Below, in pieces: positions 1 to 64,000 of a DNA stretch of 64,000 nucleotides. The DNA comes from Akkermansiaceae bacterium (lineage in GTDB: Bacteria > Verrucomicrobiota > Verrucomicrobiia > Verrucomicrobiales > Akkermansiaceae), in contig JBIIAI010000001.1 in the NCBI GenBank assembly GCA_044239965.1, positions 1,190 through 65,189 of the forward strand, given 5' to 3'. Made by a program: the position numbers and the translations under genes. Each line of letters opens with the position of its first letter. Position 1 is the first letter of the stretch. The notes beneath the pieces are model-generated. The model saw nothing but the letters and a program-made list of their open reading frames with translations. It was not told where the DNA came from and ran no database searches.

Positions 1-680
1 ATCAGTCCGAAACGCGATGCCGTGAGCCATTTGCAACCCGCGATCACACCGACTAACAGCAACGCTGTGGCGATGTAGAGAATCCGTTGCGTGCCTGGAT
101 CGCGAAGATTTGCGCCGAGCATCGAGCGGAAATCAGTGAAGCCATTGTTTCCTCCCATCAGCATGTCGTTGCGGAAAAACAACAAGGCGGCACCGTAGGT
201 GAGCGCTTGGGTGAGGATCGAAAAATACACGCCCTTGATGCGCGAACGAAACGCGAGATACCCGAAGATGAAAGCGATCAGGCCTGGTATGAGTAGCACC
301 ATTGCCGCGGCAAAGGGGAAGGAATAGAATGGCTCCCAGAACGATGGCAATTTTGTGTGGCCGAGGAAGACCATGAAGTCCGGAAGATCACTTTTGTATT
401 GGCCGAGCTTGCCAATCATCAGCATCAAATGCATGCCCATCATGTAGCCGCCAAGCGTGAAGAAAAGCGCTTGTCCGAGACATAACAATCCGGTGTAGCC
501 CCAAAGCAAATCGATGGAAATCGCGAGGATGCCGTAGCACAAATATTTCCCCCAAAGATTCAGCGTGAAGTTCTCGATCACGCCAAACGCATTGAGCGCA
601 GGCATGATGATTACGAGAAATATGGCAGTGGCGATGAGCAGCGAGACATTGATGCGGCTGCTGATGGGTGACGTAGTCAT
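1..680 (-). CDS. urtC: ABC transporter permease, UrtC-like (urea transport); C-terminal part lies outside the window
   Basis: Not in the ORF track because it runs off the window edge. Hand translation of the minus strand from ATG 678-680 gives [86 protein letters not shown]...[11 protein letters not shown]... with no stop down to base 3. It has LivM/UrtC-type multi-pass permease motifs. The start lies 4 nt after the urtB stop. Confidence 0.75.
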
Positions 681-684
681 TGGT

Positions 685-2436
685 TTAGTCGAGGCTGCGT
701 GAGCGGGTTACAAAAAGTCCGGCGGGACGCCATTGCAGGAAGAGGATGATGGCTCCGAGAACGAGTATTTTTCCGATCACAGGATTGCCGAGATATTGTT
801 GCAGCGTCTGATCGGCGATGCCGATGCCGAGTGCGCTGATGACTGTGCCGAGAATGTTGCCGACACCACCGACGACCACCGTCATGAAGGCATCGACGAT
901 GTAGTTTTGCCCGAGCGAAGGCCCGACGTTGCCAATCTGCGAGAGAAAAGCGCCGGCGAGTCCTGCAAGTCCGCAGCCAAAAGCAAAAGTCATCATGTTG
1001 ACGCGCTCGGTGCGAATGCCCATGCACGCGGCCATGTTGCGATTTTGCATCACCGCACGAATCAACAACCCGAGCTGTGTTTTGTTGATCACCAGCCAAG
1101 TCACGACGATGATCAACACCGCAAAACCGATCACGAAAACGCGGTTCCAACCGAAAATCACATCGTTAAAGGTCCAGTTGCCGGAGAGCCAATCGGGGCT
1201 CGATACCTGCACATTGTTCGCTCCAAAAATCAGGCGGAAAAGTTGCTGCATCACCAGCGAAATGCCCCATGTGGCAAGCAGAGATTCAAGAGGTCGGCGA
1301 TAGAGGAAACGAATGATTGAGCGCTCTAACAAAAGTCCCACCAAAGCGGCCGCGAGAAAGGACGCAGGCAGTGCAATGATGAAATACAGATTGCTGCCCG
1401 AGGCAAGATTCATTCCTGGGATCGAGATGGACATACCAAAGGGCGAAAGTTGCAGCCCAGCGGCGAAAATGTTTTGAATCATGTATGTGGTATAAGCACC
1501 CACAGCAATCAGTTCGCCGTGAGCCATGTTGATGATGCCCATCAACCCAAAGGTGATGGCAAGTCCGATGGCAACAACGAGCAGCACCGATCCAAGAGAT
1601 AGCCCGCGAAAGGCGGTGCCCACGGCATTGATCGAGGAAATATGGCTGTCGATCGCAACGATGGCCTTTTGCGCCGCGTCAACGAGTTCGGCATCTTTGC
1701 TTTTTTCGGCCTCGGCTTTCAGTGATTTGATGATGTCATGTGAAGCCAGAGACTTGATGCTTGCCAGCGTATTGCAAGCGGCAATGCGCTCTTGGCGGTC
1801 GGGGGATTTCAGTTGAATGATCGCGATCGATTCCTTCAAGGCTCGCACCGCTTTGGGATGCGTTTCGCTTTGCTGCAGAGCAAGCAAAGCCGGAAGTTTT
1901 TGTTGATTTTGCCCGATCGAGGAATCCTGGATGGCGCGTAGCCGTTTTGCGAGATCGGGATTAGCCAAGGCCGCGAGATCAGAAACTTCTTTCATCGCGC
2001 GGCGCAATCCCGAGGTGGTGTCAGCGAAATCGGTGGTTTTGGGATTGATGCGAACGGCTGCGCCTGAGGCATCGAGAAGCGGTGTGCCATCGGCGACTTG
2101 CAATGTGGCGAGCGTGCCATCCGCCCCGGCCTCTCCAGTTAGGGTAACTGCTGTGAGCTTCCCGTCGGGAGCTTCATAGAGATAAATCGCACCTTCCTTC
2201 CATTGATTCAGCCACGATACGACCTCGGGTGATGGTTTGGTTTTGAGGCTAAGGATGATTTCCTGTTGCTCTGCGGGAGTGGGTGCTTCAATCGCCGAGG
2301 CTATGATTTTGCGAAGCTCGGAACTGCCAGTGCCAGATTCATCAGCACGAGTGAAAAACGCAGAGGCGAGCAAAAGGCTCAGGCTCAGTCCTCGCTTCGC
2401 GTGTTGAATCAGCAAATTGGCTCGAAGGAATGGCAT
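685..2436 (-). CDS. urtB: ABC transporter permease, UrtB-like, with a roughly 280-aa N-terminal signal-peptide-bearing extension
   Basis: 583-aa ORF. The C-terminal half carries the LivH/UrtB signature ([27 protein letters not shown], multiple TM segments). The N-terminus has a hydrophobic leader followed by a helical, HEAT-like soluble region. It is tightly coupled to urtC. Confidence 0.75.
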
Positions 2437-2611
2437 AATGGATTTCGTCTAAGCATTTGCCGTGCCATGCAAAATGATAAATCGAGGCGGACTATCGATG
2501 CATTATAATCAGGCGATGATTTGAGATCATAAAAATCAATAAACCCGAGGTAAAAGTTTCCGTGGATTTCTCTTGTCAAACTGCTAGGAAATTGCTTTGG
2601 TTTGCTTAGTT

Positions 2612-3520
2612 ATGAAGTTTCTAATGCTCCCCGCGATTGGCCTGGTCTTACTAACGAGTCTGTCGTCTTGCAAAAAAGATCAAACCGCGCTTGAGATTGA
2701 AATCTTGCGCGATCAAGCTCGCAGCGTGGAGTTGAGCCAAAAAGTGCGCCTTCTGGAAATGCGTTGGGAGCGTCTTGGCCCCAGCCACGAGCTAGCGGAA
2801 CTCGCATCTGCTAATGTGGAGAAATCCACCCAATTGTTGACGGATATGCGTCTGGAGCGCGAGCAGCTTACCGTGGACATCGCCAAGATCGAAAAAGACC
2901 TCGCGCTTGCGGAGCAAAAGCACAAAAACCATCTGCGCATGACATCGATCGGCAAGGAGTATCCAAAATTTGCAGCCAAGCACCGCGTATACGAAGACGT
3001 GACGGTGGTGGAAGTTGATCACATGGGAATTCAGATCCGCCACAAGGATGGGTTGTCTCGGGTTACCGCAAGCAAATTGACCTTGGATCAAATGATGGAC
3101 TTTGGGATTGATCCAGAAATTGCTCACAAAGCACAGCTTGATGAAGCCAAGCAAATCGCTGCTTACAACAAAATGGTCGACACAGAGCTGGCCAAACGCA
3201 AGGCGCAGGAGCGCATCGCTGCGGCGTATGCGCCCTCGGTTCCTGCTCCCGTGGTTGCATCTACCTCGCGCAGCACGCGCCCTTCCAATTTCGGTAAAAT
3301 GTCATCGAGCTATTCCAGTTACGGAACGAGCAGCCGCACGCGCCGCTACCGCAGTTCTTATTACTCTGGCCCGACGATTTACTACTACAATGCTGGAAAC
3401 AGCGGCTCCAGCAGCAATTACTCCAGCAACAGTTCGACTTTTTATCAACGTGTCACTCCGAAGAGCATTTTTCCGCAACGTGTCACGCCTCAGACAAGCT
3501 CGCCTACGGTCTGCCCCTAA
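2612..3520 (+). CDS. lipoprotein with coiled coil, a conserved H-x-DG beta-rich domain and a Ser/Tyr-rich low-complexity tail
   Basis: The ORF at 2597 starts on TTG. The internal ATG at 2612 gives MKFLMLPAIGLVLLTSLSSC, a signal peptide plus lipobox-like LSSC. Heptad-like charged sequence follows, then the motif SIGKEYPKF..YEDVTVVEVDHMGIQIRHKDGLSRV (nt 2945-3106), then an S/Y/G/R-rich tail. Confidence 0.7.
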   Translation: MKFLMLPAIGLVLLTSLSSCKKDQTALEIEILRDQARSVELSQKVRLLEMRWERLGPSHELAELASANVEKSTQLLTDMRLEREQLTVDIAKIEKDLALAEQKHKNHLRMTSIGKEYPKFAAKHRVYEDVTVVEVDHMGIQIRHKDGLSRVTASKLTLDQMMDFGIDPEIAHKAQLDEAKQIAAYNKMVDTELAKRKAQERIAAAYAPSVPAPVVASTSRSTRPSNFGKMSSSYSSYGTSSRTRRYRSSYYSGPTIYYYNAGNSGSSSNYSSNSSTFYQRVTPKSIFPQRVTPQTSSPTVCP

Positions 3521-3571
3521 GCCTACCAATTTCAGATTTTTTGCTGATCACTTTTTTCTCTATTTACCAAC

Positions 3572-3898
3572 ATGAAATACCGTTCGATTACCCTACTCAT
3601 GGTGCTGTGTGCCTTCTCTCTCAACTCCTGTAAAGATGATCCCGCTCTGGTCAAGCAGCGCGAGGAGCAGAAAGCAGAGATCGCTCGCCTCGAGGGGGAA
3701 ATGAACATTCTAAGCGAGAAAATCGATGCATTGCCGGCGGATCGCAGCGATGAGCTGGCCGATACCAAGAAAAAAGTAGAGCTCCAGAACGAAGAAATGG
3801 CCAAGCTGGAAAAGGATATCACCACACTTCAGGCGAAAAAGCGTGGTCTCGAAGATGAATTTGCGCAATATCAGCGGAAATATCCGGTAAATCGCTAA
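3572..3898 (+). CDS. small lipoprotein, coiled coil only
   Basis: 108 aa. MKYRSITLLMVLCAFSLNSC gives a signal peptide and lipobox-like Cys. The rest is charged and heptad-like (EEQKAEIARLEGEMNILSEKI...). It lies 51 nt after the preceding gene on the same strand. Confidence 0.6.
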   Translation: MKYRSITLLMVLCAFSLNSCKDDPALVKQREEQKAEIARLEGEMNILSEKIDALPADRSDELADTKKKVELQNEEMAKLEKDITTLQAKKRGLEDEFAQYQRKYPVNR

Positions 3899-3959
3899 TC
3901 TCGAAGCGAATTTTTACTCTAACACTTTTACTACTTACTTTTTTACCTGATTTACGATT

Positions 3960-4976
3960 ATGGGAATGTTTGATGATATGTTTTCAAGTTCCCGTGGCCC
4001 GGGAGTGATTGGCACTGGCCTCGCACTGGTTGTGCTCGTGGGCTTTGGCTCACTCTACTTGCTGGTTTTTGATGAGGAAATGCAAGGTGGCGACAAGACC
4101 ATCGAGTCGATCATCCGCGATCAAGGCGGTCAGATCGAGAGTTATGAAAAGTCCATCATCATGCAAAAGGACACCATCGAGAAAAGCAAAGAGCGCGTGA
4201 AGCTCTCCGATGAAGTCGTAGGACTTGAGCGCCAAATTGCTCTGCGCCAGACGCGCATTGATGAAATGAAAGCCGAAATTTCCGAGGCCGAAACGAGCAT
4301 CGCAACGTTACAAAGTGAGTGGGAAAAATACAAAACATCGTACCGTGCTGCTGAGCGCGGGCGTGCCATCGGTGAGAAAATTCCGGAACTGACCACGAAG
4401 TCAGGTGCTACCTTCAAAGATGTAAAAATCAATAGAATCGATGACCTGCGCACCAACATCGGCCACGCCGATGGCAGCAAAGCCATCGCATGGGATGATA
4501 TGCCCGACGATCTCGCCGATCGATTTCAGTTTACGAAAGAGTTGGCGGCTGCGCTTTACAAAAAAGAGCATGAAGTGGTTGAAGGTCTAGGGGCCGCCGC
4601 GGACATGACAGAAATCCGCGGCAGCATTGATTACATCAACTCGAAAATCCGTGAATCCGAGAGTTTCTACAATAGCAAAGCGCAAGACAATAGCCAAGCG
4701 CAGGCCCGCATTCAGGGATTGGAAAACAAAATCCAAGGCCTGCAAAACGCCATCGCTGCTGAGGTCAACAAATCGGGCTTGCGGCAGACACCGCGATACC
4801 GCTCTCAGATCCAAGATTGTGAAGACGCCATCAATGCGGAACGTGCTAAAATACGAAGCTTTCCTGAGTATCAAACCCAGTATCGGGCGGAGCGTGCCAA
4901 GCGTGAGGCGGATGTGAAAGCCTTGCAACTGCGCTTGCGCACTTTGGAGATGGAAGCACAGAAAAAGCCGAAATAA
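3960..4976 (+). CDS. membrane-anchored coiled-coil protein with a central conserved H-x-DG domain
   Basis: 338 aa. N-terminal TM segment VIGTGLALVVLVGFGSLYLLVF. Long coiled-coil-like segments flank AIGEKIPELTTKSGATFKDVKINRIDDLRTNIGHADGSKAIAWDDMPDDLADRFQF (nt 4365-4532). Confidence 0.7.
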   Translation: MGMFDDMFSSSRGPGVIGTGLALVVLVGFGSLYLLVFDEEMQGGDKTIESIIRDQGGQIESYEKSIIMQKDTIEKSKERVKLSDEVVGLERQIALRQTRIDEMKAEISEAETSIATLQSEWEKYKTSYRAAERGRAIGEKIPELTTKSGATFKDVKINRIDDLRTNIGHADGSKAIAWDDMPDDLADRFQFTKELAAALYKKEHEVVEGLGAAADMTEIRGSIDYINSKIRESESFYNSKAQDNSQAQARIQGLENKIQGLQNAIAAEVNKSGLRQTPRYRSQIQDCEDAINAERAKIRSFPEYQTQYRAERAKREADVKALQLRLRTLEMEAQKKPK

Positions 4977-5002
4977 TCGATCGGACTCAATGAGAAAATT
5001 GC

Positions 5003-5575
5003 ATGCTCGGAAGTGATAATGAAGCTGGAGTTTTTGGCATCCTGTTTGGGATCGTCATGCTTGTGCTTTTCACTGTCGCCATGGGCGTGATGGCGGACAA
5101 ACGGATGGGATTTTCCTCCCGCAAGACGGATTTGATCCAAGATATCGCCTACCAAGCCGAGCAGATTGCTGATCTGGAAGATCGCAAGGAATTGCTGGAG
5201 CAGCGCTATACTGATCAACGCAAGCAAGTGGAATCGTTTGACTCTACACAAGCTCGTTTGCTCAAGGAGGCCCAACTCAATCAGGAAATCATCGCAGAAA
5301 AGCGCGCGGTGATTCCCGGTTTGATGGCGAGCATTTCGAAGGTGGAGTCGGAGATTTCGCAATACCGCAAAAAATATCAGCTTACTGTCTGGAACCAAGC
5401 CATCGGCGAGGAAATGCCGCGTCTCGAAACCATTGGCGGCAAGAAATATGATGATGTGGTGATCAAAAAAGTCACAGCTTACCACCTTGAAATCACGCAC
5501 AAAGATGGCATCAGCCGCATCCCGCGCTCGCAACTCGGCCCATCTTGGCGTGAGCGCTTCCAGTGGCCTAAGTGA
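5003..5575 (+). CDS. membrane-anchored coiled-coil protein with a C-terminal conserved H-x-DG domain
   Basis: 190 aa. TM segment VFGILFGIVMLVLFTVAMGVMA, then coiled coil, then AIGEEMPRLETIGGKKYDDVVIKKVTAYHLEITHKDGISRIPRSQLGPSWRERFQW (nt 5399-5566). Confidence 0.7.
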   Translation: MLGSDNEAGVFGILFGIVMLVLFTVAMGVMADKRMGFSSRKTDLIQDIAYQAEQIADLEDRKELLEQRYTDQRKQVESFDSTQARLLKEAQLNQEIIAEKRAVIPGLMASISKVESEISQYRKKYQLTVWNQAIGEEMPRLETIGGKKYDDVVIKKVTAYHLEITHKDGISRIPRSQLGPSWRERFQWPK

Positions 5576-5730
5576 TTTTTTCGTCGAGAGGACTGATCTT
5601 TTAGCCTAGTGACCAGAACTTTTTCAGTGCCATGATCACGGAAAAGCTATGCTGTAGAATGCTTCCGTTAGTATGATATGTCTCTCGGTAATGCTTGCGC
5701 AAAAACACAAGTGTTGTGCGCAAAATCTCA

Positions 5731-5759
5731 TTGACATCGGGTTCCCGGCTTGGTAGGTT
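5731..5759 (+). promoter_or_regulatory. putative sigma70-like promoter upstream of the first halogenase-like gene
   Basis: TTGACA (5731-5736), an exact 17-nt spacer, then TAGGTT (5754-5759), 64 nt upstream of ATG 5823. It is immediately preceded by an imperfect palindrome at 5695-5723. The promoter consensus for this phylum is not known to me, so this is weak. Confidence 0.3.
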
Positions 5760-5822
5760 AGCCGAGTAATGAATGCTATACCTAAGCATTCATGCAAGTA
5801 ACGTTTTACCAACCCAAAACCC

Positions 5823-7334
5823 ATGATTCAGTCTATCCTTGTGTTAGGATCGGGCAGTGCTGGCTTAATCGCGGCATTAACGATCAAGAGAAAGATCCCG
5901 CAGGTGCGTGTCACGATTGTGCGCAGTCCTGAGATTGGGATCATTGGTGTGGGCGAGGGCACGACACCGAATTTCCCGCGTCATTTGTTTGACTATTTGG
6001 GCATCAGTCGCAAGGAGTTTTACGCGATTGCCAAACCCACATGGAAGTTGGGCATTCGCTTTCTCTGGGGCGAGCGCAAGGAATTTTACTATGGGTTTTC
6101 CCAGCAGTTAGATGCACAATGGAGCGCTCTGCCAAAGCCTAACGGCTACTACTGCGACGATGATTTCTCTGCGGTGGATGTTCCTGTGGCAATGATGGAG
6201 CAAGGCAAAGTATTTGCTCGCCAAGCGAATGGCGCTCCCGATGTGCAACCATGGCATGCTTTTCACATTGAGAATGTGAATTTGGTGGAATGCTTGGAGC
6301 GCTACGCTCGAGCGATTGGCGTGGAAATCATCGATGGCAAAGTCGTCGGGGCAGAGCGCGGGCCAAAGGGGATTTCGGCAGTTTTCACGGAAGATGGCAG
6401 AAAGTTTGAAGCGGATTTTTATGTCGATTCCAGCGGCTTTCACAGCGAGTTGTTAGGCAAAACATTGGAAGAGCCATTTGTGAGCTTTGATAAATCATTG
6501 TTCTGTGATCGTGCGGTAGTCGGTGGCTGGGAGCGCGGGGCAGACGAACCAATTTTGCCCTACACGACGGCGGAAACCATGGATTCAGGCTGGGCTTGGC
6601 AGATCGAGCACGAGCATCATGTCAACCGTGGCTATGTGTATTCGTCTCATTTCATCTCGGATGATCAAGCGGCTGAGGAATTTACCCGCAAAAACCCGAA
6701 AGCGCCGAAGTCACCGCGGGTGGTAAAATTCCGCTCGGGTTGCTACAAGCGCATGTGGGTGGACAATGTCGTGGCCATTGGCAATGCCGGTGGATTTGTG
6801 GAGCCGCTCGAAGCCACGGCCTTGATGATTGTCTGCTCGGAGTCACAGACCTTGGTGGAATTTTTGCTGCATTCGAACTTAAAGCCAACGGAAACGTTCC
6901 GCAACTTGTTTAACAAAGCGCTATGGAATACATGGGAGGAGATCCGCAATTTCCTCGCGCTGCACTACTATGCGAATACGCGCATGGATACGCCGTATTG
7001 GAAAGCTTGTCGTGAGGAAACTGATATCTCTGGATTGCAGGAACTGCTCGCATTTTATCGCGAAAATGGTCCGACGGGATTCGGTCGTCACACCTTGCCG
7101 CATACGGGAACGGACTTTGGCATGGAAGGCTATCTTGTCATGATGGTCGGCAACAAAGTGCCCTACCAAAACCGTAGCACTCCAACCGAGGCAGAGTGGA
7201 ACATTTGGCGCAGCGCGCAGGCTCAAAATCGCGCCATTGCCTCACAGGCGATGACTGTCAAAGAAGCCCTCTATTTTGTCCACCATCCTGGATGGCAATG
7301 GAATTCCGATGCGCAGCCTCTCATCCCTCAATGA
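5823..7334 (+). CDS. flavin-dependent tryptophan-halogenase-family protein (paralog 1)
   Basis: 503 aa. N-terminal GSGSAGLIAA (GxGxxG) lies directly at the start, with no signal peptide. It also shows GVGEGTTPNF, TWKLGIRF (Lys codon at 6045-6047), GWAWQIEHEH at the WxWxIP position (6591-6608) and GNAGGFVEPLEATAL. Confidence 0.85.
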   Translation: MIQSILVLGSGSAGLIAALTIKRKIPQVRVTIVRSPEIGIIGVGEGTTPNFPRHLFDYLGISRKEFYAIAKPTWKLGIRFLWGERKEFYYGFSQQLDAQWSALPKPNGYYCDDDFSAVDVPVAMMEQGKVFARQANGAPDVQPWHAFHIENVNLVECLERYARAIGVEIIDGKVVGAERGPKGISAVFTEDGRKFEADFYVDSSGFHSELLGKTLEEPFVSFDKSLFCDRAVVGGWERGADEPILPYTTAETMDSGWAWQIEHEHHVNRGYVYSSHFISDDQAAEEFTRKNPKAPKSPRVVKFRSGCYKRMWVDNVVAIGNAGGFVEPLEATALMIVCSESQTLVEFLLHSNLKPTETFRNLFNKALWNTWEEIRNFLALHYYANTRMDTPYWKACREETDISGLQELLAFYRENGPTGFGRHTLPHTGTDFGMEGYLVMMVGNKVPYQNRSTPTEAEWNIWRSAQAQNRAIASQAMTVKEALYFVHHPGWQWNSDAQPLIPQ

Positions 7335-7412
7335 AATTTTTCGCAACCAAATCTCTCCCGTCAACATTAGATAACTGATACAAAACCCATAGAATAAAAC
7401 CCAAGTACAATC

Positions 7413-10400
7413 ATGAAACTCAAAAAATCTCTCATTTATTCGTTCGTGGCTTCGGCCGTGACTTTGCAATATTCCGCAACCGCCGTTGATATCGTGTGGA
7501 ACGGTTCGGTAAGCCAGGACATCAATGTTGGCGGCAACTGGAATGGTGGAATCGTGCCACCGGGAGCAGGCGCTCCTGCCGATGGTGATGCATTAGTCAA
7601 TGTCGCAACTGGGAACTTTCCTTCCGTGACTGCCGGCGAATCGTTCGCGAACCGCGACTGGAAAATCGGCATGGGACCTGGAAATGCGGGTCGTTTGGAT
7701 CAAAATGCGGGCACAATCTCTACGGCCAATGGTTCATGGATTTTCCTTGGCACTGATGGTGCAAATGGCACCTACAACCTTGCTGACAGTTCCGCTTCCG
7801 GCGGCACTCTGACGGGAATGGCGCAAGGCACTGGCAGTGCTACCTGCGGTGATATGTATGTGGGTGTGGGTGGATACCCTTGGGCAGCTAACACAAATCC
7901 AGCGAATCGTGGTGTCGGCACTCTCCGCCTCAATACGACGGGTAGCTTGGCGGCAACGGGCCTTGTAAACATTGCTCGCAATGGAGAAGGAACGATGCTG
8001 ATCGACTCAGGAACTTTTTCCTGCAACGAGTTATGGATTGGTCAAGGCGCTTCCGCAACAGGAATTACCTCCATCAGTGGCGGTGCGATTGTCACTAACA
8101 ACTGGACGATCATTGGTCGTGAGAGCGGCAATGGCACATTGAACATGACGGGGGGCTCCCTGACCAAAAACGGTGGTGGCCGTTTCGTCGTGGCAGATAA
8201 TGCAACGGGAGCGATGAACATGAGTGCCGGCACAGTCTCGGTGAATGATGAATTCTGGGTGGGTCAAGGTGGCTCTTCAAATGGGATCGTCACGCAGTCG
8301 GGTGGCACGATTTCGTGCAACAGCTGGATAGCCATCGGCCGCGACGGTGGCACAGGTGTCTATAACATGACGGGTGGCACCTTCAACAAAACGGGTGGTG
8401 GCTCCAATTTCATCGTAGGCGCAAGTGGACCTGGCACGATGACAATGTCTGGAAACAGCTTGCTCAATGTGTCTGGTGGCATCACTTGGATTGGAGAAAA
8501 CAATGCAGCTACATTCACCATGAGTGCGGGCAGCAACGCAGAAGTGCGCACGGCACAATTTGTTATGGGCACCTATGGTGGCGGCAATGCGAACGTTAAT
8601 CTCAGTGGTGGTACATTGAAAACAGGTTTGATCGATGGGGGTGATGGAACGGCCAATGTTACTTTCAATGGCACACAGGTAATTGCCACAGCCACGGCCC
8701 TGCCCTTCATTTCGGACCTCGATACGGCGGTGGTTGATGCGGGCGGCTTGAAGATCGATAGCGCTGGTTTCAACTTAGCATCAGCCCAAGCATTTTCTGG
8801 AACGGGCGGAGTCACCAAAACAGGTGCAGGCGTGTTGAGTTTAACCGGAGCAAGTTCCTATGCCGGCGACAATGTTCTTAGTGCTGGCACTTTGAATTTG
8901 ACCACTGCGTTCACTGGTGGTGGTGCTCTCTCTGTGAGTGGCAATACAACTCTTGGAGTGAAGGTTAATTCTCTCGATGAAGGCATCGTCCCCAGCGCAG
9001 TGACCTTATCTTCTGCTGATCCAAAGACCATCAACTTATCGTTGGCTACTGGCGGTAATCCATCAAGTTCGGGAGCTCCGATCCGCACGACGGGTGCTCT
9101 CGATGTGAGTGGGGTGACGACGATCAATGTTGCGGCGACAGGTCTGACAGTGGGACAATTTCCGCTCATTGCTTATGGCAGTAAGACAGGCAGTGGTTCG
9201 TTCCAACTCGGCACCTTGCCTCCGGGCGTAGTCGCAACGATTGTTGACACGGGCACTTCGATCGATCTCAACATCACCAGTGCCTCCAGCTATGAATGGG
9301 AGGGCACGGTTGCGGGCCAAGTATGGGATGTCAATACGACGGCCAACTGGTATAATGCTGTGACAGCCGCTACAGCTCAAGTGTATGTGGATGGAGGCTT
9401 GGTCACATTCAACAATACCGCGACAGGCTATGATCCCGTGCTGAATGTAGCTGTAGCCCCTTCGTCGACGGTATTCAATCATGATGCCATCAACTCGTAC
9501 TCTTTGACAGGCACTGGCTCGATTGGCGGAATCGGTAGCTTGAAAAAGCAAGGTGGTGGCACTCTGACCATGGGGTTGGTGAACACCTACACGGGAGCAA
9601 CCATCTTGGAAGGCGGCACCTTGACCGTCGATGCGCTTGCCAATGGCGGCATCGCCAGCGCGATCGGAGCTTCCTCGGCAAGTTCTAACAATCTGGTTTT
9701 TGCGGGTGGCACCTTGGACTATACTGGTCCTGCTACTTCGATCAATCGTGGCTACACCGTAGATGCTGCCACGGACCTGATTCTGAGCACCCTCAGCATT
9801 GACAATGATCTCACTCTTAGTGGTCAGGTCACAATGACTTCCGTAGGTCGTTTTCAAAAAACTGGCGCTGGCGTGCTCACCTTGACTTACCCCGGTGCAA
9901 ACGTGTTGGCAATGACTGGTGACAATGATGCTACCCCGGGCTATGTGATCTCGCAAGGTGGCCTAGTGCTTGCAGGTGCTGGTGCGCAAACGAATGCCAT
10001 CACTGGTCAGTTCCGTTTGGGGACCACTGCTAGTAACACCACAGCGCTGACCTTGGATAGCAGCACACTCACCGTGAACGGCCCGTCGATGGCGTCACTG
10101 GGCGATGATACGATTTCAACGATTACGATCGGTGGAACTGCTGTCTACCAATCCAATGGACGTTTTAACGTGGCTTATGGCGCGAATTCCGTAGCGAATG
10201 TGATCGTCGAAGGTAGCGGCATGCTCAACAAAGTCGCTGGCTGGTTGTCTGTGGGCAACAGTAGCAATGCTGCAGGCTTCATGACAGTTAAGGAAAATGG
10301 CGTGGTGAATAACTCCAATGGCGACTTCAACGTCAGCGATGTAGGAACCTCGTCAGGCACCCTAACGATTGAAGGTGCTGGAACCGTCAATAGCTCGGGT

Positions 10401-11753
10401 CCGATGTTCATCGGGAAAAATGGTGGCACTACGGGCACGCTGAATCTATCGAGCGGAACTCTCAATGTTACAGCAAACTTCTATTTGGCTCGCGAAGCTA
10501 CATCGACAGGAACTGCGACGCAAACTGGAGGTTCTTCCACGATGGGTGGAACGGGTGAAGTATTCATCGGCGCTAACGGTTCAGGGACCTATACTCTAAG
10601 CGGTGGCACAATGGTAACCAATGGCTGGCTTGCGGTGGGGCGTTACATTGCCGGCGTGGGTGTTCTGAACGTCTCGGGCGGAACCTTTACCCATAACTCT
10701 ACGGATCGTAACTTTATGGTCGGAGAGGAAGGCAATGGCACGTTGAATGTTTCGAATACAGGTGTGGTCGATTCGAGAGGGTTCTTCAGCATCGGCCACG
10801 CTGGTTCAGGAACTGGTGTTGTCAATCTGAATGGGGGCAAGCTGATGGTGAATCAAGTGGATTCGGGTAATGCCGCATCGAGCAGTGCTTTCAACTTCAA
10901 TGGTGGTGAGCTGGAAGCGAAGCGCAATGAAGTGAACTTCTTCCGCAATATTGATAATGCCGTCATTTTGTCGGGTGGCGCTTTCATTGACAGCAATGGT
11001 TTTGATATTGTTGCTGCACAAGCATTCTCTGGCGAGGGTAATCTCACGAAGCAGGGTAATGGTAAATTGACGCTGTCGGCTTTCCATTCCTACACGGGTG
11101 ACACCATTGTTTCTGCAGGAACATTGTCGCTGAGTCAGGATTACCTAGACAACGCATCCGATGTGGTGATTGCTACGGGTGCGACCCTAGAGCTGACACA
11201 CAATCAGACTGATGTGGTGGAAACGCTGACGATCAATGGAGTCGCAGTCACTGGTGAATGGGGTGCAGTCGGTTCTGGTGCACAGAACGAGTCCGCCTCG
11301 ATTACCGGAAGTGGAAGATTGCGCGTGGGTGCTGCTCTGCCATACATTGATTGGGCAGAGGGCAAGGCCTTGGATAATAGCAACAATGGCTTAGGTGCAG
11401 ATCCTGATGCTGACGGTATCGCCAACTTGCTGGAGTATTTCCTCGATGGAGATCCGAAGTTCTCGGATGCTACGATATTGCCTTCTGTGGCAGACAGCAC
11501 TGCAACGGATTTCGTGATGAAATTCAAGCGTCGTGATGATGCCAATGGTGATGTGACTGTGCAAAAATTCCAGTATGGTTCCGACCTAACAACTTGGAGT
11601 GATTTGTCGATTCCTGCTGCTGCTGGAACCTACAATGTAGGCGCTGTGACAATCACGGTAGCGGCCAATGGCGCGAATCCAGATGATATCACCGTAAGCG
11701 TGCCGAAGGGCGCAAACACCACAATGTTCGGACGCATTTCGGTGGAAGATTAA
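7413..11753 (+). CDS. giant secreted autotransporter-associated beta-strand (PATR) repeat protein with a C-terminal DxDxDG module
   Basis: 1446 aa. Signal-peptide-like N-terminus MKLKKSLIYSFVASAVTLQYSATA. It has many G-G-T-x beta-helix repeats and PATR units such as VTKTGAGVLSLTGASSYAGDNVLSAGTLNL and LTKQGNGKLTLSAFHSYTGDTIVSAGTLSL. The C-terminal module begins DPDADGIANLLEYFLDGDP at nt 11400. Confidence 0.85.
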   Translation: MKLKKSLIYSFVASAVTLQYSATAVDIVWNGSVSQDINVGGNWNGGIVPPGAGAPADGDALVNVATGNFPSVTAGESFANRDWKIGMGPGNAGRLDQNAGTISTANGSWIFLGTDGANGTYNLADSSASGGTLTGMAQGTGSATCGDMYVGVGGYPWAANTNPANRGVGTLRLNTTGSLAATGLVNIARNGEGTMLIDSGTFSCNELWIGQGASATGITSISGGAIVTNNWTIIGRESGNGTLNMTGGSLTKNGGGRFVVADNATGAMNMSAGTVSVNDEFWVGQGGSSNGIVTQSGGTISCNSWIAIGRDGGTGVYNMTGGTFNKTGGGSNFIVGASGPGTMTMSGNSLLNVSGGITWIGENNAATFTMSAGSNAEVRTAQFVMGTYGGGNANVNLSGGTLKTGLIDGGDGTANVTFNGTQVIATATALPFISDLDTAVVDAGGLKIDSAGFNLASAQAFSGTGGVTKTGAGVLSLTGASSYAGDNVLSAGTLNLTTAFTGGGALSVSGNTTLGVKVNSLDEGIVPSAVTLSSADPKTINLSLATGGNPSSSGAPIRTTGALDVSGVTTINVAATGLTVGQFPLIAYGSKTGSGSFQLGTLPPGVVATIVDTGTSIDLNITSASSYEWEGTVAGQVWDVNTTANWYNAVTAATAQVYVDGGLVTFNNTATGYDPVLNVAVAPSSTVFNHDAINSYSLTGTGSIGGIGSLKKQGGGTLTMGLVNTYTGATILEGGTLTVDALANGGIASAIGASSASSNNLVFAGGTLDYTGPATSINRGYTVDAATDLILSTLSIDNDLTLSGQVTMTSVGRFQKTGAGVLTLTYPGANVLAMTGDNDATPGYVISQGGLVLAGAGAQTNAITGQFRLGTTASNTTALTLDSSTLTVNGPSMASLGDDTISTITIGGTAVYQSNGRFNVAYGANSVANVIVEGSGMLNKVAGWLSVGNSSNAAGFMTVKENGVVNNSNGDFNVSDVGTSSGTLTIEGAGTVNSSGPMFIGKNGGTTGTLNLSSGTLNVTANFYLAREATSTGTATQTGGSSTMGGTGEVFIGANGSGTYTLSGGTMVTNGWLAVGRYIAGVGVLNVSGGTFTHNSTDRNFMVGEEGNGTLNVSNTGVVDSRGFFSIGHAGSGTGVVNLNGGKLMVNQVDSGNAASSSAFNFNGGELEAKRNEVNFFRNIDNAVILSGGAFIDSNGFDIVAAQAFSGEGNLTKQGNGKLTLSAFHSYTGDTIVSAGTLSLSQDYLDNASDVVIATGATLELTHNQTDVVETLTINGVAVTGEWGAVGSGAQNESASITGSGRLRVGAALPYIDWAEGKALDNSNNGLGADPDADGIANLLEYFLDGDPKFSDATILPSVADSTATDFVMKFKRRDDANGDVTVQKFQYGSDLTTWSDLSIPAAAGTYNVGAVTITVAANGANPDDITVSVPKGANTTMFGRISVED

Positions 11754-11780
11754 TTTTTCTGAGAAACCAAAAACAAACGC

Positions 11781-11820
11781 ACCTGCCACAATGCCTTCTT
11801 GCGCGTTGTGGCAGGTTTAT
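11781..11820 (+). terminator. rho-independent terminator after the 1446-aa gene
   Basis: A perfect 11-bp stem, ACCTGCCACAA (11781-11791) paired with TTGTGGCAGGT (11806-11816), with a 14-nt loop, followed by TTAT. It starts 28 nt after the stop codon. Confidence 0.6.
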
Positions 11821-11844
11821 GTATAGGAGTGAGCAACGTGACGT

Positions 11845-13344
11845 ATGAGTGAACAGATTCAGAGTATCTTGGTTTTGGGTGGTGGCAGTGCAGGCTTGAT
11901 TGCTGCGATCTCGCTGAAGCGAAAAATTCCTCATGTGAACGTGACTTTGTTGCGCAGTTCGGACATTGGAATCATTGGTGTGGGAGAGGGGACTACGCCG
12001 AATTTTCCCGCGCACATGTTTGATTATCTGGGCATCAAACGAAAAACGTTTTTTGCGATCGCCAAGCCGACGTGGAAACTCGGCATCCGCTTTTTGTGGG
12101 GCAAACGTGGACGATTTGACTACACCTTTGATCGTCAGATGGATCATCAGTTTGCCGACTTATCGATGCCGAGCGGGTACTATTGCGATGAGGACTTTTC
12201 GTGCGCAAGTTATCCAGCGGCCTTGATGCGACATGACAAGGTATTTCCGCGTCAGGAAAACGGATGTCCTGATGTCAAGGGTTGGCATGCGTTTCACATT
12301 GAGAATGAAAATTTGGTCGATCTGTTAGAGCGGGTGGCGCGCGAGATTGGAGTCGATTTTGTGGAGGGGAAATTGCAGGGTGCTGAGGCGGCAGCGGATG
12401 GGAAATTGCGGTCAATTTTGTTAGAGGATGATAGAAAGTTGACTGCTGATTTTTTTGTCGATGCGAGTGGTTTCCGTAGCGAGTTGTTAGGTGGATTCTA
12501 TCAAGAGGAATTTGTTTCCTTTCGCAATTCGCTCTTCTGTGATCGGGCGGTGGCTGGCGGATGGAAGCGGACTAATGAACCAATTTTGCCCTACACCACG
12601 GCCGAGACGATGAATGCAGGTTGGGCGTGGCAGATCGAACATGAGCACCATATCAATCGGGGTTATGTGTATTCTTCGGAGTCGATTTCTGATGAGCAAG
12701 CGGTGGAAGAATTTTGTCGAAAAAACCCGCTTGCTCCGCGTGAGCCGCGCTTGATCAAGTTCCGCTCAGGATACTATCGTAGGCAGTGGCGAGAAAATGT
12801 GGTGGCGATCGGCAATGCTGGTGGATTCGTGGAGCCGCTGGAGGCTACGGCTTTGATGATTGTTTGTGGCAATGTGCAGATGCTGGTGGAGATGCTGCAA
12901 CGCAGTTATCTTCAGCCATCGCCGACGATGCGCAGTTTGTTCAATCGGATGGCGGAAAAAACGTGGCTAGATATCCGCGATTTTTTGGCGCTGCATTATA
13001 AGTTTAACACATTGGTTGATACGGAGTTCTGGCGGCGTTGTCATGAGCAGACAGATGTGAGTGGGATTCAAGATCTCATTGACTACTACCGTGAAAATGG
13101 GCCGACGGGATTTTGTCGGTATTTGCTCTCGGGCACACAGAATGATTTCGGCTTGGAAGGATACTTAGTGATGTTGGTTGGCATGGGTGTGCCCTATGAC
13201 CGTCAATCCAAACTTTCGGAAGCGGAGCGACTGCGATGGCTGCAATACCAGCGGAACTTTTCCAGCCAGGCGATGCAGGCGATGGATGTCAAAGAAGCTC
13301 TGGGCTATGTGCACCATCCGCAATGGCAATGGAATGGCGATTGA
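11845..13344 (+). CDS. flavin-dependent tryptophan-halogenase-family protein (paralog 2)
   Basis: 499 aa and colinear with paralog 1, roughly two thirds identical by eye. It shares GGGSAGLIAA, GVGEGTTPNF, TWKLGIRF, GWAWQIEHEH (12622-12639) and GNAGGFVEPLEATAL. Confidence 0.85.
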   Translation: MSEQIQSILVLGGGSAGLIAAISLKRKIPHVNVTLLRSSDIGIIGVGEGTTPNFPAHMFDYLGIKRKTFFAIAKPTWKLGIRFLWGKRGRFDYTFDRQMDHQFADLSMPSGYYCDEDFSCASYPAALMRHDKVFPRQENGCPDVKGWHAFHIENENLVDLLERVAREIGVDFVEGKLQGAEAAADGKLRSILLEDDRKLTADFFVDASGFRSELLGGFYQEEFVSFRNSLFCDRAVAGGWKRTNEPILPYTTAETMNAGWAWQIEHEHHINRGYVYSSESISDEQAVEEFCRKNPLAPREPRLIKFRSGYYRRQWRENVVAIGNAGGFVEPLEATALMIVCGNVQMLVEMLQRSYLQPSPTMRSLFNRMAEKTWLDIRDFLALHYKFNTLVDTEFWRRCHEQTDVSGIQDLIDYYRENGPTGFCRYLLSGTQNDFGLEGYLVMLVGMGVPYDRQSKLSEAERLRWLQYQRNFSSQAMQAMDVKEALGYVHHPQWQWNGD

Positions 13345-13348
13345 TCTT

Positions 13349-14113
13349 TCAGTGCTCCGTCATCCGGTAGCGCTGGCGATATTGCAGCGGAGTCTCGCCC
13401 ATTTCGCGGCGAAACAATTGCACAAACGAGCTAGCATCGGCAAAGCCGCAGCTTTGTGAGACGGTGGCAATTTTCTCGTCGTTCTGGCTGAGCATGCGGC
13501 AAGCAGCGCTCATGCGAGTTTTGAGGATGAATGCTTGTGGGCTACAGGCGAAGGCTTGATTGAAACGGCGGAGAAATTGGCGCTCGGACAGCCCAACAGT
13601 TTTGGCAAGATCAGTGACGTTGATTTTTTCGCGAAAGGAGGAGCGGATGATCTCGACGGCCTTGTCGATAAGCAGATAAGGCGTGATGATTTCCTTGGCT
13701 CCGGTGTAGCTCTGGGTGGTGCCCATGAGGCCGATGGCTTGCCCATTGACGTCGAGGATGGGGAATTTATTGGTGATATACCAATCAGGAATGCCGTGTC
13801 GATTGAAAAACAGCTCGACGATCTGGACCTTGGGGCATTTGCTGAGCATGACTTCTTTGTCATCGGCGCGAAAATGCTCGGCCATGTGAATGGGGAAAAA
13901 ATCGAAGTCCGTTTTGCCGAGCATTTGCTCCTCTTTGGTGTAGCCAAGTCGCTCGTAGAAGGATCGACTTCCTGCGAGCAATATGGAATCGAGGCTTTTG
14001 ACGAAAAAAGTGATTCCGGGAAGATTGTCGAAAAGCATTGTCAACATGCTGTGCTGTGTCAACGCGCTCAACACTTGCTCCTTTAGGGCTAGGAGTGATG
14101 TGTCGGATTTCAT
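13349..14113 (-). CDS. AraC-family transcriptional regulator with an N-terminal PAS-like sensor domain
   Basis: 254 aa. The C-terminal part has the typical AraC double HTH (INVTDLAKTVGLSERQFLRRFNQAFACSPQAFILKTRMSAACRMLSQNDEKIATVSQSCGFADASSFVQLFRREMGETPLQYRQ). The N-terminal roughly 130 aa is PAS-like (GITFFVKSLDS...DFDFFPIHMAEHFRADDKEVM...). Confidence 0.85.
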   Translation of the reverse strand: MKSDTSLLALKEQVLSALTQHSMLTMLFDNLPGITFFVKSLDSILLAGSRSFYERLGYTKEEQMLGKTDFDFFPIHMAEHFRADDKEVMLSKCPKVQIVELFFNRHGIPDWYITNKFPILDVNGQAIGLMGTTQSYTGAKEIITPYLLIDKAVEIIRSSFREKINVTDLAKTVGLSERQFLRRFNQAFACSPQAFILKTRMSAACRMLSQNDEKIATVSQSCGFADASSFVQLFRREMGETPLQYRQRYRMTEH

Positions 14114-14185
14114 ATAAAAAAAGACATAGCGTGTGAGCTAAGTCTTGTCCACAGTAATCGTTACCCAAAACCACTGAAACCCATT

Positions 14186-17100
14186 ATGAAAAAGAATTCC
14201 CGTAATATTCTGCTGGCTGCGCTTTTGCTCGGACAATCCCAAGCCGCATCTCTCTACTGGGATGGTGGTAATGGTAACTGGCTCAACAATGCTGCTTGGT
14301 CCACGGATTCTGCGGCGATCACTCCAGATCCAGTGGTGGCTCCCGTAGCAGCGGACGATGCATTTTTTAACATCAGCACAGCGAATCTTGCCTCAACAGT
14401 AACCTTGAATGGGAACTATGCAGCAAGGTCTTTGACCTTTACAAATACAGCGGCGACGAATCTCTCTGCCGACGGCATAAACCGCGCCCTCAGCGTTGGT
14501 GCTGGCGGTATGACGATGGCATCGGGTGCAGGCACAGCGACGATAGGCAGTGCCACGACTAACCAAAACGTTCCTGTGACCTTTACTGCGTCACAAACAT
14601 GGGTGAACAATTCGACGAACAACATCGTATTAGCGAACATTTTCGCCACGAGCGCTGCGGTGAATATCACCAAGCAAGGAACTGGGAATGTATGGTACTC
14701 CAATACGGGCGGAGCCACGATTAGTGGGAACTTGGACATTCAAGCAGGCAAGTTGCTGGTTTCTGGCGACTTGACTTGGAACGGTGTGCTCAGCGGTGCT
14801 GGGACTTTGGAAAATGGTGGTCCTAGCAGCAAATGGATATTCCAACGGGGCGCGGGAGACTCGGTGTTCTCGGGCTCGATCAAAGATCAATCACCGACAG
14901 TCCGTCTGGGCTTTGTTAAAGGCAACAATGAGGGCACATTGACGATGTCCGGCGCTAATCAATTGGGTGATCGTTTTGCCGTGGAGCGTGGCACGGTTCG
15001 TTTGACGGGATCAATTGCAGCAGGGTTTGCTGCGGGTACGGGCGGCAACATGGTAATTGTTGGCAATACGGCTAGCGTCAACGCACGGTTGCTAGTGGAA
15101 GGTGGAACATTGAGCTCGGCTCGGACGGGAGATATCGCGGTAGACATTGGAACTGCTGCGAACGCCAATGGTTTGGTGAGCATGACATCGGGCACGATTA
15201 CCTCAGGAAATGCCTATGGCATTGGTCGGGCGGGCTATGGTGCACATGTACAAACCAGTGGCTCACTTACCTCGGGCAGCTGGCTTGTGGTTGGGGCGAA
15301 TGCTGGTCGCGGAGTCTTGAGTCAATCGGGTGGAACGATCACGGTCACCGCGAACCGTATGACGGTGGGAGCTGGTTCGAATGCATCGATCGGTGTTGTC
15401 AATCTTTCGGGCGGATCCTTTACCGCGAACGCCGGTATTTTCCTCGGTGAAAACGGCAGGGGGATTCTCAATATTTCAGGAACGCACTCCTACAGCACAG
15501 GTGCCGCGGGAACGACCCAGTTTGCAGGCAATGCATCATCGCTAGAAGGTCACTTGAACCTGAATGGCGGCACGATGGCGACGAATTCGATCACCAAAGG
15601 TGCTAGCACGGGCACGGGGATCTATCGCTTCAATTTCAATGGTGGTAAATTGAAGGCAACAGCCAATTCGGCGAACTTTTTTAGTGATTTAGCGCTGACG
15701 GATGCCTATGTCAATGCGGGCGGCGGCACCATTGACAATAGTGGTTTCGGCATCACACTGACGGAAGCCTTGAAGGCTCCGACTGGAAATGGTGTATCGG
15801 CCACGGGCCTTGCGACAACGGGTGGCGGCCTGATTGGCACACCGGTTGTCACGATTACTGGCGGCGGCGGCACAGGTGCCACGGCGGTTGCTAACATCGA
15901 TGGCTCAGGAAATCTCACGGGAATCACGATGACCAATCCTGGCATTGGTTATACCTCTGCGCCGACCTTCGCACTCTCAGGTGGTGGCTTTGGAAGCACC
16001 GGCGCTATTACCGGTGCTGCAACCCTAGTTGCCAATACCTCGGGCGCAATGACCTTTGAGGGCACAGGCACGACGACAATCAAATCCGCATTTACCTATA
16101 CAGGCGGCACGACACTCGCAGCTGGTAAGTTGGATTGGAATTTCACCAGTGGCGCGAGTCTGGGTGCTTTAACAATTGCTGATTCGGCGGCACTGCTGGT
16201 GACACCTCCGGTGAAAGGCAATACCTTTACGGTCACGAATGCTACCTTTGGCTCCTCAGGCGCCACATCTCTTACCGCGAACGTGGGTGATCAGGTTGGT
16301 GTTAACATCACTGCAGCACCGTTGAATGTGACGGGTAATCTTTCCTTGAATAGCAATCTCACGATCAACGTTGCAGGCACGAAGTTTGCTGTTGGTGTAT
16401 TGCCTCTGGTTTCCTATGCTGCTAAGTCTGGCAGCGGTTCACTCACCTTGGGCACAGTGCCATCGGGTGTTGTTGCGACCTTGGTTGATAATGGTAGCGG
16501 TTTGATTTATCTCAACATCACGCAAGTGGCTCTTCCTCGTTGGGATGGCACGGTGGACACGATTTGGGATACCACTACGGCAAACTGGGTGGATCAGGTG
16601 CTGAACACAGCGTCCGTTTATGTCGATCCCAATCCGGTAATGTTTGATGACTTGGCAACGGGTGTTGGAGGCACGACGGTCACCTTGAACAGCACGGTAG
16701 CACCGAAGGAGGTGATTTACAATAACACCACTGCGAAACCTTACACCTTGAGTGGCTCTGGGAAAATTTCTGGCTCTGGTACATTGACCAAGCGCAATAC
16801 GGGAACGGCGACGATTTCCGGAATCTTGAACGACTATACTGGCGTCACTCGCATCGAGGGTGGAACCTTGAGTGTCGACGTAATCTCCAATGGTGGTGTT
16901 GCAAGTCCTCTCGGTGCAGCGACATCTGCTTCGTCCAACTTAGTGCTTGCTGGTGGCACTTTGACCTACACAGGAGCAACAACTACGACAGATCGTGGTT
17001 TCTTGATCGACGCGAACAATTCGATCTTCAATACGGCCAATGATCTCACTGTCACAGGCACAGTAAGTTCGGGCTTAGTAGCCAACTTCAACAAAGCCGG

Positions 17101-20100
17101 CGCAGGAAAATTGACCATTGCCGGTGTGGGCTCCAATACGATTGGTTCCGTTGGCGCAGTGAACCGCGTTTCTGCGGGCACCTTGGCATTTGACGGCACT
17201 TCTGGTGCGCAAACAAATACGGTTCTGGCAGAATTGTGGGTCGCAGAAACACCCGATGTTCCTGCTAAGCTCAGTTTGCTTAACACTAGTGTCACGATGC
17301 CAGGCTGGTTGGCCGTGGGACGTGGCAATGGCGACAATGGGGTTTGCAACATTGACCTGATCAATTCCTCCTTGAGCGTAGGAAATTTCAGTACTGGTTT
17401 CAACAACGGCTTAGCCAACAATGCATCCGAAACGTTTATCGTCCAAAACAATTCAACGTTCACCAATACGGGGACTACGAACGTCGCAGAAAGCAATGCT
17501 AGCGCCGCGACATGGGAGATGATCAATGGCTCGGTTTACACTGCGGGTAATACTCTCAACATTGGCGGCGTGGGAACAGCTACTGGTGTGATTACGGTGA
17601 AAGATACCAGTTCGATCATCAAAAATGGTGCTGGCACCATGGTGATTGGCAATGCTGGTATCGGCACATTGAATCTTGAAAATTCTGCGACACTCACGGT
17701 GGGCAATAACGAAACGTACATCGGCAACGCAGGTGCCACGACGCAAGGTTTCCTGAATGTGAAAGATAATGCCACAGTGAACTTTGGCGCCACGACATTC
17801 GTCGGCAAAAGCGATGTGGCAGGCACAGGTTTCTCACAAGGAACACTCAATCAAACGGGTGGCACGGTGAATGCCGCGACTTGGTTGGTGGTTGGCCGAT
17901 ATGTCGGTGCGCAAGGTTTTTACAATATCAGCGCAGGCACAACCAATCAGGTGGGAGCGGCGCAAGCGATGATCATCGGAGAAGCTGGCGCGGGCACTCT
18001 AACCGTATCGGGTGCTGGCGTTTTGAATGTGCAGGGTAGTTTCCTTTCCATTGCGAAACTTTCTACTGCTGTTGGCACGGTCAATCTCAATGGCGGTTCG
18101 ATTTCTGCGAAGCGAGTGATCGAAGAAGCCGCCGGCGGCACAAGTACACTGAACTTCAATGGTGGTGTTCTCAAAGCTACTGCGGCATCGGCTGACTTCG
18201 TCTCGGTTGATACCGTAGATGTAAAAACGGGTGGTGCGATTTTTGACAGCAATGGTTTTGACATCACCGTGCTAGAGGATCTGGCCGGTGTGGGTGGCGT
18301 CACCAAGCAAGGAGCGGGGACGTTGCAGCTTTCTGGTGCACTTACGTATGTTGGAGCCACGACAGTCAATGGTGGCACGCTAGCTCTTGGTTCTGCGACG
18401 GACCTGCCTGCGGCAACTAATCTTGCAATCAACAACGGAACCTTTGATGTGCGTAACGGTTCATCGAGTCGTCTCGCTACAGTTGCAGATCTCAGCCTTG
18501 ATGGCGCTACTTTGAGCTTTGGCGGAAATGGCACCAGCACAGACAAACTCACTGCTACTGGAGCGGTAACAACGAGTGGTAGCAATACGATTAAACTAAC
18601 AGGTGTGCTCGATAACGGTACTTACACGTTGATCGAGGCTTCAGCTCCACTTTCTGGCAGCTTCACGCTGGATACCAGTGCATTACCGCCGAGCTTTACC
18701 AATTACGTCGGCAGTGTTTCCGGAAATACTTACATTGTCACCGTGACTGGTTCTCCCGTTCCAGGTGAGGCTTATTGGATGGGTGACATCAGTGCGGTTT
18801 GGAACACGACTGCTTCTGCTCCAAACAGCAACTGGGCCACTTCTGCAGCTGGCACCACAGATGCCAATCAAATGCCCGGAGCGATTACCGATGTGTATTT
18901 CTCTGCGACTGGCGCGACAAATACCACTACTACCCTTGGTGCTGATTCGACAATCAACAGCCTGACGTTTAGCAGCGGCGCGGCATCAATCGGTGGAGCG
19001 AATGCGCTGACAATCAATGCCACGAATCCGAATTCCTATGGATTGGAAGTGGCAAGTGGTGCCAGTGTGACGATAGCGCTTTCGAATTTGATTTATGCAA
19101 ATGACACCAAAGTGAATGCAGGTGGCACACTTACCGTCACGGGAAGTAGCCTCGGTAGCGCGACGGAAGGTTCGCTCTATCTTGATGGTGTCTTGAATGT
19201 GGACAGCAATCTAGCAAAAGCTGAACTCAATGGTGCTGGAACGGTGAGACGCAGTGTTGCTGGTCTCAGCATCCTTACCATTGGTGGAGGTTTCGATTCT
19301 GCCTTCAGCGGTCTGATCGAGAACGGGACAGGTACACTAATTCTCACAAAAGCTGGCAATGGTAAACTGACCCTCTCCGGTGCAAATACCTACACGGGTG
19401 GCACGAACCTGCAAGCGGGTGGCTTGGAAATCGGCAATGCGGCAGCTCTCGGAACGGGCTCGCTCACTCTCTCGGGTGGCACGCTCTACAATGGAACAGG
19501 TTCAGCATTGAATCTTAGCAATCCAGTGGTTCTGGGTGGTGCTTGGACCTTCGACGGTCCAGACAATCTCACATTGTCGGGTGCTAAGACATCGTTCTCT
19601 CAGCCCATAGTCAATGTGCTGAGTGGTGAGTTAACTCTGCCTGGCGTCATTGCTGGTGACTATGGACTCATTAAAAACGGCGATGGAGTTTTGAATGTCA
19701 CGGGTACTGTAACGAGCGCTGCGACCAATGCACTTGGTGTTATTTCATTTGCGGATGGAATCACCAACTCAAGCGCTACCTTGAATTCAACAGGTGCGGA
19801 AATTTGGGTGGGCAACGGCGCAGGAAATAATGCTACGATGAACATGTCGGGCGGCGCGATCAATTGCGTCAATTGGCTGGCCATTGGTCGCAGTGGTGGC
19901 AGTGGCACACTTAACATGCTTGGAGGTTCGATCACCAAGACAACGATTACGGGCAATATCGTTATTTCCGGTGGTAGCGCATCGGGACAGACGGGCTTGC
20001 TGAACCAGAGTGGTGGAACGGTAACGAATCTGGATAGCCAAACATGGGTTGGTGAATCTGGCACTGGAACGTATACCATCAGTGGTAGTGCTGTTGCTGA

Positions 20101-21106
20101 TTTAGGACTTGTCAATGTGGGCACACTGAACGCTGTCAATTCGGTCGGCATTGTAAACCTTGACGGCGGCACTTTTGCTGCGAAGCAAATCATCAAGGGT
20201 GGTGCTGCAGCTAGTGGCACTCTCAACTTCAATGGCGGCACGCTCAAGGCGAATGCGGCAGCGACGGCTGCTACCTTCCTGCAAGGCATCAGTGCAGCCA
20301 ATGTCCGCGATGGTGGTGCCATCATCGATACCAACGCTCAAGATATCACGATTGCTCAGCTTCTTCAGCATTCCGTAATCGATGGCGATGCTGCGGTCGA
20401 CGGTGGCCTGACGAAAAATGGAGCGGGCAAGTTAACGCTCTCCGCGTCCAATACTTACACAGGTGACACCACCGTCAGCGCAGGAACGCTTTCCCTAGCT
20501 GCCGCTGCGCTTGCTGATACTTCCGACGTAATCATTGCATCGGGTGCCACATTGGACCTCACTCATGCTAGCACTGACATCGTTGATAGTCTCACGATCA
20601 ATGGCGTCGCGATGGCTAATGGGGTTTATGGAGCTATCGGCTCTGGTGCTCAGTTTGAAAATGCTGCGATCACGGGCTCAGGCAAGTTGCAAGTGGGTAC
20701 TAATCCTTACGATTCTTGGGCTACGTCCAAAGGTTTAACGGGTGGCGATGCCTTGAGTAGCGCAGATCCGGACAATGATGGCATGGTCAACTTGATGGAG
20801 TTCTTCCTTGATGGTTCTCCGACATCGTTCACTTCCGCCCCTGCTGCATCAGCGGATGGGTCGAATCTATCGATCAGCTTCAAACGTCGTGATGATGCAG
20901 AGGCCAATGTTGCTTCGCAATTCGTGCGCGTCAGCACCGACTTGGTGAACTGGACCGATGTGGCCATTCCTACAGCCAGTGGCACAGTTAGCGGCGTAAC
21001 CTTTACCATTGTCGAAAATGGTACAGATGCCGATGATGTCACCGCTTCTGTGCCGATGGGTGCCGACGTGAAAAAATTCCTCGGTGTGAAAGTCACCGAA
21101 AACTAA
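14186..21106 (+). CDS. giant secreted PATR repeat protein with a C-terminal DxDxDG module
   Basis: 2306 aa. Signal peptide MKKNSRNILLAALLLGQSQAAS, then the YWDGGNGNW motif. There are three beta-helix modules, each ending in an FNFNGG.LKA...GGA.(I/F)D.NG(F)D junction followed by PATR units (VTKQGAGTLQLSGALTYVGATTVNGGTLAL, LTKNGAGKLTLSASNTYTGDTTVSAGTLSL). The C-terminal module begins DPDNDGMVNLMEFFLDGSP at nt 20765. Confidence 0.85.
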   Translation: MKKNSRNILLAALLLGQSQAASLYWDGGNGNWLNNAAWSTDSAAITPDPVVAPVAADDAFFNISTANLASTVTLNGNYAARSLTFTNTAATNLSADGINRALSVGAGGMTMASGAGTATIGSATTNQNVPVTFTASQTWVNNSTNNIVLANIFATSAAVNITKQGTGNVWYSNTGGATISGNLDIQAGKLLVSGDLTWNGVLSGAGTLENGGPSSKWIFQRGAGDSVFSGSIKDQSPTVRLGFVKGNNEGTLTMSGANQLGDRFAVERGTVRLTGSIAAGFAAGTGGNMVIVGNTASVNARLLVEGGTLSSARTGDIAVDIGTAANANGLVSMTSGTITSGNAYGIGRAGYGAHVQTSGSLTSGSWLVVGANAGRGVLSQSGGTITVTANRMTVGAGSNASIGVVNLSGGSFTANAGIFLGENGRGILNISGTHSYSTGAAGTTQFAGNASSLEGHLNLNGGTMATNSITKGASTGTGIYRFNFNGGKLKATANSANFFSDLALTDAYVNAGGGTIDNSGFGITLTEALKAPTGNGVSATGLATTGGGLIGTPVVTITGGGGTGATAVANIDGSGNLTGITMTNPGIGYTSAPTFALSGGGFGSTGAITGAATLVANTSGAMTFEGTGTTTIKSAFTYTGGTTLAAGKLDWNFTSGASLGALTIADSAALLVTPPVKGNTFTVTNATFGSSGATSLTANVGDQVGVNITAAPLNVTGNLSLNSNLTINVAGTKFAVGVLPLVSYAAKSGSGSLTLGTVPSGVVATLVDNGSGLIYLNITQVALPRWDGTVDTIWDTTTANWVDQVLNTASVYVDPNPVMFDDLATGVGGTTVTLNSTVAPKEVIYNNTTAKPYTLSGSGKISGSGTLTKRNTGTATISGILNDYTGVTRIEGGTLSVDVISNGGVASPLGAATSASSNLVLAGGTLTYTGATTTTDRGFLIDANNSIFNTANDLTVTGTVSSGLVANFNKAGAGKLTIAGVGSNTIGSVGAVNRVSAGTLAFDGTSGAQTNTVLAELWVAETPDVPAKLSLLNTSVTMPGWLAVGRGNGDNGVCNIDLINSSLSVGNFSTGFNNGLANNASETFIVQNNSTFTNTGTTNVAESNASAATWEMINGSVYTAGNTLNIGGVGTATGVITVKDTSSIIKNGAGTMVIGNAGIGTLNLENSATLTVGNNETYIGNAGATTQGFLNVKDNATVNFGATTFVGKSDVAGTGFSQGTLNQTGGTVNAATWLVVGRYVGAQGFYNISAGTTNQVGAAQAMIIGEAGAGTLTVSGAGVLNVQGSFLSIAKLSTAVGTVNLNGGSISAKRVIEEAAGGTSTLNFNGGVLKATAASADFVSVDTVDVKTGGAIFDSNGFDITVLEDLAGVGGVTKQGAGTLQLSGALTYVGATTVNGGTLALGSATDLPAATNLAINNGTFDVRNGSSSRLATVADLSLDGATLSFGGNGTSTDKLTATGAVTTSGSNTIKLTGVLDNGTYTLIEASAPLSGSFTLDTSALPPSFTNYVGSVSGNTYIVTVTGSPVPGEAYWMGDISAVWNTTASAPNSNWATSAAGTTDANQMPGAITDVYFSATGATNTTTTLGADSTINSLTFSSGAASIGGANALTINATNPNSYGLEVASGASVTIALSNLIYANDTKVNAGGTLTVTGSSLGSATEGSLYLDGVLNVDSNLAKAELNGAGTVRRSVAGLSILTIGGGFDSAFSGLIENGTGTLILTKAGNGKLTLSGANTYTGGTNLQAGGLEIGNAAALGTGSLTLSGGTLYNGTGSALNLSNPVVLGGAWTFDGPDNLTLSGAKTSFSQPIVNVLSGELTLPGVIAGDYGLIKNGDGVLNVTGTVTSAATNALGVISFADGITNSSATLNSTGAEIWVGNGAGNNATMNMSGGAINCVNWLAIGRSGGSGTLNMLGGSITKTTITGNIVISGGSASGQTGLLNQSGGTVTNLDSQTWVGESGTGTYTISGSAVADLGLVNVGTLNAVNSVGIVNLDGGTFAAKQIIKGGAAASGTLNFNGGTLKANAAATAATFLQGISAANVRDGGAIIDTNAQDITIAQLLQHSVIDGDAAVDGGLTKNGAGKLTLSASNTYTGDTTVSAGTLSLAAAALADTSDVIIASGATLDLTHASTDIVDSLTINGVAMANGVYGAIGSGAQFENAAITGSGKLQVGTNPYDSWATSKGLTGGDALSSADPDNDGMVNLMEFFLDGSPTSFTSAPAASADGSNLSISFKRRDDAEANVASQFVRVSTDLVNWTDVAIPTASGTVSGVTFTIVENGTDADDVTASVPMGADVKKFLGVKVTEN

Positions 21107-21116
21107 TATTCCCTTC

Positions 21117-21157
21117 GCCCCTCTGCGCATCGTGCGCTGAGGGGCTGTTTGGCTTTT
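21117..21157 (+). terminator. rho-independent terminator after the 2306-aa gene
   Basis: GC-rich hairpin GCCCCTCTGCGCA / TGCGCTGAGGGGC (21117-21145, one internal T-T mismatch, 3-nt loop), followed by TGTTTGGCTTTTT. It starts 11 nt after the stop codon. Confidence 0.6.
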
Positions 21158-21212
21158 TCCATTACTTCTTGTTTAACTTAGTAGCTTGTAGCTACCTCCC
21201 TCCTATCGTCCC

Positions 21213-24200
21213 ATGAAAGTCAAAAATCAATTATTTCTTCGTGCCGTCACAGGTTCCACCTTACTTCTTTCACTAACACAAGCCGCTACTGTGGTTTGGG
21301 ATGGTGGTGCAGCAGGCACTGGAACAACCCTAGAAACTGCTAGCAACTGGGTAGGTGATGCCTTGCCGTCAGTAGCTGCTGACACCATCCAATGGAATGG
21401 CACGGTAGCGGGTCCATTGAGCTTGAGCTATGCTTCAGGATTAGGAGGTGCGGCTGGCAACATCGGTCTCAATGTTAATTTGACGAGCGCACAAACCAGT
21501 GCTGTGAGCATTGATTCGGCAACGAACACAGCGATCCGCTTGAATAACGTGACATTGGACAGCGGCGCGGGAGCTTTTACTTTGGGAAACGGCACGGGTA
21601 GTGGCGCTTCTGCTTTTGCGATCACACTCGGTGGAGCGACGAACCAAACGCACACTTGGTCGAACAACTCCACGAATACGGCTACCATCAACAATGATGT
21701 GTTGTTTGGTTTGGGCGGTGGTGGCATTCACGCATTGCAGTTTACTGGATCAGGAAATTGGGATGTGAAAAACAACCTTACCGTCAGTAATGCTGCGACG
21801 ACCGGTGTTCAGTTTTCTTTGCAAAAAACCGGAGCAGGAACGCTTACTTTGTCGGGTGGAGGTAGCCTCAAAGCAGGGCCAGTCGCATTTGGATCTGGGA
21901 CTACAGGATTTGGTGCTGTCTTTAAGGCAGGGATTACCAACATCACGGGCGGTAATTACGCGTTCAATTCGAGCGAATTGGTGGTCGGTGGTTTGGACGT
22001 TGCTGGAACTAATACACAACTCAACTTAAGCAATGCTGGGGCCATTACTGGTGTGTCATGGTTGAGTATTGGACGCGGCAACGGTGCCGGCGCGGTTTCT
22101 TCGAACCTAACTCTGAACAATACGTCATCTGTCGCCGCCAATGATATGAGCGGGGGCTTCAATGCTGGCAATACGAGTACAGCACCGAAGGGTGTGGTGA
22201 CTTTGAACGATTCCTCTACTTTGACGGTAGTATCGAACGTGCAGTTGGGTGAGTCGGTGAATTCTGATATCACGCTGAACATCAACGGCACATCGACATT
22301 TTCGCAAACGAGCACCACTGGCGGAAGCACGAGACTGGGGATGGCGAATGGAGCCAAAGGCACCATTAACGTGGGCGGTGGCACGGCAAATTTTCAACGG
22401 GATTTGGTTCTTGGCTCTGGAGGCACAGGATCAGGGAAATTGGTGCTGAATTCAGGAATAGTGAATATGGCATCGACCGTAGAACGCTGGCTGATCGTCG
22501 GCAATGCGGCCGGTGCGAGTGGTCAGATCGACGTCAATGGCGGGGAACTGCGATTGAATACGAACACGGACATTCGTATGGGCGTGGGAACAGTTGCTAC
22601 TACGGGTGTAGTAAATCTGAACGCTGGTGCGATCACCGGATACGTGGGCAATGGAACAGGTGGATTTAGTACTACAAGTGTAGTAGATATGCAAAACCAA
22701 GGTGCTGCATCATCGAACAATACTTTCAACTTGAATGGTGGAACCTTGACGATCGGGCAAGTGATTTCAACCGCCACGACAGGCACACGGACATTCAATT
22801 TCAATGGTGGCAGCCTGAAAGCCGCGGGCGCGAATGTGAACTTTTTCAACATCGGAACTGGCAGCGCGACTGCATCGGTGAAAAGTGGTGGAGCGATCAT
22901 TGACTCGAATGGTTTTGATGTGACCGTTGTCAACTCTCTCGTCGATGGCACGGGCGGCGGTGGCCTCACAAAAAATGGCGCAGGCACGCTGACCCTTTCT
23001 GGAGCAGCGAGCACATATACAGGTGCGACCAATGTGAACGTCGGCACGCTGAGAGTGAATGGGAATCTCACCTCGAACATTAGTGTCGCCAATGCGGCCA
23101 CACTGAGTGGCAATGGCTCGACTACGGGAACCGCTTCATTTGCAACTGGTGCGACTTTATCGGTCGATCCAGTAGCAGGTGACTTTGCGGCAGCAGGAGT
23201 GAATTTCGCAGGCTCGACCACGCTATTTTTCAGTTCTGCGTTGACCACAGGAAACACCTACGACGTCATTACTTACGCTGGTGGCACACTCTCGGGCACA
23301 TCGAACTTGGTGAAAACAAGTCGTGGCAATTTTGCTGACACGGGGACAAAGCTTACCTTCACAGCAGGCGGTGTATTGACTGATACATGGAATGCGGTTT
23401 CGGGCACCTGGCAGATTGGTGTTAGCACACCGTGGAGCAATGGCTTTGACGGTGAGTTTTGGAATAGCGATACCGTTGTGTTTGACGATACTCCGGGCGT
23501 GGATTCTACAGCCACGATCGTAGGCAATGTGGTACCAGCAGCGGTGAATGTTTCTGGTGCGACCAATCACTCCTTCGCAGGAAGTGGCGCAATTTCTGGA
23601 TCCGCTGCGATCAATAAAACGGGCTCGGGCACCTTGACGATCGGCAACGTTAACACCCACACTGGTGCCTTAACGATTTCAGAAGGCACGGTCGTCTCCA
23701 CCGTTAGCGGAGGATTGAGCACTGCCGCTGCGACCGTCCTTGCTGGTGGTACTTTGAACCTTGGTGGTATTAGCCAAACCTCGGGAGCCTTTTCGATTGC
23801 CGCCGCTGCGGCCTCGGGTGACACTGTTTCTAACGGCACGTTGAATCCGACATCGACAGACGTCAGCAACGCCTCGGGCAATGCGATTGTTTCTGCAGCG
23901 ATTGGATCCGGACCCTTGGTGAAAACTGGTGCGGGCACACTGACCATGAGTGGTGGTGCGAACTTTAATGGTGGTATCAATGCTTTCGGCGGCTCCTTTG
24001 TTTCCGTTCTAAAAGAAGGTCAAACGGAGATTACAGCCGGCACTTATAGTTACAACAATGGCGAACTTGTCGTTGGCGGACTTGATGCAGTGGGCACCAA
24101 CACAGAATTAAAAATTTCCAATGCGGGTGCTCTGACCAACATGTCATGGTTGAGCATCGGCCGTGGCAATGGCACCGGCGCGACCTCCTCTAACGTAAGT

Positions 24201-25871
24201 CTCTACGATACATCAAGCATCTCTGCAGCGAACATGTCGGCGGGTTTCAATGGAGGCAACGCCGCGACTGCTCCGAAAAGTGTCATCTCGTTGAACAATA
24301 GTTCCTCCTTGAACATTGGTTCAGGTGGCGGTTTCTTCGTTGCCGAAAGTCCTGGCTCACATGTGACGATGAACCTCAGTGGTAGTTCGGCCGTTACGAT
24401 CAATGGCAATGGCACTGCGATTAACCGCAGCATTGGTCATCTCGGCACCGGGATTTTGAATGTCAGTGGCTCCGCCAACTTCACAGATCAAAGCAATCAG
24501 GCGCTAAACATTGGTTTCCAAGGTGGCGTTGGCGAAGTTAACATCAATGGTGCGACGGCTCAGTTCAATCATCCGAACGGTGAAGTGCGCGTGGGTGCCG
24601 CGAATGCGAACGGAGCTTTTACTGGAGGCTCTGGCACGATTACGATCACCGAGGGCAATGCCGTGGTGGGTGCCTTGACTTTGGCGCGCGGGAATAACAG
24701 TGCTGCGCAGATCAATGGCACGGTGAATGTGAACGGTGGTACATTTACCTCGACGGGTGATGTGGTTCTCGGCTTCGCAGGTGCGGGCAATGTGGGACGT
24801 CTCAACGTCAACGGTGGTACTTTCAACGTCGGCACAACGGCGTCCAAGTGGTTGCAAGTGGGAGGTTACGATACTGCGATTGCTGAAGTCGTAATCGGTT
24901 CGGGTAACCTGAACTTGAATACCAATTCTGCGATCAAGATGAGCCGACAAAATGGAACAGGGGCTCATACATTTACCATGAATGGTGGCAATGTTACGTA
25001 TTTCAGTGACAATGCGACAACGGTTGGCGGAACGGGAGATCTCGACTTGCAATACGTTGGTGCCGCGACGACGAACAATACCTTCCATTTGAATGGCGGT
25101 GTGCTGACGGTCCCGAAAATCATCACCACGACTGATTCGGGAACGGTTGCCCTGAATTTGAATGGTGGCACGATCAAGGCAACAAACAACGAGGCCAATT
25201 TCCTCACCTTGGGTGGAGCAAATCAAAAGGTCTACGTCAAGAGCGGCGGAGCGGTGATCGATACCAACGGCTATGACATCACGATTGCCGAAGGGCTCGT
25301 TGATGGAGGAGGTAACGGTGGTCTAACGAAAAATGGCGAAGGCACTTTGACATTGTCGGGCACTAGCACCTACACAGGAACAACTACCGTCAATGCTGGT
25401 ACGCTCTATATCACGGGTGCTCTGGCCTCTACGAATTTTGTTGTTGAAGCAGGAGCAACCGTTGCAGGAAATGGCACCATCAGCAGCGATGTAACTTTGG
25501 ATGCAGGTGCAGAACTGAATCTCACGGGAGCAACGATCGATCTCGCAGGTAGTTCGAACATCCTCACCGTTGGCCTGAGCAATTCCATTACTCTTACAGA
25601 CTTCGGTTTTGCGAACATCGTCGGTTGGGACGCGGCTTCGGCAGCAGATGGCACTTATACCTTGATCAATGGTGCAAGTTCCGTGACTTTCAACGGCACG
25701 ACTCCGACTGCCGCAACTCCATTCTGGTTTGTTCCCGATGTGAAAAAAGGCTACTTCCAGCAAGGTAGTTTGCAGGCAGTGATCGTCACCGTTCCTGAGA
25801 CAAGCAGTGCGCTTCTTGGCGTGTTGGGTGCTTCTTGTGTATTCTTACGCCGCAGAAGGAATGCGAACTGA
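21213..25871 (+). CDS. giant secreted PATR repeat protein with a PEP-CTERM sorting tail
   Basis: 1552 aa. Signal peptide, then the VVWDGG motif. Two internally duplicated roughly 700-aa beta-helix modules each end in PATR units. The C-terminus VPETSSALLGVLGASCVFLRRRRNAN (nt 25791-25868) has the PEP-like motif, a TM helix and an Arg cluster. Confidence 0.85.
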   Translation: MKVKNQLFLRAVTGSTLLLSLTQAATVVWDGGAAGTGTTLETASNWVGDALPSVAADTIQWNGTVAGPLSLSYASGLGGAAGNIGLNVNLTSAQTSAVSIDSATNTAIRLNNVTLDSGAGAFTLGNGTGSGASAFAITLGGATNQTHTWSNNSTNTATINNDVLFGLGGGGIHALQFTGSGNWDVKNNLTVSNAATTGVQFSLQKTGAGTLTLSGGGSLKAGPVAFGSGTTGFGAVFKAGITNITGGNYAFNSSELVVGGLDVAGTNTQLNLSNAGAITGVSWLSIGRGNGAGAVSSNLTLNNTSSVAANDMSGGFNAGNTSTAPKGVVTLNDSSTLTVVSNVQLGESVNSDITLNINGTSTFSQTSTTGGSTRLGMANGAKGTINVGGGTANFQRDLVLGSGGTGSGKLVLNSGIVNMASTVERWLIVGNAAGASGQIDVNGGELRLNTNTDIRMGVGTVATTGVVNLNAGAITGYVGNGTGGFSTTSVVDMQNQGAASSNNTFNLNGGTLTIGQVISTATTGTRTFNFNGGSLKAAGANVNFFNIGTGSATASVKSGGAIIDSNGFDVTVVNSLVDGTGGGGLTKNGAGTLTLSGAASTYTGATNVNVGTLRVNGNLTSNISVANAATLSGNGSTTGTASFATGATLSVDPVAGDFAAAGVNFAGSTTLFFSSALTTGNTYDVITYAGGTLSGTSNLVKTSRGNFADTGTKLTFTAGGVLTDTWNAVSGTWQIGVSTPWSNGFDGEFWNSDTVVFDDTPGVDSTATIVGNVVPAAVNVSGATNHSFAGSGAISGSAAINKTGSGTLTIGNVNTHTGALTISEGTVVSTVSGGLSTAAATVLAGGTLNLGGISQTSGAFSIAAAAASGDTVSNGTLNPTSTDVSNASGNAIVSAAIGSGPLVKTGAGTLTMSGGANFNGGINAFGGSFVSVLKEGQTEITAGTYSYNNGELVVGGLDAVGTNTELKISNAGALTNMSWLSIGRGNGTGATSSNVSLYDTSSISAANMSAGFNGGNAATAPKSVISLNNSSSLNIGSGGGFFVAESPGSHVTMNLSGSSAVTINGNGTAINRSIGHLGTGILNVSGSANFTDQSNQALNIGFQGGVGEVNINGATAQFNHPNGEVRVGAANANGAFTGGSGTITITEGNAVVGALTLARGNNSAAQINGTVNVNGGTFTSTGDVVLGFAGAGNVGRLNVNGGTFNVGTTASKWLQVGGYDTAIAEVVIGSGNLNLNTNSAIKMSRQNGTGAHTFTMNGGNVTYFSDNATTVGGTGDLDLQYVGAATTNNTFHLNGGVLTVPKIITTTDSGTVALNLNGGTIKATNNEANFLTLGGANQKVYVKSGGAVIDTNGYDITIAEGLVDGGGNGGLTKNGEGTLTLSGTSTYTGTTTVNAGTLYITGALASTNFVVEAGATVAGNGTISSDVTLDAGAELNLTGATIDLAGSSNILTVGLSNSITLTDFGFANIVGWDAASAADGTYTLINGASSVTFNGTTPTAATPFWFVPDVKKGYFQQGSLQAVIVTVPETSSALLGVLGASCVFLRRRRNAN

Positions 25872-25956
25872 TTTCGTTCGTAGCTATCAAAATTGAATGA
25901 TTGAAGATGGGGGCGGTTCGAAAAAAATCGCCCTCTTCTTAGTTAAAACAAAACCC

Positions 25957-28900
25957 ATGAATGCAACTCGATCGATAGTTTTCGCCACGCTTGCTTGTCT
26001 GTTTTTCTCGCTTTGCGCTCAAGCGGGCATCGTGTCGTTTACTGCCTCGCGCGAGACGTTTTTACCGGGGCAACAGGTGGTCTTGTCTTGGGATGTAACC
26101 GCGGGAGATGCCATTTCGATCAGTCCGAGCGTAGGAACGGTATCGGGCACAACTGGATCGGTGACGGTGGTGCCGACGGCAGATACCACCTACTTGTTGA
26201 CGAATGCCACCAGTGGCACAACTGCTTCGGTGTCGTTGAGCATGCACAAAGCTGCAACGTTAAAACATCGTTGGTCCTTCAATGAGGGATCGGGAAATAC
26301 AGTAATCGATTCCGTCGCAGCAGTAAATGGCGTGATCGTTCCGTCATCGTCTACTATTCCAGCGAATCAGCATTCGCGCTCGGCATCGATGGTGACATTG
26401 CCCGGTGGAAGCTCGGGAACACGACCCTATATTGATTTGCCGAATACGAGTATGTCTGGTCTTGAAGAAGTCACTATCGAGGGCTGGATGACGCCGATTC
26501 AGCCCAGTGGGACGAATACGCGAATATGGCAGCGAGTTTTTGATTTTGGTACGGGAACCGCAGGGGAGGTGAACTCACGTGGCGGAACATTTAGCGGCGT
26601 ATCGTATCTTTTTCTCGCGTTGCAAAATGGCACAAACACGGGAGTGAAAGTGCCTGGTATTCGTGATGATTCGACGGAGCAGAACATTTCGATCGCTGAT
26701 GCGATTGGCTACGGTGCAGAATTTCATTTCGCCTATGTCTATGATCTCGATGGCAATGCGGGATCACCACAGATCCGTTATTATAAAAATGGTGTCTTAA
26801 TGACTTCGCTCAACACGCCACATTTACTCACGGGCATCCCTTTTGACAATGTGTGGTTGGGGCGATCGAATTGGTCTGCTGACTCGAATACGCAGGCAAG
26901 CTACAACGAGTTTCGGATCTGGAATCGTTCGATGAGCGCGGAGCGAGTGGCGGACAATGCCGCGGCGGGAGCTGATGCTTTTCCCACATCTGTTAGCATC
27001 GATTCCTTGACGGCCTTTCCTGCGCTCACGATCGAGTCGGGCCAAACGGCTCGTCTTTCATATGTGATCGCGAATCCCTCGGGTGGGAGTTTTACGGCAT
27101 CGATCAATCAAGGCGTCGGCGCGGTCACGGGCACGGAAGGATTTGTCTCCGTCACGCCAACTGCAACGACAACTTACACGCTTAGCGTCACAGCGGGTGC
27201 GATCACGCGCACGGCAAACGTCACGGTGACAGTAACGCCAGGTTCGCATCCTGCGGCGGAAAATCTGAGTTATCAAATTCCGCATAACACAACGACGGCC
27301 GCACGGATGGTCGCTAATGATTATCAAACAAATTCGCTCAGCTATAGCATCGTGACGCCACCTGCCAATGGTGTGCTTTCGGGAACGGCACCATTTTATT
27401 TTTACACACCGAACGCCGGATTTGCGGGAGTTGATAGCTTTACTTACAAAGCGAACGATGGTGGGCTCGACTCAAATACGGCCACAGTCACGCTCACGGT
27501 GTTACCTGCACCCGTAGCGCCGACAGCGGTCACGGCGAGCGATTCGGTGATCTACACAGATGCAGTGAATGGTTCGTTCATTACCCGATTGCGCACCACC
27601 GATGGCAATCCCGATGATACGTTTAGCTATGCGTTGGTGAACGGCGTGGGTGATACGCACAATGCTTGGTTTATACTTAATCAGCATCAATTGCTGAGTG
27701 CTCGTAATTTTTCGTTAGATAGTGGTGTCGCGGTTTCGATTCGTGTGCGGGTGACAGATTCTGCGTCGAACAGCTTTGAGCAAGTGCTAACATTTTCTGT
27801 TAGCCCGCGACCACAGACAGTGATGATTCATGAGATCAACTACAATCCCTCGCGTAATACCCAAGCGAGCGAGTTCATTGAATTGTTCAATCCTACGTCA
27901 GCAGCGATCGACCTCAGCAGTTGGCGTTTGGCAAATGCGGTGGATTATTTATTCCCTGTCGGCACCACCATTCCTGCCAATGGCTATCTGGTGATTGCAG
28001 AAAATCCAGCAGTGATCCAGAGCATGTATGTGGTTGCCTCGTTAGGTCCATGGACCGGCGGATTGAGTTCGCAAGGGGAATCGATCGAGCTGAGGAATGC
28101 CTTGGGCAATGTAGTGGATAGCGTGGATTTTGGAAATTCCGCACCATGGCCGACGGCACCGAATGGCGACGGTGCTTCGTTAGAGTTAGTCAATGGAACA
28201 TTCGATAACAACGTGGGCGGAGCGTGGAGCGCTTCGACTTCGGTAATCGCGAGTCAAACGTATCTCAGTGCTGGATCAGCGGGATGGCAGTATTTCAAAG
28301 GAACCAGCGAGGCTTCAACTCCGATGACGGCTTGGCGTGCGGAGAGTTTTAACGACAGTGCTTGGACGAGTGCTACCATGCCGCTAGGGATATTTAAAAT
28401 TAATAGCGATACGCCTTCTTCGTTCAATGCCGAAACGGGTGTCACATTGGCGACGCAGATCAATGACATGGCGACGTTCAATGGTTCGTCTTTCACTGCC
28501 GCCTATAACTCCGTCTTTTTGCGAAAAAATTTCACCGTCACTGGTGCGATCCCGCGAGCCTTGGTGCTTCGCGTGATGCGCAATGATGCGGCGATTGTCT
28601 ACATCAATGGCACGGAAGTCGCGCGCTTTGGGTTTTCTCCTGATGCTCCCGCCGAACCCGCCTACAATTCCACCGCGATCTATGAGCGGGCGAACGACCC
28701 TTGGAGCGATATTCTATGGCTCAATCCAGGCACCTTATTGCATCAAGGAACCAATACTATGGCGATCCATGCGTATGCGAAACCACCGCAATTGCGAGCC
28801 AATCAAGAAGACGTAGGAGTCTATCGGATTTTTGATTTTTGTGTCGATGCCGACCTCCGCACACCTGCAGAAATGATCGGTACACCCGGTGCGGCAAACT

Positions 28901-31900
28901 CATCGGCAGTGACCAATGCCGCACCCCCCGTGCGCAATGTCGACCACAGTCCCTCTGCGCCGAAACCTTGGGAGTCGATCAAAATCACCGCGCGCGTCAG
29001 TGATGCGCAAGGTCTGGGCAGTGTGCAACTGGCCTATCAGATTTGCACCGCCGGCAATTACATTCCCGCGACTTTGCCACGAACGACAGCGCAAGTGTTA
29101 GCCGATGCGAGTATTCCGCCTCCTGCGAACCCAGCCTTCGAGGACCCAGCGAATTGGACAGTGATCCCGATGACCGATGCTGGCGGACTTAATGATCAAG
29201 CGGGCGATGGCATTTTCACTGCGATCATTCCCGCGCAACCACATCGCACGCTGATTCGTTATCGCATCGTCGCAACCGATCTCACGGGAAACATCCGCAC
29301 GATACCCGCTGCCAATGACCCACGGAGAAATTTCGCGGCGTATTCGTATCATCGTGTGCCGAATTTCACAGCGGGTGGTACGACATACACTGCCGACACT
29401 CTGGACGACATTCCCGTCTATCAATTGTTGATGCGTCCGGCAGATTTCACTTCGTTGTTAGCTTACAACGGTGGTGATCAATACGCGAATAGCAGTGCCT
29501 TGAACGTGTTGAATGCTCGGCATTATGAAAACTTTCTTGGTACTATGATCGTAGGAGACCAAGTGATGGATCACACCGCGATGCGCCTGCGCGGCGGTAA
29601 CTCGCGCTATATGGGAGCGGGCAAACGCCATTTCCGATTCAATTTTCCGAAAGGTCACATGCTGCAAGCCTACGACGAGAAAGGCAACAAGTACGGCGCA
29701 AAGTGGGACTCCTTGTTATTCAATAAATTGTTCGGAAACAAGGGCGCGTATGACTTTGGACTTCCTTATGAAGTGGGCACCAAGCTCTGGGGATTGCAAG
29801 GTGTGCCGATGCCTGAGGCCACCTATGTGCACTTTCGAGTGGTGCGTGATGCCGATGAAAATCACGCCACTAACGGTGACTTTTGGGGGCTCTACCAAGC
29901 TCTCGAATTGCCCGAGGGAAAAAATTTCCTCGATGCTCGCAATTTGCCCAAGGGGAATTTTTATAAGACTACCGACTGGCAACAAAATGGTGAAATGGAC
30001 CAACGCTACCAAGCGCCGGGCGCGCCTGAGTTTGCGGAGGATTTTGATAACATTCGCTACAACATACACCAAACTACCGCGCAAAGCGACATCGAACGAT
30101 TCATCAACATGCCGCTTTGGTATAAATACAACGCGGTTCAGGAAGCGATCCGGCACTACGATATTTTCACCGAACCGACAGGTCGGCACCGGGTGAAAAA
30201 TTTGATCTGGTATTTTCATCCAACGGAAAATTCGAACGGACTCGGTCAACTTTGGTATATGCCCTACGATTGGGATGCATCGTTCGGGCCGAACTGGAAT
30301 AGCGGCTGGGATAATACGCACAATGCGATTTACAATCACGATGCCATTACCGATTCGCCAACTTGGCAATTGCCGATGGCCAATCGCGATCCGATGAAAA
30401 TCGCTCACCGCAATGCGATCCGCGAGTTTCGTGATCTCGTGTGGTATCGAGAACCTTCGACCGGGCGTGGGCCTTTCGACGACATCATCGATGATGCGAT
30501 GGCACCGATCGCGCAGTTCTATCAAGCCGACATGGCGCGCTGGCCGAATAATGCGGGCGCTGCGGCGTATTGGCCCGGTGGTGCTCCGGCGAAAGTCCAG
30601 GACATGAAAAATTTCTCATTCGTGAGTTGGTCCGATCCCTTTGGTGGCGACCCAGCTGTGGGGTCTGGTGGTCGTGCCGCGCACTTGGATGCCATCAGCG
30701 ATGCGATCGATAGCGGCTTGCTCCCAAGCACTCCGACGATCACTTACAATGGAGCACCAAGTTTTCCTGTCGATGGACTTGCTTTCGCGAGCTCTGCATT
30801 TGCCGATCCCCAAGGGTCTAACACATTTCAAGCAATGCAATGGCGCATCGGCGAAGTGACCGATGCCAATGCTCCCGCATACGATCCTCTTGCGGATCGG
30901 ATCTACGAAGTCACACCCGTGTGGGAAAGTGGCACACGTACCAGTTTTGCGAGCACTCAATTGATCCCCGGGGCGGCATTGCGCGTGGGGCATAGTTATC
31001 GTGCACGAGTCCGTCATCAAGATAGCTCGGGCCGCTGGAGTCACTGGAGCGCGCCGGTTTCGTTTACGACCACGATTTCGAATTACGTCGAGATTCTGAA
31101 ACAGAATTTGATGATTTCAGAAATCATGTATCATCCCGATGTACCCAGTGCGGCTGAGGCCGCGGCGGGATTTGTGGAGTCAGATTTTGAATACATCGAG
31201 TTGCTCAACATATCGCCAAGCCTCACGCTTGATCTCACCAATGTGCGCTTCACCAAGGGTATTGATTTTGATTGGGCCTTTGCCCCGATCACTTCACTTG
31301 CTCCGGGACAGCGTGTTTTGATCGTGAAAAAACAAGCGGCATTCGTGATGCGATACGGAGTGGCTTCAGTCCCGATCGTTGGCGAGTGGGATTCGTTAGA
31401 TAGTTTGTCGAACAACGGCGAGCAGCTGAAGTTGTCCTATGGTGCTGGCGTAGCGATCCACGATTTTGTCTATGATGACTTGGCACCTTGGCCGACCGCT
31501 GCGGATACAGGATTTTATTCGTTAGTGTTGTTTGATCCCATGAGTGCACCCAACCATGGAGTTGCCATCAACTGGCGAGCAAGCTATGTGATCAAAGGCA
31601 CACCTGGCAGTAGTGAGTTCACATCCTACGCGGAGTGGGCTGCTCATTGGACTCTCAGCGACCCCGCAGGTGATCCTGATGGCGATGCTGTGGCCAATCG
31701 ACTGGAATACATCCTCGGCGGCGATCCCACAGAAAACGATGTGGGTATTTTGCCTAAACCTTCGCGGGAAGGTGCGAATCTTGTTTTAGAGTTTCAGCGG
31801 CGAGATGGAGCTGAATGGGGTGAAATGCTGATGCTTCAGAGCAGCTCGAATCTCTCCTCATGGCCACTTGCCAGTGAGGTTTTGCTAGGTTCATCTTCGG

Positions 31901-32031
31901 TTGCGGCGGGCGAGTTGGCCCATGGGATCAGTTATACCATTGAAGAAAATGGCACGGAACCTGATGACATTCGTGTCACGATTCCGATCCTCGATGCGCG
32001 CAGGTTTTGGAGATTGCAAACCAGCTGGTAA
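25957..32031 (+). CDS. large secreted multidomain protein: Ig-like repeats, LamG-like, cadherin-like, lamin-tail (LTD), CotH kinase-like, second LTD, C-terminal DxDxDG module
   Basis: The ORF opens at 25897, but the ATG at 25957 gives the signal peptide MNATRSIVFATLACLFFSLCAQAG.
- LamG-like region from about 26260 (LKHRWSFNEGSGN...WQRVFDFG...YKNG...NEFRIWNRSMS).
- LTD 1 from about 27820 (IHEINYNPS...EFIELFNPTSAAIDLSSWRL).
- CotH-like core around 29350-30600 (MRLRGGNSRYMGAGKRHFRFNFPKG at 29581).
- LTD 2 from about 31108 (ISEIMYHPD...FEYIELLNISPSLTLDLTNVRF).
- The tail begins DPDGDAVANRLEYILGGDP at 31672. Confidence 0.8.
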   Translation: MNATRSIVFATLACLFFSLCAQAGIVSFTASRETFLPGQQVVLSWDVTAGDAISISPSVGTVSGTTGSVTVVPTADTTYLLTNATSGTTASVSLSMHKAATLKHRWSFNEGSGNTVIDSVAAVNGVIVPSSSTIPANQHSRSASMVTLPGGSSGTRPYIDLPNTSMSGLEEVTIEGWMTPIQPSGTNTRIWQRVFDFGTGTAGEVNSRGGTFSGVSYLFLALQNGTNTGVKVPGIRDDSTEQNISIADAIGYGAEFHFAYVYDLDGNAGSPQIRYYKNGVLMTSLNTPHLLTGIPFDNVWLGRSNWSADSNTQASYNEFRIWNRSMSAERVADNAAAGADAFPTSVSIDSLTAFPALTIESGQTARLSYVIANPSGGSFTASINQGVGAVTGTEGFVSVTPTATTTYTLSVTAGAITRTANVTVTVTPGSHPAAENLSYQIPHNTTTAARMVANDYQTNSLSYSIVTPPANGVLSGTAPFYFYTPNAGFAGVDSFTYKANDGGLDSNTATVTLTVLPAPVAPTAVTASDSVIYTDAVNGSFITRLRTTDGNPDDTFSYALVNGVGDTHNAWFILNQHQLLSARNFSLDSGVAVSIRVRVTDSASNSFEQVLTFSVSPRPQTVMIHEINYNPSRNTQASEFIELFNPTSAAIDLSSWRLANAVDYLFPVGTTIPANGYLVIAENPAVIQSMYVVASLGPWTGGLSSQGESIELRNALGNVVDSVDFGNSAPWPTAPNGDGASLELVNGTFDNNVGGAWSASTSVIASQTYLSAGSAGWQYFKGTSEASTPMTAWRAESFNDSAWTSATMPLGIFKINSDTPSSFNAETGVTLATQINDMATFNGSSFTAAYNSVFLRKNFTVTGAIPRALVLRVMRNDAAIVYINGTEVARFGFSPDAPAEPAYNSTAIYERANDPWSDILWLNPGTLLHQGTNTMAIHAYAKPPQLRANQEDVGVYRIFDFCVDADLRTPAEMIGTPGAANSSAVTNAAPPVRNVDHSPSAPKPWESIKITARVSDAQGLGSVQLAYQICTAGNYIPATLPRTTAQVLADASIPPPANPAFEDPANWTVIPMTDAGGLNDQAGDGIFTAIIPAQPHRTLIRYRIVATDLTGNIRTIPAANDPRRNFAAYSYHRVPNFTAGGTTYTADTLDDIPVYQLLMRPADFTSLLAYNGGDQYANSSALNVLNARHYENFLGTMIVGDQVMDHTAMRLRGGNSRYMGAGKRHFRFNFPKGHMLQAYDEKGNKYGAKWDSLLFNKLFGNKGAYDFGLPYEVGTKLWGLQGVPMPEATYVHFRVVRDADENHATNGDFWGLYQALELPEGKNFLDARNLPKGNFYKTTDWQQNGEMDQRYQAPGAPEFAEDFDNIRYNIHQTTAQSDIERFINMPLWYKYNAVQEAIRHYDIFTEPTGRHRVKNLIWYFHPTENSNGLGQLWYMPYDWDASFGPNWNSGWDNTHNAIYNHDAITDSPTWQLPMANRDPMKIAHRNAIREFRDLVWYREPSTGRGPFDDIIDDAMAPIAQFYQADMARWPNNAGAAAYWPGGAPAKVQDMKNFSFVSWSDPFGGDPAVGSGGRAAHLDAISDAIDSGLLPSTPTITYNGAPSFPVDGLAFASSAFADPQGSNTFQAMQWRIGEVTDANAPAYDPLADRIYEVTPVWESGTRTSFASTQLIPGAALRVGHSYRARVRHQDSSGRWSHWSAPVSFTTTISNYVEILKQNLMISEIMYHPDVPSAAEAAAGFVESDFEYIELLNISPSLTLDLTNVRFTKGIDFDWAFAPITSLAPGQRVLIVKKQAAFVMRYGVASVPIVGEWDSLDSLSNNGEQLKLSYGAGVAIHDFVYDDLAPWPTAADTGFYSLVLFDPMSAPNHGVAINWRASYVIKGTPGSSEFTSYAEWAAHWTLSDPAGDPDGDAVANRLEYILGGDPTENDVGILPKPSREGANLVLEFQRRDGAEWGEMLMLQSSSNLSSWPLASEVLLGSSSVAAGELAHGISYTIEENGTEPDDIRVTIPILDARRFWRLQTSW

Positions 32032-32402
32032 ACGAGCGTTGTGGTTTGGCATTTCCCTAGTTCTTTGGCTTATTGTATGCAAAAACTGATGTATTTTGCA
32101 CCAAATCGAACCTTTAGATGAATTCTGTGCTGATGATTGCCTCAAGTTTTTTAGTGCGCAAAATCACAATTTTAATACGCAAAATCAAATTCCATTTCTC
32201 CAAAAGTGGTATATACTTCGTATGCGTGTGTGAGAAAGGCTTCTTCGAGGCTTCCATTCCGAGCAAAACCCCAAACATGATCTGTAAAAAATGCCATCTA
32301 TGATGGGATTTTCGAGATCATGCCAAAACGAGTGTCTTGCCAAAATGGAAGCGCAAAGAGCTCCATCGCCCGCGCACGTTTCCAAACCCATCGTCCACGA
32401 AA

Positions 32403-35400
32403 ATGAAAAATCCGCAGTTGGTTCAAACCTCGAAACGAGGGTTCACTCTCATCATTACCATCAGCTTGCTGGTCTTGCTGACGATGGTAGCAGTGGGCGT
32501 CTTATCGCTTTCTTCCGTGACCTTGCGTGCTTCGAATCAAGGCAATGCCAGCGCTGTCGCACGGGCGAATGCACGACTGGCGTTGATGCTCGCGATTGGT
32601 GATTTGCAAGTGACGATGGGCCCTGACCGAGCTGCCACGGGAAAAGCTGGTTCATTGTTTCCCGATAGTCCACGACAGCATTTGTTAGGCGCATGGCAGG
32701 GTTTTGGATGGCAAGCGCCGAGTGGCCTAGCGCCCGCCCCTAGCGAGAAACAACAAAAATTTTCGCGTTGGCTTACCTCTGTCAGCGATCAAACCGCGCG
32801 CTATGACCTCAACTACGGCAGCACTGGCTCTGCAGCGGATGAAGTGTTTCTGATCAATTCTCAGACGAGTGGCACCTTGCCGAACAGGAATCCGGAATGG
32901 AAAGCGGAGCGACTCCCTTTGCGGGTGGGCAATCAAATCGGTGGCTTGGCTTATGGCGTGATGGATGAGACCATGAAGCTACCCATCAATATGGAAGATC
33001 AAGAGGCGGGAAATGCCATGGATAATTACGCACATCGCTTAGTTCCTCCCTCAACGCGACCCGAAGTGATTGATCCTGATTTTACATGGCAAAATCCCGA
33101 GGGTCTAATCTCACTACCCACAGCATCGTTGGCCTTGGCGAAAAAGTCTGAATCCTTTGCCGCACGCCAGCAGGATCTCAGCATCGGCTCCTACGGGTTG
33201 CTGACCGACCCCGTGAGTGGTGGCCTCAAAATTGATCTTACACCGTTGATGGAAGGCACGGCTGGCGCGAATATCACCAGTGTCACTGGCTCAACTACTC
33301 CATACTACAGCGTCACAGATGGCGCGCCTACTTGGGACTACTTGCGCAGCTACTACCAACTCTATAAACGCACCATCACCCCAGGCGCACCGAGCGTGCG
33401 TCTAACCACTTCCAATGAATTGCGCCCCAGTTCGGTTGGGCTAAAGCCATCCCCAGCCACGGCCTCATTGCTGCCTGTGATTGCCAAGCTCCAGATCATG
33501 TTCTCGATGGTTTCTCACCATCACCACATTGGCGACCGTATCCAATTTCACAATGAAAAAGCCGTGCCGCCAGGCAATACCAATCACGCTGTGCCTCACC
33601 TCGTTTATGAACCAATCATCACGCTCTATAATCCGTATGATGTCTCTCTCGAGTTTACCTCCTTGCGCGTGCGCATTTCTGATCCTCCCGTGGGTTTTCA
33701 ATTTCAAAAGCACGATATCGCAAAGGGCACCAATCCATGGTATCGTCAAGAATTCGCCAATGGTGAATACCACAGTCTCGCGCGCTTTCAGATCGCCAAT
33801 GAGAAAAACAATTCCGCACGAAAATTTTTCACCTATCACTTGAAAAACAAAAGCACTTCTGGAACTCCGGGCGGAACACTCAAGCTACTGCCCGGTGAAG
33901 TTCGCGTTTTCTCAGCCTACGTTGAAAAAAATTGGACATGGGGCATGGAGACATCGGGTGGTTACACACCGCGCGCATTCTTTGACTGGAATGCAGGGGA
34001 GGACTTGGGCAATATCGACCGCCGCAGTAGCAACCAGTTTGGCTTGGATGCGATTCCCGGCGTCGATTTCCGTGCTGGATTGCAAACCGATCACATGAGC
34101 TATGGTGGCGGCCGTCCAGCCGATTCGCGCTACGACTTTGAGGTCGCCAACAACTGGGGCGGTGGATTTCTTTCGATGAGGCTCACCGATGAAGTCACCG
34201 TGAACGCCCGCGCGCAACGCTGCGTCACAGACCCATCTCTTCCTGATTTCCGAGTTGATTTGTTGGCTGGTGTGAATACAGCAGCTACGGGCGATATTCT
34301 GCGCACCTATGATTTTCGTTTTGCCAATCCTGCAACCGAGCTCGGCTTGACCACCACCATCACAAGGCGTTTTCGCAATGCAGACATCTTGCAAAGTCCC
34401 GCTGACAAAACACCAGGCGGGAAAAGTCCCTTTGCGATTTTAACCATGTCGGCGAAGACCACTCGCGATGTTCGTGACGATAGCAAAGCATGGCTGCAGA
34501 ACAATTTTGCTACGGAAGGCGCATCTCAGCAAACTACCAAAGTGGGCGCAGCGGTACAAAGTTACGATGTTCGCTTGCAGGAAGTGACCAGCTACAATCA
34601 GTTTCCCGGCGTTGAGATCGACCCGAGCACGGATCGTGGATTTTATGGTGCTCGTCCTACCTCGCGCGATGGTGTCTCCGTGGTGCCGATGTATCGTGTT
34701 CCTGTTCAGCCTGCTGCTTCGTTGGGCGCGTGGATTGCTGGAAACTTAGTGACCAGCTCGCTGTTTCCGCGCGTTAATTATCCGTTAGGAAATTCCTTTG
34801 CCCATCCGATGTTGCCTTCGGGCGCGATTACTCAATCATCACCCATGGGAGGCAGTCAAAAATTGTTAGATCACAGCTATCTCATGAATGCAAGCTTGTG
34901 GGATCGCTACTTTTTCTCAAGTGCCACCGACAACAACAGTGTGATGTTTGCCGACAAGCGTTCGCGTAGCGTGGTGCTCAACGATTTCTTTGCACAAAGA
35001 AAACCGATGTTGAACAATCGCTTGGTGGCAGTGCGTGGTGATGAGTCGGCAGAAAATCTAGCATCACGGGTGGCCGCTATGGACTCGAAGACCCAGGCGC
35101 AGCAGTTCGCTCAATTTGCGATGATCAAAAATCCTTTCAACGTCAATAGTGATTCGGTCGATGCTTGGCGCGGAGTTCTCTCTTCCTTACGCGATCACGA
35201 CGTGATGGGCTGGAACAATAGCACATTCTCTTCGCCTGAAAAAACGGCATTTTCGCGAGTGGGTGTGCCCGTGGCTGGTTCTTCTGATGACCCGAATCCG
35301 AACAATTCCGTGAATGCGCAAGGTCAGTTGCGCTGGGCTGGATATCGTGCACTCACCGACAAGCAGATTGAAGAATTGGCCCAGCAGATTGTCTTGCAAA

Positions 35401-35963
35401 TCCGTGAACGTGCGAAGGCTGATAAGGCTCCATCTTTGTCACTAGGTGATTTTGTCAATCGTCGCATCGGCAGCGATAACGATCTGCATGCCTTGAAAGG
35501 AATCTTGCAAACGGCAATTGATCAGACAGATATCAATAGTCGAAACCACAACTTGGATTCGATCAATCTCGCCGATCCTATTGGCAATCGTGGCACAGCA
35601 GTGGCCAATCGTGCCGCACTGCGCGGCAACAGTGCCGATGGTGCTCCCTCGATCCTCACGCAAGGGGATTTGATGACGGCATTGGCGCCGATCATCACGG
35701 TGCGTGGCGATACCTTCACCGTCCGCGCCTATGGCGAATCACGCTCGGTGGATGGCAATACTGTTCTGGCTCGTACATGGTGTGAGGCGACGGTGCAACG
35801 CACTGTCGATTATGTCGATCGCACCAATGCTCCCGTCGATCGTGACCTCAGTCTGACCAATATTGGTAAGACAGGCTTGAAAGATCTCAGTCTCACCAAT
35901 AAGGTCTTTGGCCGTCGTTTGGTAATCACTTCATTCCGCTGGCTGAACGCTGCGGAAATCTAA
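32403..35963 (+). CDS. large pseudopilin/PilX-N-like anchored protein, Verru_Chthon cassette protein A-like
   Basis: The ORF opens at 32337 on TTG. The ATG at 32403 gives MKNPQLVQTSKRGFTLIITISLLVLLTMVAVGVLSLSSVTLRASNQGNASAVARANARLAL. This is a prepilin/PilX-like N-terminal hydrophobic helix without the conserved Glu5, followed by about 1100 aa with no motif I recognise. Size and N-terminus match my recollection of TIGRFAM Verru_Chthon cassette protein A. This is unverified. Confidence 0.55.
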   Translation: MKNPQLVQTSKRGFTLIITISLLVLLTMVAVGVLSLSSVTLRASNQGNASAVARANARLALMLAIGDLQVTMGPDRAATGKAGSLFPDSPRQHLLGAWQGFGWQAPSGLAPAPSEKQQKFSRWLTSVSDQTARYDLNYGSTGSAADEVFLINSQTSGTLPNRNPEWKAERLPLRVGNQIGGLAYGVMDETMKLPINMEDQEAGNAMDNYAHRLVPPSTRPEVIDPDFTWQNPEGLISLPTASLALAKKSESFAARQQDLSIGSYGLLTDPVSGGLKIDLTPLMEGTAGANITSVTGSTTPYYSVTDGAPTWDYLRSYYQLYKRTITPGAPSVRLTTSNELRPSSVGLKPSPATASLLPVIAKLQIMFSMVSHHHHIGDRIQFHNEKAVPPGNTNHAVPHLVYEPIITLYNPYDVSLEFTSLRVRISDPPVGFQFQKHDIAKGTNPWYRQEFANGEYHSLARFQIANEKNNSARKFFTYHLKNKSTSGTPGGTLKLLPGEVRVFSAYVEKNWTWGMETSGGYTPRAFFDWNAGEDLGNIDRRSSNQFGLDAIPGVDFRAGLQTDHMSYGGGRPADSRYDFEVANNWGGGFLSMRLTDEVTVNARAQRCVTDPSLPDFRVDLLAGVNTAATGDILRTYDFRFANPATELGLTTTITRRFRNADILQSPADKTPGGKSPFAILTMSAKTTRDVRDDSKAWLQNNFATEGASQQTTKVGAAVQSYDVRLQEVTSYNQFPGVEIDPSTDRGFYGARPTSRDGVSVVPMYRVPVQPAASLGAWIAGNLVTSSLFPRVNYPLGNSFAHPMLPSGAITQSSPMGGSQKLLDHSYLMNASLWDRYFFSSATDNNSVMFADKRSRSVVLNDFFAQRKPMLNNRLVAVRGDESAENLASRVAAMDSKTQAQQFAQFAMIKNPFNVNSDSVDAWRGVLSSLRDHDVMGWNNSTFSSPEKTAFSRVGVPVAGSSDDPNPNNSVNAQGQLRWAGYRALTDKQIEELAQQIVLQIRERAKADKAPSLSLGDFVNRRIGSDNDLHALKGILQTAIDQTDINSRNHNLDSINLADPIGNRGTAVANRAALRGNSADGAPSILTQGDLMTALAPIITVRGDTFTVRAYGESRSVDGNTVLARTWCEATVQRTVDYVDRTNAPVDRDLSLTNIGKTGLKDLSLTNKVFGRRLVITSFRWLNAAEI

Positions 35964-35975
35964 CAGAAAATTTTT

Positions 35976-36704
35976 ATGCGTAATTTCTTTTTCTCCCTTT
36001 TCTCAATCGCTCTTCTGCCTCTCTCTTTGGTGAGTGCCCAAAATGCCGTGCCGGGCGCGCGTCAAGTGCAGTTGCGCTTGCTGTCGTTTTACTCCGAATC
36101 CGCCATGCCCGAGCTCTATGCTCACAATGCGCAAAACCCCGAGAAGGGCGTTGGCATCTTGACGCCACTGAAAAATTACCTTAACCACGAATCGGTGACG
36201 GTGAGTTTGACTAGCGATTCGATGTTGTTCACCGCCAGTGCGCAAGCACCGAAGCCAGATCAGGTGTTGGCGAAGGTGACCTTGCCCGCGAAAGGCACTC
36301 AGTTCATGCTGGTGTTTTTTCCTGGCGAAACAAAAGGCTCCTTCCGCGTGATGGCGCTCGATGATAGTCGCAAAGCATTTCCGTTAGGTTCCTTCCGTGT
36401 AATGAATCTGGCTCGTAGCAATGTGCGCCTTACCCTAGAGACGACCAACTACGATTTCACCCCTGGCAAGGAAATCATCATTGAGGATCCACCCGTCAAA
36501 GATAACAACCACAGTGGCATGTATTGCTTCGCGCAAATCAGCGGCAAGTGGGAGCGCATCGGCTCAGGCCTGTGGCCGCATCCGGGAACCAAACGCGATG
36601 TGCAGTTCTTCTTTGAAAATCCTCAGACCAAGTTGATCGAGTTGCGTGGTTTCCGCGACATCTCACCGCCGAGCGCCACGCCACCACCCGTGGTGACTCC
36701 TTGA
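35976..36704 (+). CDS. secreted hypothetical protein, probably co-transcribed with the cassette-A-like gene
   Basis: 242 aa. Signal peptide MRNFFFSLFSIALLPLSLVSAQN, a beta-rich body and a Pro-rich tail PPSATPPPVVTP. The start is 12 nt after the upstream stop. Confidence 0.6.
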   Translation: MRNFFFSLFSIALLPLSLVSAQNAVPGARQVQLRLLSFYSESAMPELYAHNAQNPEKGVGILTPLKNYLNHESVTVSLTSDSMLFTASAQAPKPDQVLAKVTLPAKGTQFMLVFFPGETKGSFRVMALDDSRKAFPLGSFRVMNLARSNVRLTLETTNYDFTPGKEIIIEDPPVKDNNHSGMYCFAQISGKWERIGSGLWPHPGTKRDVQFFFENPQTKLIELRGFRDISPPSATPPPVVTP

Positions 36705-36717
36705 TTTTCCTGCAAGA

Positions 36718-38199
36718 TTAGGTGCCACAAAATGTCTGCCAGACTCGTTCGTGAGCGAGGGGAGCATTTTCCCAGTGGCTGAATTCTTCGATTTCCTGAT
36801 AGGGATTGCGCAGCGCCATGATGGCTTCCTCCGACGGAGAAAAGTCCCCCTGATAGGCTGCTTGGATCACCGCCTCGATCCGATGATTGCGGGGAATGCG
36901 CACAGGGTTGTGCTGTTTCATTTCCTCGAGCAGTGCCGGATTATGCTTGGATTTCCAATCGTCCAACCATTGTTGTGCGATCGTGTGAGAGGAAAACTGC
37001 GCCGCTACGTTGCGGTTCTCTGCGTCTTCGGCATGCCGAGTGAGTGCGCGGAAAAATCGAGTAAAGTCCATCCGCTGATCTGCCAGCATGCCGAGCGATG
37101 ATTTGATCCATGCTGCGCCGTCATCGTCCGTAGCATCAGCGGAGATGCCGAACTTCGCGCGGAACAAGCGCAGGTAGTGACGATGAAAAATATCGCCAAA
37201 AGTTGCCAGCGCCGATTGCGCGATTTCAAGTGCGTGCTGGGAATCGTTCGAGAGCAAAGGCAAGAGCGTTTCGGCAAAACGAGTCATGTTCCAGTGGCCG
37301 ATCGATGGCTGATTTCCCCATGCGTAGCGTGCTTGTTGATCGATGGCACTGAAGACACATTGCGGATGAAATTCATCCATGAAGGCACAAGGACCGTAGT
37401 CGATGGTCTCGCCCGATACCGCGCAGTTGTCGGTATTCATCACGCCGTGAATGAAACCTAACGAAAGCCAATGCGCGATGAGTTGCGCTTGCTTGGCGAT
37501 GACCCATTCGAGCCAGCGAGCGATGGGCTCTGGTTCATCGAGCAAATGCGGAGCATGCCGTGCGATCGCGTAGTTGGTGAGCAGTTGCAGGGCCTCCTGA
37601 TCGTGACGCGAGGAAAAATACTCGAAGGTGCCGACGCGAATGTGACTGGCTGCAACACGAACGATCAGCCCGCCGGGAAATGCTTCTTCGCGATGAACTG
37701 TTTCGCCCGTGCTCAAGGCCGCCAAGGCACGGGTGGTTGGCACGCCGAGTTGATGCATCGCCTCGCTGACAAGATACTCGCGCAGCACAGGGCCAAGTGC
37801 CGCTTTGCCATCGCCATTGCGCGAATATGGAGTGCGACCACTTCCTTTGATGTGAACATCGTAGCGTTGCCCTGCCGCATTGACAATTTCGCCTAACAAA
37901 AGTGCACGACCATCGCCGAGTTGTGGTGAAAATCCGCCGAACTGATGACCTGCATACGCCATGGCAATCGGTTGCAGCGTTTCGGGATAGGATCGCCCGC
38001 CAAGTAGCGCAAGTGCCTCAGGTGATTTCAGCGAATCAGGATCGATGCCAAGAGTCCGGGCAAGTTCTGCATTCACCGCAATCATCTGCGGCAGCGGCCC
38101 CGGTTTCGCCGAGAGCCGAGCATAAAATCGTTCAGGTAGTTGCGCGTAGCTGTGTTCCAGAGGCAAAGTCACCCCGCACCATGGCACTGCTATTTGCAT
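36718..38199 (-). CDS. selO: protein adenylyltransferase SelO (YdiU/UPF0061 family)
   Basis: 493 aa with the family hallmark YAGHQFGGFSPQLGDGRALLLGE, plus GSGRTPYSR, DGKAALGPVLREYLVSEAM and HGVMNTDN. Confidence 0.9.
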   Translation of the reverse strand: MQIAVPWCGVTLPLEHSYAQLPERFYARLSAKPGPLPQMIAVNAELARTLGIDPDSLKSPEALALLGGRSYPETLQPIAMAYAGHQFGGFSPQLGDGRALLLGEIVNAAGQRYDVHIKGSGRTPYSRNGDGKAALGPVLREYLVSEAMHQLGVPTTRALAALSTGETVHREEAFPGGLIVRVAASHIRVGTFEYFSSRHDQEALQLLTNYAIARHAPHLLDEPEPIARWLEWVIAKQAQLIAHWLSLGFIHGVMNTDNCAVSGETIDYGPCAFMDEFHPQCVFSAIDQQARYAWGNQPSIGHWNMTRFAETLLPLLSNDSQHALEIAQSALATFGDIFHRHYLRLFRAKFGISADATDDDGAAWIKSSLGMLADQRMDFTRFFRALTRHAEDAENRNVAAQFSSHTIAQQWLDDWKSKHNPALLEEMKQHNPVRIPRNHRIEAVIQAAYQGDFSPSEEAIMALRNPYQEIEEFSHWENAPLAHERVWQTFCGT

Positions 38200-38428
38200 T
38201 GGTCAACTTCTCGTAGGGTAAGGGTGTATCATCAAAGGGCGTGGTGATTCGGGGAAATGCTGAATTGGGAATTATACGACCAATGAGCTTCTTGTTTGCA
38301 AAATGATTGGGGAAATCGATTTGCGGTAGCATTTTTCAGGATGCATTGATGCTACATTGGTAGCGAGTTTGCGCACTACACCGAATTTTTCATGATAGAT
38401 CGATGGCGTTTGCGTTGTAGTTTTCTCG

Positions 38429-39358
38429 ATGAATTTTCTTTCTCGTGGTATTTTGTTTCCCTTGGCTTTGGCGGTTTGCACGGCGGGGGCGTGGTTGACT
38501 TTGACTCCAACGGAGGCGCTGGCTCAGACGAAAGTCGAGACGAAGAAAAAAATTGTTTTTGTTGCGGGCAAACCGAGTCATCCCAAGGGCGAACATGAGC
38601 ACCGGGCCGGCTGTATGTTGTTGGCAGACCATTTGAACAAGAGTGGATTGCCGGTGGAAGCGGTAGTCGTGACGGATGGCTGGCCTCAGGATGCGAGTGT
38701 GTTTGATGGCGCCGCAGCGGTGGTGATTTATTCGGATGGAGGCAATGGGCATCCAGCGATGCGGCAATTGCAGGTGATGCGTGCGATGATCGAAAAAGGT
38801 GTCGGCATCGGCTGCATTCACTATGCGGTGGAAATTCCTGCGGGTGAAGCGGGTGATACCATGCTCGATGGCATTGGCGGATATTTTGAAATGAATTGGT
38901 CAGTCAATCCTCATTGGGATGCGAAGTTTACCCTACCAGAGCATGAGATCACGCGCGGCATCGATGCTTTCAGCATTCGTGATGAATGGTACTACCACAT
39001 GCGTTTTCGCAAGGAAATGGAAGGCATCAAGCCGATCTTGAGTGATCTGCCACCGAACGAAACTCTCACACGTGGCGATGGTCCGCACTCGGGCAATCCG
39101 CATGTGCGCGCTGCGGTGCAAGAGCGCAAGGAATTGCAGCATGTGATGTGGGCCTTTGATCGTCCCAAGTCACTGGGTGGTGGTCGCGGGTTCGGCTTTA
39201 CTGGTGGGCATTTCCATAAAAATTGGCAGCACGATGATCATCGCCGTGTGGTGCTGAATGCGATCACCTGGATCGCGGGTGTGGAAGTGCCTGCGGATGG
39301 TGTGCCATCAGCCACGCCTGATGACGCGGCGATGAAGGCGAACTTGGATGCGAAGTGA
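38429..39358 (+). CDS. secreted ThuA-like (class I glutamine-amidotransferase-like fold) protein
   Basis: 309 aa. Signal peptide, then KKIVFVAGKPSHPKGEHEHRAGCMLLADHL and later FGFTGGHFHKNW. This pattern is typical of ThuA-domain proteins of Planctomycetota and Verrucomicrobiota as I remember them. Confidence 0.6.
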   Translation: MNFLSRGILFPLALAVCTAGAWLTLTPTEALAQTKVETKKKIVFVAGKPSHPKGEHEHRAGCMLLADHLNKSGLPVEAVVVTDGWPQDASVFDGAAAVVIYSDGGNGHPAMRQLQVMRAMIEKGVGIGCIHYAVEIPAGEAGDTMLDGIGGYFEMNWSVNPHWDAKFTLPEHEITRGIDAFSIRDEWYYHMRFRKEMEGIKPILSDLPPNETLTRGDGPHSGNPHVRAAVQERKELQHVMWAFDRPKSLGGGRGFGFTGGHFHKNWQHDDHRRVVLNAITWIAGVEVPADGVPSATPDDAAMKANLDAK

Positions 39359-39364
39359 AATGGC

Positions 39365-40792
39365 TCACACGGCACCCAGTCCTGGGCCGGTGAGGTCTTT
39401 GGTGTGATACTTGCCATCGTGGCTGGCGAAGATGCCGGGGAAACGTTTTTCCCAACCGGCGTTGGCGATGGGCACATACTGGCGGGCGTTTGATTCGATG
39501 GTCGAAACTCCCGGCACGTGGGCGGCGATGCCGCAGGAATGGACTAGCGATGCACCGGGGCAGGTGAGGTCTTGCACGCAGGAAAACATGTCGTATTTCT
39601 TTCCCGCTACGGCCATGAGGATTGCGTGGCTTTGGCCCTTGCAGGCCTTGAGGCACATGCCGGTGTAGCCGATTTCGCGCGCGGCGAGTAGGGTTTCGAG
39701 ATCGGTGAGTGATTCATCGATGACCACGGGGCGGATTTTCGATGCCGCATGCATCGGCTGTTGCGGTGGCGTGAGGATGTCGCGTTTGGTTGGCTGTTCG
39801 AGATAGAGAATGTCATCCAATGCGCGCGGAGATTTTTCGCCGACCTTTTGCAAAAATTCCATCAGGTAGGCGGCATCGGGGCATTTTTCATTAAAATCGC
39901 AGCAGTATTTCCATTCGACATCAGGTCGTGTGGCGCGGGCGACGTGATCGATGGCAAGCGTGCGCTCGATGTCCCAGTCGAGGTTCTCTCCTTGGAGTTT
40001 GATTTTGATGCGCTGGAGTTTGTCGTGACGGATCCACTCGGCGAGTGTTTCGGGCAGACCATCGTTGATGCGTTCTTTGAGTTCGTCAGGCGTGACGGCA
40101 TCGAGTCCGCCGACCGAGTGAAACAACCAGATCCAGTCGTGGGGTTTGCGGGCGAGAAAGGTTTCGGGATAGAATCCCTGAAAATCTTTGCCGAGATAAC
40201 GCGAGAGATCGTAGCCCATGCACTCGGCATTGTAGGTGTCGTAACTGCTCACGCCTAGCGATTTTCCCATCGCATCGTGAAGCGCGGCATCGAAGGCGCT
40301 GGCGACAACTTGCGTGCAGAGCTTGGGGATCGGCGTGGCGAGTTTGTGCTGCTTGCTGATGTCGATCGCCGCGGCGAGATAAGCGGGTTCGAGCACATGG
40401 TTGATTTCGATTGGATGGGCGCGTTCTTGGTAATCGGCGGTGATGCGCTGGATTTCTTTTGCTAGCAGGCGCATGGCATCGAGCGTTTGCTCGTAGGTCA
40501 TTTCCTTCGAGGGATAAGACCAAATGTTGCCCATCGGCATGGCACCGGAGCCTTGGGTCGACTTGCCATTGGCTCCTTCCACGGTGACATCGACGTGAAG
40601 CATCGTCACGCGATCGACGGCGGTGCCACCAAACTTGTAGGGCATGCGATACTTGTGCTCGATGAATTTCATGTCCACCTCGCGAATGCGAATGCCCTTG
40701 TGATCAGGTGTGGTGTGGATCGCAGGCGCGGCCCCGATGGTCCAGATGGATCCGAGCGCGGCGCTGCCATGAAGAAAATCTCTGCGTGTCAT
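39365..40792 (-). CDS. enolase-superfamily (mandelate racemase/muconate lactonizing-like) enzyme with a twin-arginine signal
   Basis: The ORF opens at 40903, but the ATG at 40792 gives MTRRDFLHGSAALGSIWTIGAAPA, a Tat motif (T-R-R-x-F-L). The core shows KxK (RIKIKLQG) and the metal-ligand series CDFNEK, LYLEQP, VVIDESL. Confidence 0.65.
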   Translation of the reverse strand: MTRRDFLHGSAALGSIWTIGAAPAIHTTPDHKGIRIREVDMKFIEHKYRMPYKFGGTAVDRVTMLHVDVTVEGANGKSTQGSGAMPMGNIWSYPSKEMTYEQTLDAMRLLAKEIQRITADYQERAHPIEINHVLEPAYLAAAIDISKQHKLATPIPKLCTQVVASAFDAALHDAMGKSLGVSSYDTYNAECMGYDLSRYLGKDFQGFYPETFLARKPHDWIWLFHSVGGLDAVTPDELKERINDGLPETLAEWIRHDKLQRIKIKLQGENLDWDIERTLAIDHVARATRPDVEWKYCCDFNEKCPDAAYLMEFLQKVGEKSPRALDDILYLEQPTKRDILTPPQQPMHAASKIRPVVIDESLTDLETLLAAREIGYTGMCLKACKGQSHAILMAVAGKKYDMFSCVQDLTCPGASLVHSCGIAAHVPGVSTIESNARQYVPIANAGWEKRFPGIFASHDGKYHTKDLTGPGLGAV

Positions 40793-40925
40793 GATGTGAT
40801 CATCGGCAAACGTGGCTCGGCGGCAAGGGAAAAGTGGGATTTTAAAGTGCAGGGCGATCAAGCATTCTGATGTCGAGCGTTTCGGACAAAGTCGAAAGAG
40901 CAATCAATCGTCAACGAGTCATCTC

Positions 40926-42992
40926 TCATTCTTGCTCAAGGCCAAGTGCTTGCCTTTGCTCGCGATCCAAGGCTTTCATCACGCGAGCTTCAAAACCTCC
41001 GGTCATGGCATCGGGTGAAAGTGCGAGCAGAGTGTCTTTTTTCACCCAGTAGCTTTCCATGGATTGGAGTGTAAGGATCGTGCAGAAAAGAACGACAAGA
41101 CTCGCCGCCGAAAAGGGCAAGAGCATGGTGCGACGAAGCGCATGCATCACTCGCCGATACGGTTGCCGCGAAAAACGTTCGCGCAGGCCATTGATGAGCA
41201 ACCACAGCAACGAGGGAATCATGCAGCATCCGATCACTGTATAAAGCATGTCATCCGACAACTCGGTAAAAACTTTGAACGTCAGCGCATGCATCGGAAT
41301 CAAGACGAGCACCACGCACAGCCATCCGATGCCGAGACTCCAGCTTTTCTTTTGTTGCCCCATCATTTCCCAGTGCTTGGTCGTGCGATGAATCAAAATC
41401 CGCGGCAAGATCAGCATGATCAGCCCCACGCAAGCAGCAGGTACATATGGCACTAAAAACATTTCTTCGAATCCCGTATCTTTGCCCGCGAATGGGGTAA
41501 ACCAGTAGAGACTTGCGAAGTAAGCCATCGGCAACAAGACACTCCAGGAAAATAGTTTCGCGTGTGAACTCCAAGGAACGGTTGGCCATACTTCGGCACC
41601 CAATCGCAACAACGGCTTGCGCCGACGAAAGGCGAGGTTGAAGGGAAAGAACAGTAGGAAGAGCACGCTGGAAAAAATCGCTACGATGCGCATCGTAAAG
41701 GAGTGCTCGGCATAGCGGAGGGGAGCGAGTTCGGTTGGGCTTGGAGTTATTGGAGCGAGCAAAAGATGGTTGTGCCATTGCATATTCCCACTGAAGTATG
41801 AAGCTTTTTGCCAACCTTCGCTAGCATCTCCCCTATTAAATGTTTCGCTAGCTTTGAATCGATTAATATCGTATTGGTCGATTGAATTGGCGCGGCTCAT
41901 CCATTCATTGACTAAATTTGTGTCAATTTGATTGGTGTTCATGATCTTTATTTGTAGACTCGTCGCGATAGCGAAATGATGCCAGAGCGATGGCTTTCGC
42001 AAACTCTCTTTCGATCTTTTTTTGTCATATAAAATTTGAAAATCTACATCTCTCATTAAATTCTCTTTTTCAAGTGATGATAGATTGTCGCTTTGTAGAT
42101 AAGCCTCTATTATATTTGAGATAAAGAAATTTGGAAGCCAGTCCACATTGACGCTATTAATATAGCATCTATTAGAAATAACTTCTTGTAGGCTTCCGCT
42201 ATTACTAAGTAATGAGAAACGCTTGCGATAAATATCGCTAGCATAACTTTCAAATGTAGGTTGATGCAAGGATTTGCGCCAAAGGGCTAATGCCTTTTTG
42301 GCTTTTTGGTTATCCATGATCGTTTTTTGATAAATTCCTTGATAAGCTAAAAATAACTGGTTTTTGGTAGTTGTGCTAATAGATTTTTTTGGAGTAAAAA
42401 TAGCACGCGGCTGAAGCTCATCGCCGGTTTTTGTAGCGTTGGCCGCAGTTGCGCAGGCAGCTAAGTAGGTGAACCATCCGTTGTCGGGATCGATGCGTTT
42501 TGTGATTTCTAAGAAGCCTTCTGGGACATCACCTTTTTCTTGAAAATAATACCAGCAATACTCTGCATAATTTGCGGGATTGTTCGGGTCGCGTTCCCAT
42601 AAAGCACGCATTTGACTGGCTTTGCCATTGCGCGTGGTATCGCCGTAAAGCAGAAATTTTTCTTCGGGCGAGTTTGTCGCGACCGCTGGTGCTTTTGCGA
42701 AGTACCAATACGATTCATTCCATAAAAAACGTAGGCTAGGATACATCTGCCACGTTTTCCATGCGATGAGAGCAAACAAGATCACAGCGAGTCCTGCGCA
42801 GAGTTGCGAGGCCCGCGCGCGGTGCTTTTGTTGTGCCAGAGTAACCTCTGTGAGAGCATTGAGGTTCTTTGGCAAATCGTTGGAATCGGGGTCGATGATT
42901 TCGTGCAACATGCCCATGGCATGGAGTTGTTGCTCGGCATTGTCATCGAGCGATTTAGTCCAGCGCTCTATCAGTTGCTCTTTAGGTGACAC
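40926..42992 (-). CDS. multi-pass membrane protein of unknown function: N-terminal cytoplasmic segment, TM, helical periplasmic region, C-terminal roughly 6-TM bundle
   Basis: 688 aa. The first TM is LCAGLAVILFALIAW. The C-terminal third holds several hydrophobic helices (IVAIFSSVLFLLFFPF, LLPMAYFASLYWF, ACVGLIMLILPRIL, GWLCVVLVLIPMHAL, IGCCMIPSLLWLLI, LPFSAASLVVLFCTIL). I recognise no catalytic motif. Confidence 0.6.
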   Translation of the reverse strand: MSPKEQLIERWTKSLDDNAEQQLHAMGMLHEIIDPDSNDLPKNLNALTEVTLAQQKHRARASQLCAGLAVILFALIAWKTWQMYPSLRFLWNESYWYFAKAPAVATNSPEEKFLLYGDTTRNGKASQMRALWERDPNNPANYAEYCWYYFQEKGDVPEGFLEITKRIDPDNGWFTYLAACATAANATKTGDELQPRAIFTPKKSISTTTKNQLFLAYQGIYQKTIMDNQKAKKALALWRKSLHQPTFESYASDIYRKRFSLLSNSGSLQEVISNRCYINSVNVDWLPNFFISNIIEAYLQSDNLSSLEKENLMRDVDFQILYDKKRSKESLRKPSLWHHFAIATSLQIKIMNTNQIDTNLVNEWMSRANSIDQYDINRFKASETFNRGDASEGWQKASYFSGNMQWHNHLLLAPITPSPTELAPLRYAEHSFTMRIVAIFSSVLFLLFFPFNLAFRRRKPLLRLGAEVWPTVPWSSHAKLFSWSVLLPMAYFASLYWFTPFAGKDTGFEEMFLVPYVPAACVGLIMLILPRILIHRTTKHWEMMGQQKKSWSLGIGWLCVVLVLIPMHALTFKVFTELSDDMLYTVIGCCMIPSLLWLLINGLRERFSRQPYRRVMHALRRTMLLPFSAASLVVLFCTILTLQSMESYWVKKDTLLALSPDAMTGGFEARVMKALDREQRQALGLEQE

Positions 42993-43060
42993 AATTTCTT
43001 TCTAGCGAGAGTCACGCTAGGGTAAAGAAAAAATGGTAACTGCGTGCTGATGAGTTGATT

Positions 43061-43648
43061 TTAGAATGTCTTGTTCGAGGCCCAAGATAAAGCGGAATCG
43101 ATGTTATCGAATGTTTCACCACTTTGCTGTTCGAGGTGTAGAAGAATGGCGCTGTTGATGTGACTATCGTTGCGTTCTGCTGCGGCGCGCCACAGCGAAG
43201 CTTGGATCGGATGTGTGATCTCTGAAACATCAAATAGTAACTCGTTCACGATGTCGGCAGGACCCAATCGAAAAAACTCTTTCAATTTCTCGCTGGCATC
43301 GGGGAGGTGAGAGACCGAATGCAAATTTTCTCGGAGCGCTTCCATCCCTTGTTGTTTTTGCAGTTCATCAGTATTCGTGTACAATGCATCAATCGAAGCC
43401 ATAAACCGCGCCCGCTCTTGTTCGTTGTATTGGGTTTCGGCGATGTGTTCTGAAGAACTCGCATCATTCTTCTTGGCTGCATCAGCGCGCCCTATTGTCG
43501 CCGCAGATGATCGATGCAGTGGCATCTTTTTATTGGTCATGGGGAATTGTGTTACATTTTCTTCTGATGAGGAGTTATGGGCTTTCTGGATGGCGATCCA
43601 GGCTGATATAGCTAATAAAATTCCTGCAATGTAGTAATGGCGTTTCAT
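43061..43648 (-). CDS. membrane-anchored helical hypothetical protein
   Basis: The ORF opens at 43738. The ATG at 43648 gives MKRHYYIAGILLAISAWIAIQKA, an N-terminal anchor or signal. The remainder is helical and charged. The region is AT-rich. Confidence 0.5.
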   Translation of the reverse strand: MKRHYYIAGILLAISAWIAIQKAHNSSSEENVTQFPMTNKKMPLHRSSAATIGRADAAKKNDASSSEHIAETQYNEQERARFMASIDALYTNTDELQKQQGMEALRENLHSVSHLPDASEKLKEFFRLGPADIVNELLFDVSEITHPIQASLWRAAAERNDSHINSAILLHLEQQSGETFDNIDSALSWASNKTF

Positions 43649-43724
43649 ATATTTTAATGTAATAGATTTACCGGATAAAATAAGATATTCTATCCGGTAG
43701 TTGTCATGCGATCGAAAAGATCTA

Positions 43725-44300
43725 TTAGTTTGTGGCAACAGTATAACCGCGTTTGGTGAAATAGGCTTTCAATGCTGTTTCTGCAGCAGCAAAGGTGGCT
43801 GATGTGGGCGAAGTGGGTAGATAGATTCCACGATTCAGAGTCGCATTCGCTGTTGCGCTTTTGATGATGGCAGATGCTGTAGAACTGGATTGGGAAGTTG
43901 CGGTGATCAGATCCAATCTGAGGATAATTTTCCCTGTTTTATCAAGACTCACAAGGAGTGGCGGATTGACCGATGACTGACCAATCACAGCGTTTCCAAC
44001 TGCAAACAGGCCACGCTTAGACACTCCGGTAACTGCGAAAGTGCTGTCTTTCTTAAACTTGCGGGTTTTCGTGTCGACGTCGTATTTTGCAACGGCCAAT
44101 GGTTGGATGTTGGCATCGTAATCAAGAACATAAAAGCTCATGACGCTTGTCGCCGTTTGGGTTCTTGTGGTTGCCGAGAATGTGAGGCTTGCGGTATCTG
44201 TTTTGCCAGCATAGATTCCGATTGTTCCTGCGTTACTCGATTGCATCATAACGAATGCAGCAAAGATTCCTGCGCCAATTTTTTTAATGGTAGTTTGCAT
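43725..44300 (-). CDS. secreted beta-rich hypothetical protein
   Basis: 191 aa. Signal peptide MQTTIKKIGAGIFAAFVMMQSSNAG. The body is Thr/Ser/Ala-rich and beta-strand-like. Confidence 0.55.
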   Translation of the reverse strand: MQTTIKKIGAGIFAAFVMMQSSNAGTIGIYAGKTDTASLTFSATTRTQTATSVMSFYVLDYDANIQPLAVAKYDVDTKTRKFKKDSTFAVTGVSKRGLFAVGNAVIGQSSVNPPLLVSLDKTGKIILRLDLITATSQSSSTASAIIKSATANATLNRGIYLPTSPTSATFAAAETALKAYFTKRGYTVATN

Positions 44301-44390
44301 TTTGGTAATATTGTTTTGTTGATTGGAGTATTAAATCGCTCCACTAAAATATTCGATACATCCTTCAATTTTGGATCACAGAAATGCGAA

Positions 44391-44609
44391 TTAATTTTTA
44401 TTTTGTGCATTTCTTGTGGATCGTGTTAGAGAAAAATCTGGATCTTTGCGTTTTATCGCAACAACAAACTTGCCGGAATACAGGTCAGATGAGCTGTGTA
44501 AGGTTCGTTGTTTTGTCGCAGTGACCTCTGTCAGGGCATGGAGTTGTTGCTCGGCATTGTCGTCGAGTGACTCGGTCCAGTCTTCGATCAATTTTTTTCT
44601 GTGGCCCAT
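44391..44609 (-). pseudogene. truncated duplicate of the 5' end of the 688-aa membrane-protein gene
   Basis: MGHRKKLIEDWTESLDDNAEQQLHALTEVTATKQR parallels MSPKEQLIERWTKSLDDNAEQQLHAM...LNALTEVTLAQQKHR of the 40926-42992 gene. That includes 27 identical nucleotides (44535-44561 versus 42918-42944). The reading then runs into unrelated low-complexity sequence and stops. Confidence 0.55.
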
Positions 44610-44698
44610 TTTTTCACGTAGGTGCGATGATGGGGTAAAGTAACATGCGCTGGCTTCGGCTTGCATTGTTGAGAAACGAGTCGTATTTTCCCACAGCC

Positions 44699-45307
44699 AT
44701 GACTGATCTTTTCACTCCTGATCCTCAGCAGAATCTTTTGCCTTACGATGGCGAGGTATTTGATCATGGAGTGATTTTTGCTCCGCGTGAAGCCGATGCG
44801 TGGATGGAGGAGTTGCGTCACTCGGCGCCTTGGCAGCACGATGAAGTCATGATGTTTGGCAAACGCATCGTGACGGCGCGTGAGGTGGCGTGGTATTCAG
44901 ATGCGGGCATCAGTTATCGATACTCTGGCGTGGTGCGCCATCCGCATGCTTGGTCGCAACCGCTGTTGGCCTTGAAAGCCATCGTCGAAAAACGCTGCGG
45001 CGTGGTGTTTCATTCTTGCTTGCTGAACTTGTACCATCACGGGGAACAAGGCATGGGCTGGCACAGTGACGATGAGGCATCGATCATCGCGCAATCGCCG
45101 ATTGCTTCGCTAAGCTTCGGTGCCGAGCGCAGGTTTTGCTTCAAGCACAAACGCGAAGCGCGATCCTGCGAAACAACTCTCGCCCATGGTTCCTTGCTGG
45201 TCATGCAAGGTGCCACACAGCAATGCTGGTTGCACCGCATCCCGCCGATGAAGGCGGTGAAAGAACCTCGCATCAATCTGACTTTTCGGCAGATGGTGAT
45301 GGGGTGA
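44699..45307 (+). CDS. alkB: AlkB-like Fe(II)/2-oxoglutarate-dependent dioxygenase
   Basis: The ATG at 44699 gives MTDLFTPDPQQNLLPYDGEV. It shows the HxD motif (GWHSDDE), a distal His (WLHRIPP) and the RINLTFR 2OG-binding Arg motif. About 202 aa. Confidence 0.8.
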   Translation: MTDLFTPDPQQNLLPYDGEVFDHGVIFAPREADAWMEELRHSAPWQHDEVMMFGKRIVTAREVAWYSDAGISYRYSGVVRHPHAWSQPLLALKAIVEKRCGVVFHSCLLNLYHHGEQGMGWHSDDEASIIAQSPIASLSFGAERRFCFKHKREARSCETTLAHGSLLVMQGATQQCWLHRIPPMKAVKEPRINLTFRQMVMG

Positions 45308-45320
45308 TGCGAGTGCTTTC

Positions 45321-45818
45321 CTATGGGCTATTGTGAATTTTTTCCGACAATAACTTTTGAGCTGCAGCGAGGTCTTGCTCAGTGAAAAATCGGTGGGGTA
45401 GGGTAATCGCCAACATTGGGCTGAGGTGCAAAAACAAGATGCCATGTTTCGACTGCCATTTCATGAAACGATTCCATTTCGTTAGGGCTGGTTCACCGCG
45501 ATCATCGTTGCTATGAAAACCTTCTTCATCAATAAAACCTGTTAGTTCATCGCGAAGGCGGTTGTATTGCACAAACTGCTTGCGACAGCGATGTCGGAAT
45601 ATGATCGGCGAAAGAACAAACAATACCAAGATAAAATAAACCGCTAGCGCTCCGTAGAAAAAGTCTACCTGTTCGGCGCTTAGGGTGCGATAGAGGCAAA
45701 ACAATCCGGCCAGTGCGATGATCGCACGATACCATAACCTGCGCTGAAAGCTGAGGATCTTTTGCGCGGTCACATACTCGTCGAGTGTGATGGTGCCTTG
45801 ATAGCGAATGGAATTCAT
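45321..45818 (-). CDS. small two-TM membrane protein, YcxB-like
   Basis: The track ORF starts on TTG at 45830. The ATG at 45818 (MNSIRYQGTITLDEY...) lies 5 nt after the upstream ATPase stop. It has two adjacent TM helices (AIIALAGLFCLY, ALAVYFILVLFVLSPIIF) and then a soluble tail. The family assignment is a weak recollection. Confidence 0.4.
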   Translation of the reverse strand: MNSIRYQGTITLDEYVTAQKILSFQRRLWYRAIIALAGLFCLYRTLSAEQVDFFYGALAVYFILVLFVLSPIIFRHRCRKQFVQYNRLRDELTGFIDEEGFHSNDDRGEPALTKWNRFMKWQSKHGILFLHLSPMLAITLPHRFFTEQDLAAAQKLLSEKIHNSP

Positions 45819-45823
45819 CGTTA

Positions 45824-48271
45824 TCACCAAGCAGGATTGTCGCGTTCGTCATACGGCAGCCAGAGCAGGCCGACGAGTTCGACTTTGATGTCGGCTCGTG
45901 TGGGCTTGAGGGTCTCGGTGCTGAGGGTGACGGTGGCGGGATCGAAGCTGGCGGAGAGGCGGGCGATTTCTTCTTCCGCTTGTTGTTGAATGGTCGCGAT
46001 TTCTTGCTGAACGGCTTCGACTTTATCCTCCGCAGCGGACACATCGCGACCTTGCTTGAAGGCTCCCGTCGCGGAAGTGATGGCGGATTTTCCTTTGCTG
46101 ATGGTGCCGAGCCCGATGCCGCGTTTTTTGCCGCCAAGCAAGGAGCCTAACACACCGGTGAGGATGGAGATGCCTGCTTGCATTTTTGCTCCGCTGGCTT
46201 CGGCTTTTTCTTTCGCCAATTGGTTCTCGGCAGTGGTCAATCGGGTTTGCACGGTCTGGAGTTTTTTCAGCACGGAAGAACGGATTTTTTCCACGGCGGC
46301 ATCTCGCGTCTCGCGCGCTTTCAGCGTCAAACGCGCGCGGAATTCTTGTTCGAGTTCGCCGAATTGCGAGTAGGCATCGAGCGCTTCGCAATAATAGACT
46401 TCGGCGCGTTCGTTGCGGTAGAGCCATTCGTCGAAATCTTTTGCTACCTGTGCGTAGCCATCTTTGTTCATGGCGAAACCGGGGAGTTCATCGAAGGCTA
46501 CACCATCGGCAGGTTTGTTGTCTAACAATTCGGGCTTGAGAGGTGGTGGCACGTTGTTGTCCCAATCGATGGAAGCGGGCAAAATTGGATTGACCAGACG
46601 AGTGGTGCGCGATCCCTCGGTGCCCGCCTTTTTGCCATCGAAATGCACTTGCCCGATGCGAAGCAAATGGGGCTTGTAGGTGAGGCCTTCGGCTTCGCCG
46701 GTGTGAGGCACAAATTTTTCTACAACGCCTGGCCCAACGAGTGGTCGATCACTGGCGGCGGGTTTGGGTGCACTCATGCCGGGCATGGCCATCGGATTCG
46801 CGGCGGCGGCGGATGATCCCTTGGCAGCGGATTTTTCAAAGGCCGCACGTTTCGGATCCATCACGGCTTTGATTTGTGTGCGTGTGAGTGGTCCACGAAG
46901 ATAACTCATCACCCAGCGAACATGGAAAATCGCCGGACCGTCATCGTGCACGTTGTTCATCAGGAAGACCCGATTGCCCAGGCCCGAGAGCAAGGTTTCC
47001 ATTTGCTTGCGATCAAATTTGGCATTCTGGGAACCAGCGGCACCTTCAAGACCATCGAGCACGCGCATCTTGTCTCGCTCGGTTTGCAGTCGACCGAGGA
47101 ACCAGGTGCCGATGTTTGAAAGCGCTTTGTAGTCGAGGTCCACAGGGTTTTGCGTGGCGAGCAAACATCCCAGGCCAAAGGCGCGCGATTGCTTGAGCAA
47201 AGTCATCATCGGACGCTTCGAAGGCGGGTTTGCGGTCGGTGGCAGGTAGCCGTAAATTTCATCCATGTAGAGCAAGGCGCGCAACGAAGTGGTGCCGCTC
47301 TGTGCCCGCATCCAGCCGAGCATTTGGTTCAACAACAAGGAGACAAAAAACATCCGCTCTTGATCGCCGAGATGAGCGATGGAGAAGATCGAGATCCGCG
47401 GTTTGCCATCGGGTGCAACCATCATTTTGCTGATGTCGAGCGGTACACCTTCGAGCCATGCTGCGAAGCCAGGCGAGGCTAACAGATTGTTGAATTTCAG
47501 CGCCAGCGCTTGACGGTCTTTTTGCGAGAAAAAGGATTCCAGATCAACAACACCGACTTTATCGAACGATGGCTTCTGAATGTGACGGATCAGCGACTCT
47601 AAGGTAATGTCTTGTTCCGCTTTCCATGCATGTTGGAAAATCGCCGAGAGCAATACCGTTTCGCTGCTCTGTGAGGTATCACCGGTGATGCCGATCAGCG
47701 AAAGCAAAGACGACACCGTGCTCTCGATGCGTTCGCCTAACAGTTCGCCATCGTCCATGATTTCAAAGGGCGGAACCGAGAGTGAACTCAGGATCGACAC
47801 AGGAATGCCTGCTTTGCTTCCTGGGGTAAAAATGTTGATGTCCACTTTGTCGCGGAACTGCTGCACACGCTCGGCGGGCTGGCCCCAATCAGCGAGACCT
47901 TTTTTCCACATCGCTGCGGTGTTTTCGGCATGCTCGACGACGGTGAGGCCTTTTTTGGAGGCATCTTCTTCGTTGACCCATGGCTCGAATTCTTTTCCGG
48001 TGAGACCAGGAAAGGTGAGCAGCAAGTTGGCGATGTCACCTTTGGGATCGATGATGATCGCGGGAATGTTGTCCATCGCGGCCTCTTCTAACAAGGCAAG
48101 ACACAAGCCTGTTTTGCCTGAACCTGTCATCCCTAACACAACGCCGTGCGTGACAAGATCCTTCGAATCATAGAGCACTAGATCATCGCCTAGCGATTTG
48201 GTGTCGAGATCATAATCGCGTCCCAGATAAAAACTGCCCAGTTTTTCGTAGTCAGAAACCTGAATGTCCAT
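45824..48271 (-). CDS. HerA/FtsK-like P-loop ATPase (DUF87-type) with a long C-terminal coiled-coil region
   Basis: The ATG at 48271 gives MDIQVSDYEKLGSFYLGRDYD. Walker A GMTGSGKTG is at 48110-48133. It also shows IIDPKGD and a Walker-B-like ALLYMDEI. The C-terminal roughly 300 aa is Ala/Gln/Glu-rich coiled coil. The upstream 62 codons of the track ORF look non-coding. Confidence 0.7.
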   Translation of the reverse strand: MDIQVSDYEKLGSFYLGRDYDLDTKSLGDDLVLYDSKDLVTHGVVLGMTGSGKTGLCLALLEEAAMDNIPAIIIDPKGDIANLLLTFPGLTGKEFEPWVNEEDASKKGLTVVEHAENTAAMWKKGLADWGQPAERVQQFRDKVDINIFTPGSKAGIPVSILSSLSVPPFEIMDDGELLGERIESTVSSLLSLIGITGDTSQSSETVLLSAIFQHAWKAEQDITLESLIRHIQKPSFDKVGVVDLESFFSQKDRQALALKFNNLLASPGFAAWLEGVPLDISKMMVAPDGKPRISIFSIAHLGDQERMFFVSLLLNQMLGWMRAQSGTTSLRALLYMDEIYGYLPPTANPPSKRPMMTLLKQSRAFGLGCLLATQNPVDLDYKALSNIGTWFLGRLQTERDKMRVLDGLEGAAGSQNAKFDRKQMETLLSGLGNRVFLMNNVHDDGPAIFHVRWVMSYLRGPLTRTQIKAVMDPKRAAFEKSAAKGSSAAAANPMAMPGMSAPKPAASDRPLVGPGVVEKFVPHTGEAEGLTYKPHLLRIGQVHFDGKKAGTEGSRTTRLVNPILPASIDWDNNVPPPLKPELLDNKPADGVAFDELPGFAMNKDGYAQVAKDFDEWLYRNERAEVYYCEALDAYSQFGELEQEFRARLTLKARETRDAAVEKIRSSVLKKLQTVQTRLTTAENQLAKEKAEASGAKMQAGISILTGVLGSLLGGKKRGIGLGTISKGKSAITSATGAFKQGRDVSAAEDKVEAVQQEIATIQQQAEEEIARLSASFDPATVTLSTETLKPTRADIKVELVGLLWLPYDERDNPAW

Positions 48272-48463
48272 GGGCGAAGTGTAGGACAGGTGGTGGAAAA
48301 CGGCGAGAAAAAATTCTGTAGCAAAGGAGCGTTCATTGTAATCTTGCTCACACATGAATCGTTGAGCATCGCAGATATGAGCAGTTTGATGGTGAAACTT
48401 AAGATCGAGATTCGCTTTTTTCGACAAAAAATCAGCCTTTCTGGCGTATATGGGCAACTCCTC

Positions 48464-50902
48464 ATGCTGCGCTCACTCACATCTCTACTTTTTCTCACTG
48501 CCGTTGCTTCGGCTCAGTTGCAATTTTCCGGAATCTATCCGCATCTCGTTCTAACAAATAAAGAAGGCGAATGCGGCACAGGCGCCGTGGTCCCTTGGGC
48601 GGATCGTTTGTGGGTGATCACCTATGGCCCACACTTACCAAAAGGGTCGTCCGATAAACTCTACGAAATCACAAGCGACCTGCAAAAAACCGTGCGTCCT
48701 GAATCGATCGGTGGCACTCCCGCGAACCGCATGATTCACGAAGAATCGCAGCAACTTTTCATCGGACCTTACATCATCGATGCCAAACGCAATGTCCGCA
48801 CGATCCCTTACAGCACGATGTTTGGTCGCCACACGGGTCTAGCTCGCCATCTCACTGATCCCGCTAACAAAATCGTTTACGCCACGATGGAAGAAGGCAT
48901 TTACGAAGTGGATGTCAAAACGCTCGCCGTCACGGATTTGTGGATCGATGAGCAATTGCAAATCGGTGGCGCGCAGAAAAAGGGCGTCACCGAAAACAAA
49001 GAAGGTCGCAAGGCGAACCTGCCCGGATACCATGGCAAGGGTTTCTATTCGGCGCAAGGCCGCTATGTTTACAGCAACAATGGCGAGCATGGTGGGCCCG
49101 CATTAGTCAATCCTCGCACGCCCAGCGGTGTGCTTGCCGAGTGGGATGGCAAGGCTGAAAAATGGACGGTAGTGCGCCGCAATCAATTCACCGAAGTCAC
49201 TGGCCCAGGCGGCATCATGGGCAAAGCCGAAAGCCCCGATGCTTCCCTGTGGTCTGTCGGTTGGGATCATCGCTCGTTGATTTTGATGTGCTTGCATCAA
49301 GGCAAGTGGACGTCCTATCGATTGCCCAAAGGCTCGCATTCGTATGACGGTGCCCACGGTTGGAATACTGAGTGGCCACGCATTCGCGACATTGGCGAAA
49401 AGGATTTCCTGATGACCATGCACGGCACCTTTTGGAAGTTTCCGAAAAATTTTACTCCTGCTTCATCGGCAGGCATCGCCCCACGTTCGAACTACCTGAA
49501 AGTCATCGGCGATTTCTGTGAATGGAATGGCAAGGTAGTCTTCGGTTGTGACGATACAGCCAAGTCCGAGTTCCTCAACAAACGTAGTGCCAAAGGAGAA
49601 ATCGCACCACCGCGCTCGCAATCGAGCCTGTGGTTTACTTCACACGAGACCCTCGATGAACTCGGTGCGCCGATTGGTCGCGGTTCAGTCTGGTTACAAG
49701 ATTCGGTGAAAAAAGATCAAGCATCCGATGCCTACCTCTTTGCGGGTTATGACCACCGCGCCATGCATTTGGTGCACAAAGAAAAATCAGCAGTGAATTT
49801 CCTGTTAGAAGTGGATCGCAATGGCGACGGCACATGGAGTAAGCTCGAAACCGTTAGCGCAGCTCCAGGAAAAACCACCGTGCATAGTTTTGCGAAAAAC
49901 GCACCAGGCGTGTGGATTCGCGTCACACCGCAACAAGATTGCGCCAGCGTCACCGCGCAATTCACCTATCGCAACGAAGCCCGCCACACCGAGGGTGATG
50001 CGAAACTTTTTGCCGGACTGGCCAAGTCGCAAGATACTACTGTGATCAGTGGTCGCATGCGCGCCTTCGATGACGATGCACTCACCTTTGGCTATGTTGC
50101 TACGAATGCCGATGGCAGCAGCAATGGCCTCTATGTCATGAATAACGACATGAAACTCACGCGCAAAGACGATGCCTCTCTCGCTGATAACATCGCAAGA
50201 ACCACGCGCATGCCCGAGAAAGCCTACAGCGTCGATGAGGCTTCGGCATTGCTGATCGACGACAAAGGCCGCCGCTGGCGCTTCCCGCGCGGAGCAGCTG
50301 ACTATGCGAAACCTGAAGTCATGGCGAAAACTCGCATCGCCCGTGAGGTGGCGACGGAGCGCGATTTGCTCAATCTCTGTGGCACCTTTTACGAACTCCC
50401 TGCCGAAAATGCTGGCGGCTTTGCGATGGTGCGTCCTGTTGCCACACACAATTTGATGATCCAAGATTTTTGCTCGTGGCATGGACTGTTTGTGCTCAGC
50501 GGTATCAGTTCTGAAACGACCGACAACAAACACATCATCCGCTCCGATGACGGCAAAGCCGCAGTCTGGGTGGGTGCTATTGACGATGCCTGGAAGCTCG
50601 GCAAAGCCGTCGGAGAAGGTGGTCCATGGAAAAATACCAGCGTCAAGGCGAACGAAAATTCCGATCCCTACCTGATGACCGGCTACGATCGTAAAACGCT
50701 CACGCTCGAAGCCGATGCAGCTACTACGGTCGTAGTAGAAGTCGACATCAGTGGCTATGGCGACTGGGTCACCTACGAGAGCCTCGAACTCACTGCCGGC
50801 AAATCCCTGCAACACGAATTCCCCATCGCCTTCTCCGCCTACTGGGTGCGTTTCCGCAGCGACAAAGATGCCAAGATTTCTGCACAATTGCGCTACGAGT
50901 GA
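48464..50902 (+). CDS. large secreted protein of unknown function
   Basis: The ATG at 48464 gives MLRSLTSLLFLTAVASAQ, a signal peptide, followed by about 790 aa with no motif I can name. It reads as beta-rich. It is divergent from the ATPase gene. Confidence 0.6.
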   Translation: MLRSLTSLLFLTAVASAQLQFSGIYPHLVLTNKEGECGTGAVVPWADRLWVITYGPHLPKGSSDKLYEITSDLQKTVRPESIGGTPANRMIHEESQQLFIGPYIIDAKRNVRTIPYSTMFGRHTGLARHLTDPANKIVYATMEEGIYEVDVKTLAVTDLWIDEQLQIGGAQKKGVTENKEGRKANLPGYHGKGFYSAQGRYVYSNNGEHGGPALVNPRTPSGVLAEWDGKAEKWTVVRRNQFTEVTGPGGIMGKAESPDASLWSVGWDHRSLILMCLHQGKWTSYRLPKGSHSYDGAHGWNTEWPRIRDIGEKDFLMTMHGTFWKFPKNFTPASSAGIAPRSNYLKVIGDFCEWNGKVVFGCDDTAKSEFLNKRSAKGEIAPPRSQSSLWFTSHETLDELGAPIGRGSVWLQDSVKKDQASDAYLFAGYDHRAMHLVHKEKSAVNFLLEVDRNGDGTWSKLETVSAAPGKTTVHSFAKNAPGVWIRVTPQQDCASVTAQFTYRNEARHTEGDAKLFAGLAKSQDTTVISGRMRAFDDDALTFGYVATNADGSSNGLYVMNNDMKLTRKDDASLADNIARTTRMPEKAYSVDEASALLIDDKGRRWRFPRGAADYAKPEVMAKTRIAREVATERDLLNLCGTFYELPAENAGGFAMVRPVATHNLMIQDFCSWHGLFVLSGISSETTDNKHIIRSDDGKAAVWVGAIDDAWKLGKAVGEGGPWKNTSVKANENSDPYLMTGYDRKTLTLEADAATTVVVEVDISGYGDWVTYESLELTAGKSLQHEFPIAFSAYWVRFRSDKDAKISAQLRYE

Positions 50903-50966
50903 TTGGGTGATTTAGCTCTCAAGAAAATTTATTTGCAGCAGGCGAAAAGCAGTATATTCTGATTGC

Positions 50967-51224
50967 ATGAAGAAGTTTTTTGCTGCGATTTTTGCACTCT
51001 TGAGTGGGATTATCATTTTTACTCCATTTGATTTGCCGCCGTTTCCCTTTTTTTTCATCGATGAAGCCATCGCTCTGGTGATATTCACCAAATCCATGGG
51101 ATACCTTGGCATCGATTTGACTCGATTTATTCCATTCTTACGCACCAAGTCCGGGAAACCGCTTGGGCCTCAGAAGCCTACGGATGTTCCGCCAAGTAAG
51201 ACTGGACCCACAATCGACGTCTGA
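50967..51224 (+). CDS. small membrane protein, possibly DUF1232-like
   Basis: 85 aa. MKKFFAAIFALLSGIIIFTPFDLPPFPFFFIDEAIALVIF loosely resembles the P-x-D-L-I-P-D-F-I-P...DD motif of DUF1232. It has a hydrophobic N-terminus. Confidence 0.35.
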   Translation: MKKFFAAIFALLSGIIIFTPFDLPPFPFFFIDEAIALVIFTKSMGYLGIDLTRFIPFLRTKSGKPLGPQKPTDVPPSKTGPTIDV

Positions 51225-51307
51225 GTCGCACGCTGGCACGAAAAGCAGGAGCCGAACGCATTTTTCCCGAAAGATTGTGCTAGGACTGCGCGTAATTTGA
51301 TGTATCA

Positions 51308-52837
51308 ATGAATCAACCTATGGAAGAAACCAAAGCTCGCAAGCCCGTTGTCCTCACTGTTTTGGGCCTGATTACCTGTGTCGCCCTCGTGGCCATGCCC
51401 TTTTTGGCTGGACCACCTTCGGAAGAAACATCGAATAACATGATGCGCTTTCTGGGGCGTTTCCACCCTGTGTTGCTGCACTTGCCGATCGGCATGGTGA
51501 CTCTGGCCATCTTGATGGAGTTCGGCTCGATGATCACCCGTCGCGTCTCGAGCACCACACGCACCACACTTTTCTTTGCCTCAGCTTCGTCCGTCGTCGC
51601 TGTGCTGGCCGGTTTTCTTCTCTTTCAAGGCGAAAGCGACTGGGCGGAATCAGAAACCGCCAATCGCCACCTCTGGGGCGGCATCATTTTTGCTTGTGTT
51701 ACGATTCTCGCCTTCATCGTCAAGGCATGGTCGGACGCCGGTGCCTCTGCCGTTTGGTTCTATCGCTTCCTCCTGCTTGCCAGCGGTGGTGTGATGGCCT
51801 TTGCCAGTCACGATGGTGCATCGCTCACGCACGGTCCCGATTATCTTGCCAAATACGCACCTCCTGCTCTGAAGCCACTTTTGGGTGGTAAGGCTGTGTC
51901 TGAGGTTGATGAAAATGCACCTGCTGCCGATCCATTGGTTTACGCAAACGTCGTCGCGCCGATGCTCGAAGAAAAGTGCTGGAAATGTCACAACGAGGAG
52001 AAAACCAAGGGCAAGCTGCGCATGGATACCTATGAGCTACTGGTCAAAGGCGGCAAAGAAGGTCCCGGACTGGAGCCTGGAAAGGCCGATGAAAGCAATA
52101 TCATCATTCGCTGCGAATTGCCCATCGATGACGACGAGCGCATGCCTCCTGACGAAAAACCCGGTCTCACCCCTGAGCAGTTGACGGTCATCAAGTGGTG
52201 GATCAACAGTGGTGCCTCCAATGAACTCAAGCTCAGCGAAGCCAATCCGCCCGCCGAAGTGGCGCCGCTGATCAAAGTGTCAACTGCTGTTTCTAAAGCC
52301 GCCGATCCTGCAGAAAAAGAAGCTGCTGCTGCTGCAACTGCCGACCTAGGCGCCAAGCGTGAGGAAATCAAAAAGTCTCTCGGCGATATCCAAAAAGCTT
52401 ATCCTGGTGCGGTGCAGTTTGAGTCCCAAGACTCGAATGGCCTGACCTTCACGGCCGTCAGCATGCGCGGGAAATTTTCCGATGCCGATTTCGAGAAAAT
52501 CGGTCCTGTGATCGGCTCGCTGGTTGCCGTCGATTTGTCAGCTTCTGCGATCACCGATGCAGCCCTTGCTTCTCTGACCAACGCGAAAGATCTGCGCAGC
52601 CTACGCTTGTCCGAAACCAAGGTCACCGATGTCGGCATGGATCATGTCGCCAAGTTGCTATCGCTCGAAAGCCTCAACATCTACGGCACTGGCGTGACCG
52701 ATGCTGGATTGCAAAAACTCGCCGCCCTGCCCAAGCTCAAGCGTCTCTATGTTTGGCAAAGCAAGGTGACACCAGCGGGTATCGAAGAACTGCGGAAAAA
52801 ACTTCCAGGCTGCGTTGTAGAAGCGGGCTTGCAGTGA
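51308..52837 (+). CDS. membrane protein with a Planctomycete-type cytochrome c (PSCyt1) domain and C-terminal leucine-rich repeats
   Basis: 509 aa. N-terminal multi-TM region with RFHPVLLHLPIG (DUF2231-like). CWKCHNEEKTKGKLRMDT is a CxxCH heme motif in PSCyt1 context. The C-terminal LRR-like units are LRSLRLSETKVTDVGMDHVAKLLSLESLNIYGTGVTDAGLQKLAALPKLKRLYVWQSKVT. Confidence 0.7.
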   Translation: MNQPMEETKARKPVVLTVLGLITCVALVAMPFLAGPPSEETSNNMMRFLGRFHPVLLHLPIGMVTLAILMEFGSMITRRVSSTTRTTLFFASASSVVAVLAGFLLFQGESDWAESETANRHLWGGIIFACVTILAFIVKAWSDAGASAVWFYRFLLLASGGVMAFASHDGASLTHGPDYLAKYAPPALKPLLGGKAVSEVDENAPAADPLVYANVVAPMLEEKCWKCHNEEKTKGKLRMDTYELLVKGGKEGPGLEPGKADESNIIIRCELPIDDDERMPPDEKPGLTPEQLTVIKWWINSGASNELKLSEANPPAEVAPLIKVSTAVSKAADPAEKEAAAAATADLGAKREEIKKSLGDIQKAYPGAVQFESQDSNGLTFTAVSMRGKFSDADFEKIGPVIGSLVAVDLSASAITDAALASLTNAKDLRSLRLSETKVTDVGMDHVAKLLSLESLNIYGTGVTDAGLQKLAALPKLKRLYVWQSKVTPAGIEELRKKLPGCVVEAGLQ

Positions 52838-52953
52838 TGGCTGTGCTTTTTTAAGTAAAGGTAGTGCTCATGGTTTATCGCTAGGCTCGTTCCGTTCAGG
52901 AAAAGCTTTGCAAATGGTAACTGGCATGCTTGAGTCGGCATGTGGCGGACGCG

Positions 52954-54507
52954 ATGGAGACAGTCGATATTATTTTACCTTTGAAGCAGTCAGAGGATCT
53001 GGGTGCGTGGCGCAAGGCGATTGCGGATCGATTGAAAATCGCACCGCAGCGCATTGCCTCGATGAAGTTGCGCAAGCATTCGATCGATGCCCGGCAGCGC
53101 ACGATCAAGGTACAATTGCGCATCGATGTCGGCATCGATCTACCCTTGCCTCCTGATGTGACTCCCGTTTGGCATTGTGATCCTTTGCCAACAAAACCGC
53201 GCGTGGCGGTGATCGTTGGTTGTGGTCCCGCGGGATTATTTGCCGCGTTGCGCTGTCTGGAGCGGGGGATTAAGCCGATTTTGTTAGAACGTGGTAAAGA
53301 TGCCAGCGCACGACGTTTCGATCTCGCACCCTTGCTGCGTGAGGGACGAGTGGTGGAGGACTCGAACTATTGCTTTGGCGAGGGTGGTGCGGGCACATTT
53401 TCTGATGGCAAGCTTTACACGCGTGCCACCAAACGCGGACCAGTGGCGACGATTTACGAGGTTCTGGTGGCTCATGGTGCTCCAGAAAAAATTCTCACCG
53501 ATGCGCATCCGCACATTGGCTCGAATTTGCTGCCAAATGTGGTCAAGGCGATCCGGCAGTCGATCATTTCAGCTGGGGGTGAAGTGCATTTCCAAGCGAA
53601 GGTTGTCGATTTCGTCATCGAGAACCAGGTGATGCGAGGCGTGGTCTGCGCGGATGGTCGATGCATCGAAGGTGATGCGGTGATTTTGGCAACGGGGCAC
53701 TCGGCACGTGATGTCTATCAGGTGCTGGCTGAGAAAAAGATTTTGTTAGAGAAAAAAGCCTTCGCGGTTGGGGTAAGGATCGAGCATCCGCAGGCTTTGA
53801 TCGATCAGGTGCAATACCACATTCCGCGCGGTGAAGAGCGACCACGGATGCTGCCTGCAGCGCGGTATCGCTTGGCGACGAAGATTGATGACCGAGGCGT
53901 GCATAGTTTTTGCATGTGCCCTGGTGGCTGGATCGTGCCGGCGGCGACGGAGAATGACGAGGTAGTGGTCAATGGCATGAGCTTGGCGCGACGCGACTCG
54001 CCTTTTGCGAATAGCGGGATGGTGGTGACGGTGGAACCTGAGGACACCGAGCCCTTTGTCGCTGAGCACGGCATTCTCTCGGGCATTGCTTTTCAGAAAC
54101 ATCTGGAACGCGCGGCAAAACAAGCGGGCGGCGGGGGGCAGAAAGCTCCAGGTCAGCGCGTGGGGGATTTCCTGAGTGGAAAAATTTCCGATACCGTGCC
54201 GACGATGAGTTATTTCCCCGGAGCGACGTCAGCGCCGTTGCATGAAATCATGCCGAGTTGGATGGTGCGGCGGATGCGCACAGGACTGCGACTTTTCGGC
54301 AACCAAATCCGCGGCTACACGGGCACGGATGGATTACTCTTGGGCTTTGAAACGAGGACCAGTTCACCAGTGCGGATTCCTCGTGATGAAACAACATTGC
54401 AACACCCGCAAGTGGCGCGCTTTTTTCCCTGTGGCGAGGGTGCTGGCTATGCCGGCGGGATTGTCAGTGCGGCGCTGGATGGTCTCAAAATCGCGGATGC
54501 GGTGTGA
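52954..54507 (+). CDS. FAD-dependent oxidoreductase (COG2509-like)
   Basis: The ATG at 52954 gives METVDIILPLKQSEDL. The dinucleotide-binding motif is VAVIVGCGPAGLFAAL. It also shows GEGGAGTFSDGKLYTR and a C-terminal GEGAGYAGGIVSAALDG. Confidence 0.8.
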   Translation: METVDIILPLKQSEDLGAWRKAIADRLKIAPQRIASMKLRKHSIDARQRTIKVQLRIDVGIDLPLPPDVTPVWHCDPLPTKPRVAVIVGCGPAGLFAALRCLERGIKPILLERGKDASARRFDLAPLLREGRVVEDSNYCFGEGGAGTFSDGKLYTRATKRGPVATIYEVLVAHGAPEKILTDAHPHIGSNLLPNVVKAIRQSIISAGGEVHFQAKVVDFVIENQVMRGVVCADGRCIEGDAVILATGHSARDVYQVLAEKKILLEKKAFAVGVRIEHPQALIDQVQYHIPRGEERPRMLPAARYRLATKIDDRGVHSFCMCPGGWIVPAATENDEVVVNGMSLARRDSPFANSGMVVTVEPEDTEPFVAEHGILSGIAFQKHLERAAKQAGGGGQKAPGQRVGDFLSGKISDTVPTMSYFPGATSAPLHEIMPSWMVRRMRTGLRLFGNQIRGYTGTDGLLLGFETRTSSPVRIPRDETTLQHPQVARFFPCGEGAGYAGGIVSAALDGLKIADAV

Positions 54508-54656
54508 GAGAAGTGAACTTCTTAGAGATTTGGCCACCCTTGCTGAAGTAGGCCATTTGTTACAAGATTTCAAGATTTTCAGGATTTCAAGATGGCTTGT
54601 GTGAAGCATTTTTCCCGAGAAATCTTTTTGGTGCTTTGTGAAAATTCAGTGAAGAG

Positions 54657-55343
54657 TTGAATCTTGCTTGCACTTTGAGCGATCTTGCGGATGGTGGGGC
54701 TGTGTCCACGATTCTTGATTATTTTTTGCACCTCGATGTGAAATTGGCTGAGCTCATCACTCAGTATGGCGTATGGATTTACGCCATTTTGTTTGCGATT
54801 ATCTTTTGTGAAACGGGATTGGTAGTAATGCCCTTTTTGCCCGGGGATTCGCTACTTTTTGCGGTAGGTGCAGTCTCGCATACAGCTCCGCTGAACCTTT
54901 GGCTCTGTGGTGTGCTGATGTTTGTGGCGGCGGTGCTAGGAGATTTTGTCAACTACTGGGTTGGTCGCTTGGCGGGACAGTGGATGATGAAAAAATTTCC
55001 GAGGATCGTCAAAGAATCGCACATTCAGAAAACCCATGCGTTTTTTGATAAATACGGCGGGAAGACCATCGTCATTGCGCGCTTTGTGCCGATTGTGCGC
55101 ACCTTTGCACCCTTCGTGGCAGGCACGGGGAAAATGGATCTGCGCAAATTCATGTTCTACAATGTTAGTGGAGCGCTGCTGTGGGTTGGTTCCCTGATTC
55201 CCTTGGGCTATTTCTTTGGCGCGATTCCGATTGTGAAAGAAAACTTTGAGCTGGTGGTCTTTGGAATCATTGGCTTCTCCTTGCTGCCGATGGTGATCAC
55301 GTTTCTGAAAGAACGGAAAGCGGCAAAGCAGGAGAAGTTGTGA
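54657..55343 (+). CDS. dedA: DedA-family (VTT/SNARE-associated) membrane protein
   Basis: It shows FCETGLVVMPFLPGDSLLF, FDKYGGKTIVIARFVPIVRTFAPFVAG and YNVSGALLWV. The track start at 54657 is TTG. A GTG at 54702 is an alternative start. Confidence 0.8.
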   Translation: MNLACTLSDLADGGAVSTILDYFLHLDVKLAELITQYGVWIYAILFAIIFCETGLVVMPFLPGDSLLFAVGAVSHTAPLNLWLCGVLMFVAAVLGDFVNYWVGRLAGQWMMKKFPRIVKESHIQKTHAFFDKYGGKTIVIARFVPIVRTFAPFVAGTGKMDLRKFMFYNVSGALLWVGSLIPLGYFFGAIPIVKENFELVVFGIIGFSLLPMVITFLKERKAAKQEKL

Positions 55344-55471
55344 GGCGGGTTTTGGCTCGTGAGAGTTGATTGCTTAGTGGCTTTTGGTTTTCTGCTTGCC
55401 ATGATCTCAAATTCGTGGTTTTTTATTAGTGTCACTTTCGTGACATAATAAAACTCCCTATTTGCCTACCT

Positions 55472-56278
55472 ATGAAACCCCAAGCTCTGTTTTCGATCTG
55501 TGCCGCGTTGGCGCTTACTCTAGCGTGTAGCAATGCTGCAATCGTTGTTGTTGCCGAATTTCATCTTGGTGAAGCAGGCAGCCTTGGCGCGAATAATGTT
55601 CCCCTTGATTCGGCTTCCGGTGGCTCGCCCTTAGGAAGTCAAAATATATCTAACGAAATCAGCGGAGCTGCCGCCACCGTGGGGACAAGTGGTGTTTATG
55701 CACCTGGGTCGACAGCTTACCTCGATACATCTGAAGCTGGTAACGAAGGTTGGTACGATGGGAGTAGTACTTTGGGTTCGTTGGCGACTGACAACTTTGG
55801 ATTTGGCATTTTTGTCAGAGCTGCGAGTCTTGGAGCTACCCAAGGGGATGTGTTTACCTTAGGCGGTGGCCAAGATTCTTTTAAGCTGAGCCTTTCAGGC
55901 AATGGTTGGGCCGCAAGTTCCCATAATCGAGCGTGGATTGGTACGGATAATGGAATTAGCGGTAGTTTTACCGCAAATCAGTGGGTTCACCTTGCGTTGG
56001 TTCGCACCAGCGGCACCACGACATTTTACATCAATGGCACAGCCCAAGCAACTTATGGGGGGAATCCCGTTCATAATGCGATGCATCTGAGTGTAGCACC
56101 AGGCGGCAGTTCGTATTTTGATGGGCACATGGATGAAGCTCGTGTGGTGACATTTGATGCTGCCGATGTTGGAGCGGGTAACATCAATGTGCTCAATGCC
56201 TTGCAGGGTATCCCTGAAAGCTCGACTACGCTTTTGGGGGCAGTGTCTGTCATCTTGCTTCTTCGCCGTCGTCGTTGA
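55472..56278 (+). CDS. secreted LamG-like (concanavalin-type) protein with a PEP-CTERM tail
   Basis: 268 aa. Signal peptide MKPQALFSICAALALTLACSNA. The LamG-like core reads WVHLALVRTSGTTTFYINGTAQ...YFDGHMDEARVVTF. The C-terminus IPESSTTLLGAVSVILLLRRRR lies at nt 56210-56275. Confidence 0.8.
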   Translation: MKPQALFSICAALALTLACSNAAIVVVAEFHLGEAGSLGANNVPLDSASGGSPLGSQNISNEISGAAATVGTSGVYAPGSTAYLDTSEAGNEGWYDGSSTLGSLATDNFGFGIFVRAASLGATQGDVFTLGGGQDSFKLSLSGNGWAASSHNRAWIGTDNGISGSFTANQWVHLALVRTSGTTTFYINGTAQATYGGNPVHNAMHLSVAPGGSSYFDGHMDEARVVTFDAADVGAGNINVLNALQGIPESSTTLLGAVSVILLLRRRR

Positions 56279-56328
56279 TTCGCTTTTTCCCCAAAAAAAA
56301 TCTTCCCCATTCCATTATAAAAAATCCT

Positions 56329-59052
56329 ATGAAAACTTCATTCTATCTCAAGGCATCATTTTGTCTATTTTCTGTTATACCTGCTGTTGCAGCCATCACT
56401 CCGGTGGTGGAATTTCGTCTTGGTGAGTCTGGAACGCTGGATGCGAACAATGGCCCCATCGACTCGGTACTGGGAGGCACGCCGGCTGGTGCGCAAAACA
56501 TTTCCAATGCGATCAGCGGCACCTCGGGTGTTTTCGTGCGATCAGCTGGAGTCTTCGCGCCCGGGTCGAGTGCCTATCTGGATACGAGCAATGGAGCGAA
56601 CTCAGGTTGGTATGCGGCTAGCCCAACAGGCCTAGCAAATGACAACTTCGCGTTTGGGGTTTTTGCGCGTGCGGCGACTATTGATGGCCCCAATCAAGGC
56701 GACGTGATAACCATGGGAGGTGGAACTGGGGCCTTCAAGCTTTCCCTTTCTAGCAATGGTTGGGCTGCGAGTGCGCACAATGTTGCGTGGATCGGTCAAG
56801 GCAACGGGGTGAGCGGAAGTTTTTCACCACGCACGTGGGTGCATTTGGCACTCGTTCGCCAATCAGGCGTTACGACGTTTTACATCAACGGTGTGGCAAG
56901 TGGAACCTACTCGGGAACTCCAGCGAATGACTACATGCATTTTAGTGTAAACCCAGGAGGTGGTGCATATTTTGACGGTCTGGCCGATGATGCGCGGGTG
57001 GTGACCTTTGATGCCACGGACACGACGACTGACATTCTTAACGCTCTCACCAATGGACCAGTGCCGGTTCCTAATCGCTTGGTGCAAACGGAGACGACGG
57101 CCTATGATCAAGTGGCATTGGCCGCGAGCACGACATCGGAGTATCGACCAGGAGTCGACTCGACGAAGATCAACAAGGTCGATTCCTTTTCGGTAGCAAG
57201 TGGTCATACACTAAAAGTTGTAGCTGATGCCAGCCTTTCGGTTGGTGAGTATGATCTTTTCGAATATCAGTCGAGCACACCGATCAACCTCGCAAATATC
57301 ACGCTGCAGTTGCCCTCGCGGATGGGAGCATCGCTGGTGCAAGATTCCACCAATGCTCCGACTCATGTTGTGCGCTTGGAAATTACTGGGCTTGGTACGG
57401 TGAACTGGAATGGCAATGTGAGCTCGGTGTGGGATAGCGGTTCAGCACCGGATGTTGGTGGTGTGCAAAACTGGACCAGCAATGGCAATGCTACCAATTT
57501 CGCCGCGGGTGACTCCGTGGTGTTCAATGAAACGGCAACATCGTTTGCGGTGTCGATCAATGGTGCGGATGTGAGTCCCTCTGCTGTGCTGCTTGATCCC
57601 TTCGGCGTGGATTACACCTTTAGTGGATCTCATGGCATCACTGGATCTTGTGCGGTTTTGAAATCGAGCTCAGGAAAAGTTACATTCGCTAACACGAACA
57701 GTTACACGGGCAGCACGACCATTGCTCAAGGCACGCTGGCACTGGGAGATGGTGGCACGACGGGATCGGTGGGATCTGGCGATATCATAAACAATGGCAC
57801 TTTAGTAATTGATCGCAGTAATGAGATCAGCATAGCCAATGCGATTACTGGCACGGGTGATTTTGTCCATGACGGTGCTGGGACTACGACATTTCCTTCT
57901 GTGTTAGGAAGCACAGGTGCTGTGACGGTCAATGAGGGTTCTGTGGTCTTTCTCAACAACATTGCGAGCAATGCATTTACGATCGCGAGTGCTGCTCAGA
58001 TGGAAATCAACGTGCCGCTTGCCGCAATTCGTAACATGCCAACAAGTGTGATTTCGGGAGCTGGTCAGTTGATTAAGTCTGGTTCGGGCACACTCGTTTG
58101 GGCTGCCAGTTCGGCGACCTTTGCGATGGATTCTGGAGCCTTGATTGACGTGCAGGAGGGATCGTTGATCGCGGGCAGCAATGCGAATGAAAATTGGACA
58201 AACAACAAAGCGGATTTGCATGTCGCTGGGGGCGCGTTGTTCGATGCCTCTGAGGCAACGATTGTCGAAAATGGTGGAATTTTCGTGGATGCGATCACGG
58301 GTGAGGGAGTGATTCGAGTCGGCTACGGCGCACCGGGTTCTTATGCGTCCAAGATCACTTTCGGTGTAGACAATGGCAGCGGCACTTTTGCTGGAGTGCT
58401 TGCCAACGACGAGGCGGTGGGTTCTTTCACTAAAGTGGGCACTGGCACGCAAGTATTGACTGGCATGAATACTTACACGGGCGACACCACCGTGGATGGC
58501 GGCACGCTATCGATCAGCCAGGCGTATTTGGCGGACGGTGCCGATGTGCGCATTGCTGCTGGAGCTATAGTGGATCTGACGCATAGCGCGGTGGATTCGA
58601 TCGATCAACTTTTCGTCGATGGCGTCGCTCAGACTCCGGGGATTTACGGTTCGCTGACATCCGCTGCACTCACGAAAGTGTCCTACCTAACGGGCTCAGG
58701 GATGCTGCGTGTGGGAATGTTTGGTTATCCGGCTTGGGCTCAAATCAATGCCTCTAGTCAAAATGCATCGGCTGATGCTGACGGCGACGGTGTAGCCAAT
58801 GGTGTCGAGTATTTTATGGGTCTTACTGGCTCGGGAGCGACGGCCAATCCAGCGGTGGTCGATGGCTCGGTGACCTGGCCACGTGATCCTGCGGCTTTGG
58901 CTTCGTTTGTAGTGCAGATTTCAGAAGATCTGACCAACTGGACAACGGCTCCTGCTGCCGACGTCGATGACTCTGACCCCACCAAGGTGATCTACACTCT
59001 ACCCGAGGGTGAGGTGAAGCACTTCGTGCGGCTTGTGGTAAATCCGTTGTGA
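56329..59052 (+). CDS. secreted LamG-like plus PATR repeat protein with a C-terminal DxDxDG module
   Basis: The ATG at 56329 gives MKTSFYLKASFCLFSVIPAVAA. The N-terminal roughly 230 aa is paralogous to the preceding gene (WVHLALVRQSGVTTFYINGVAS...YFDGLADDARVVTF). PATR units follow (VLKSSSGKVTFANTNSYTGSTTIAQGTLAL, FTKVGTGTQVLTGMNTYTGDTTVDGGTLSI). The tail begins DADGDGVANGVEYFMG at nt 58774. Confidence 0.8.
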   Translation: MKTSFYLKASFCLFSVIPAVAAITPVVEFRLGESGTLDANNGPIDSVLGGTPAGAQNISNAISGTSGVFVRSAGVFAPGSSAYLDTSNGANSGWYAASPTGLANDNFAFGVFARAATIDGPNQGDVITMGGGTGAFKLSLSSNGWAASAHNVAWIGQGNGVSGSFSPRTWVHLALVRQSGVTTFYINGVASGTYSGTPANDYMHFSVNPGGGAYFDGLADDARVVTFDATDTTTDILNALTNGPVPVPNRLVQTETTAYDQVALAASTTSEYRPGVDSTKINKVDSFSVASGHTLKVVADASLSVGEYDLFEYQSSTPINLANITLQLPSRMGASLVQDSTNAPTHVVRLEITGLGTVNWNGNVSSVWDSGSAPDVGGVQNWTSNGNATNFAAGDSVVFNETATSFAVSINGADVSPSAVLLDPFGVDYTFSGSHGITGSCAVLKSSSGKVTFANTNSYTGSTTIAQGTLALGDGGTTGSVGSGDIINNGTLVIDRSNEISIANAITGTGDFVHDGAGTTTFPSVLGSTGAVTVNEGSVVFLNNIASNAFTIASAAQMEINVPLAAIRNMPTSVISGAGQLIKSGSGTLVWAASSATFAMDSGALIDVQEGSLIAGSNANENWTNNKADLHVAGGALFDASEATIVENGGIFVDAITGEGVIRVGYGAPGSYASKITFGVDNGSGTFAGVLANDEAVGSFTKVGTGTQVLTGMNTYTGDTTVDGGTLSISQAYLADGADVRIAAGAIVDLTHSAVDSIDQLFVDGVAQTPGIYGSLTSAALTKVSYLTGSGMLRVGMFGYPAWAQINASSQNASADADGDGVANGVEYFMGLTGSGATANPAVVDGSVTWPRDPAALASFVVQISEDLTNWTTAPAADVDDSDPTKVIYTLPEGEVKHFVRLVVNPL

Positions 59053-59060
59053 TTTTAGGC

Positions 59061-59990
59061 TCAGACCTCGAACAACGAGGTCACGGACTGTCCGCCGTTG
59101 ATGCGGCGGATGGCTTCGGCGAGCAATGGGGCAATCTCGACGGCGTGAACTTTTTCGCCATTCGCCATCGGCACGGAGTCGGTGGTGATCACGGTTTCAA
59201 TGGCAGAGGCTTTGATGCGCTCGCGGCCCATGTCGCCGAGGACGGCGTGAGAGACACCAGCATAAATGCGGCGGGCGCCATTTCGCTGGAGAATTTCTGC
59301 TGCGGCACAGAGCGTGCCTGCGGTCTCGGTCATGTCATCGACGAGCAAGACATCGCGACCTTCGACTTCACCGATGACGTTCATCGCCTCGACCTTCGTC
59401 GCGCTGACGCGATGTTTCGCAACGATGGCGAGATCGGCACCGAGGGCATCGGCGTAAGCACGAGCCATTTTCACGCCGCCGACATCGGGTGACACGACGG
59501 TGAGGTTGCCATCAGCTCCCGCACCTTGCTCGCGCAGGTAGTGGATGAGTGCAGGTTTGGCGTAAAGATGATCGACGGGAATGTCGAAAAAACCTTGGAT
59601 CTGCGGGGCGTGAAGGTCCATGGTGATGAGGCGATCGACGCCAGCTTCGGTGAGCATATTGGCGACGAGCTTAGCGGTGATTGGCACGCGAGGTTGGTCC
59701 TTGCGGTCTTGGCGTGCATAGCCGAAAAATGGCATCACAGCATTGATGCGACCGGCACTGGCGCGGCGAGCGGCATCCACCATGATCAGCAGTTCCATGA
59801 TGTTGTGATTGGTCGGTGGGCATGAAGGCTGAATGATGAACACATCGGCACCGCGGATGTTTTCGTTGATTTTCACGAAGGTCTCGCCATCGGGAAATGC
59901 GGTGACGTGTACGTCCGCAAGTTTGGTTCCCAAGTTCTCGGCGATTCGTTCTGCTAGGCCTCTGTGAGCTGTTCCACTAATGAGTTTCAT
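59061..59990 (-). CDS. prs: ribose-phosphate pyrophosphokinase
   Basis: The ATG at 59990 gives MKLISGTAHRGLAERIAENLGTKLADVHVTAFPDGETFVKINENIRGADVFIIQP. It also shows YARQDRK and the PRPP-binding loop VLLVDDMTETAGTL. Confidence 0.95.
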   Translation of the reverse strand: MKLISGTAHRGLAERIAENLGTKLADVHVTAFPDGETFVKINENIRGADVFIIQPSCPPTNHNIMELLIMVDAARRASAGRINAVMPFFGYARQDRKDQPRVPITAKLVANMLTEAGVDRLITMDLHAPQIQGFFDIPVDHLYAKPALIHYLREQGAGADGNLTVVSPDVGGVKMARAYADALGADLAIVAKHRVSATKVEAMNVIGEVEGRDVLLVDDMTETAGTLCAAAEILQRNGARRIYAGVSHAVLGDMGRERIKASAIETVITTDSVPMANGEKVHAVEIAPLLAEAIRRINGGQSVTSLFEV

Positions 59991-60072
59991 GCGCGGGGTC
60001 ACCATGCACAAGCGTGGGGTGGAGTGCAACCCTTCGTATCAAATCCGCGTAAATTTTTCGCTAGCAGATGTA

Positions 60073-61128
60073 TTACAAATCCTTGAGGCGACCTTTGGCC
60101 CAATCGAGTAGGCCCTCGTATTCTTCATTTTTGGGGCGCAATACCAGCAACTCTTCCCACACCTTGATGCTGGCGGCCCAACTGGTTTTCGCTTGCGGGA
60201 AGTTTTTGTCCAATTGCGCGGCGTGTGCCATATCCGCGTGGATGAAGCCGACAAAACGTTTGACGTTTTCGGCGCGCAGGTAGCCGTGATCTTTGTCGCT
60301 GAGCTTACTCAGCATGTCGAGCGCTTGTTGATACAAGGCGAATCCTTCTTTGTGGTCCTTCTCCGCTCCGATGATGTGAGCTTTTTCCCAAAGCAGACGA
60401 CCGAGATTGAACTGGGCAAGGGCATCGGACTTTTCGCCCGTAACGTGGCTGACGAGCAATTTGATGCCGCGCTCGACGATTTCGAGGGCTTTTGTCGCTT
60501 GGCCTTGATCGGTGAGCAAGCTGGCAGTGATGAAATACTGCGAGGCGAGGCGCGAAGCCACCTGAGCGTTCTCGGGTTGCTCTTGGATGAGTTTGTCGAG
60601 TAAGGTGATGGCATCCTTGGAGAGTTGATCGGCGGAGGAAATATCGCCGGCGAGCATCGAGGCCTCGGCCATGGCTCCATAGGTGCCGGCAAGGTCGAGG
60701 CGCAGCGCGAAATCTTTGGGGTTGACCTTGAGTTGCGCTTGGATCTCGTTGACGGCGAGAGCGCGGGTTTCGCGGGCATCGCCGAGGTTGCCCATGCCTT
60801 CGAGGATGGTAGCGGAAGAAAGGTAACAATTGGCGAGTTCGGATCGCAGAATGCTGGCATCGGGACGAGCATCGGCGAGCTCGTTGAGCTGCTTGGTGGC
60901 ATTCATCAATTGCTCAAGTGCTTTGGCGTCGTCGGCTTTCTCGGCAAAATTTTTCGCCTCATGGTAGTCGAGGATCGCACGGAGTTGCTTGAGTCGGTCT
61001 TGGTCTGCCTTGGGGTCTTTGACTTCGCTCAGGGCTGTGCGTGCCTCGGTGAAGGCTTGGGCGCTGCGAGCGTCGCCCATTTGTTGCCAAAGCAGGGCGA
61101 GCAGGAGTCGGTCGGTGGCGATGCGCAT
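60073..61128 (-). CDS. TPR-repeat segment, in frame with the two upstream ORFs
   Basis: 351 aa of TPR-like Ala/Leu-rich repeats. The 48 codons between the upstream TAA (61273-61275) and this ATG are open, contain no ATG, GTG or TTG, and read as continuous TPR-like sequence (PDLAEESARAKLQLAEISLALGQAEVAATRLQEALAALKPLE...). Confidence 0.55.
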   Translation of the reverse strand: MRIATDRLLLALLWQQMGDARSAQAFTEARTALSEVKDPKADQDRLKQLRAILDYHEAKNFAEKADDAKALEQLMNATKQLNELADARPDASILRSELANCYLSSATILEGMGNLGDARETRALAVNEIQAQLKVNPKDFALRLDLAGTYGAMAEASMLAGDISSADQLSKDAITLLDKLIQEQPENAQVASRLASQYFITASLLTDQGQATKALEIVERGIKLLVSHVTGEKSDALAQFNLGRLLWEKAHIIGAEKDHKEGFALYQQALDMLSKLSDKDHGYLRAENVKRFVGFIHADMAHAAQLDKNFPQAKTSWAASIKVWEELLVLRPKNEEYEGLLDWAKGRLKDL

Positions 61129-61272
61129 GTCCCAAGATCCGTTGGTTTCCAGCGGCTTGAGCGCGGCGAGGGCTTCTTGGAGACGAGTGGCTGCGACTTC
61201 GGCTTGACCGAGGGCGAGGGAAATTTCCGCGAGCTGAAGCTTCGCGCGGGCGCTTTCCTCGGCGAGATCAGG

Positions 61273-61674
61273 TTATTTTTCGTGCTCGGTGATGAAGGTT
61301 TGGTAGTAGCTTTCGAGGCGTTTGAGTCGGGTCTCACGACCATCGAGCGGCAGTAGGTTGCGATTGCCTTTTTCAAGCGCCCAGGCGAAAAGTCGATCAC
61401 CCGTGTCGCGCGCGGATTCGATGCGTGCCAGCCAAATCGCTCGTTCACTTTTCAATGTGTCCTCGGCGGTTTTTTGGGCCGTTTCGGCAGCGGAGACTTC
61501 TTTGGTGCGCAGCTCATCCGCTGATTGCTTGCCTTCTACGGCGAGGCGAGTGGTTTCACGCAAATCCTTCAACTCCGTAGCCCGATCTTCTTTTTCATTC
61601 GAGAGCAAACGTGCCGTGTTGAGCCACAGGAAACCGAGCAAGGCGCCGATGCCTAAGAGCACGCCAGCAGCCAT
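61273..61674 (-). CDS. transmembrane plus coiled-coil segment, in frame with the kinase ORF
   Basis: 133 aa. MAAGVLLGIGALLGFLWL is a TM helix starting one codon after the kinase TGA in the same frame. A charged coiled coil follows, and the ORF ends ...FITEHEK then TAA. Confidence 0.5.
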   Translation of the reverse strand: MAAGVLLGIGALLGFLWLNTARLLSNEKEDRATELKDLRETTRLAVEGKQSADELRTKEVSAAETAQKTAEDTLKSERAIWLARIESARDTGDRLFAWALEKGNRNLLPLDGRETRLKRLESYYQTFITEHEK

Positions 61675-61677
61675 GGT

Positions 61678-62619
61678 TCACATCCACGAGCGGCGGTCAG
61701 CACGACGGCGCTGATTGAGTAAAAGATCGCGATGTTCCTCCGCGTCGTTGCGTTGATCGATGTCTTCAAAGCGATGCAAAACCTCGACCATCGATGAAGG
61801 CCGCGTCAAGGGATCCAGCGTGAGACATTGGTTGATCAACTCACGGTACTGGGCTTCACGAACATTTTGTGGCTCATCGGGCCAAGAAAAACGGGCGTGC
61901 AGGGCGAGGTTCTGTGCGATTTTATGGGTGTCGGCAATGATCCCATCGCGCCGCGTTTCTCCAGCGGCCGGAGCGACCATGCAGAATGTTTCCTCGCAAC
62001 GAGGAAATGTTCCCGTCAATAGCCGAAAGCTTAGTACCCCGAAGGCGAATACGTCCCAGCGATAGCCAGCTTCGTCGAGGTAACCCTCAGGCTGAAGCAG
62101 TTGCTCGGGCGGTTGGTAGAGAAAGGCGTCGGTGTATTCGAGATGACTGATCCCAGGCATGTTGCCCACGTCCCAGTCGGTGAGCAAAAGTTCTCCCGAT
62201 TCGGCAAAAAATACGTTGCCCGGCTTGATGTTGCCGTGCGCGACTTGTCGGCCGTGCATCGATGCCAAGGCCTGCGTCAATTCCCGCACCAAGTCCCACG
62301 AATGAGCTGCGGGAAATTGCGCCAAACGATGCTGCAAGCTGCTAGGAATGCCTCCATCATCAAAATACGATTGCGTCACCCGCAGTGCAGGTCGACCATC
62401 AAAATTCGCGGAGATGACTGGCATCACCCCCTTCGGCCAGCCTCCATGCTCGAGCCGCGCCGTTGCCTTGCTCAGCAACTGCCGATTGATCGACATCCCC
62501 TGAAACACCTTGACCGAGAGCTGTGTGCCGCTCTCGTCATCGGCCGTATAGACCGTGCCACTCACGCCGCTGCCGACCGTGAGTTTGACGCGCAAGCCAT
62601 CAATGCGTGGTGTTTCCAT
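61678..62619 (-). CDS. Ser/Thr protein-kinase-like domain (probable pseudokinase); first segment of an interrupted gene
   Basis: 313 aa. Gly-rich loop VGSGVSGTVY, LSVKV Lys, the catalytic loop reads HGNIKPGN instead of HRDLKPxN, TDWDVG sits at the DFG position, and PPE is present. It ends RRRADRRSWM then TGA. Confidence 0.7.
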   Translation of the reverse strand: METPRIDGLRVKLTVGSGVSGTVYTADDESGTQLSVKVFQGMSINRQLLSKATARLEHGGWPKGVMPVISANFDGRPALRVTQSYFDDGGIPSSLQHRLAQFPAAHSWDLVRELTQALASMHGRQVAHGNIKPGNVFFAESGELLLTDWDVGNMPGISHLEYTDAFLYQPPEQLLQPEGYLDEAGYRWDVFAFGVLSFRLLTGTFPRCEETFCMVAPAAGETRRDGIIADTHKIAQNLALHARFSWPDEPQNVREAQYRELINQCLTLDPLTRPSSMVEVLHRFEDIDQRNDAEEHRDLLLNQRRRADRRSWM

Positions 62620-62697
62620 TCGCGCTCTTTATAGCGAATGGCTTATTATTTGGCAATGCTTATTTTCAATGGTTGACGCGCGATTTCTTCTGGAAAA

Positions 62698-63483
62698 TCA
62701 GCGCCCTTTGCCGAATGCAGCCGCAAGATCGAGTAAGGCGGCATTTTCCACGCGATCAGCCGTGAGAATCGCTTGCTTCTGAAGCTCCACGATCTCCTGG
62801 ATGCCCTTGTGCGCGAGCCCAAGCATCGCTGTCATCTCCTCAGCACTGAAAACAGCTTCTTCGCCCGAGCCCTGAACCTCGACAAATTTCCCGCTCTCGG
62901 TCATCACCACGTTGAAATCCACACTCGCATCCTTGTCCTCAGGATAGTTCAGATCAAGAATGGGCGTGGCTTGATAAACACCACTCGACACCGCAGCGAC
63001 CAATTGTTTCAAAGGAAAATCCTTGATTTTTCCCGCAGAAAGCAAGCGATTGCAGGCAATGGCCACGGCCACGCAGGCGCCGGTGATCGATGCCGTACGC
63101 GTGCCGCCATCGGCCTGCAATACATCACAATCGATCCACAGCGTGCGTTGCCCGATTTTTTTCAAATCCACCACCGCGCGCAGGGCCCGACCGATCAGAC
63201 GCTGGATTTCCGAGGAGCGACCGTCGATTTTCCCCTTCGAAATATCGCGTTGCTTGCGTTCCAGCGTCGAATACGGAAGCATCGAGTATTCCGCCGTGAG
63301 CCAGCCACCCTTCACGCCTTGTTGCTTCATCCAACGCGGCACATCCTCTTCCACACTGCAGGCGCAGATCACCTTGGTATTGCCAAAGGAAACCAAAACC
63401 GAGCCCTGCGCGTAGGGCGCGACGTTTGGGGTAAAGGAAATTTCACGAAGTTGGTCGGCAGATCTGCCATCGGGTCGAGTCAT
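62698..63483 (-). CDS. rph: ribonuclease PH
   Basis: The ATG at 63483 gives MTRPDGRSADQLREISFTPNVAPYAQGSVLVSFGNTKVICA. It also shows GWLTAEYSMLPYST, DGRSSEIQRLIGRALR and CDVLQADGGTRTASITGA. The 58 upstream codons of the track ORF look non-coding. Confidence 0.95.
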   Translation of the reverse strand: MTRPDGRSADQLREISFTPNVAPYAQGSVLVSFGNTKVICACSVEEDVPRWMKQQGVKGGWLTAEYSMLPYSTLERKQRDISKGKIDGRSSEIQRLIGRALRAVVDLKKIGQRTLWIDCDVLQADGGTRTASITGACVAVAIACNRLLSAGKIKDFPLKQLVAAVSSGVYQATPILDLNYPEDKDASVDFNVVMTESGKFVEVQGSGEEAVFSAEEMTAMLGLAHKGIQEIVELQKQAILTADRVENAALLDLAAAFGKGR

Positions 63484-63729
63484 GCCGAGATTGAACACGA
63501 GGAAAGAAAATGCGTCCAGACTTTCGTGCAGAGAATGCCGCGAAATCGTCGTTGGAAGCAGAATAGCAGAAAAGGAAATGAATGAAAATTTTCGCGCAGA
63601 GACGCGGAGACGCAGAGATTTTTTTGATGGGCTAGGAAATAACTTATCCGACTTCACTTCCTCTGAGTTTTGAGAGAAGCGAGTACGAGAATTTTAAGGT
63701 AAGAGTATTTTGTGGGCATGGATTGGAAA

Positions 63730-64000
63730 TTAATACGACATCTCCGCATACCATAACCTTTTGCGGTCGGGACTGATGGCGATGTATTTGAACACATAGC
63801 CCTCTTCTTCTTCGTAGTAGGTAAGTTGCTCAGATGCTGTTGGGGGAGCTCCTTCGAAGTCGAGCAAACTGCTCTTTTGATCAGTCTGGGAAAAGTCGCC
63901 ACGGCCGATGATGCGCTCAATGATTGTGCTGTCAGCTTCGAGGTAGATTTGAGCTACGTAATCAAAGCCACTCCTGTAGGACGAATTAACACGTGTGATT
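63730..64000 (-). CDS. hypothetical protein, C-terminal 89 codons only (start outside the window)
   Basis: Not in the ORF track because it runs off the edge. Hand translation of the minus strand from 63999 gives ITRVNSSYRSGFDYVAQIYLEADSTIIERIIGRGDFSQTDQKSSLLDFEGAPPTASEQLTYYEEEEGYVFKYIAISPDRKRLWYAEMSY, then TAA at 63730-63732. The composition is protein-like, and I recognise no family. Confidence 0.45.
   Translation of the reverse strand, partial: ITRVNSSYRSGFDYVAQIYLEADSTIIERIIGRGDFSQTDQKSSLLDFEGAPPTASEQLTYYEEEEGYVFKYIAISPDRKRLWYAEMSY

Follow-up and report, generated by a model that had tools for sequence, protein, structure and literature searches.

The region lies in a 64,000-nt stretch of contig JBIIAI010000001.1 from an Akkermansiaceae bacterium (the window, throughout) and contains two flavin-dependent halogenase genes, three genes for giant PATR proteins, a PAS-AraC regulator gene, and a gene for a giant LamG/LTD/CotH protein. 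A preliminary description had listed these genes, and we recovered all of them at the same positions. On the forward strand, hal1 (5823-7334; 503 aa) is followed, after the 78 nt that had been reported (7335-7412), by patr1 (7413-11753; 1446 aa) and then by hal2 (11845-13344; 499 aa). The PAS-AraC transcription regulator gene (13349-14113, reverse strand; PAS_4 E = 7.1e-09, HTH_18 E = 3.1e-22; 229 aa in the public gene call) is convergent with hal2, as described, the two stop codons lying 4 nt apart, and divergent from patr2 (14186-21106, forward strand; 2306 aa). Two further forward-strand genes follow—patr3 (21213-25871; 1552 aa) and the gene for the secreted CotH giant (25897-32031), which matches Pfam Laminin_G_3, Big_9, LTD, CotH, and Ig_Rha78A_N. 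The maximal reading frame of the CotH giant is 2044 aa; its likely start is the methionine at 25957, ahead of a signal peptide, in agreement with the roughly 2024 aa first proposed. Elsewhere in the window, a fourth PATR/LamG protein (56275-59052) has no halogenase nearby, and as it stands away from the halogenases, PATR genes appear to be common in the genome. A Pfam scan of window ORFs of at least 150 aa agreed with the earlier reading in finding no flavin reductase, carrier protein, NRPS/PKS, or tryptophan-pathway gene.

Both halogenases match Pfam Trp_halogenase over nearly their full length (E = 4.8e-102 for hal1 and 8.7e-104 for hal2). Neither has a signal peptide, and GxGxxG occupies residues 9-14 of hal1 and 12-17 of hal2, in keeping with the preliminary description; its estimate by eye that the two are roughly two thirds identical compares with a computed 65% across 496 aa. 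Across 24 homologs, GxGxxG, Lys75 in TWKLGIRF, WAWQIE, and FVEPLEAT are invariant, and the hal1 and hal2 motifs align with those of MibH and LooH. In the clade of hal1 and hal2, WxWxIP is replaced by a nearly invariant WxWxIE; apart from this proline-to-glutamate change, the catalytic motifs are intact in both enzymes. The best sequence match of hal1 was MibH (PDB 5UAO), the Trp-5-halogenase of the lanthipeptide NAI-107/microbisporicin (E = 3.6e-89, full length, 39% identity; RebH and PrnA, about 1e-58), and MibH also ranked first in a Foldseek search (E = 3.9e-37, TM 0.81). We conclude that hal1 and hal2 are cytoplasmic flavin-dependent halogenases of the MibH clade. They had been described as part of a duplicated module, and there are indeed two paralogous halogenase/giant copies, but a recent tandem duplication was rejected because hal1 and hal2 fall in separate subclades, each with its own orthologs in other genomes. 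We read the region as two old, paralogous versions of a cassette found repeatedly among Verrucomicrobiota.

The giant proteins are related to one another to different degrees. The patr1 product combines a Sec signal peptide, PATR beta-strand repeats, and an unannotated C-terminal module; alignment shows that patr2 and the CotH giant end in the same module. PATR matches had E = 8.2e-17, 1.1e-25, and 4.3e-21 for patr1, patr2, and patr3, respectively, with PF12951 and TIGR02601 matched by all three and TIGR04393 also by patr1. While patr1 and patr2 are paralogs (34-37% identity, closer in the C-terminal part), patr3 is related weakly to patr1, and its tail, read by eye, is PEP-CTERM-like (VPETSS, a hydrophobic run, and RRRR), with no NCBIfam match at E <= 0.01. 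The tryptophan content of the PATR proteins is ordinary (1.0-1.2%), and no tryptophan is conserved over all partner types.

Upstream of hal1, direct repeats TGCGCAAAAWCWCA at 5696-5709 and 5717-5730 (21-nt spacing) abut TTGACA (5731-5736), which is followed by a 17-nt spacer and TAGGTT (5754-5759). We take 5696-5759 (forward strand) as a putative promoter for the hal1 operon that depends on an activator, and the geometry of the repeats suggests binding by an AraC-family protein. The window has two copies of the composite motif, whereas 100 shuffles gave none; it is the best-conserved block of the hal1 upstream spacer in one related locus, L001, and no copy was present in the other loci (1.38 Mb). 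Its second copy (32155-32189, forward strand) lies upstream of a gene for a prepilin-like protein (32337-35963, forward strand; 1208 aa), which may belong to the same regulon. This protein has a hydrophobic prepilin-type N-terminus (GFTLIITISLLVLL) and no Pfam match; its N-terminal part weakly matches TIGR02600, Verru_Chthon cassette protein A (E = 0.0028, well short of the cut-off for that family). An inverted repeat (5769-5793, forward strand) with 9 + 9 nt arms that are 100% complementary also lies in what is predicted to be the 5' leader of hal1; in L001 both bases of one pair differ (G-C replaced by A-T), and the arms still pair.

A neighbourhood survey of related genomes, set beforehand as the refutation test of the halogenase-giant pairing, found the adjacency conserved and strongly enriched. 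With neighbour genes in 83 related loci counted by distance from the halogenase, PATR or LamG/TSP3 giants made up 35 of 156 immediate neighbours (22%) versus 2 of 309 genes at least five genes away (0.6%), an enrichment of about 35-fold (odds ratio 44, Fisher p = 5e-16) in genomes that are related, so that the counts are not independent. A PATR gene lay within two genes of a halogenase in all seven long contigs for which database gene calls exist, three of them from cultured isolates (the set includes Luteolibacter flavescens, L. marinus, and strain sgz303538), and in Roseibacillus ishigakijimensis a PATR gene precedes the halogenase by 10 nt. The pairing spans Verrucomicrobiales, Chthoniobacterales, Limisphaerales, and Puniceicoccaceae-labelled MAGs, in at least four arrangements, and its partners fall into two unrelated architectures; the gap is often 4-165 nt, across different partner folds. 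Adjacency of halogenase and giant is thus not due to chance. Pairs also persist although the giant protein diverges strongly: in another MAG, orthologs of hal2 and patr2 (66% and 64% identity) are directly adjacent, with a 52-nt gap and no AraC gene between them. In the window, by contrast, the opposite-strand AraC gene between hal2 and patr2 rules out co-transcription of these two.

Other parts of the initial reading did not carry over unchanged. Although the adjacency itself is conserved, the proposed unit of halogenase followed by giant is not the commonest order—the giant came first in 18 cases and the halogenase in 8—and within the window it is patr1-hal2, with its intervening hairpin, that fits the prevailing arrangement. 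Likewise, pairing with PATR beta-helix proteins recurs, but these are not the sole partner: LamG/TSP3 proteins take the same place, as do secreted cellulases in one Prosthecobacter contig, where nine halogenase paralogs surround GH6, GH5+CBM2, and GH48 enzymes. Partner type is tracked by halogenase subclades. Beyond these partners, the survey turned up no conserved family of neighbours, whether reductase, precursor peptide, transporter, or tailoring enzyme, while AraC/XylR regulators recur in the cassettes, with orthologs of the PAS-AraC regulator (39-40% identity) adjoining halogenase genes in two loci. About half of the surveyed homologs occur in unrelated contexts, beside housekeeping genes such as RapA, UvrD, FeoB, CarB, and kinases, and Mycobacterium homologs, 55% identical, have no giant-protein neighbour.

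The spacers differ according to gene order. Between patr1 and hal2, the spacer folds at dG -28.2 (z = -3.4) into a stem-loop (11781-11816, forward strand; 14 bp, 8 G-C pairs) that leaves 28 nt before the hal2 ATG and is likely a terminator or attenuator. A GC-rich hairpin with a T run was present in 11 of 17 other giant-then-halogenase spacers folded, some spacers of this order being too short for a promoter; unlike these, halogenase-then-giant spacers, including the 78 nt between hal1 and patr1, lack hairpins. Given the hairpin and T run between them, giant and halogenase could be separate transcription units.

Gene context suggests that halogenase and giant are functionally coupled; co-regulation, the substrate, and the time of modification are inferred. 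Each cassette combines a cytoplasmic MibH-clade halogenase and a giant Sec-exported surface protein, often with an AraC or XylR regulator. Transcription of hal1 and patr1 probably starts from a promoter that carries a direct-repeat operator of AraC type, hal2 would be made at a lower level through read-through of the hairpin 3' of patr1, and the PAS-AraC gene stands divergent from the patr2-patr3-CotH unit. With FADH2 supplied by a housekeeping reductase, the halogenase would consume O2 and chloride or bromide, form a lysine-bound or enclosed hypohalous species, and halogenate exposed tryptophan side chains while the giant pre-protein is still unfolded and not yet exported through Sec, in parallel to MibH and ChlH acting on peptides and to QhpG acting on peptidyl tryptophan in the cytoplasm before translocation. 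This halogenation of peptidyl tryptophan is our leading model, tentatively held. That MibH is the closest solved relative by both sequence and fold suggests, by analogy, modification of the exported protein before export. Against it, 39% identity to MibH leaves the substrate class unfixed, about half of the homologs lie beside housekeeping genes and the mycobacterial ones lack a giant neighbour, the partners have no tryptophan common to all and an ordinary tryptophan content, and no flavin reductase is found among window ORFs of at least 150 aa. If the model is true, orphan halogenases may modify the adjacent giant proteins themselves; we know of no large bacterial protein in which halogenated tryptophan occurs naturally.

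Alternatively, the substrate may be a small molecule. The enzyme would then act in the cytoplasm on a free electron-rich aromatic compound, indolic or otherwise (indole, an aglycone, or a signal molecule, for instance), and would share with the surface proteins no more than their regulation, within a regulon for nutrient scavenging or surface remodelling controlled by an AraC/XylR regulator that senses a sugar or another ligand. The orphan halogenases that neighbour TonB-dependent receptor genes in Proteobacteria would be the analogue. We regard this as nearly as likely as the leading model. The recurrent XylR-type and PAS-type AraC regulators argue for it, as do the glycoside hydrolases that adjoin halogenases in some loci (GH6, GH5, GH48, GH36, GH97, GH16), the many solitary homologs, mycobacterial ones among them, and the terminator-like hairpin between giant and halogenase; as the partners share a likely carbohydrate-related role and the regulators are of sugar type (XylR-like), a ligand-centred explanation fits equally well. 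At one locus, a Beta_elim_lyase (tryptophanase-type) gene lies directly 3' of the halogenase, which points to free indole, and free indole is halogenated in vitro by BrvH and Xcc4156 (PMC7336383, PMC8269204), although the authors of that work suggest that activity on indole may stand in for activity on a peptide (PMC7336383). The closest characterised relatives of hal1 and hal2 are moreover peptide-specific, no conserved transporter, reductase, or further pathway enzyme lies beside the surveyed halogenases, and a small-molecule substrate would leave the tight adjacency across partner folds unexplained.

That the adjacency lacks functional meaning, with both gene types accumulating and duplicating in the same flexible regions and shared ancestry inflating apparent conservation, appears unlikely. 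PATR genes are abundant (the window has four, including one remote from every halogenase), such neighbours are missing at about half of the homologs, counts from related genomes are not independent, and a terminator-like hairpin lies between the genes; yet the enrichment is relative to distant positions in the same loci, the pairing recurs in several orders and families, its arrangements involve unrelated partner architectures that track halogenase subclades, and pairs outlast strong divergence of the giant. We consider it very improbable that hal1 and hal2 are not halogenases in vivo, the proline-to-glutamate change in WAWQIE permitting flavin monooxygenation instead, such as hydroxylation of peptidyl or free tryptophan in the manner of QhpG and LodB. 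The near invariance of WxWxIE in the clade would fit this reading, as would weak matches to QhpG (37.8-41 bits) and LodB (about 25 bits), but these are far below the family cut-offs of 240 and 400, and the halogenase-specific catalytic lysine and EPLE glutamate are invariant. Both tryptophans of the WxWxIP motif, thought to block direct monooxygenation, are also kept.

Comparison with known systems places these enzymes apart from the free-tryptophan halogenases PrnA, RebH, Thal, and PyrH, which share the fold, catalytic lysine and glutamate, and FAD-binding motif but are only 22-30% identical to hal1 (Foldseek). The first substrate region of hal1 reads GTTPNF versus ATFS in 5-/6-Trp halogenases (PMC8269204), and hal1 has neither a C-terminal YYHG-type motif nor a secondary-metabolite cluster. 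The repeats of patr1-3 and the PEP-CTERM-like tail of patr3 resemble those of PVC PATR or autotransporter-associated beta-strand-repeat proteins; however, an autotransporter beta-barrel is lacking here, with patr1, patr2, and the CotH giant ending in the unannotated module, and we found no earlier description of a halogenase link for PATR proteins. BrvH and Xcc4156 of Proteobacteria are, like hal1 and hal2, orphan flavin-dependent halogenases without a biosynthetic cluster, although they rank below MibH at about 25% identity with hal1 (Foldseek alignment). Many halogenases of their type probably adjoin genes for TonB-dependent receptors, large exported outer-membrane proteins, rather than PATR or LamG proteins; by analogy, that adjacency would follow the same logic of exported protein plus halogenase. 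For BrvH and Xcc4156, too, a peptide has been suggested as natural substrate (PMC7336383).

MibH, whose substrate is a lanthipeptide and not free tryptophan (PMC8269204, PMC7336383), shares with hal1 the halogenase fold, an identical TWKLGIRF lysine motif, FVEPLE, and the lack of C-terminal motifs binding free tryptophan (PMC8269204). ChlH shares 58% identity with MibH; its substrates for chlorination in vitro are linear peptides and, at a single internal tryptophan, a protein of 1054 aa (bioRxiv 10.1101/2025.01.12.632611). Unlike MibH and ChlH (chlorolassin), hal1 and hal2 read WxWxIE for WxWxIP, have no RiPP precursor, lanthipeptide synthetase, or lasso-peptide genes nearby, and neighbour proteins of 1000-2800 aa instead of short peptides; ChlH also has a dedicated reductase, ChlR, for which hal1 and hal2 have no counterpart. 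QhpG and LodB, whose similarity to hal1 and hal2 is remote and sub-threshold and which hydroxylate rather than halogenate, on small subunits, offer a mechanistic precedent for modification of peptidyl tryptophan in a protein bound for export. QhpG, a flavoenzyme resembling halogenases, works in the cytoplasm on a tryptophan of a polypeptide that is yet to be translocated, and its gene adjoins those for its substrate and for QhpR, an AraC-type regulator (PMC7876137).

The window carries two genes for flavin-dependent halogenases, hal1 (5823-7334, + strand; 503 aa) and hal2 (11845-13344, + strand; 499 aa), both matching the Pfam profile PF04820 (Trp_halogenase; E = 4.8e-102 over profile positions 2-445 of 458 and E = 8.7e-104 over positions 2-453, respectively) and neither bearing a signal peptide. 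Around them lie genes for giant PATR-repeat proteins—patr1 (7413-11753, +; 1446 aa), patr2 (14186-21106, +; 2306 aa), and patr3 (21213-25871, +; 1552 aa)—which combine multiple PF12951/TIGR02601 repeats with signal-peptide-like N-termini and thus classify as PATR surface proteins. The C-terminus of patr3, VPETSSALLGVLGASCVFLRRRRNAN, appears PEP-CTERM-like by eye, with no NCBIfam match at E <= 0.01, and the 64-kb window showed no exosortase gene. Convergent with hal2 and divergent from patr2 is PAS-AraC (13349-14113, -), a regulator of the AraC/XylS family by its C-terminal HTH_18 domain (E = 3.1e-22) and N-terminal sensor PAS_4 domain (E = 7.1e-09), and downstream of patr3 the CotH protein is encoded by a giant ORF (25897-32031, +) with Laminin_G_3, Big_9, LTD, CotH, and Ig domains in Pfam. 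ORF listing and Pfam scans bear out the entire gene list of the preliminary description, as well as its statements that both halogenases lack signal peptides and that a flavin reductase, carrier protein, NRPS/PKS, or tryptophan-pathway gene is absent, here among window ORFs of at least 150 aa. A secondary-metabolite cluster can be ruled out, with no NRPS/PKS, carrier, reductase, RiPP precursor, or tailoring genes in the window or among recurrent neighbors; FADH2 could come from a housekeeping reductase. The window derives from a lineage of Verrucomicrobiae MAGs; one homologous locus (L001) encodes hal1 at 100% identity, and the window's genes were also found in three other public contigs.

Several features elsewhere in the window deserve mention. 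A 268-aa LamG protein gene followed by one for a 925-aa LamG and PATR protein occupies 55472-59052, with no halogenase near; this includes the window's fourth PATR gene (56275-59052), so PATR genes are common in this genome and also occur unpaired. Just downstream of the giant-protein cluster is a gene for a SelO-family protein adenylyltransferase (36718-38199, -; E = 9.7e-116). Within the region 40926-48457, where GC content falls to 0.438 at 42-44 kb, three ORFs (688, 225, and 191 aa) without Pfam match adjoin an AlkB-like 2OG-Fe(II) oxygenase and an 877-aa HerA/DUF87-like ATPase; the region may be a foreign or defense island.

We compared the halogenases with 24 homologs by alignment, finding three hallmarks of the family invariant. 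The FAD-binding loop GxGxxG (GSGSAG in hal1, GGGSAG in hal2) retains G9, G11, and G14 throughout. Lys75 in PTWKLGIRF is likewise invariant; the segment corresponds to PTWKLGIRF in MibH and SYKTAIRF in LooH, and from the motif we take this lysine to be the equivalent of catalytic K79 of PrnA. For the catalytic glutamate, compared as the equivalent of PrnA E346 (EPLES motif), FVEPLEAT aligns with FVEPLES of MibH and LooH, and E327 and E330 are invariant. The WxWxIP motif reads WAWQIE, with W257, W259, and I261 invariant and proline replaced by glutamate in at least 90% of the homologs. The best solved relative by sequence is MibH (5UAO; E = 3.6e-89, near full length, 39% identity), followed by a match at E = 4.7e-60 and by RebH and PrnA at about 1e-58; an AlphaFold2 model (pLDDT 74.9) likewise returned 5UAO as its top Foldseek match (E = 3.9e-37, TM 0.81). 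These hallmarks and the closeness to MibH point to bona fide-looking flavin-dependent halogenases with an activity predicted from sequence, and hal1 and hal2 are nearer to the characterized peptide-acting branch than to the free-tryptophan branch. A recent tandem duplication is ruled out, given that the two are 65% identical to each other and 65-71% identical to homologs elsewhere, and that they fall in different subclades.

Scanning a genome collection, we found halogenase homologs (49-100% identity) at 80 loci, almost all of them in Verrucomicrobiota; three isolate loci were then added (83 in all). ORFs were called anew, with halogenase ORFs forced in over antisense shadow ORFs, and neighbors were labeled by phmmer searches and by an HMM of the PATR repeat derived from the window. 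Besides the halogenase itself, only two families recurred when neighbors were clustered—PATR proteins (32 members, three of them from the window, in 28 sources) and LamG/TSP3 proteins of ~1100 aa (16 loci). Together, they made up 35 of 156 immediate halogenase neighbors (22%) across the 83 loci, 8/127 genes at a distance of two, 6/111 at three, 2/98 at four, and 2/309 (0.6%) at five or more; the enrichment at adjacent positions is strong (Fisher p = 5e-16), with the caveat that the sampled genomes are related and the p value overstates their independence. The adjacency of halogenase and giant gene proposed in the preliminary description is thus conserved and enriched among relatives.

The pairing also emerged from the seven long contigs for which database gene calls and Pfam labels were available; each, including that of strain sgz303538, placed a PATR gene within two genes of a halogenase. 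Gene order is PATR, halogenase, PATR in Luteolibacter flavescens, whereas two halogenases are interleaved with three PATR genes in L. marinus, and pairs occur in MAGs labeled Verrucomicrobiales, Chthoniobacterales, Limisphaerales, and Puniceicoccaceae as well as in the isolate Roseibacillus ishigakijimensis. Most often, the giant gene precedes the halogenase on the same strand (18 cases), with the reverse order in 8, divergent genes in 8, and convergent genes in 1; partner type follows halogenase subclade. The nearest relative of hal2 (66% identity; locus L034) is followed after 52 nt by an ortholog of patr2 (64% over 1861 aa), with no AraC gene between them. At another locus (L084), the order is PATR, halogenase, a 469-aa Beta_elim_lyase gene of the tryptophanase or tyrosine phenol-lyase type directly 3' of the halogenase (9614-11023), and then a histidine-utilization operon. 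In L. marinus (L083), a gene for a 176-aa flavoprotein of PF02441—a family that includes LanD/MibD-type cysteine decarboxylases—lies just upstream of a PATR-then-halogenase pair (4317-4847). We also considered a conserved small partner ORF 3' of the halogenase (150-180 aa) as a possible flavin reductase and rejected it: none of five such ORFs matched a reductase, one encoding a bPH_2 domain protein and the others having no Pfam match.

About half of the halogenase genes have unrelated neighbors, including RapA, UvrD, FeoB, CarB, a Ser/Thr kinase, a PAS histidine kinase, and proteins without Pfam match, and mycobacterial homologs (~55% identity; L043 and L045) sit among housekeeping genes. Taken with the unpaired PATR gene of the window, this indicates that the link is strong but not obligatory. 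Homologs from Actinomycetota, 53-55% identical to the verrucomicrobial enzyme, came from Mycobacterium helveticum (L043), Mycobacterium sp. Lab-001 (L045), and an Actinomycetota MAG (L066), which suggests either horizontal transfer or a function independent of giant proteins.

The partner proteins are diverse. patr1 and patr2 are paralogs (34-37% identical) and share with the CotH protein an unannotated C-terminal module of ~150 aa (11301-11750, 20654-21103, and 31582-32028, respectively) with the motifs Y..WA, DPDxDG..N..EY, S.DL..W, ENG..DD, and F.R. Other partners end in PEP-CTERM tails or other beta-sandwich-like modules, so that C-terminal modules are of at least four types, and a distant halogenase clade is preceded by an AraC gene and a protein with three LamG domains and TSP3 repeats. 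A tryptophan-bearing motif common to all partners is ruled out: a generic W-x-G...W...NW motif is shared by PATR partners at their N-termini, and a single tryptophan lies near the N-terminus of most LamG partners, with nothing common to both classes. On a 23-kb Prosthecobacter debontii MAG contig (CAMAUI010000073; overlapping loci L036 and L039), nine halogenase paralogs in two tandem runs of four and five flank three secreted cellulases—GH6, GH5 with CBM2/Calx-beta, and GH48 with a FecR domain. What partners have in common is that they are large and exported and, probably, that they bind or degrade glycans.

We folded the spacers between paired genes, including those of 17 giant-then-halogenase loci besides the window. 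Halogenase-then-giant spacers, among them the 78-nt hal1-patr1 spacer, have no clear terminator. A GC-rich hairpin with a T run directly follows the giant gene in 11 of the 17 giant-then-halogenase spacers, and the patr1-hal2 spacer holds a 14-bp stem (11781-11816; dG -28, z -3.4) with a weak T tail, 28 nt before hal2. Since some spacers, such as those of L003 (56 nt) and L073 (44 nt), cannot fit a promoter after the hairpin, the simplest reading would be attenuated read-through, much as in operons where the gene of an abundant structural protein comes before that of an accessory enzyme made at a low level. Upstream of hal1, two 14-nt direct repeats (TGCGCAAAAWCWCA) with 21-nt spacing (5696-5730) abut a promoter-like TTGACA-17-TAGGTT, forming a candidate operator and promoter. 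A second copy of this pair, with the same spacing (32155-32189), lies upstream of the gene for a 1208-aa prepilin-like protein; the composite pattern had 0 occurrences in 100 shuffles, and at L001 the repeats and -35 box are the best-conserved block of a spacer otherwise 76% identical. These observations suggest that hal1 and the prepilin-like gene belong to a shared AraC-type regulon. Such direct-repeat geometry is typical of AraC/XylS activator sites, and PAS-AraC is the obvious candidate to bind both repeat pairs; among related loci, the motif was found only within the same species, which leaves it without support across genera, and it is absent from the araC-patr2 divergent spacer. AraC/XylR-type regulators do lie beside cassettes at other loci (L011, L015, L023, L032, L057, L062, L064, L082, L086). 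The predicted hal1 leader contains a 9+9-nt inverted repeat (5769-5793) whose pairing L001 keeps through a G-C to A-T double substitution. The 1208-aa protein has a prepilin-type hydrophobic N-terminus and matches Verru_Chthon cassette protein A weakly, below threshold. After it comes a 242-aa secreted protein without family match (32337-36704 for both), and the two may form a pseudopilin-like apparatus adjacent to the giant-protein genes.

What, then, do the enzymes act on? A serious possibility, short of probable, is that the halogenase modifies tryptophan of its partner: the cytoplasmic enzyme would act on the unfolded giant pre-protein, and modification would precede Sec export. This proposal draws on the precedents of MibH and ChlH, which act on peptides, and of QhpG, which acts on peptidyl tryptophan in the cytoplasm, and the large, exported nature of the partners favors it. 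Their glycan-related nature instead favors co-regulation in a scavenging regulon, as would apply if the substrate were a small molecule—indole or another aromatic—and the halogenase were merely co-regulated with surface proteins. We regard this, too, as possible and hold it tentatively: stand-alone homologs, sugar-type regulators, glycoside hydrolase neighbors, and the tryptophanase-like gene after one halogenase (L084) all speak for it, as does the activity of BrvH and Xcc4156 on indole in vitro.

Two further alternatives carry less weight. That halogenase and giant gene are not functionally coupled at all would fit the many halogenases among unrelated genes and sits poorly with the enrichment at adjacent positions; we consider it improbable. 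Monooxygenase chemistry in place of halogenation, for enzymes in which WxWxIE accompanies an invariant lysine and glutamate, seems very improbable. Returning to modification of the partner, its broadest form is somewhat unlikely: MibH-clade enzymes would be dedicated protein modifiers, chlorinating or brominating tryptophan of giant surface adhesins, lectins, and secreted cellulases before export, and this would constitute a widespread, previously unseen cell-surface modification in the PVC group.

A new protein modification may lie behind the conserved partnership. Although flavin-dependent halogenases are in demand as biocatalysts, a very large part of the family is without known natural substrate, including thousands of relatives in Verrucomicrobiota (our homolog search found 6361 proteins at E <= 1e-20 among only 8000 candidates). 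A conserved and statistically strong pairing turns this orphan-enzyme problem into a concrete experiment on a defined neighboring protein in cultured strains. If the proteins are substrates, site-selective halogenation of large proteins would have a natural system here, and bacterial surface chemistry would include a new kind; if not, the cassette remains a marker of a regulon linking halogenases to surface remodeling or polysaccharide scavenging. As the preliminary description has it, halogenases in Proteobacteria are linked to TonB-dependent receptors; these form a large orphan "tryptophan halogenase-like" clade, and were verrucomicrobial enzymes dedicated protein modifiers, this would hint at natural substrates of that clade beside outer-membrane receptor genes.

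In the searchable literature, we found no account of a pairing between halogenase genes and giant proteins of the PATR or LamG type; nor did searches for halogenases next to TonB-dependent receptors, within polysaccharide loci, or from Verrucomicrobia return anything relevant. Among known systems, MibH, for which free tryptophan is not a substrate, chlorinates a tryptophan of the lanthipeptide NAI-107 (PMC8269204, PMC7336383), and ChlH, 58% identical to MibH, chlorinates linear peptides as well as, in vitro, a single internal tryptophan of a 1054-aa protein (bioRxiv 10.1101/2025.01.12.632611). QhpG, a halogenase-like flavoprotein, modifies peptidyl tryptophan in the cytoplasm, before translocation (PMC7876137). 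MibH is nearer to hal1 and hal2 than free-tryptophan enzymes are, both in sequence (3.6e-89 vs 4.7e-60 for the next hit) and in fold. However, MibH and ChlH belong to RiPP clusters, whereas hal1 and hal2 come without precursor peptide or core maturation enzymes—lanthipeptide, lasso, and precursor genes were found neither in the window nor among recurrent neighbors at the 83 loci—and we therefore do not class them as RiPP halogenases. Rather, apart from WxWxIE, they have the sequence features of the family. The enzyme family is known; what is new is its conserved genomic partnership.

Follow-up and report, generated by a model that had tools for sequence, protein, structure and literature searches.

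The two-gene unit and its surroundings

The window, by which we mean the whole 64-kb stretch of DNA that was analysed, comes from a freshwater Akkermansiaceae genome and carries a two-gene unit composed of a large gene coding for a giant pseudopilin-like protein of 1186 aa and the gene of a small secreted partner. This two-gene unit is unstudied, and the family of the large protein is unnamed: its members are annotated mostly as "hypothetical", and it is without a Pfam or NCBIfam model of its own. The following features were delineated:

32032..32402, no strand: intergenic stretch upstream of the large gene, 371 nt, GC ~0.44, presumed to contain the promoter of both genes
32403..35963, + strand: large gene, giant cap-type (without Glu5) pseudopilin-like protein, 1186 aa (the coordinates include the stop codon)
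32403..32441, + strand: short basic leader MKNPQLVQTSKRG, read from the sequence, its terminal Gly belonging to a G↓FTL site of the prepilin-peptidase type (putative cleavage)
32442..32618, + strand: long N-terminal alpha-helix, residues 14-72, first half hydrophobic (AF2 model, paralog comparison)
33465..34472, + strand: central beta-rich "head" module, residues ~355-690, variable among paralogs (conservation profile, stand-alone homologs, AF2)
34680..35960, + strand: conserved C-terminal scaffold, residues ~760-1186 (~430 aa), common to all paralogs and thousands of relatives
35976..36704, + strand: partner gene, 242 aa, Sec-type signal peptide and two tandem beta-sandwich domains (sequence, AF2, synteny)

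The 1186-aa open reading frame starts with the ATG at 32403 (a longer frame opens at the TTG at 32337), and this start yields a 13-residue basic leader, a length that agrees with the ortholog consensus. The N-terminus reads MKNPQLVQTSKRG and then, past the Gly-Phe site, FTLIITISLLVLLTMVAVGVLSLSSVTLRASNQ; the residues after the leader are FTLIITISLL, with Ile and not Glu at +5. The features that define a class III signal peptide, i.e., a short basic leader, Gly at -1, an aromatic or hydrophobic residue at +1, and ~20 hydrophobic residues that start a long alpha-helix, are all found here (MKNPQLVQTSKRG followed by FTLIITISLLVLLTMVAVGVLSL, AF2 helix at residues 14-72). A sequence-only reading of this locus had pointed to a prepilin/PilX-type N-terminal helix lacking Glu at +5 and to about 1100 aa without recognisable motifs behind it, and both observations hold: the Ile at +5 is read directly, and a Pfam search of the 1186-aa protein and its 242-aa partner gave no match at E <= 0.01. 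The Pfam N_methyl model does not match the 1186-aa protein either.

Between the end of the preceding ORF, at 32031, and the large gene lie 371 nt of non-coding DNA. The AT-rich character ascribed earlier to this non-coding stretch is confirmed by a GC of 0.436 in 32000-32499 against 0.51-0.57 in the flanks. Searches of the stretch gave no Rfam match, no consensus sigma-70 site on the + strand, and no motif common to it and the upstream regions of the paralogs. The large gene is flanked by the partner gene and by the gene of a secreted protein of 2044 aa. A six-frame motif scan of the window revealed no second class-III-type N-terminus in a long open frame (apart from the large gene, it hit just a fragment of 10 codons and, weakly, an internal site unlike a prepilin leader), and genome searches with TIGR02596, TIGR02598, and TIGR02599 placed nothing on the window's contig, in agreement with the earlier statement that no short prepilin-type genes flank the large gene. 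The designation "orphan" given to the gene is correct as far as its distance from pseudopilin genes goes, but the arrangement is not unusual: every one of the 10-13 copies in the genome lies away from pseudopilin genes, and isolation from other pilin genes was also seen at all loci checked in this respect, 11 orthologous and two relative ones.

The partner gene begins, as had been noted, 12 nt past the stop codon of the large gene (gap 35964-35975) and codes for a protein with a hydrophobic, Sec-type N-terminus, for which cleavage is predicted by eye at VSA↓QN. The AF2 model of the partner (pLDDT 87.7) finds its best structural match in the two-Ig-like-domain extracellular region of PepT1/PepT2 (E 2e-6, TM 0.5-0.6). 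A downstream partner on the same strand is present in 58 of 60 orthologous loci from other Akkermansiaceae, across genera, which bears out the suggested pairing of the 242-aa gene with large-type genes elsewhere. Within the genome, a diverged partner homolog adjoins 9 of the 11 informative copies of the large gene; two of the nine full-length paralogs are without a partner. Across pairs, the similarity score between large proteins correlates with that between their partners (Spearman 0.72), which is what joint duplication of the two genes would produce. The conserved association identifies the 242-aa gene as a genuine partner of the large gene, and the two probably constitute a conserved operon. 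In comparisons with the closest relative, the dN/dS values of the large gene (0.056) and of its partner (0.070) exclude chance ORFs; as judged from these substitution patterns, both genes are under strong purifying selection and have retained their function.

Comparison with known families

The description of the 1186-aa protein as "cassette-A-like" in the sequence-only reading did not survive the comparison with the Verru_Chthon cassette protein A model, TIGR02600. The model scores 15.6 bits (E 0.0027), with residues 13-70 aligned on profile positions 1-58 of 1296, while its curated cut-off is 332.3 bits. The match is likewise confined to the helix in 32 of 37 orthologs and in 7 distant relatives of ~1300 aa, and the top score is ~27 bits in individually scanned orthologs and distant relatives alike. 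The models of cassette proteins B, C, and D (TIGR02598, TIGR02599, and TIGR02596, respectively) gave nothing above cut-off in the whole genome. With such a score, an unmatched body, and no B, C, or D genes on the contig, the assignment to cassette protein A is not supported; some orthologs carry this name in UniRef, and the model score does not back it. The giant and cassette protein A are alike in their size class, verrucomicrobial origin, and type of N-terminal helix, but instead of B, C, and D genes of the prepilin type the giant has a non-pilin, Sec-secreted protein as its partner.

The first ~60 residues account for every sub-threshold match to TIGR02600, NF037980 (GspK), and PF14341 (PilX_N). 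Matches to GspK (29 of 37) and PilX_N (16 of 37), at residues ~10-80, come from orthologs only. The GspK models NF037980 (cut-off 130 bits) and PF03934 T2SSK (cut-off 24.2 bits) leave the window protein unmatched and score 15-21 bits with orthologs, over the N-terminal ~65 residues; PF14341 likewise does not hit the window protein, and its ortholog matches are weak, the best having an E of 0.008. These profile similarities support the assignment of the N-terminus to the GspK/PilX/cassette-A type. The prepilin-type N-terminus without Glu at +5 that characterizes GspK is present in the 1186-aa protein; the position after gspH-I-J in a pseudopilin operon, which also characterizes GspK, is not, as the large gene stands alone. 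The giants share with GspK, the type II secretion cap pseudopilin (NF037980, PF03934), and with PilX, the equivalent of GspK in type IV pili (PF14341), the prepilin-type leader, the absence of Glu at +5, and a helix followed by an Ala/Asn/Arg-rich segment. They differ from both in being ~4 times larger, in lacking a match to the GspK body and H/I/J neighbours, and in being present in 10-13 copies. No PilY1 signature (IPR008707) was found in the 1186-aa protein.

Scaffold, head module, and paralogs

The genome contains 13 copies or fragments of the large gene (10-13 genes), which are scattered, and a motif count gives 11 giants without Glu5 versus ~10 canonical prepilins. Homologs of the large protein are present in 55 of 61 genomes of the family Akkermansiaceae, and in public data the large-protein family comprises ~5,200 clusters at 50% identity. 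As a rule, a cap-type pilin that lacks Glu5 is encoded once, within a minor-pilin operon. The giants are the most numerous pilin-like genes of their genome, four times the usual size, and they stand alone with a conserved partner.

The paralogs are only 25-31% identical overall, and their conservation is uneven: the N-terminal 80 aa are ~50% identical and the C-terminus is 30-48% identical over most of its length, whereas the centre (residues ~330-720) has 8-22% identity per 40-residue bin, ~10% in most bins, and many gaps. The +5 residue is hydrophobic in every paralog of the genome, while the ~10 canonical prepilins picked up there have Glu. The segment FTLIITISLLVLLTMVAVGVLSLSSVTLR of the N-terminal helix is 100% identical in three paralogs at the protein level with DNA identity of only 69-78%, and in six paralogs the protein identity of the helix is 87-100% with DNA identity of only 62-78%. 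Such protein-level identity despite diverged DNA argues for selection for one docking surface and not for gene conversion.

As judged from the conservation profile, the body consists of a conserved scaffold (residues ~73-350 and ~760-1186) that bears a variable central head (~355-690), and AF2 places strands at 359-727 of the 1186-aa model with pLDDT mostly of 80-94. The head module also exists alone behind a Sec signal peptide, at seven loci in other Akkermansiaceae genomes that code for proteins of 449-494 aa. The head and its stand-alone secreted homologs are 39-48% identical and share 77 invariant positions, which include many charged residues and one His. Since the same module is found as a free secreted protein, the grafted head is an autonomous unit. 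Further AF2 strands lie right behind the helix (77-188) and at the C-terminus (1104-1181). A Foldseek search with the full-length 1186-aa model returned no pilin and no PDB relative (best E 0.11), and a comparison by hhalign with the GspK-like protein of 888 aa from the genome itself aligned the helix only. Neither in sequence nor in fold does the body thus detectably resemble GspK or another pilin, and pilin-type packing of a beta-sheet on the helix is hypothetical.

The combination of a pilin-type carrier with a separable functional module is that of a modular pilin sensu PMC8179133, and in this respect the 1186-aa protein resembles PilB and PilC of Streptococcus sanguinis, CofB, and ComZ (PMC8179133). 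In the giant, however, the module is not appended but inserted, with a conserved part of the scaffold on either side. The largest modular pilin quoted in that survey has 860 aa versus 1186 aa of the giant protein. In addition, the giants are multi-copy, have variable heads and a dedicated partner gene, and carry no InterPro or Pfam signature in any part.

A possible role at the filament tip

The genome encodes filament machinery that the giants may share. Contig C244 carries genes of GspF, two GspE, a major pilin, and an H-I-J-K-type minor-pilin cassette, which includes a separate, more ordinary K-like gene (888 aa, with an ININTA motif); a candidate prepilin peptidase, with a score below the Pfam cut-off, is encoded on contig C148, and secretins and PilT ATPases are encoded as well. 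No physical linkage of the giant genes to filament genes was found in the genome. Akkermansiaceae genomes without giants still have the filament platform, and thus the phyletic pattern neither supports nor tests the dependence of the giants on it.

Gene structure, family size, synteny, selection, modularity, and the lack of known homology beyond the helix are established here. As to the role of the pair, we lean somewhat towards the reading that it consists of a modular cap-type minor (pseudo)pilin and its cognate partner, the copies serving as interchangeable tips of one filament. The prepilin peptidase would cut the basic leader of the giant protein at Gly-Phe, and through its hydrophobic N-terminal helix the protein would then dock into a type IV filament core, that of either a type IV pilus or a T2SS pseudopilus. 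The giant would be incorporated as the first subunit and be found at the filament tip because its body of ~1100 residues is too bulky for the filament interior. The filament tip is the only place with room for bulky modular pilins, and GspK, a modular pilin with an inserted domain, is located there (PMC8179133). The 10-13 giants, with their near-identical docking helix and different heads, would be alternative tips of one shared machine encoded elsewhere, every head having its own binding or capture specificity. The partner, which has duplicated and diverged together with the large gene, would be exported by Sec; its most likely role is to bind the body of the giant in the periplasm and either to act as its dedicated chaperone or to be displayed along with it as a subunit. 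With respect to tip adhesins, the giant is comparable to PilY1/PilC, proteins of ~1,100 aa at the pilus tip that follow the same carrier and effector idea (PMC8179133), if the giant indeed takes this place; PilY1, however, with its Sec signal peptide, depends on minor pilins to hold it, whereas the giant bears a pilin-type helix itself. If the giants are interchangeable tips, they would show how polymer-degrading Verrucomicrobiota diversify the binding of one pilus machine, and the "modular pilin" idea would reach in them its largest and most multiplied form.

A broader and considerably more speculative proposal, which we offer tentatively, is that Akkermansiaceae (Luteolibacter, Haloferula, Roseibacillus, and freshwater lineages) possess a combinatorial tip repertoire, in which one retractile type IV machine receives its cap, according to need, from a set of 10-20 giant K-type pilins with a common docking helix and scaffold, different heads, and two-beta-sandwich partners of their own that mature or accompany them, for surface capture of diverse polymers or particles. 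If true, the tip repertoire would play a role comparable to that of the multiplied SusC/SusD pairs of Bacteroidota and would be built on a protein fold without a solved relative.

Alternatively, the large protein may be no filament subunit at all but a periplasmic or surface protein whose helix is just an uncleaved signal-anchor in the inner membrane, where the protein works with the periplasmic partner, e.g., in envelope or glycan processing. The body has no detected pilin fold or pilin domain, pilin genes are absent nearby, and the 77 invariant head positions could mark an enzymatic or ligand site, all of which fits this explanation. We nevertheless consider it unlikely: the canonical K/R-G-F-T-L site would be superfluous for a plain anchor, which would also have no need for a protein-identical helix across such diverged paralogs, and the GspK/PilX-like A-x-x-N-A-R-L-A-L segment past the hydrophobic stretch is unexpected in a mere anchor.

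It is also rather improbable that the giants serve as alternative caps, resembling GspK, of the pseudopilus in type II secretion and act in secretion and not in display, each recognising one class of cargo and pushing it through the secretin, with the partner as cargo or released adaptor. The N-terminus is indeed closest to the GspK and cassette-A models, the partner with its Sec signal peptide and compact two-domain beta-sandwich is typical of exported proteins, the head module is also a free secreted protein, and the genome encodes secretins and GspE/GspF. To our knowledge, however, no T2SS has many alternative K subunits, and the body shows no GspK similarity past the helix. The PilT-type retraction ATPases suit true pili at least equally, and it would be strange if 10-13 dedicated systems had as their sole cargo a ~240-aa partner in which no enzymatic signature is seen.

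Finally, decay of a four-gene Verru_Chthon cassette with loss of genes B, C, and D, the "degenerate cassette" of the sequence-only reading, would account for the absence of these genes and for the weak N-terminal TIGR02600 match but is very improbable given the body unrelated to that profile, intact frames under purifying selection (dN/dS 0.06-0.07), a two-gene arrangement kept in 58 of 60 loci across genera, 10-13 copies in the genome, ~5,200 public clusters at 50% identity, and homologs in 55 of the 61 family genomes.

The pair of genes and its family assignment

The large gene is preceded by two very large genes for secreted proteins and is followed by its partner gene, in the following order within the window:

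about 21213-25871, + strand: very large secreted protein, 1552 aa
25897-32031, + strand: very large secreted protein, 2044 aa, with Laminin_G_3, Big_9/cadherin-like, two Lamin-tail, CotH kinase-like and Ig_Rha78A_N domains
32403-35963, + strand: large gene, ATG start, 1186 aa
35976-36704, + strand: partner gene, 242 aa, Sec-type signal peptide, beginning 12 nt past the stop of the large gene
36718-38199, - strand: SelO/YdiU protein adenylyltransferase (519.9 bits), converging on the end of the partner gene
38429-39358: ThuA-like gene
39365-40903, - strand: enolase-superfamily gene; its TAT-signal match is weak and below threshold

The open reading frame for the 2044-aa protein stops at 32031, 371 nt before the large gene, and the 500-nt bin around this gap has a GC content of 0.436 versus 0.51-0.57 nearby; the upstream regions of the paralogs have no regulatory motif or RNA in common. 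The N-terminus of the large protein, read from the ATG, is MKNPQLVQTSKRG/FTLIITISLLVLLTMVAVGVLSLSSVTLRASNQ, i.e., a basic leader of 13 residues, a prepilin-peptidase-type Gly-Phe site with Ile and not Glu at position +5, and then an extended run of hydrophobic residues. The frame is open farther upstream, from a TTG at 32337, and the leader length in the orthologs is that of the window protein with the ATG start. When all six frames of the 64-kb window were scanned for the motif, no other long open frame had a class-III-type N-terminus; the scan gave just two further matches, one in a fragment of 10 codons and one weak and internal. What the sequence-only reading had observed directly (the reading frame, the N-terminus, the partner, the upstream stretch and the absence of flanking prepilins) was thereby borne out in full.

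Its tentative placing of the large protein with protein A of the Verru_Chthon cassette was not. TIGR02600, the model of protein A, matches residues 13-70 only, over profile positions 1-58 of 1296, with 15.6 bits versus a curated cut-off of 332.3 bits, and membership is ruled out on both score and coverage. Such an N-terminal-only, sub-threshold match is present in 32 of the 37 orthologs, and the pattern recurs in seven ~1300-aa proteins that are more distantly related; the same ~60 N-terminal residues are matched by the GspK model NF037980 in 29 orthologs, and Pfam PilX_N is matched in 16. The models of the other cassette members (B, C and D; TIGR02598, TIGR02599 and TIGR02596) gave no match above cut-off anywhere in the genome and none at all on the window contig. 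No true TIGR02600 members were found at E <= 1e-20 in 121 genomes of the phylum, but the controls were silent too, which makes this negative uninformative.

Pfam contains no domain matching the large protein or the partner, nor was there a Pfam match to the C-terminal 277 aa of the large protein, and the large-protein profile matched no PDB sequence at E <= 1. No homology to the body of GspK was found: hhalign, run against the 888-aa K-like protein of this genome, aligned the helix alone. The segment 'NPFNVNSDSV...' looks somewhat like the 'INxNTA' motif of GspK, but this likeness, seen by eye only and confirmed by no tool, was dropped. The recognizable part of the large protein is a cap-type (GspK/PilX/cassette-A) N-terminal helix only, while the ~1100-residue body is a member of no described family: the protein fell short of every family model, and among the model-based tests it passed only that for the class-III N-terminus. 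Our literature search found no paper naming the 'Verru_Chthon cassette', and searches for Verrucomicrobia with pseudopilin and Akkermansia with prepilin found nothing apparently addressing giant pseudopilins or the present family.

Copies and architecture of the large protein

The source genome is a 3.73-Mb MAG (351 contigs, 87% complete) of an Akkermansiaceae bacterium from fresh water; the large gene has a 100% match in a contig of a 'Verrucomicrobiae bacterium' MAG and a 97% match in 'Akkermansiaceae bacterium UBA956'. A profile search of the genome returned 13 paralog matches, nine of them full-length or nearly so (contigs C4, which holds the window, C209, C326, C164, C184, C321, C339, C227 and C32) and four truncated by contig ends (C295, C76, C169 and C63). 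Because these four are fragments, the true number of genes is 10-13, a range that also reflects the incompleteness of the MAG. Several of the large-gene or partner copies are truncated at contig ends (C295, C76, C169, C63, C321 and C106), which suggests that the large-gene family contributes to the assembly breaks of this MAG. No pseudopilin genes are found beside the large-gene copies in this genome, and solitary placement, which had earlier been taken for an 'orphan' oddity, is the norm for the family.

A signal-peptide protein of 219-249 aa is encoded directly 3' of seven copies (C4, C209, C326, C164, C184, C321 and C295), and these seven partners are mutually homologous with an identity of only 14-29%. 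On C339, a weak partner match adjoins the large gene, within a 385-aa ORF overlapping its 3' end; on C106, a partner lies at the contig end; on C227 and C32, the partner is absent. In the AlphaFold2 model of the window partner (pLDDT 87.7), the signal peptide precedes two beta-sandwich domains in tandem. Its sole significant structural matches are to the extracellular region of PepT1 and PepT2, which consists of two Ig-like domains (E 2e-6, TM 0.5-0.6), a match that is uninformative on function. There were no Pfam or NCBIfam matches to the partner, and its profile gave only one chance-level match among PDB sequences (E 0.23). Conserved partner motifs include YLNHE, FPLGS, HS and GSGLWPHPG.

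In the alignment of the nine long paralogs, residues 1-80 are ~50% identical and most of residues 760-1186 are 30-48% identical, with residues 330-720 falling to 8-22% per 40-residue bin (~10% in most) with 7-57% gaps. The protein sequence of the N-terminal helix FTLIITISLLVLLTMVAVGVLSLSSVTLR is 100% identical in C4, C209 and C169, and three further paralogs match it at 87-97%. Since the helix DNA is only 62-78% identical among paralogs, recent gene conversion was rejected as the source of this identity; the pattern is that of purifying selection acting over a long time on a single docking surface. An AlphaFold2 model built with the 37 orthologs predicts one compact body (pTM 0.80, mean pLDDT 79.4):

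residues 14-72: helix
residues 77-188: strands
residues 359-727: beta-rich core, the best-predicted part
residues ~855-1094: helical region
residues 1104-1181: closing strands

Foldseek searches with the full-length model found no significant match, either in PDB, where the best E was 0.11, or in BFVD. The central module, or head, is an autonomous unit: it is encoded alone in seven loci of other Akkermansiaceae (L095, L096, L098 and L100-L103) and at L029:4509-5975 (-), as proteins of 449-494 aa in which the counterpart of residues ~355-690 comes immediately after a Sec signal peptide. These stand-alone heads share 39-48% identity and 77 invariant positions with the large protein, many of them charged (charged or His examples are H372, D378, R379, R422, K436, E508, D539, D563, E580, D615 and K674), and the partner gene is absent from their loci. 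They also carry an extra C-terminal extension of ~100-130 aa. Within the head, a highly conserved His-rich stretch, FSMVSHHHHIGDR ... VPHLVYEPIITLYNPYD (residues 368-379 and 398-413, ~nt 33504-33641), contains S368, V370, H372, H375, R379, P398, H399, Y402, T407, N410, P411, Y412 and D413, all invariant in the 37 orthologs, and D378, likewise invariant when the free-standing modules are compared; this stretch may be a metal or ligand site.

Filament machinery and the possible role of the pair

The type IV filament cluster of the genome lies outside the window, at C244:9054-24367, and includes:

C244:18943-19560: major pilin with Glu5
C244:19604-20869: GspF/PilC
C244:21000-24367: two GspE/PilB-type ATPases
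C244, ~5 kb farther along the contig: H-I-J-K-type minor-pilin cassette of four genes (230, 177, 249 and 888 aa), with the I- and J-like minor pilins at 9743-11022

The first three proteins of this cassette have Glu5, the 888-aa fourth lacks it and has a weak T2SSK 'ININTA' match, and the cassette scores below the Verru_Chthon cut-offs. The genome also encodes three secretins, as well as three PilT-family ATPases that score above cut-off, and a candidate prepilin peptidase is found on C148 in two pieces, each below the Pfam cut-off. The giant proteins could thus draw on a filament machine, an ordinary tip cassette and retraction motors. Another small set of pseudopilin genes is located at C256:3645-5392.

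The absence of Glu5 is a hallmark of the topmost subunit, GspK or PilX, of T2SS and T4P. We lean towards the view that the large protein is a modular, cap-type minor pilin, one of a set of alternative tips, each with a cognate partner. The 10-13 genes have one docking helix and one scaffold with different heads, and the giants would serve as alternative tips for one shared machine. The partner was duplicated along with the large genes and diverged faster, and would act as a cognate periplasmic chaperone or a co-displayed subunit. Processing, incorporation, tip location, contact with the partner and ligand binding are all inferred. Such a unit would work most like GspK/PilX-type caps and modular pilins. 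It differs from all described examples in its size (1186 aa versus 860 aa, the largest modular pilin quoted; PMC8179133), in having its module inserted inside a conserved scaffold, in copy number, in the isolation of its genes from other pilin genes and in having a dedicated non-pilin partner.

Alternatively, the large protein may be a mere membrane-anchored periplasmic protein, but this is unlikely given its canonical cleavage site and a helix that is kept across otherwise divergent paralogs. Similarly improbable is a scenario in which the giants are K-type caps with a specialized role in secretion and the partner is their cargo or adaptor.

Conservation across Akkermansiaceae

Homologs of the large protein were found in 55 of 61 sampled genomes of the family, with up to ~20 matched stretches per genome, two of which often stem from one gene; genomes without the giants keep T2SSF platforms, which makes the phyletic comparison uninformative. 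Cultivable relatives such as Haloferula luteola, Luteolibacter marinus and Roseibacillus ishigakijimensis carry the orthologous pair. The 74 loci compared came from named genomes, with Luteolibacter, Haloferula and Roseibacillus represented alongside many MAGs, and 60 of these loci had enough DNA past the 3' end of the ortholog to be judged. The co-occurrence of the partner proposed for checking in the sequence-only reading was confirmed: 58 of these 60 loci have a partner homolog downstream of the large gene and in the same orientation, within ~310 nt of the large-gene stop in 54 and at ~800 nt in four. Compared with the 97% relative, the large gene has a dN/dS of 0.056 and the partner gene one of 0.070. 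When 1.84 billion cluster representatives were searched exhaustively with the profile, 5,177 proteins matched at E <= 1e-3, of which 2,956 reached E <= 1e-30; the 150 best matches listed are mostly 1,100-1,350 aa long, and in many of them the match is strongest over the C-terminal ~500 residues. With a conserved pair, low dN/dS and a large family, the pair is therefore no decaying remnant, and the degenerate cassette suggested earlier is excluded for all practical purposes.

At L045 (Akkermansiaceae MAG AnMBR.bin208, 3126-7238), the matches to the large protein and the partner are in a single stop-to-stop frame, which represents either a natural fusion of both genes or a lost stop codon. In G054, a complete 3.2-Mb genome of a small-genome genus of Akkermansiaceae (g3), ~1300-aa relatives are encoded at L104:7587-11498 (-), L104:11786-14731 (+) and L105:6366-10400 (+). 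They stand alone, without a recognizable partner homolog, and a 309-aa signal-peptide ORF is located downstream of one of them.
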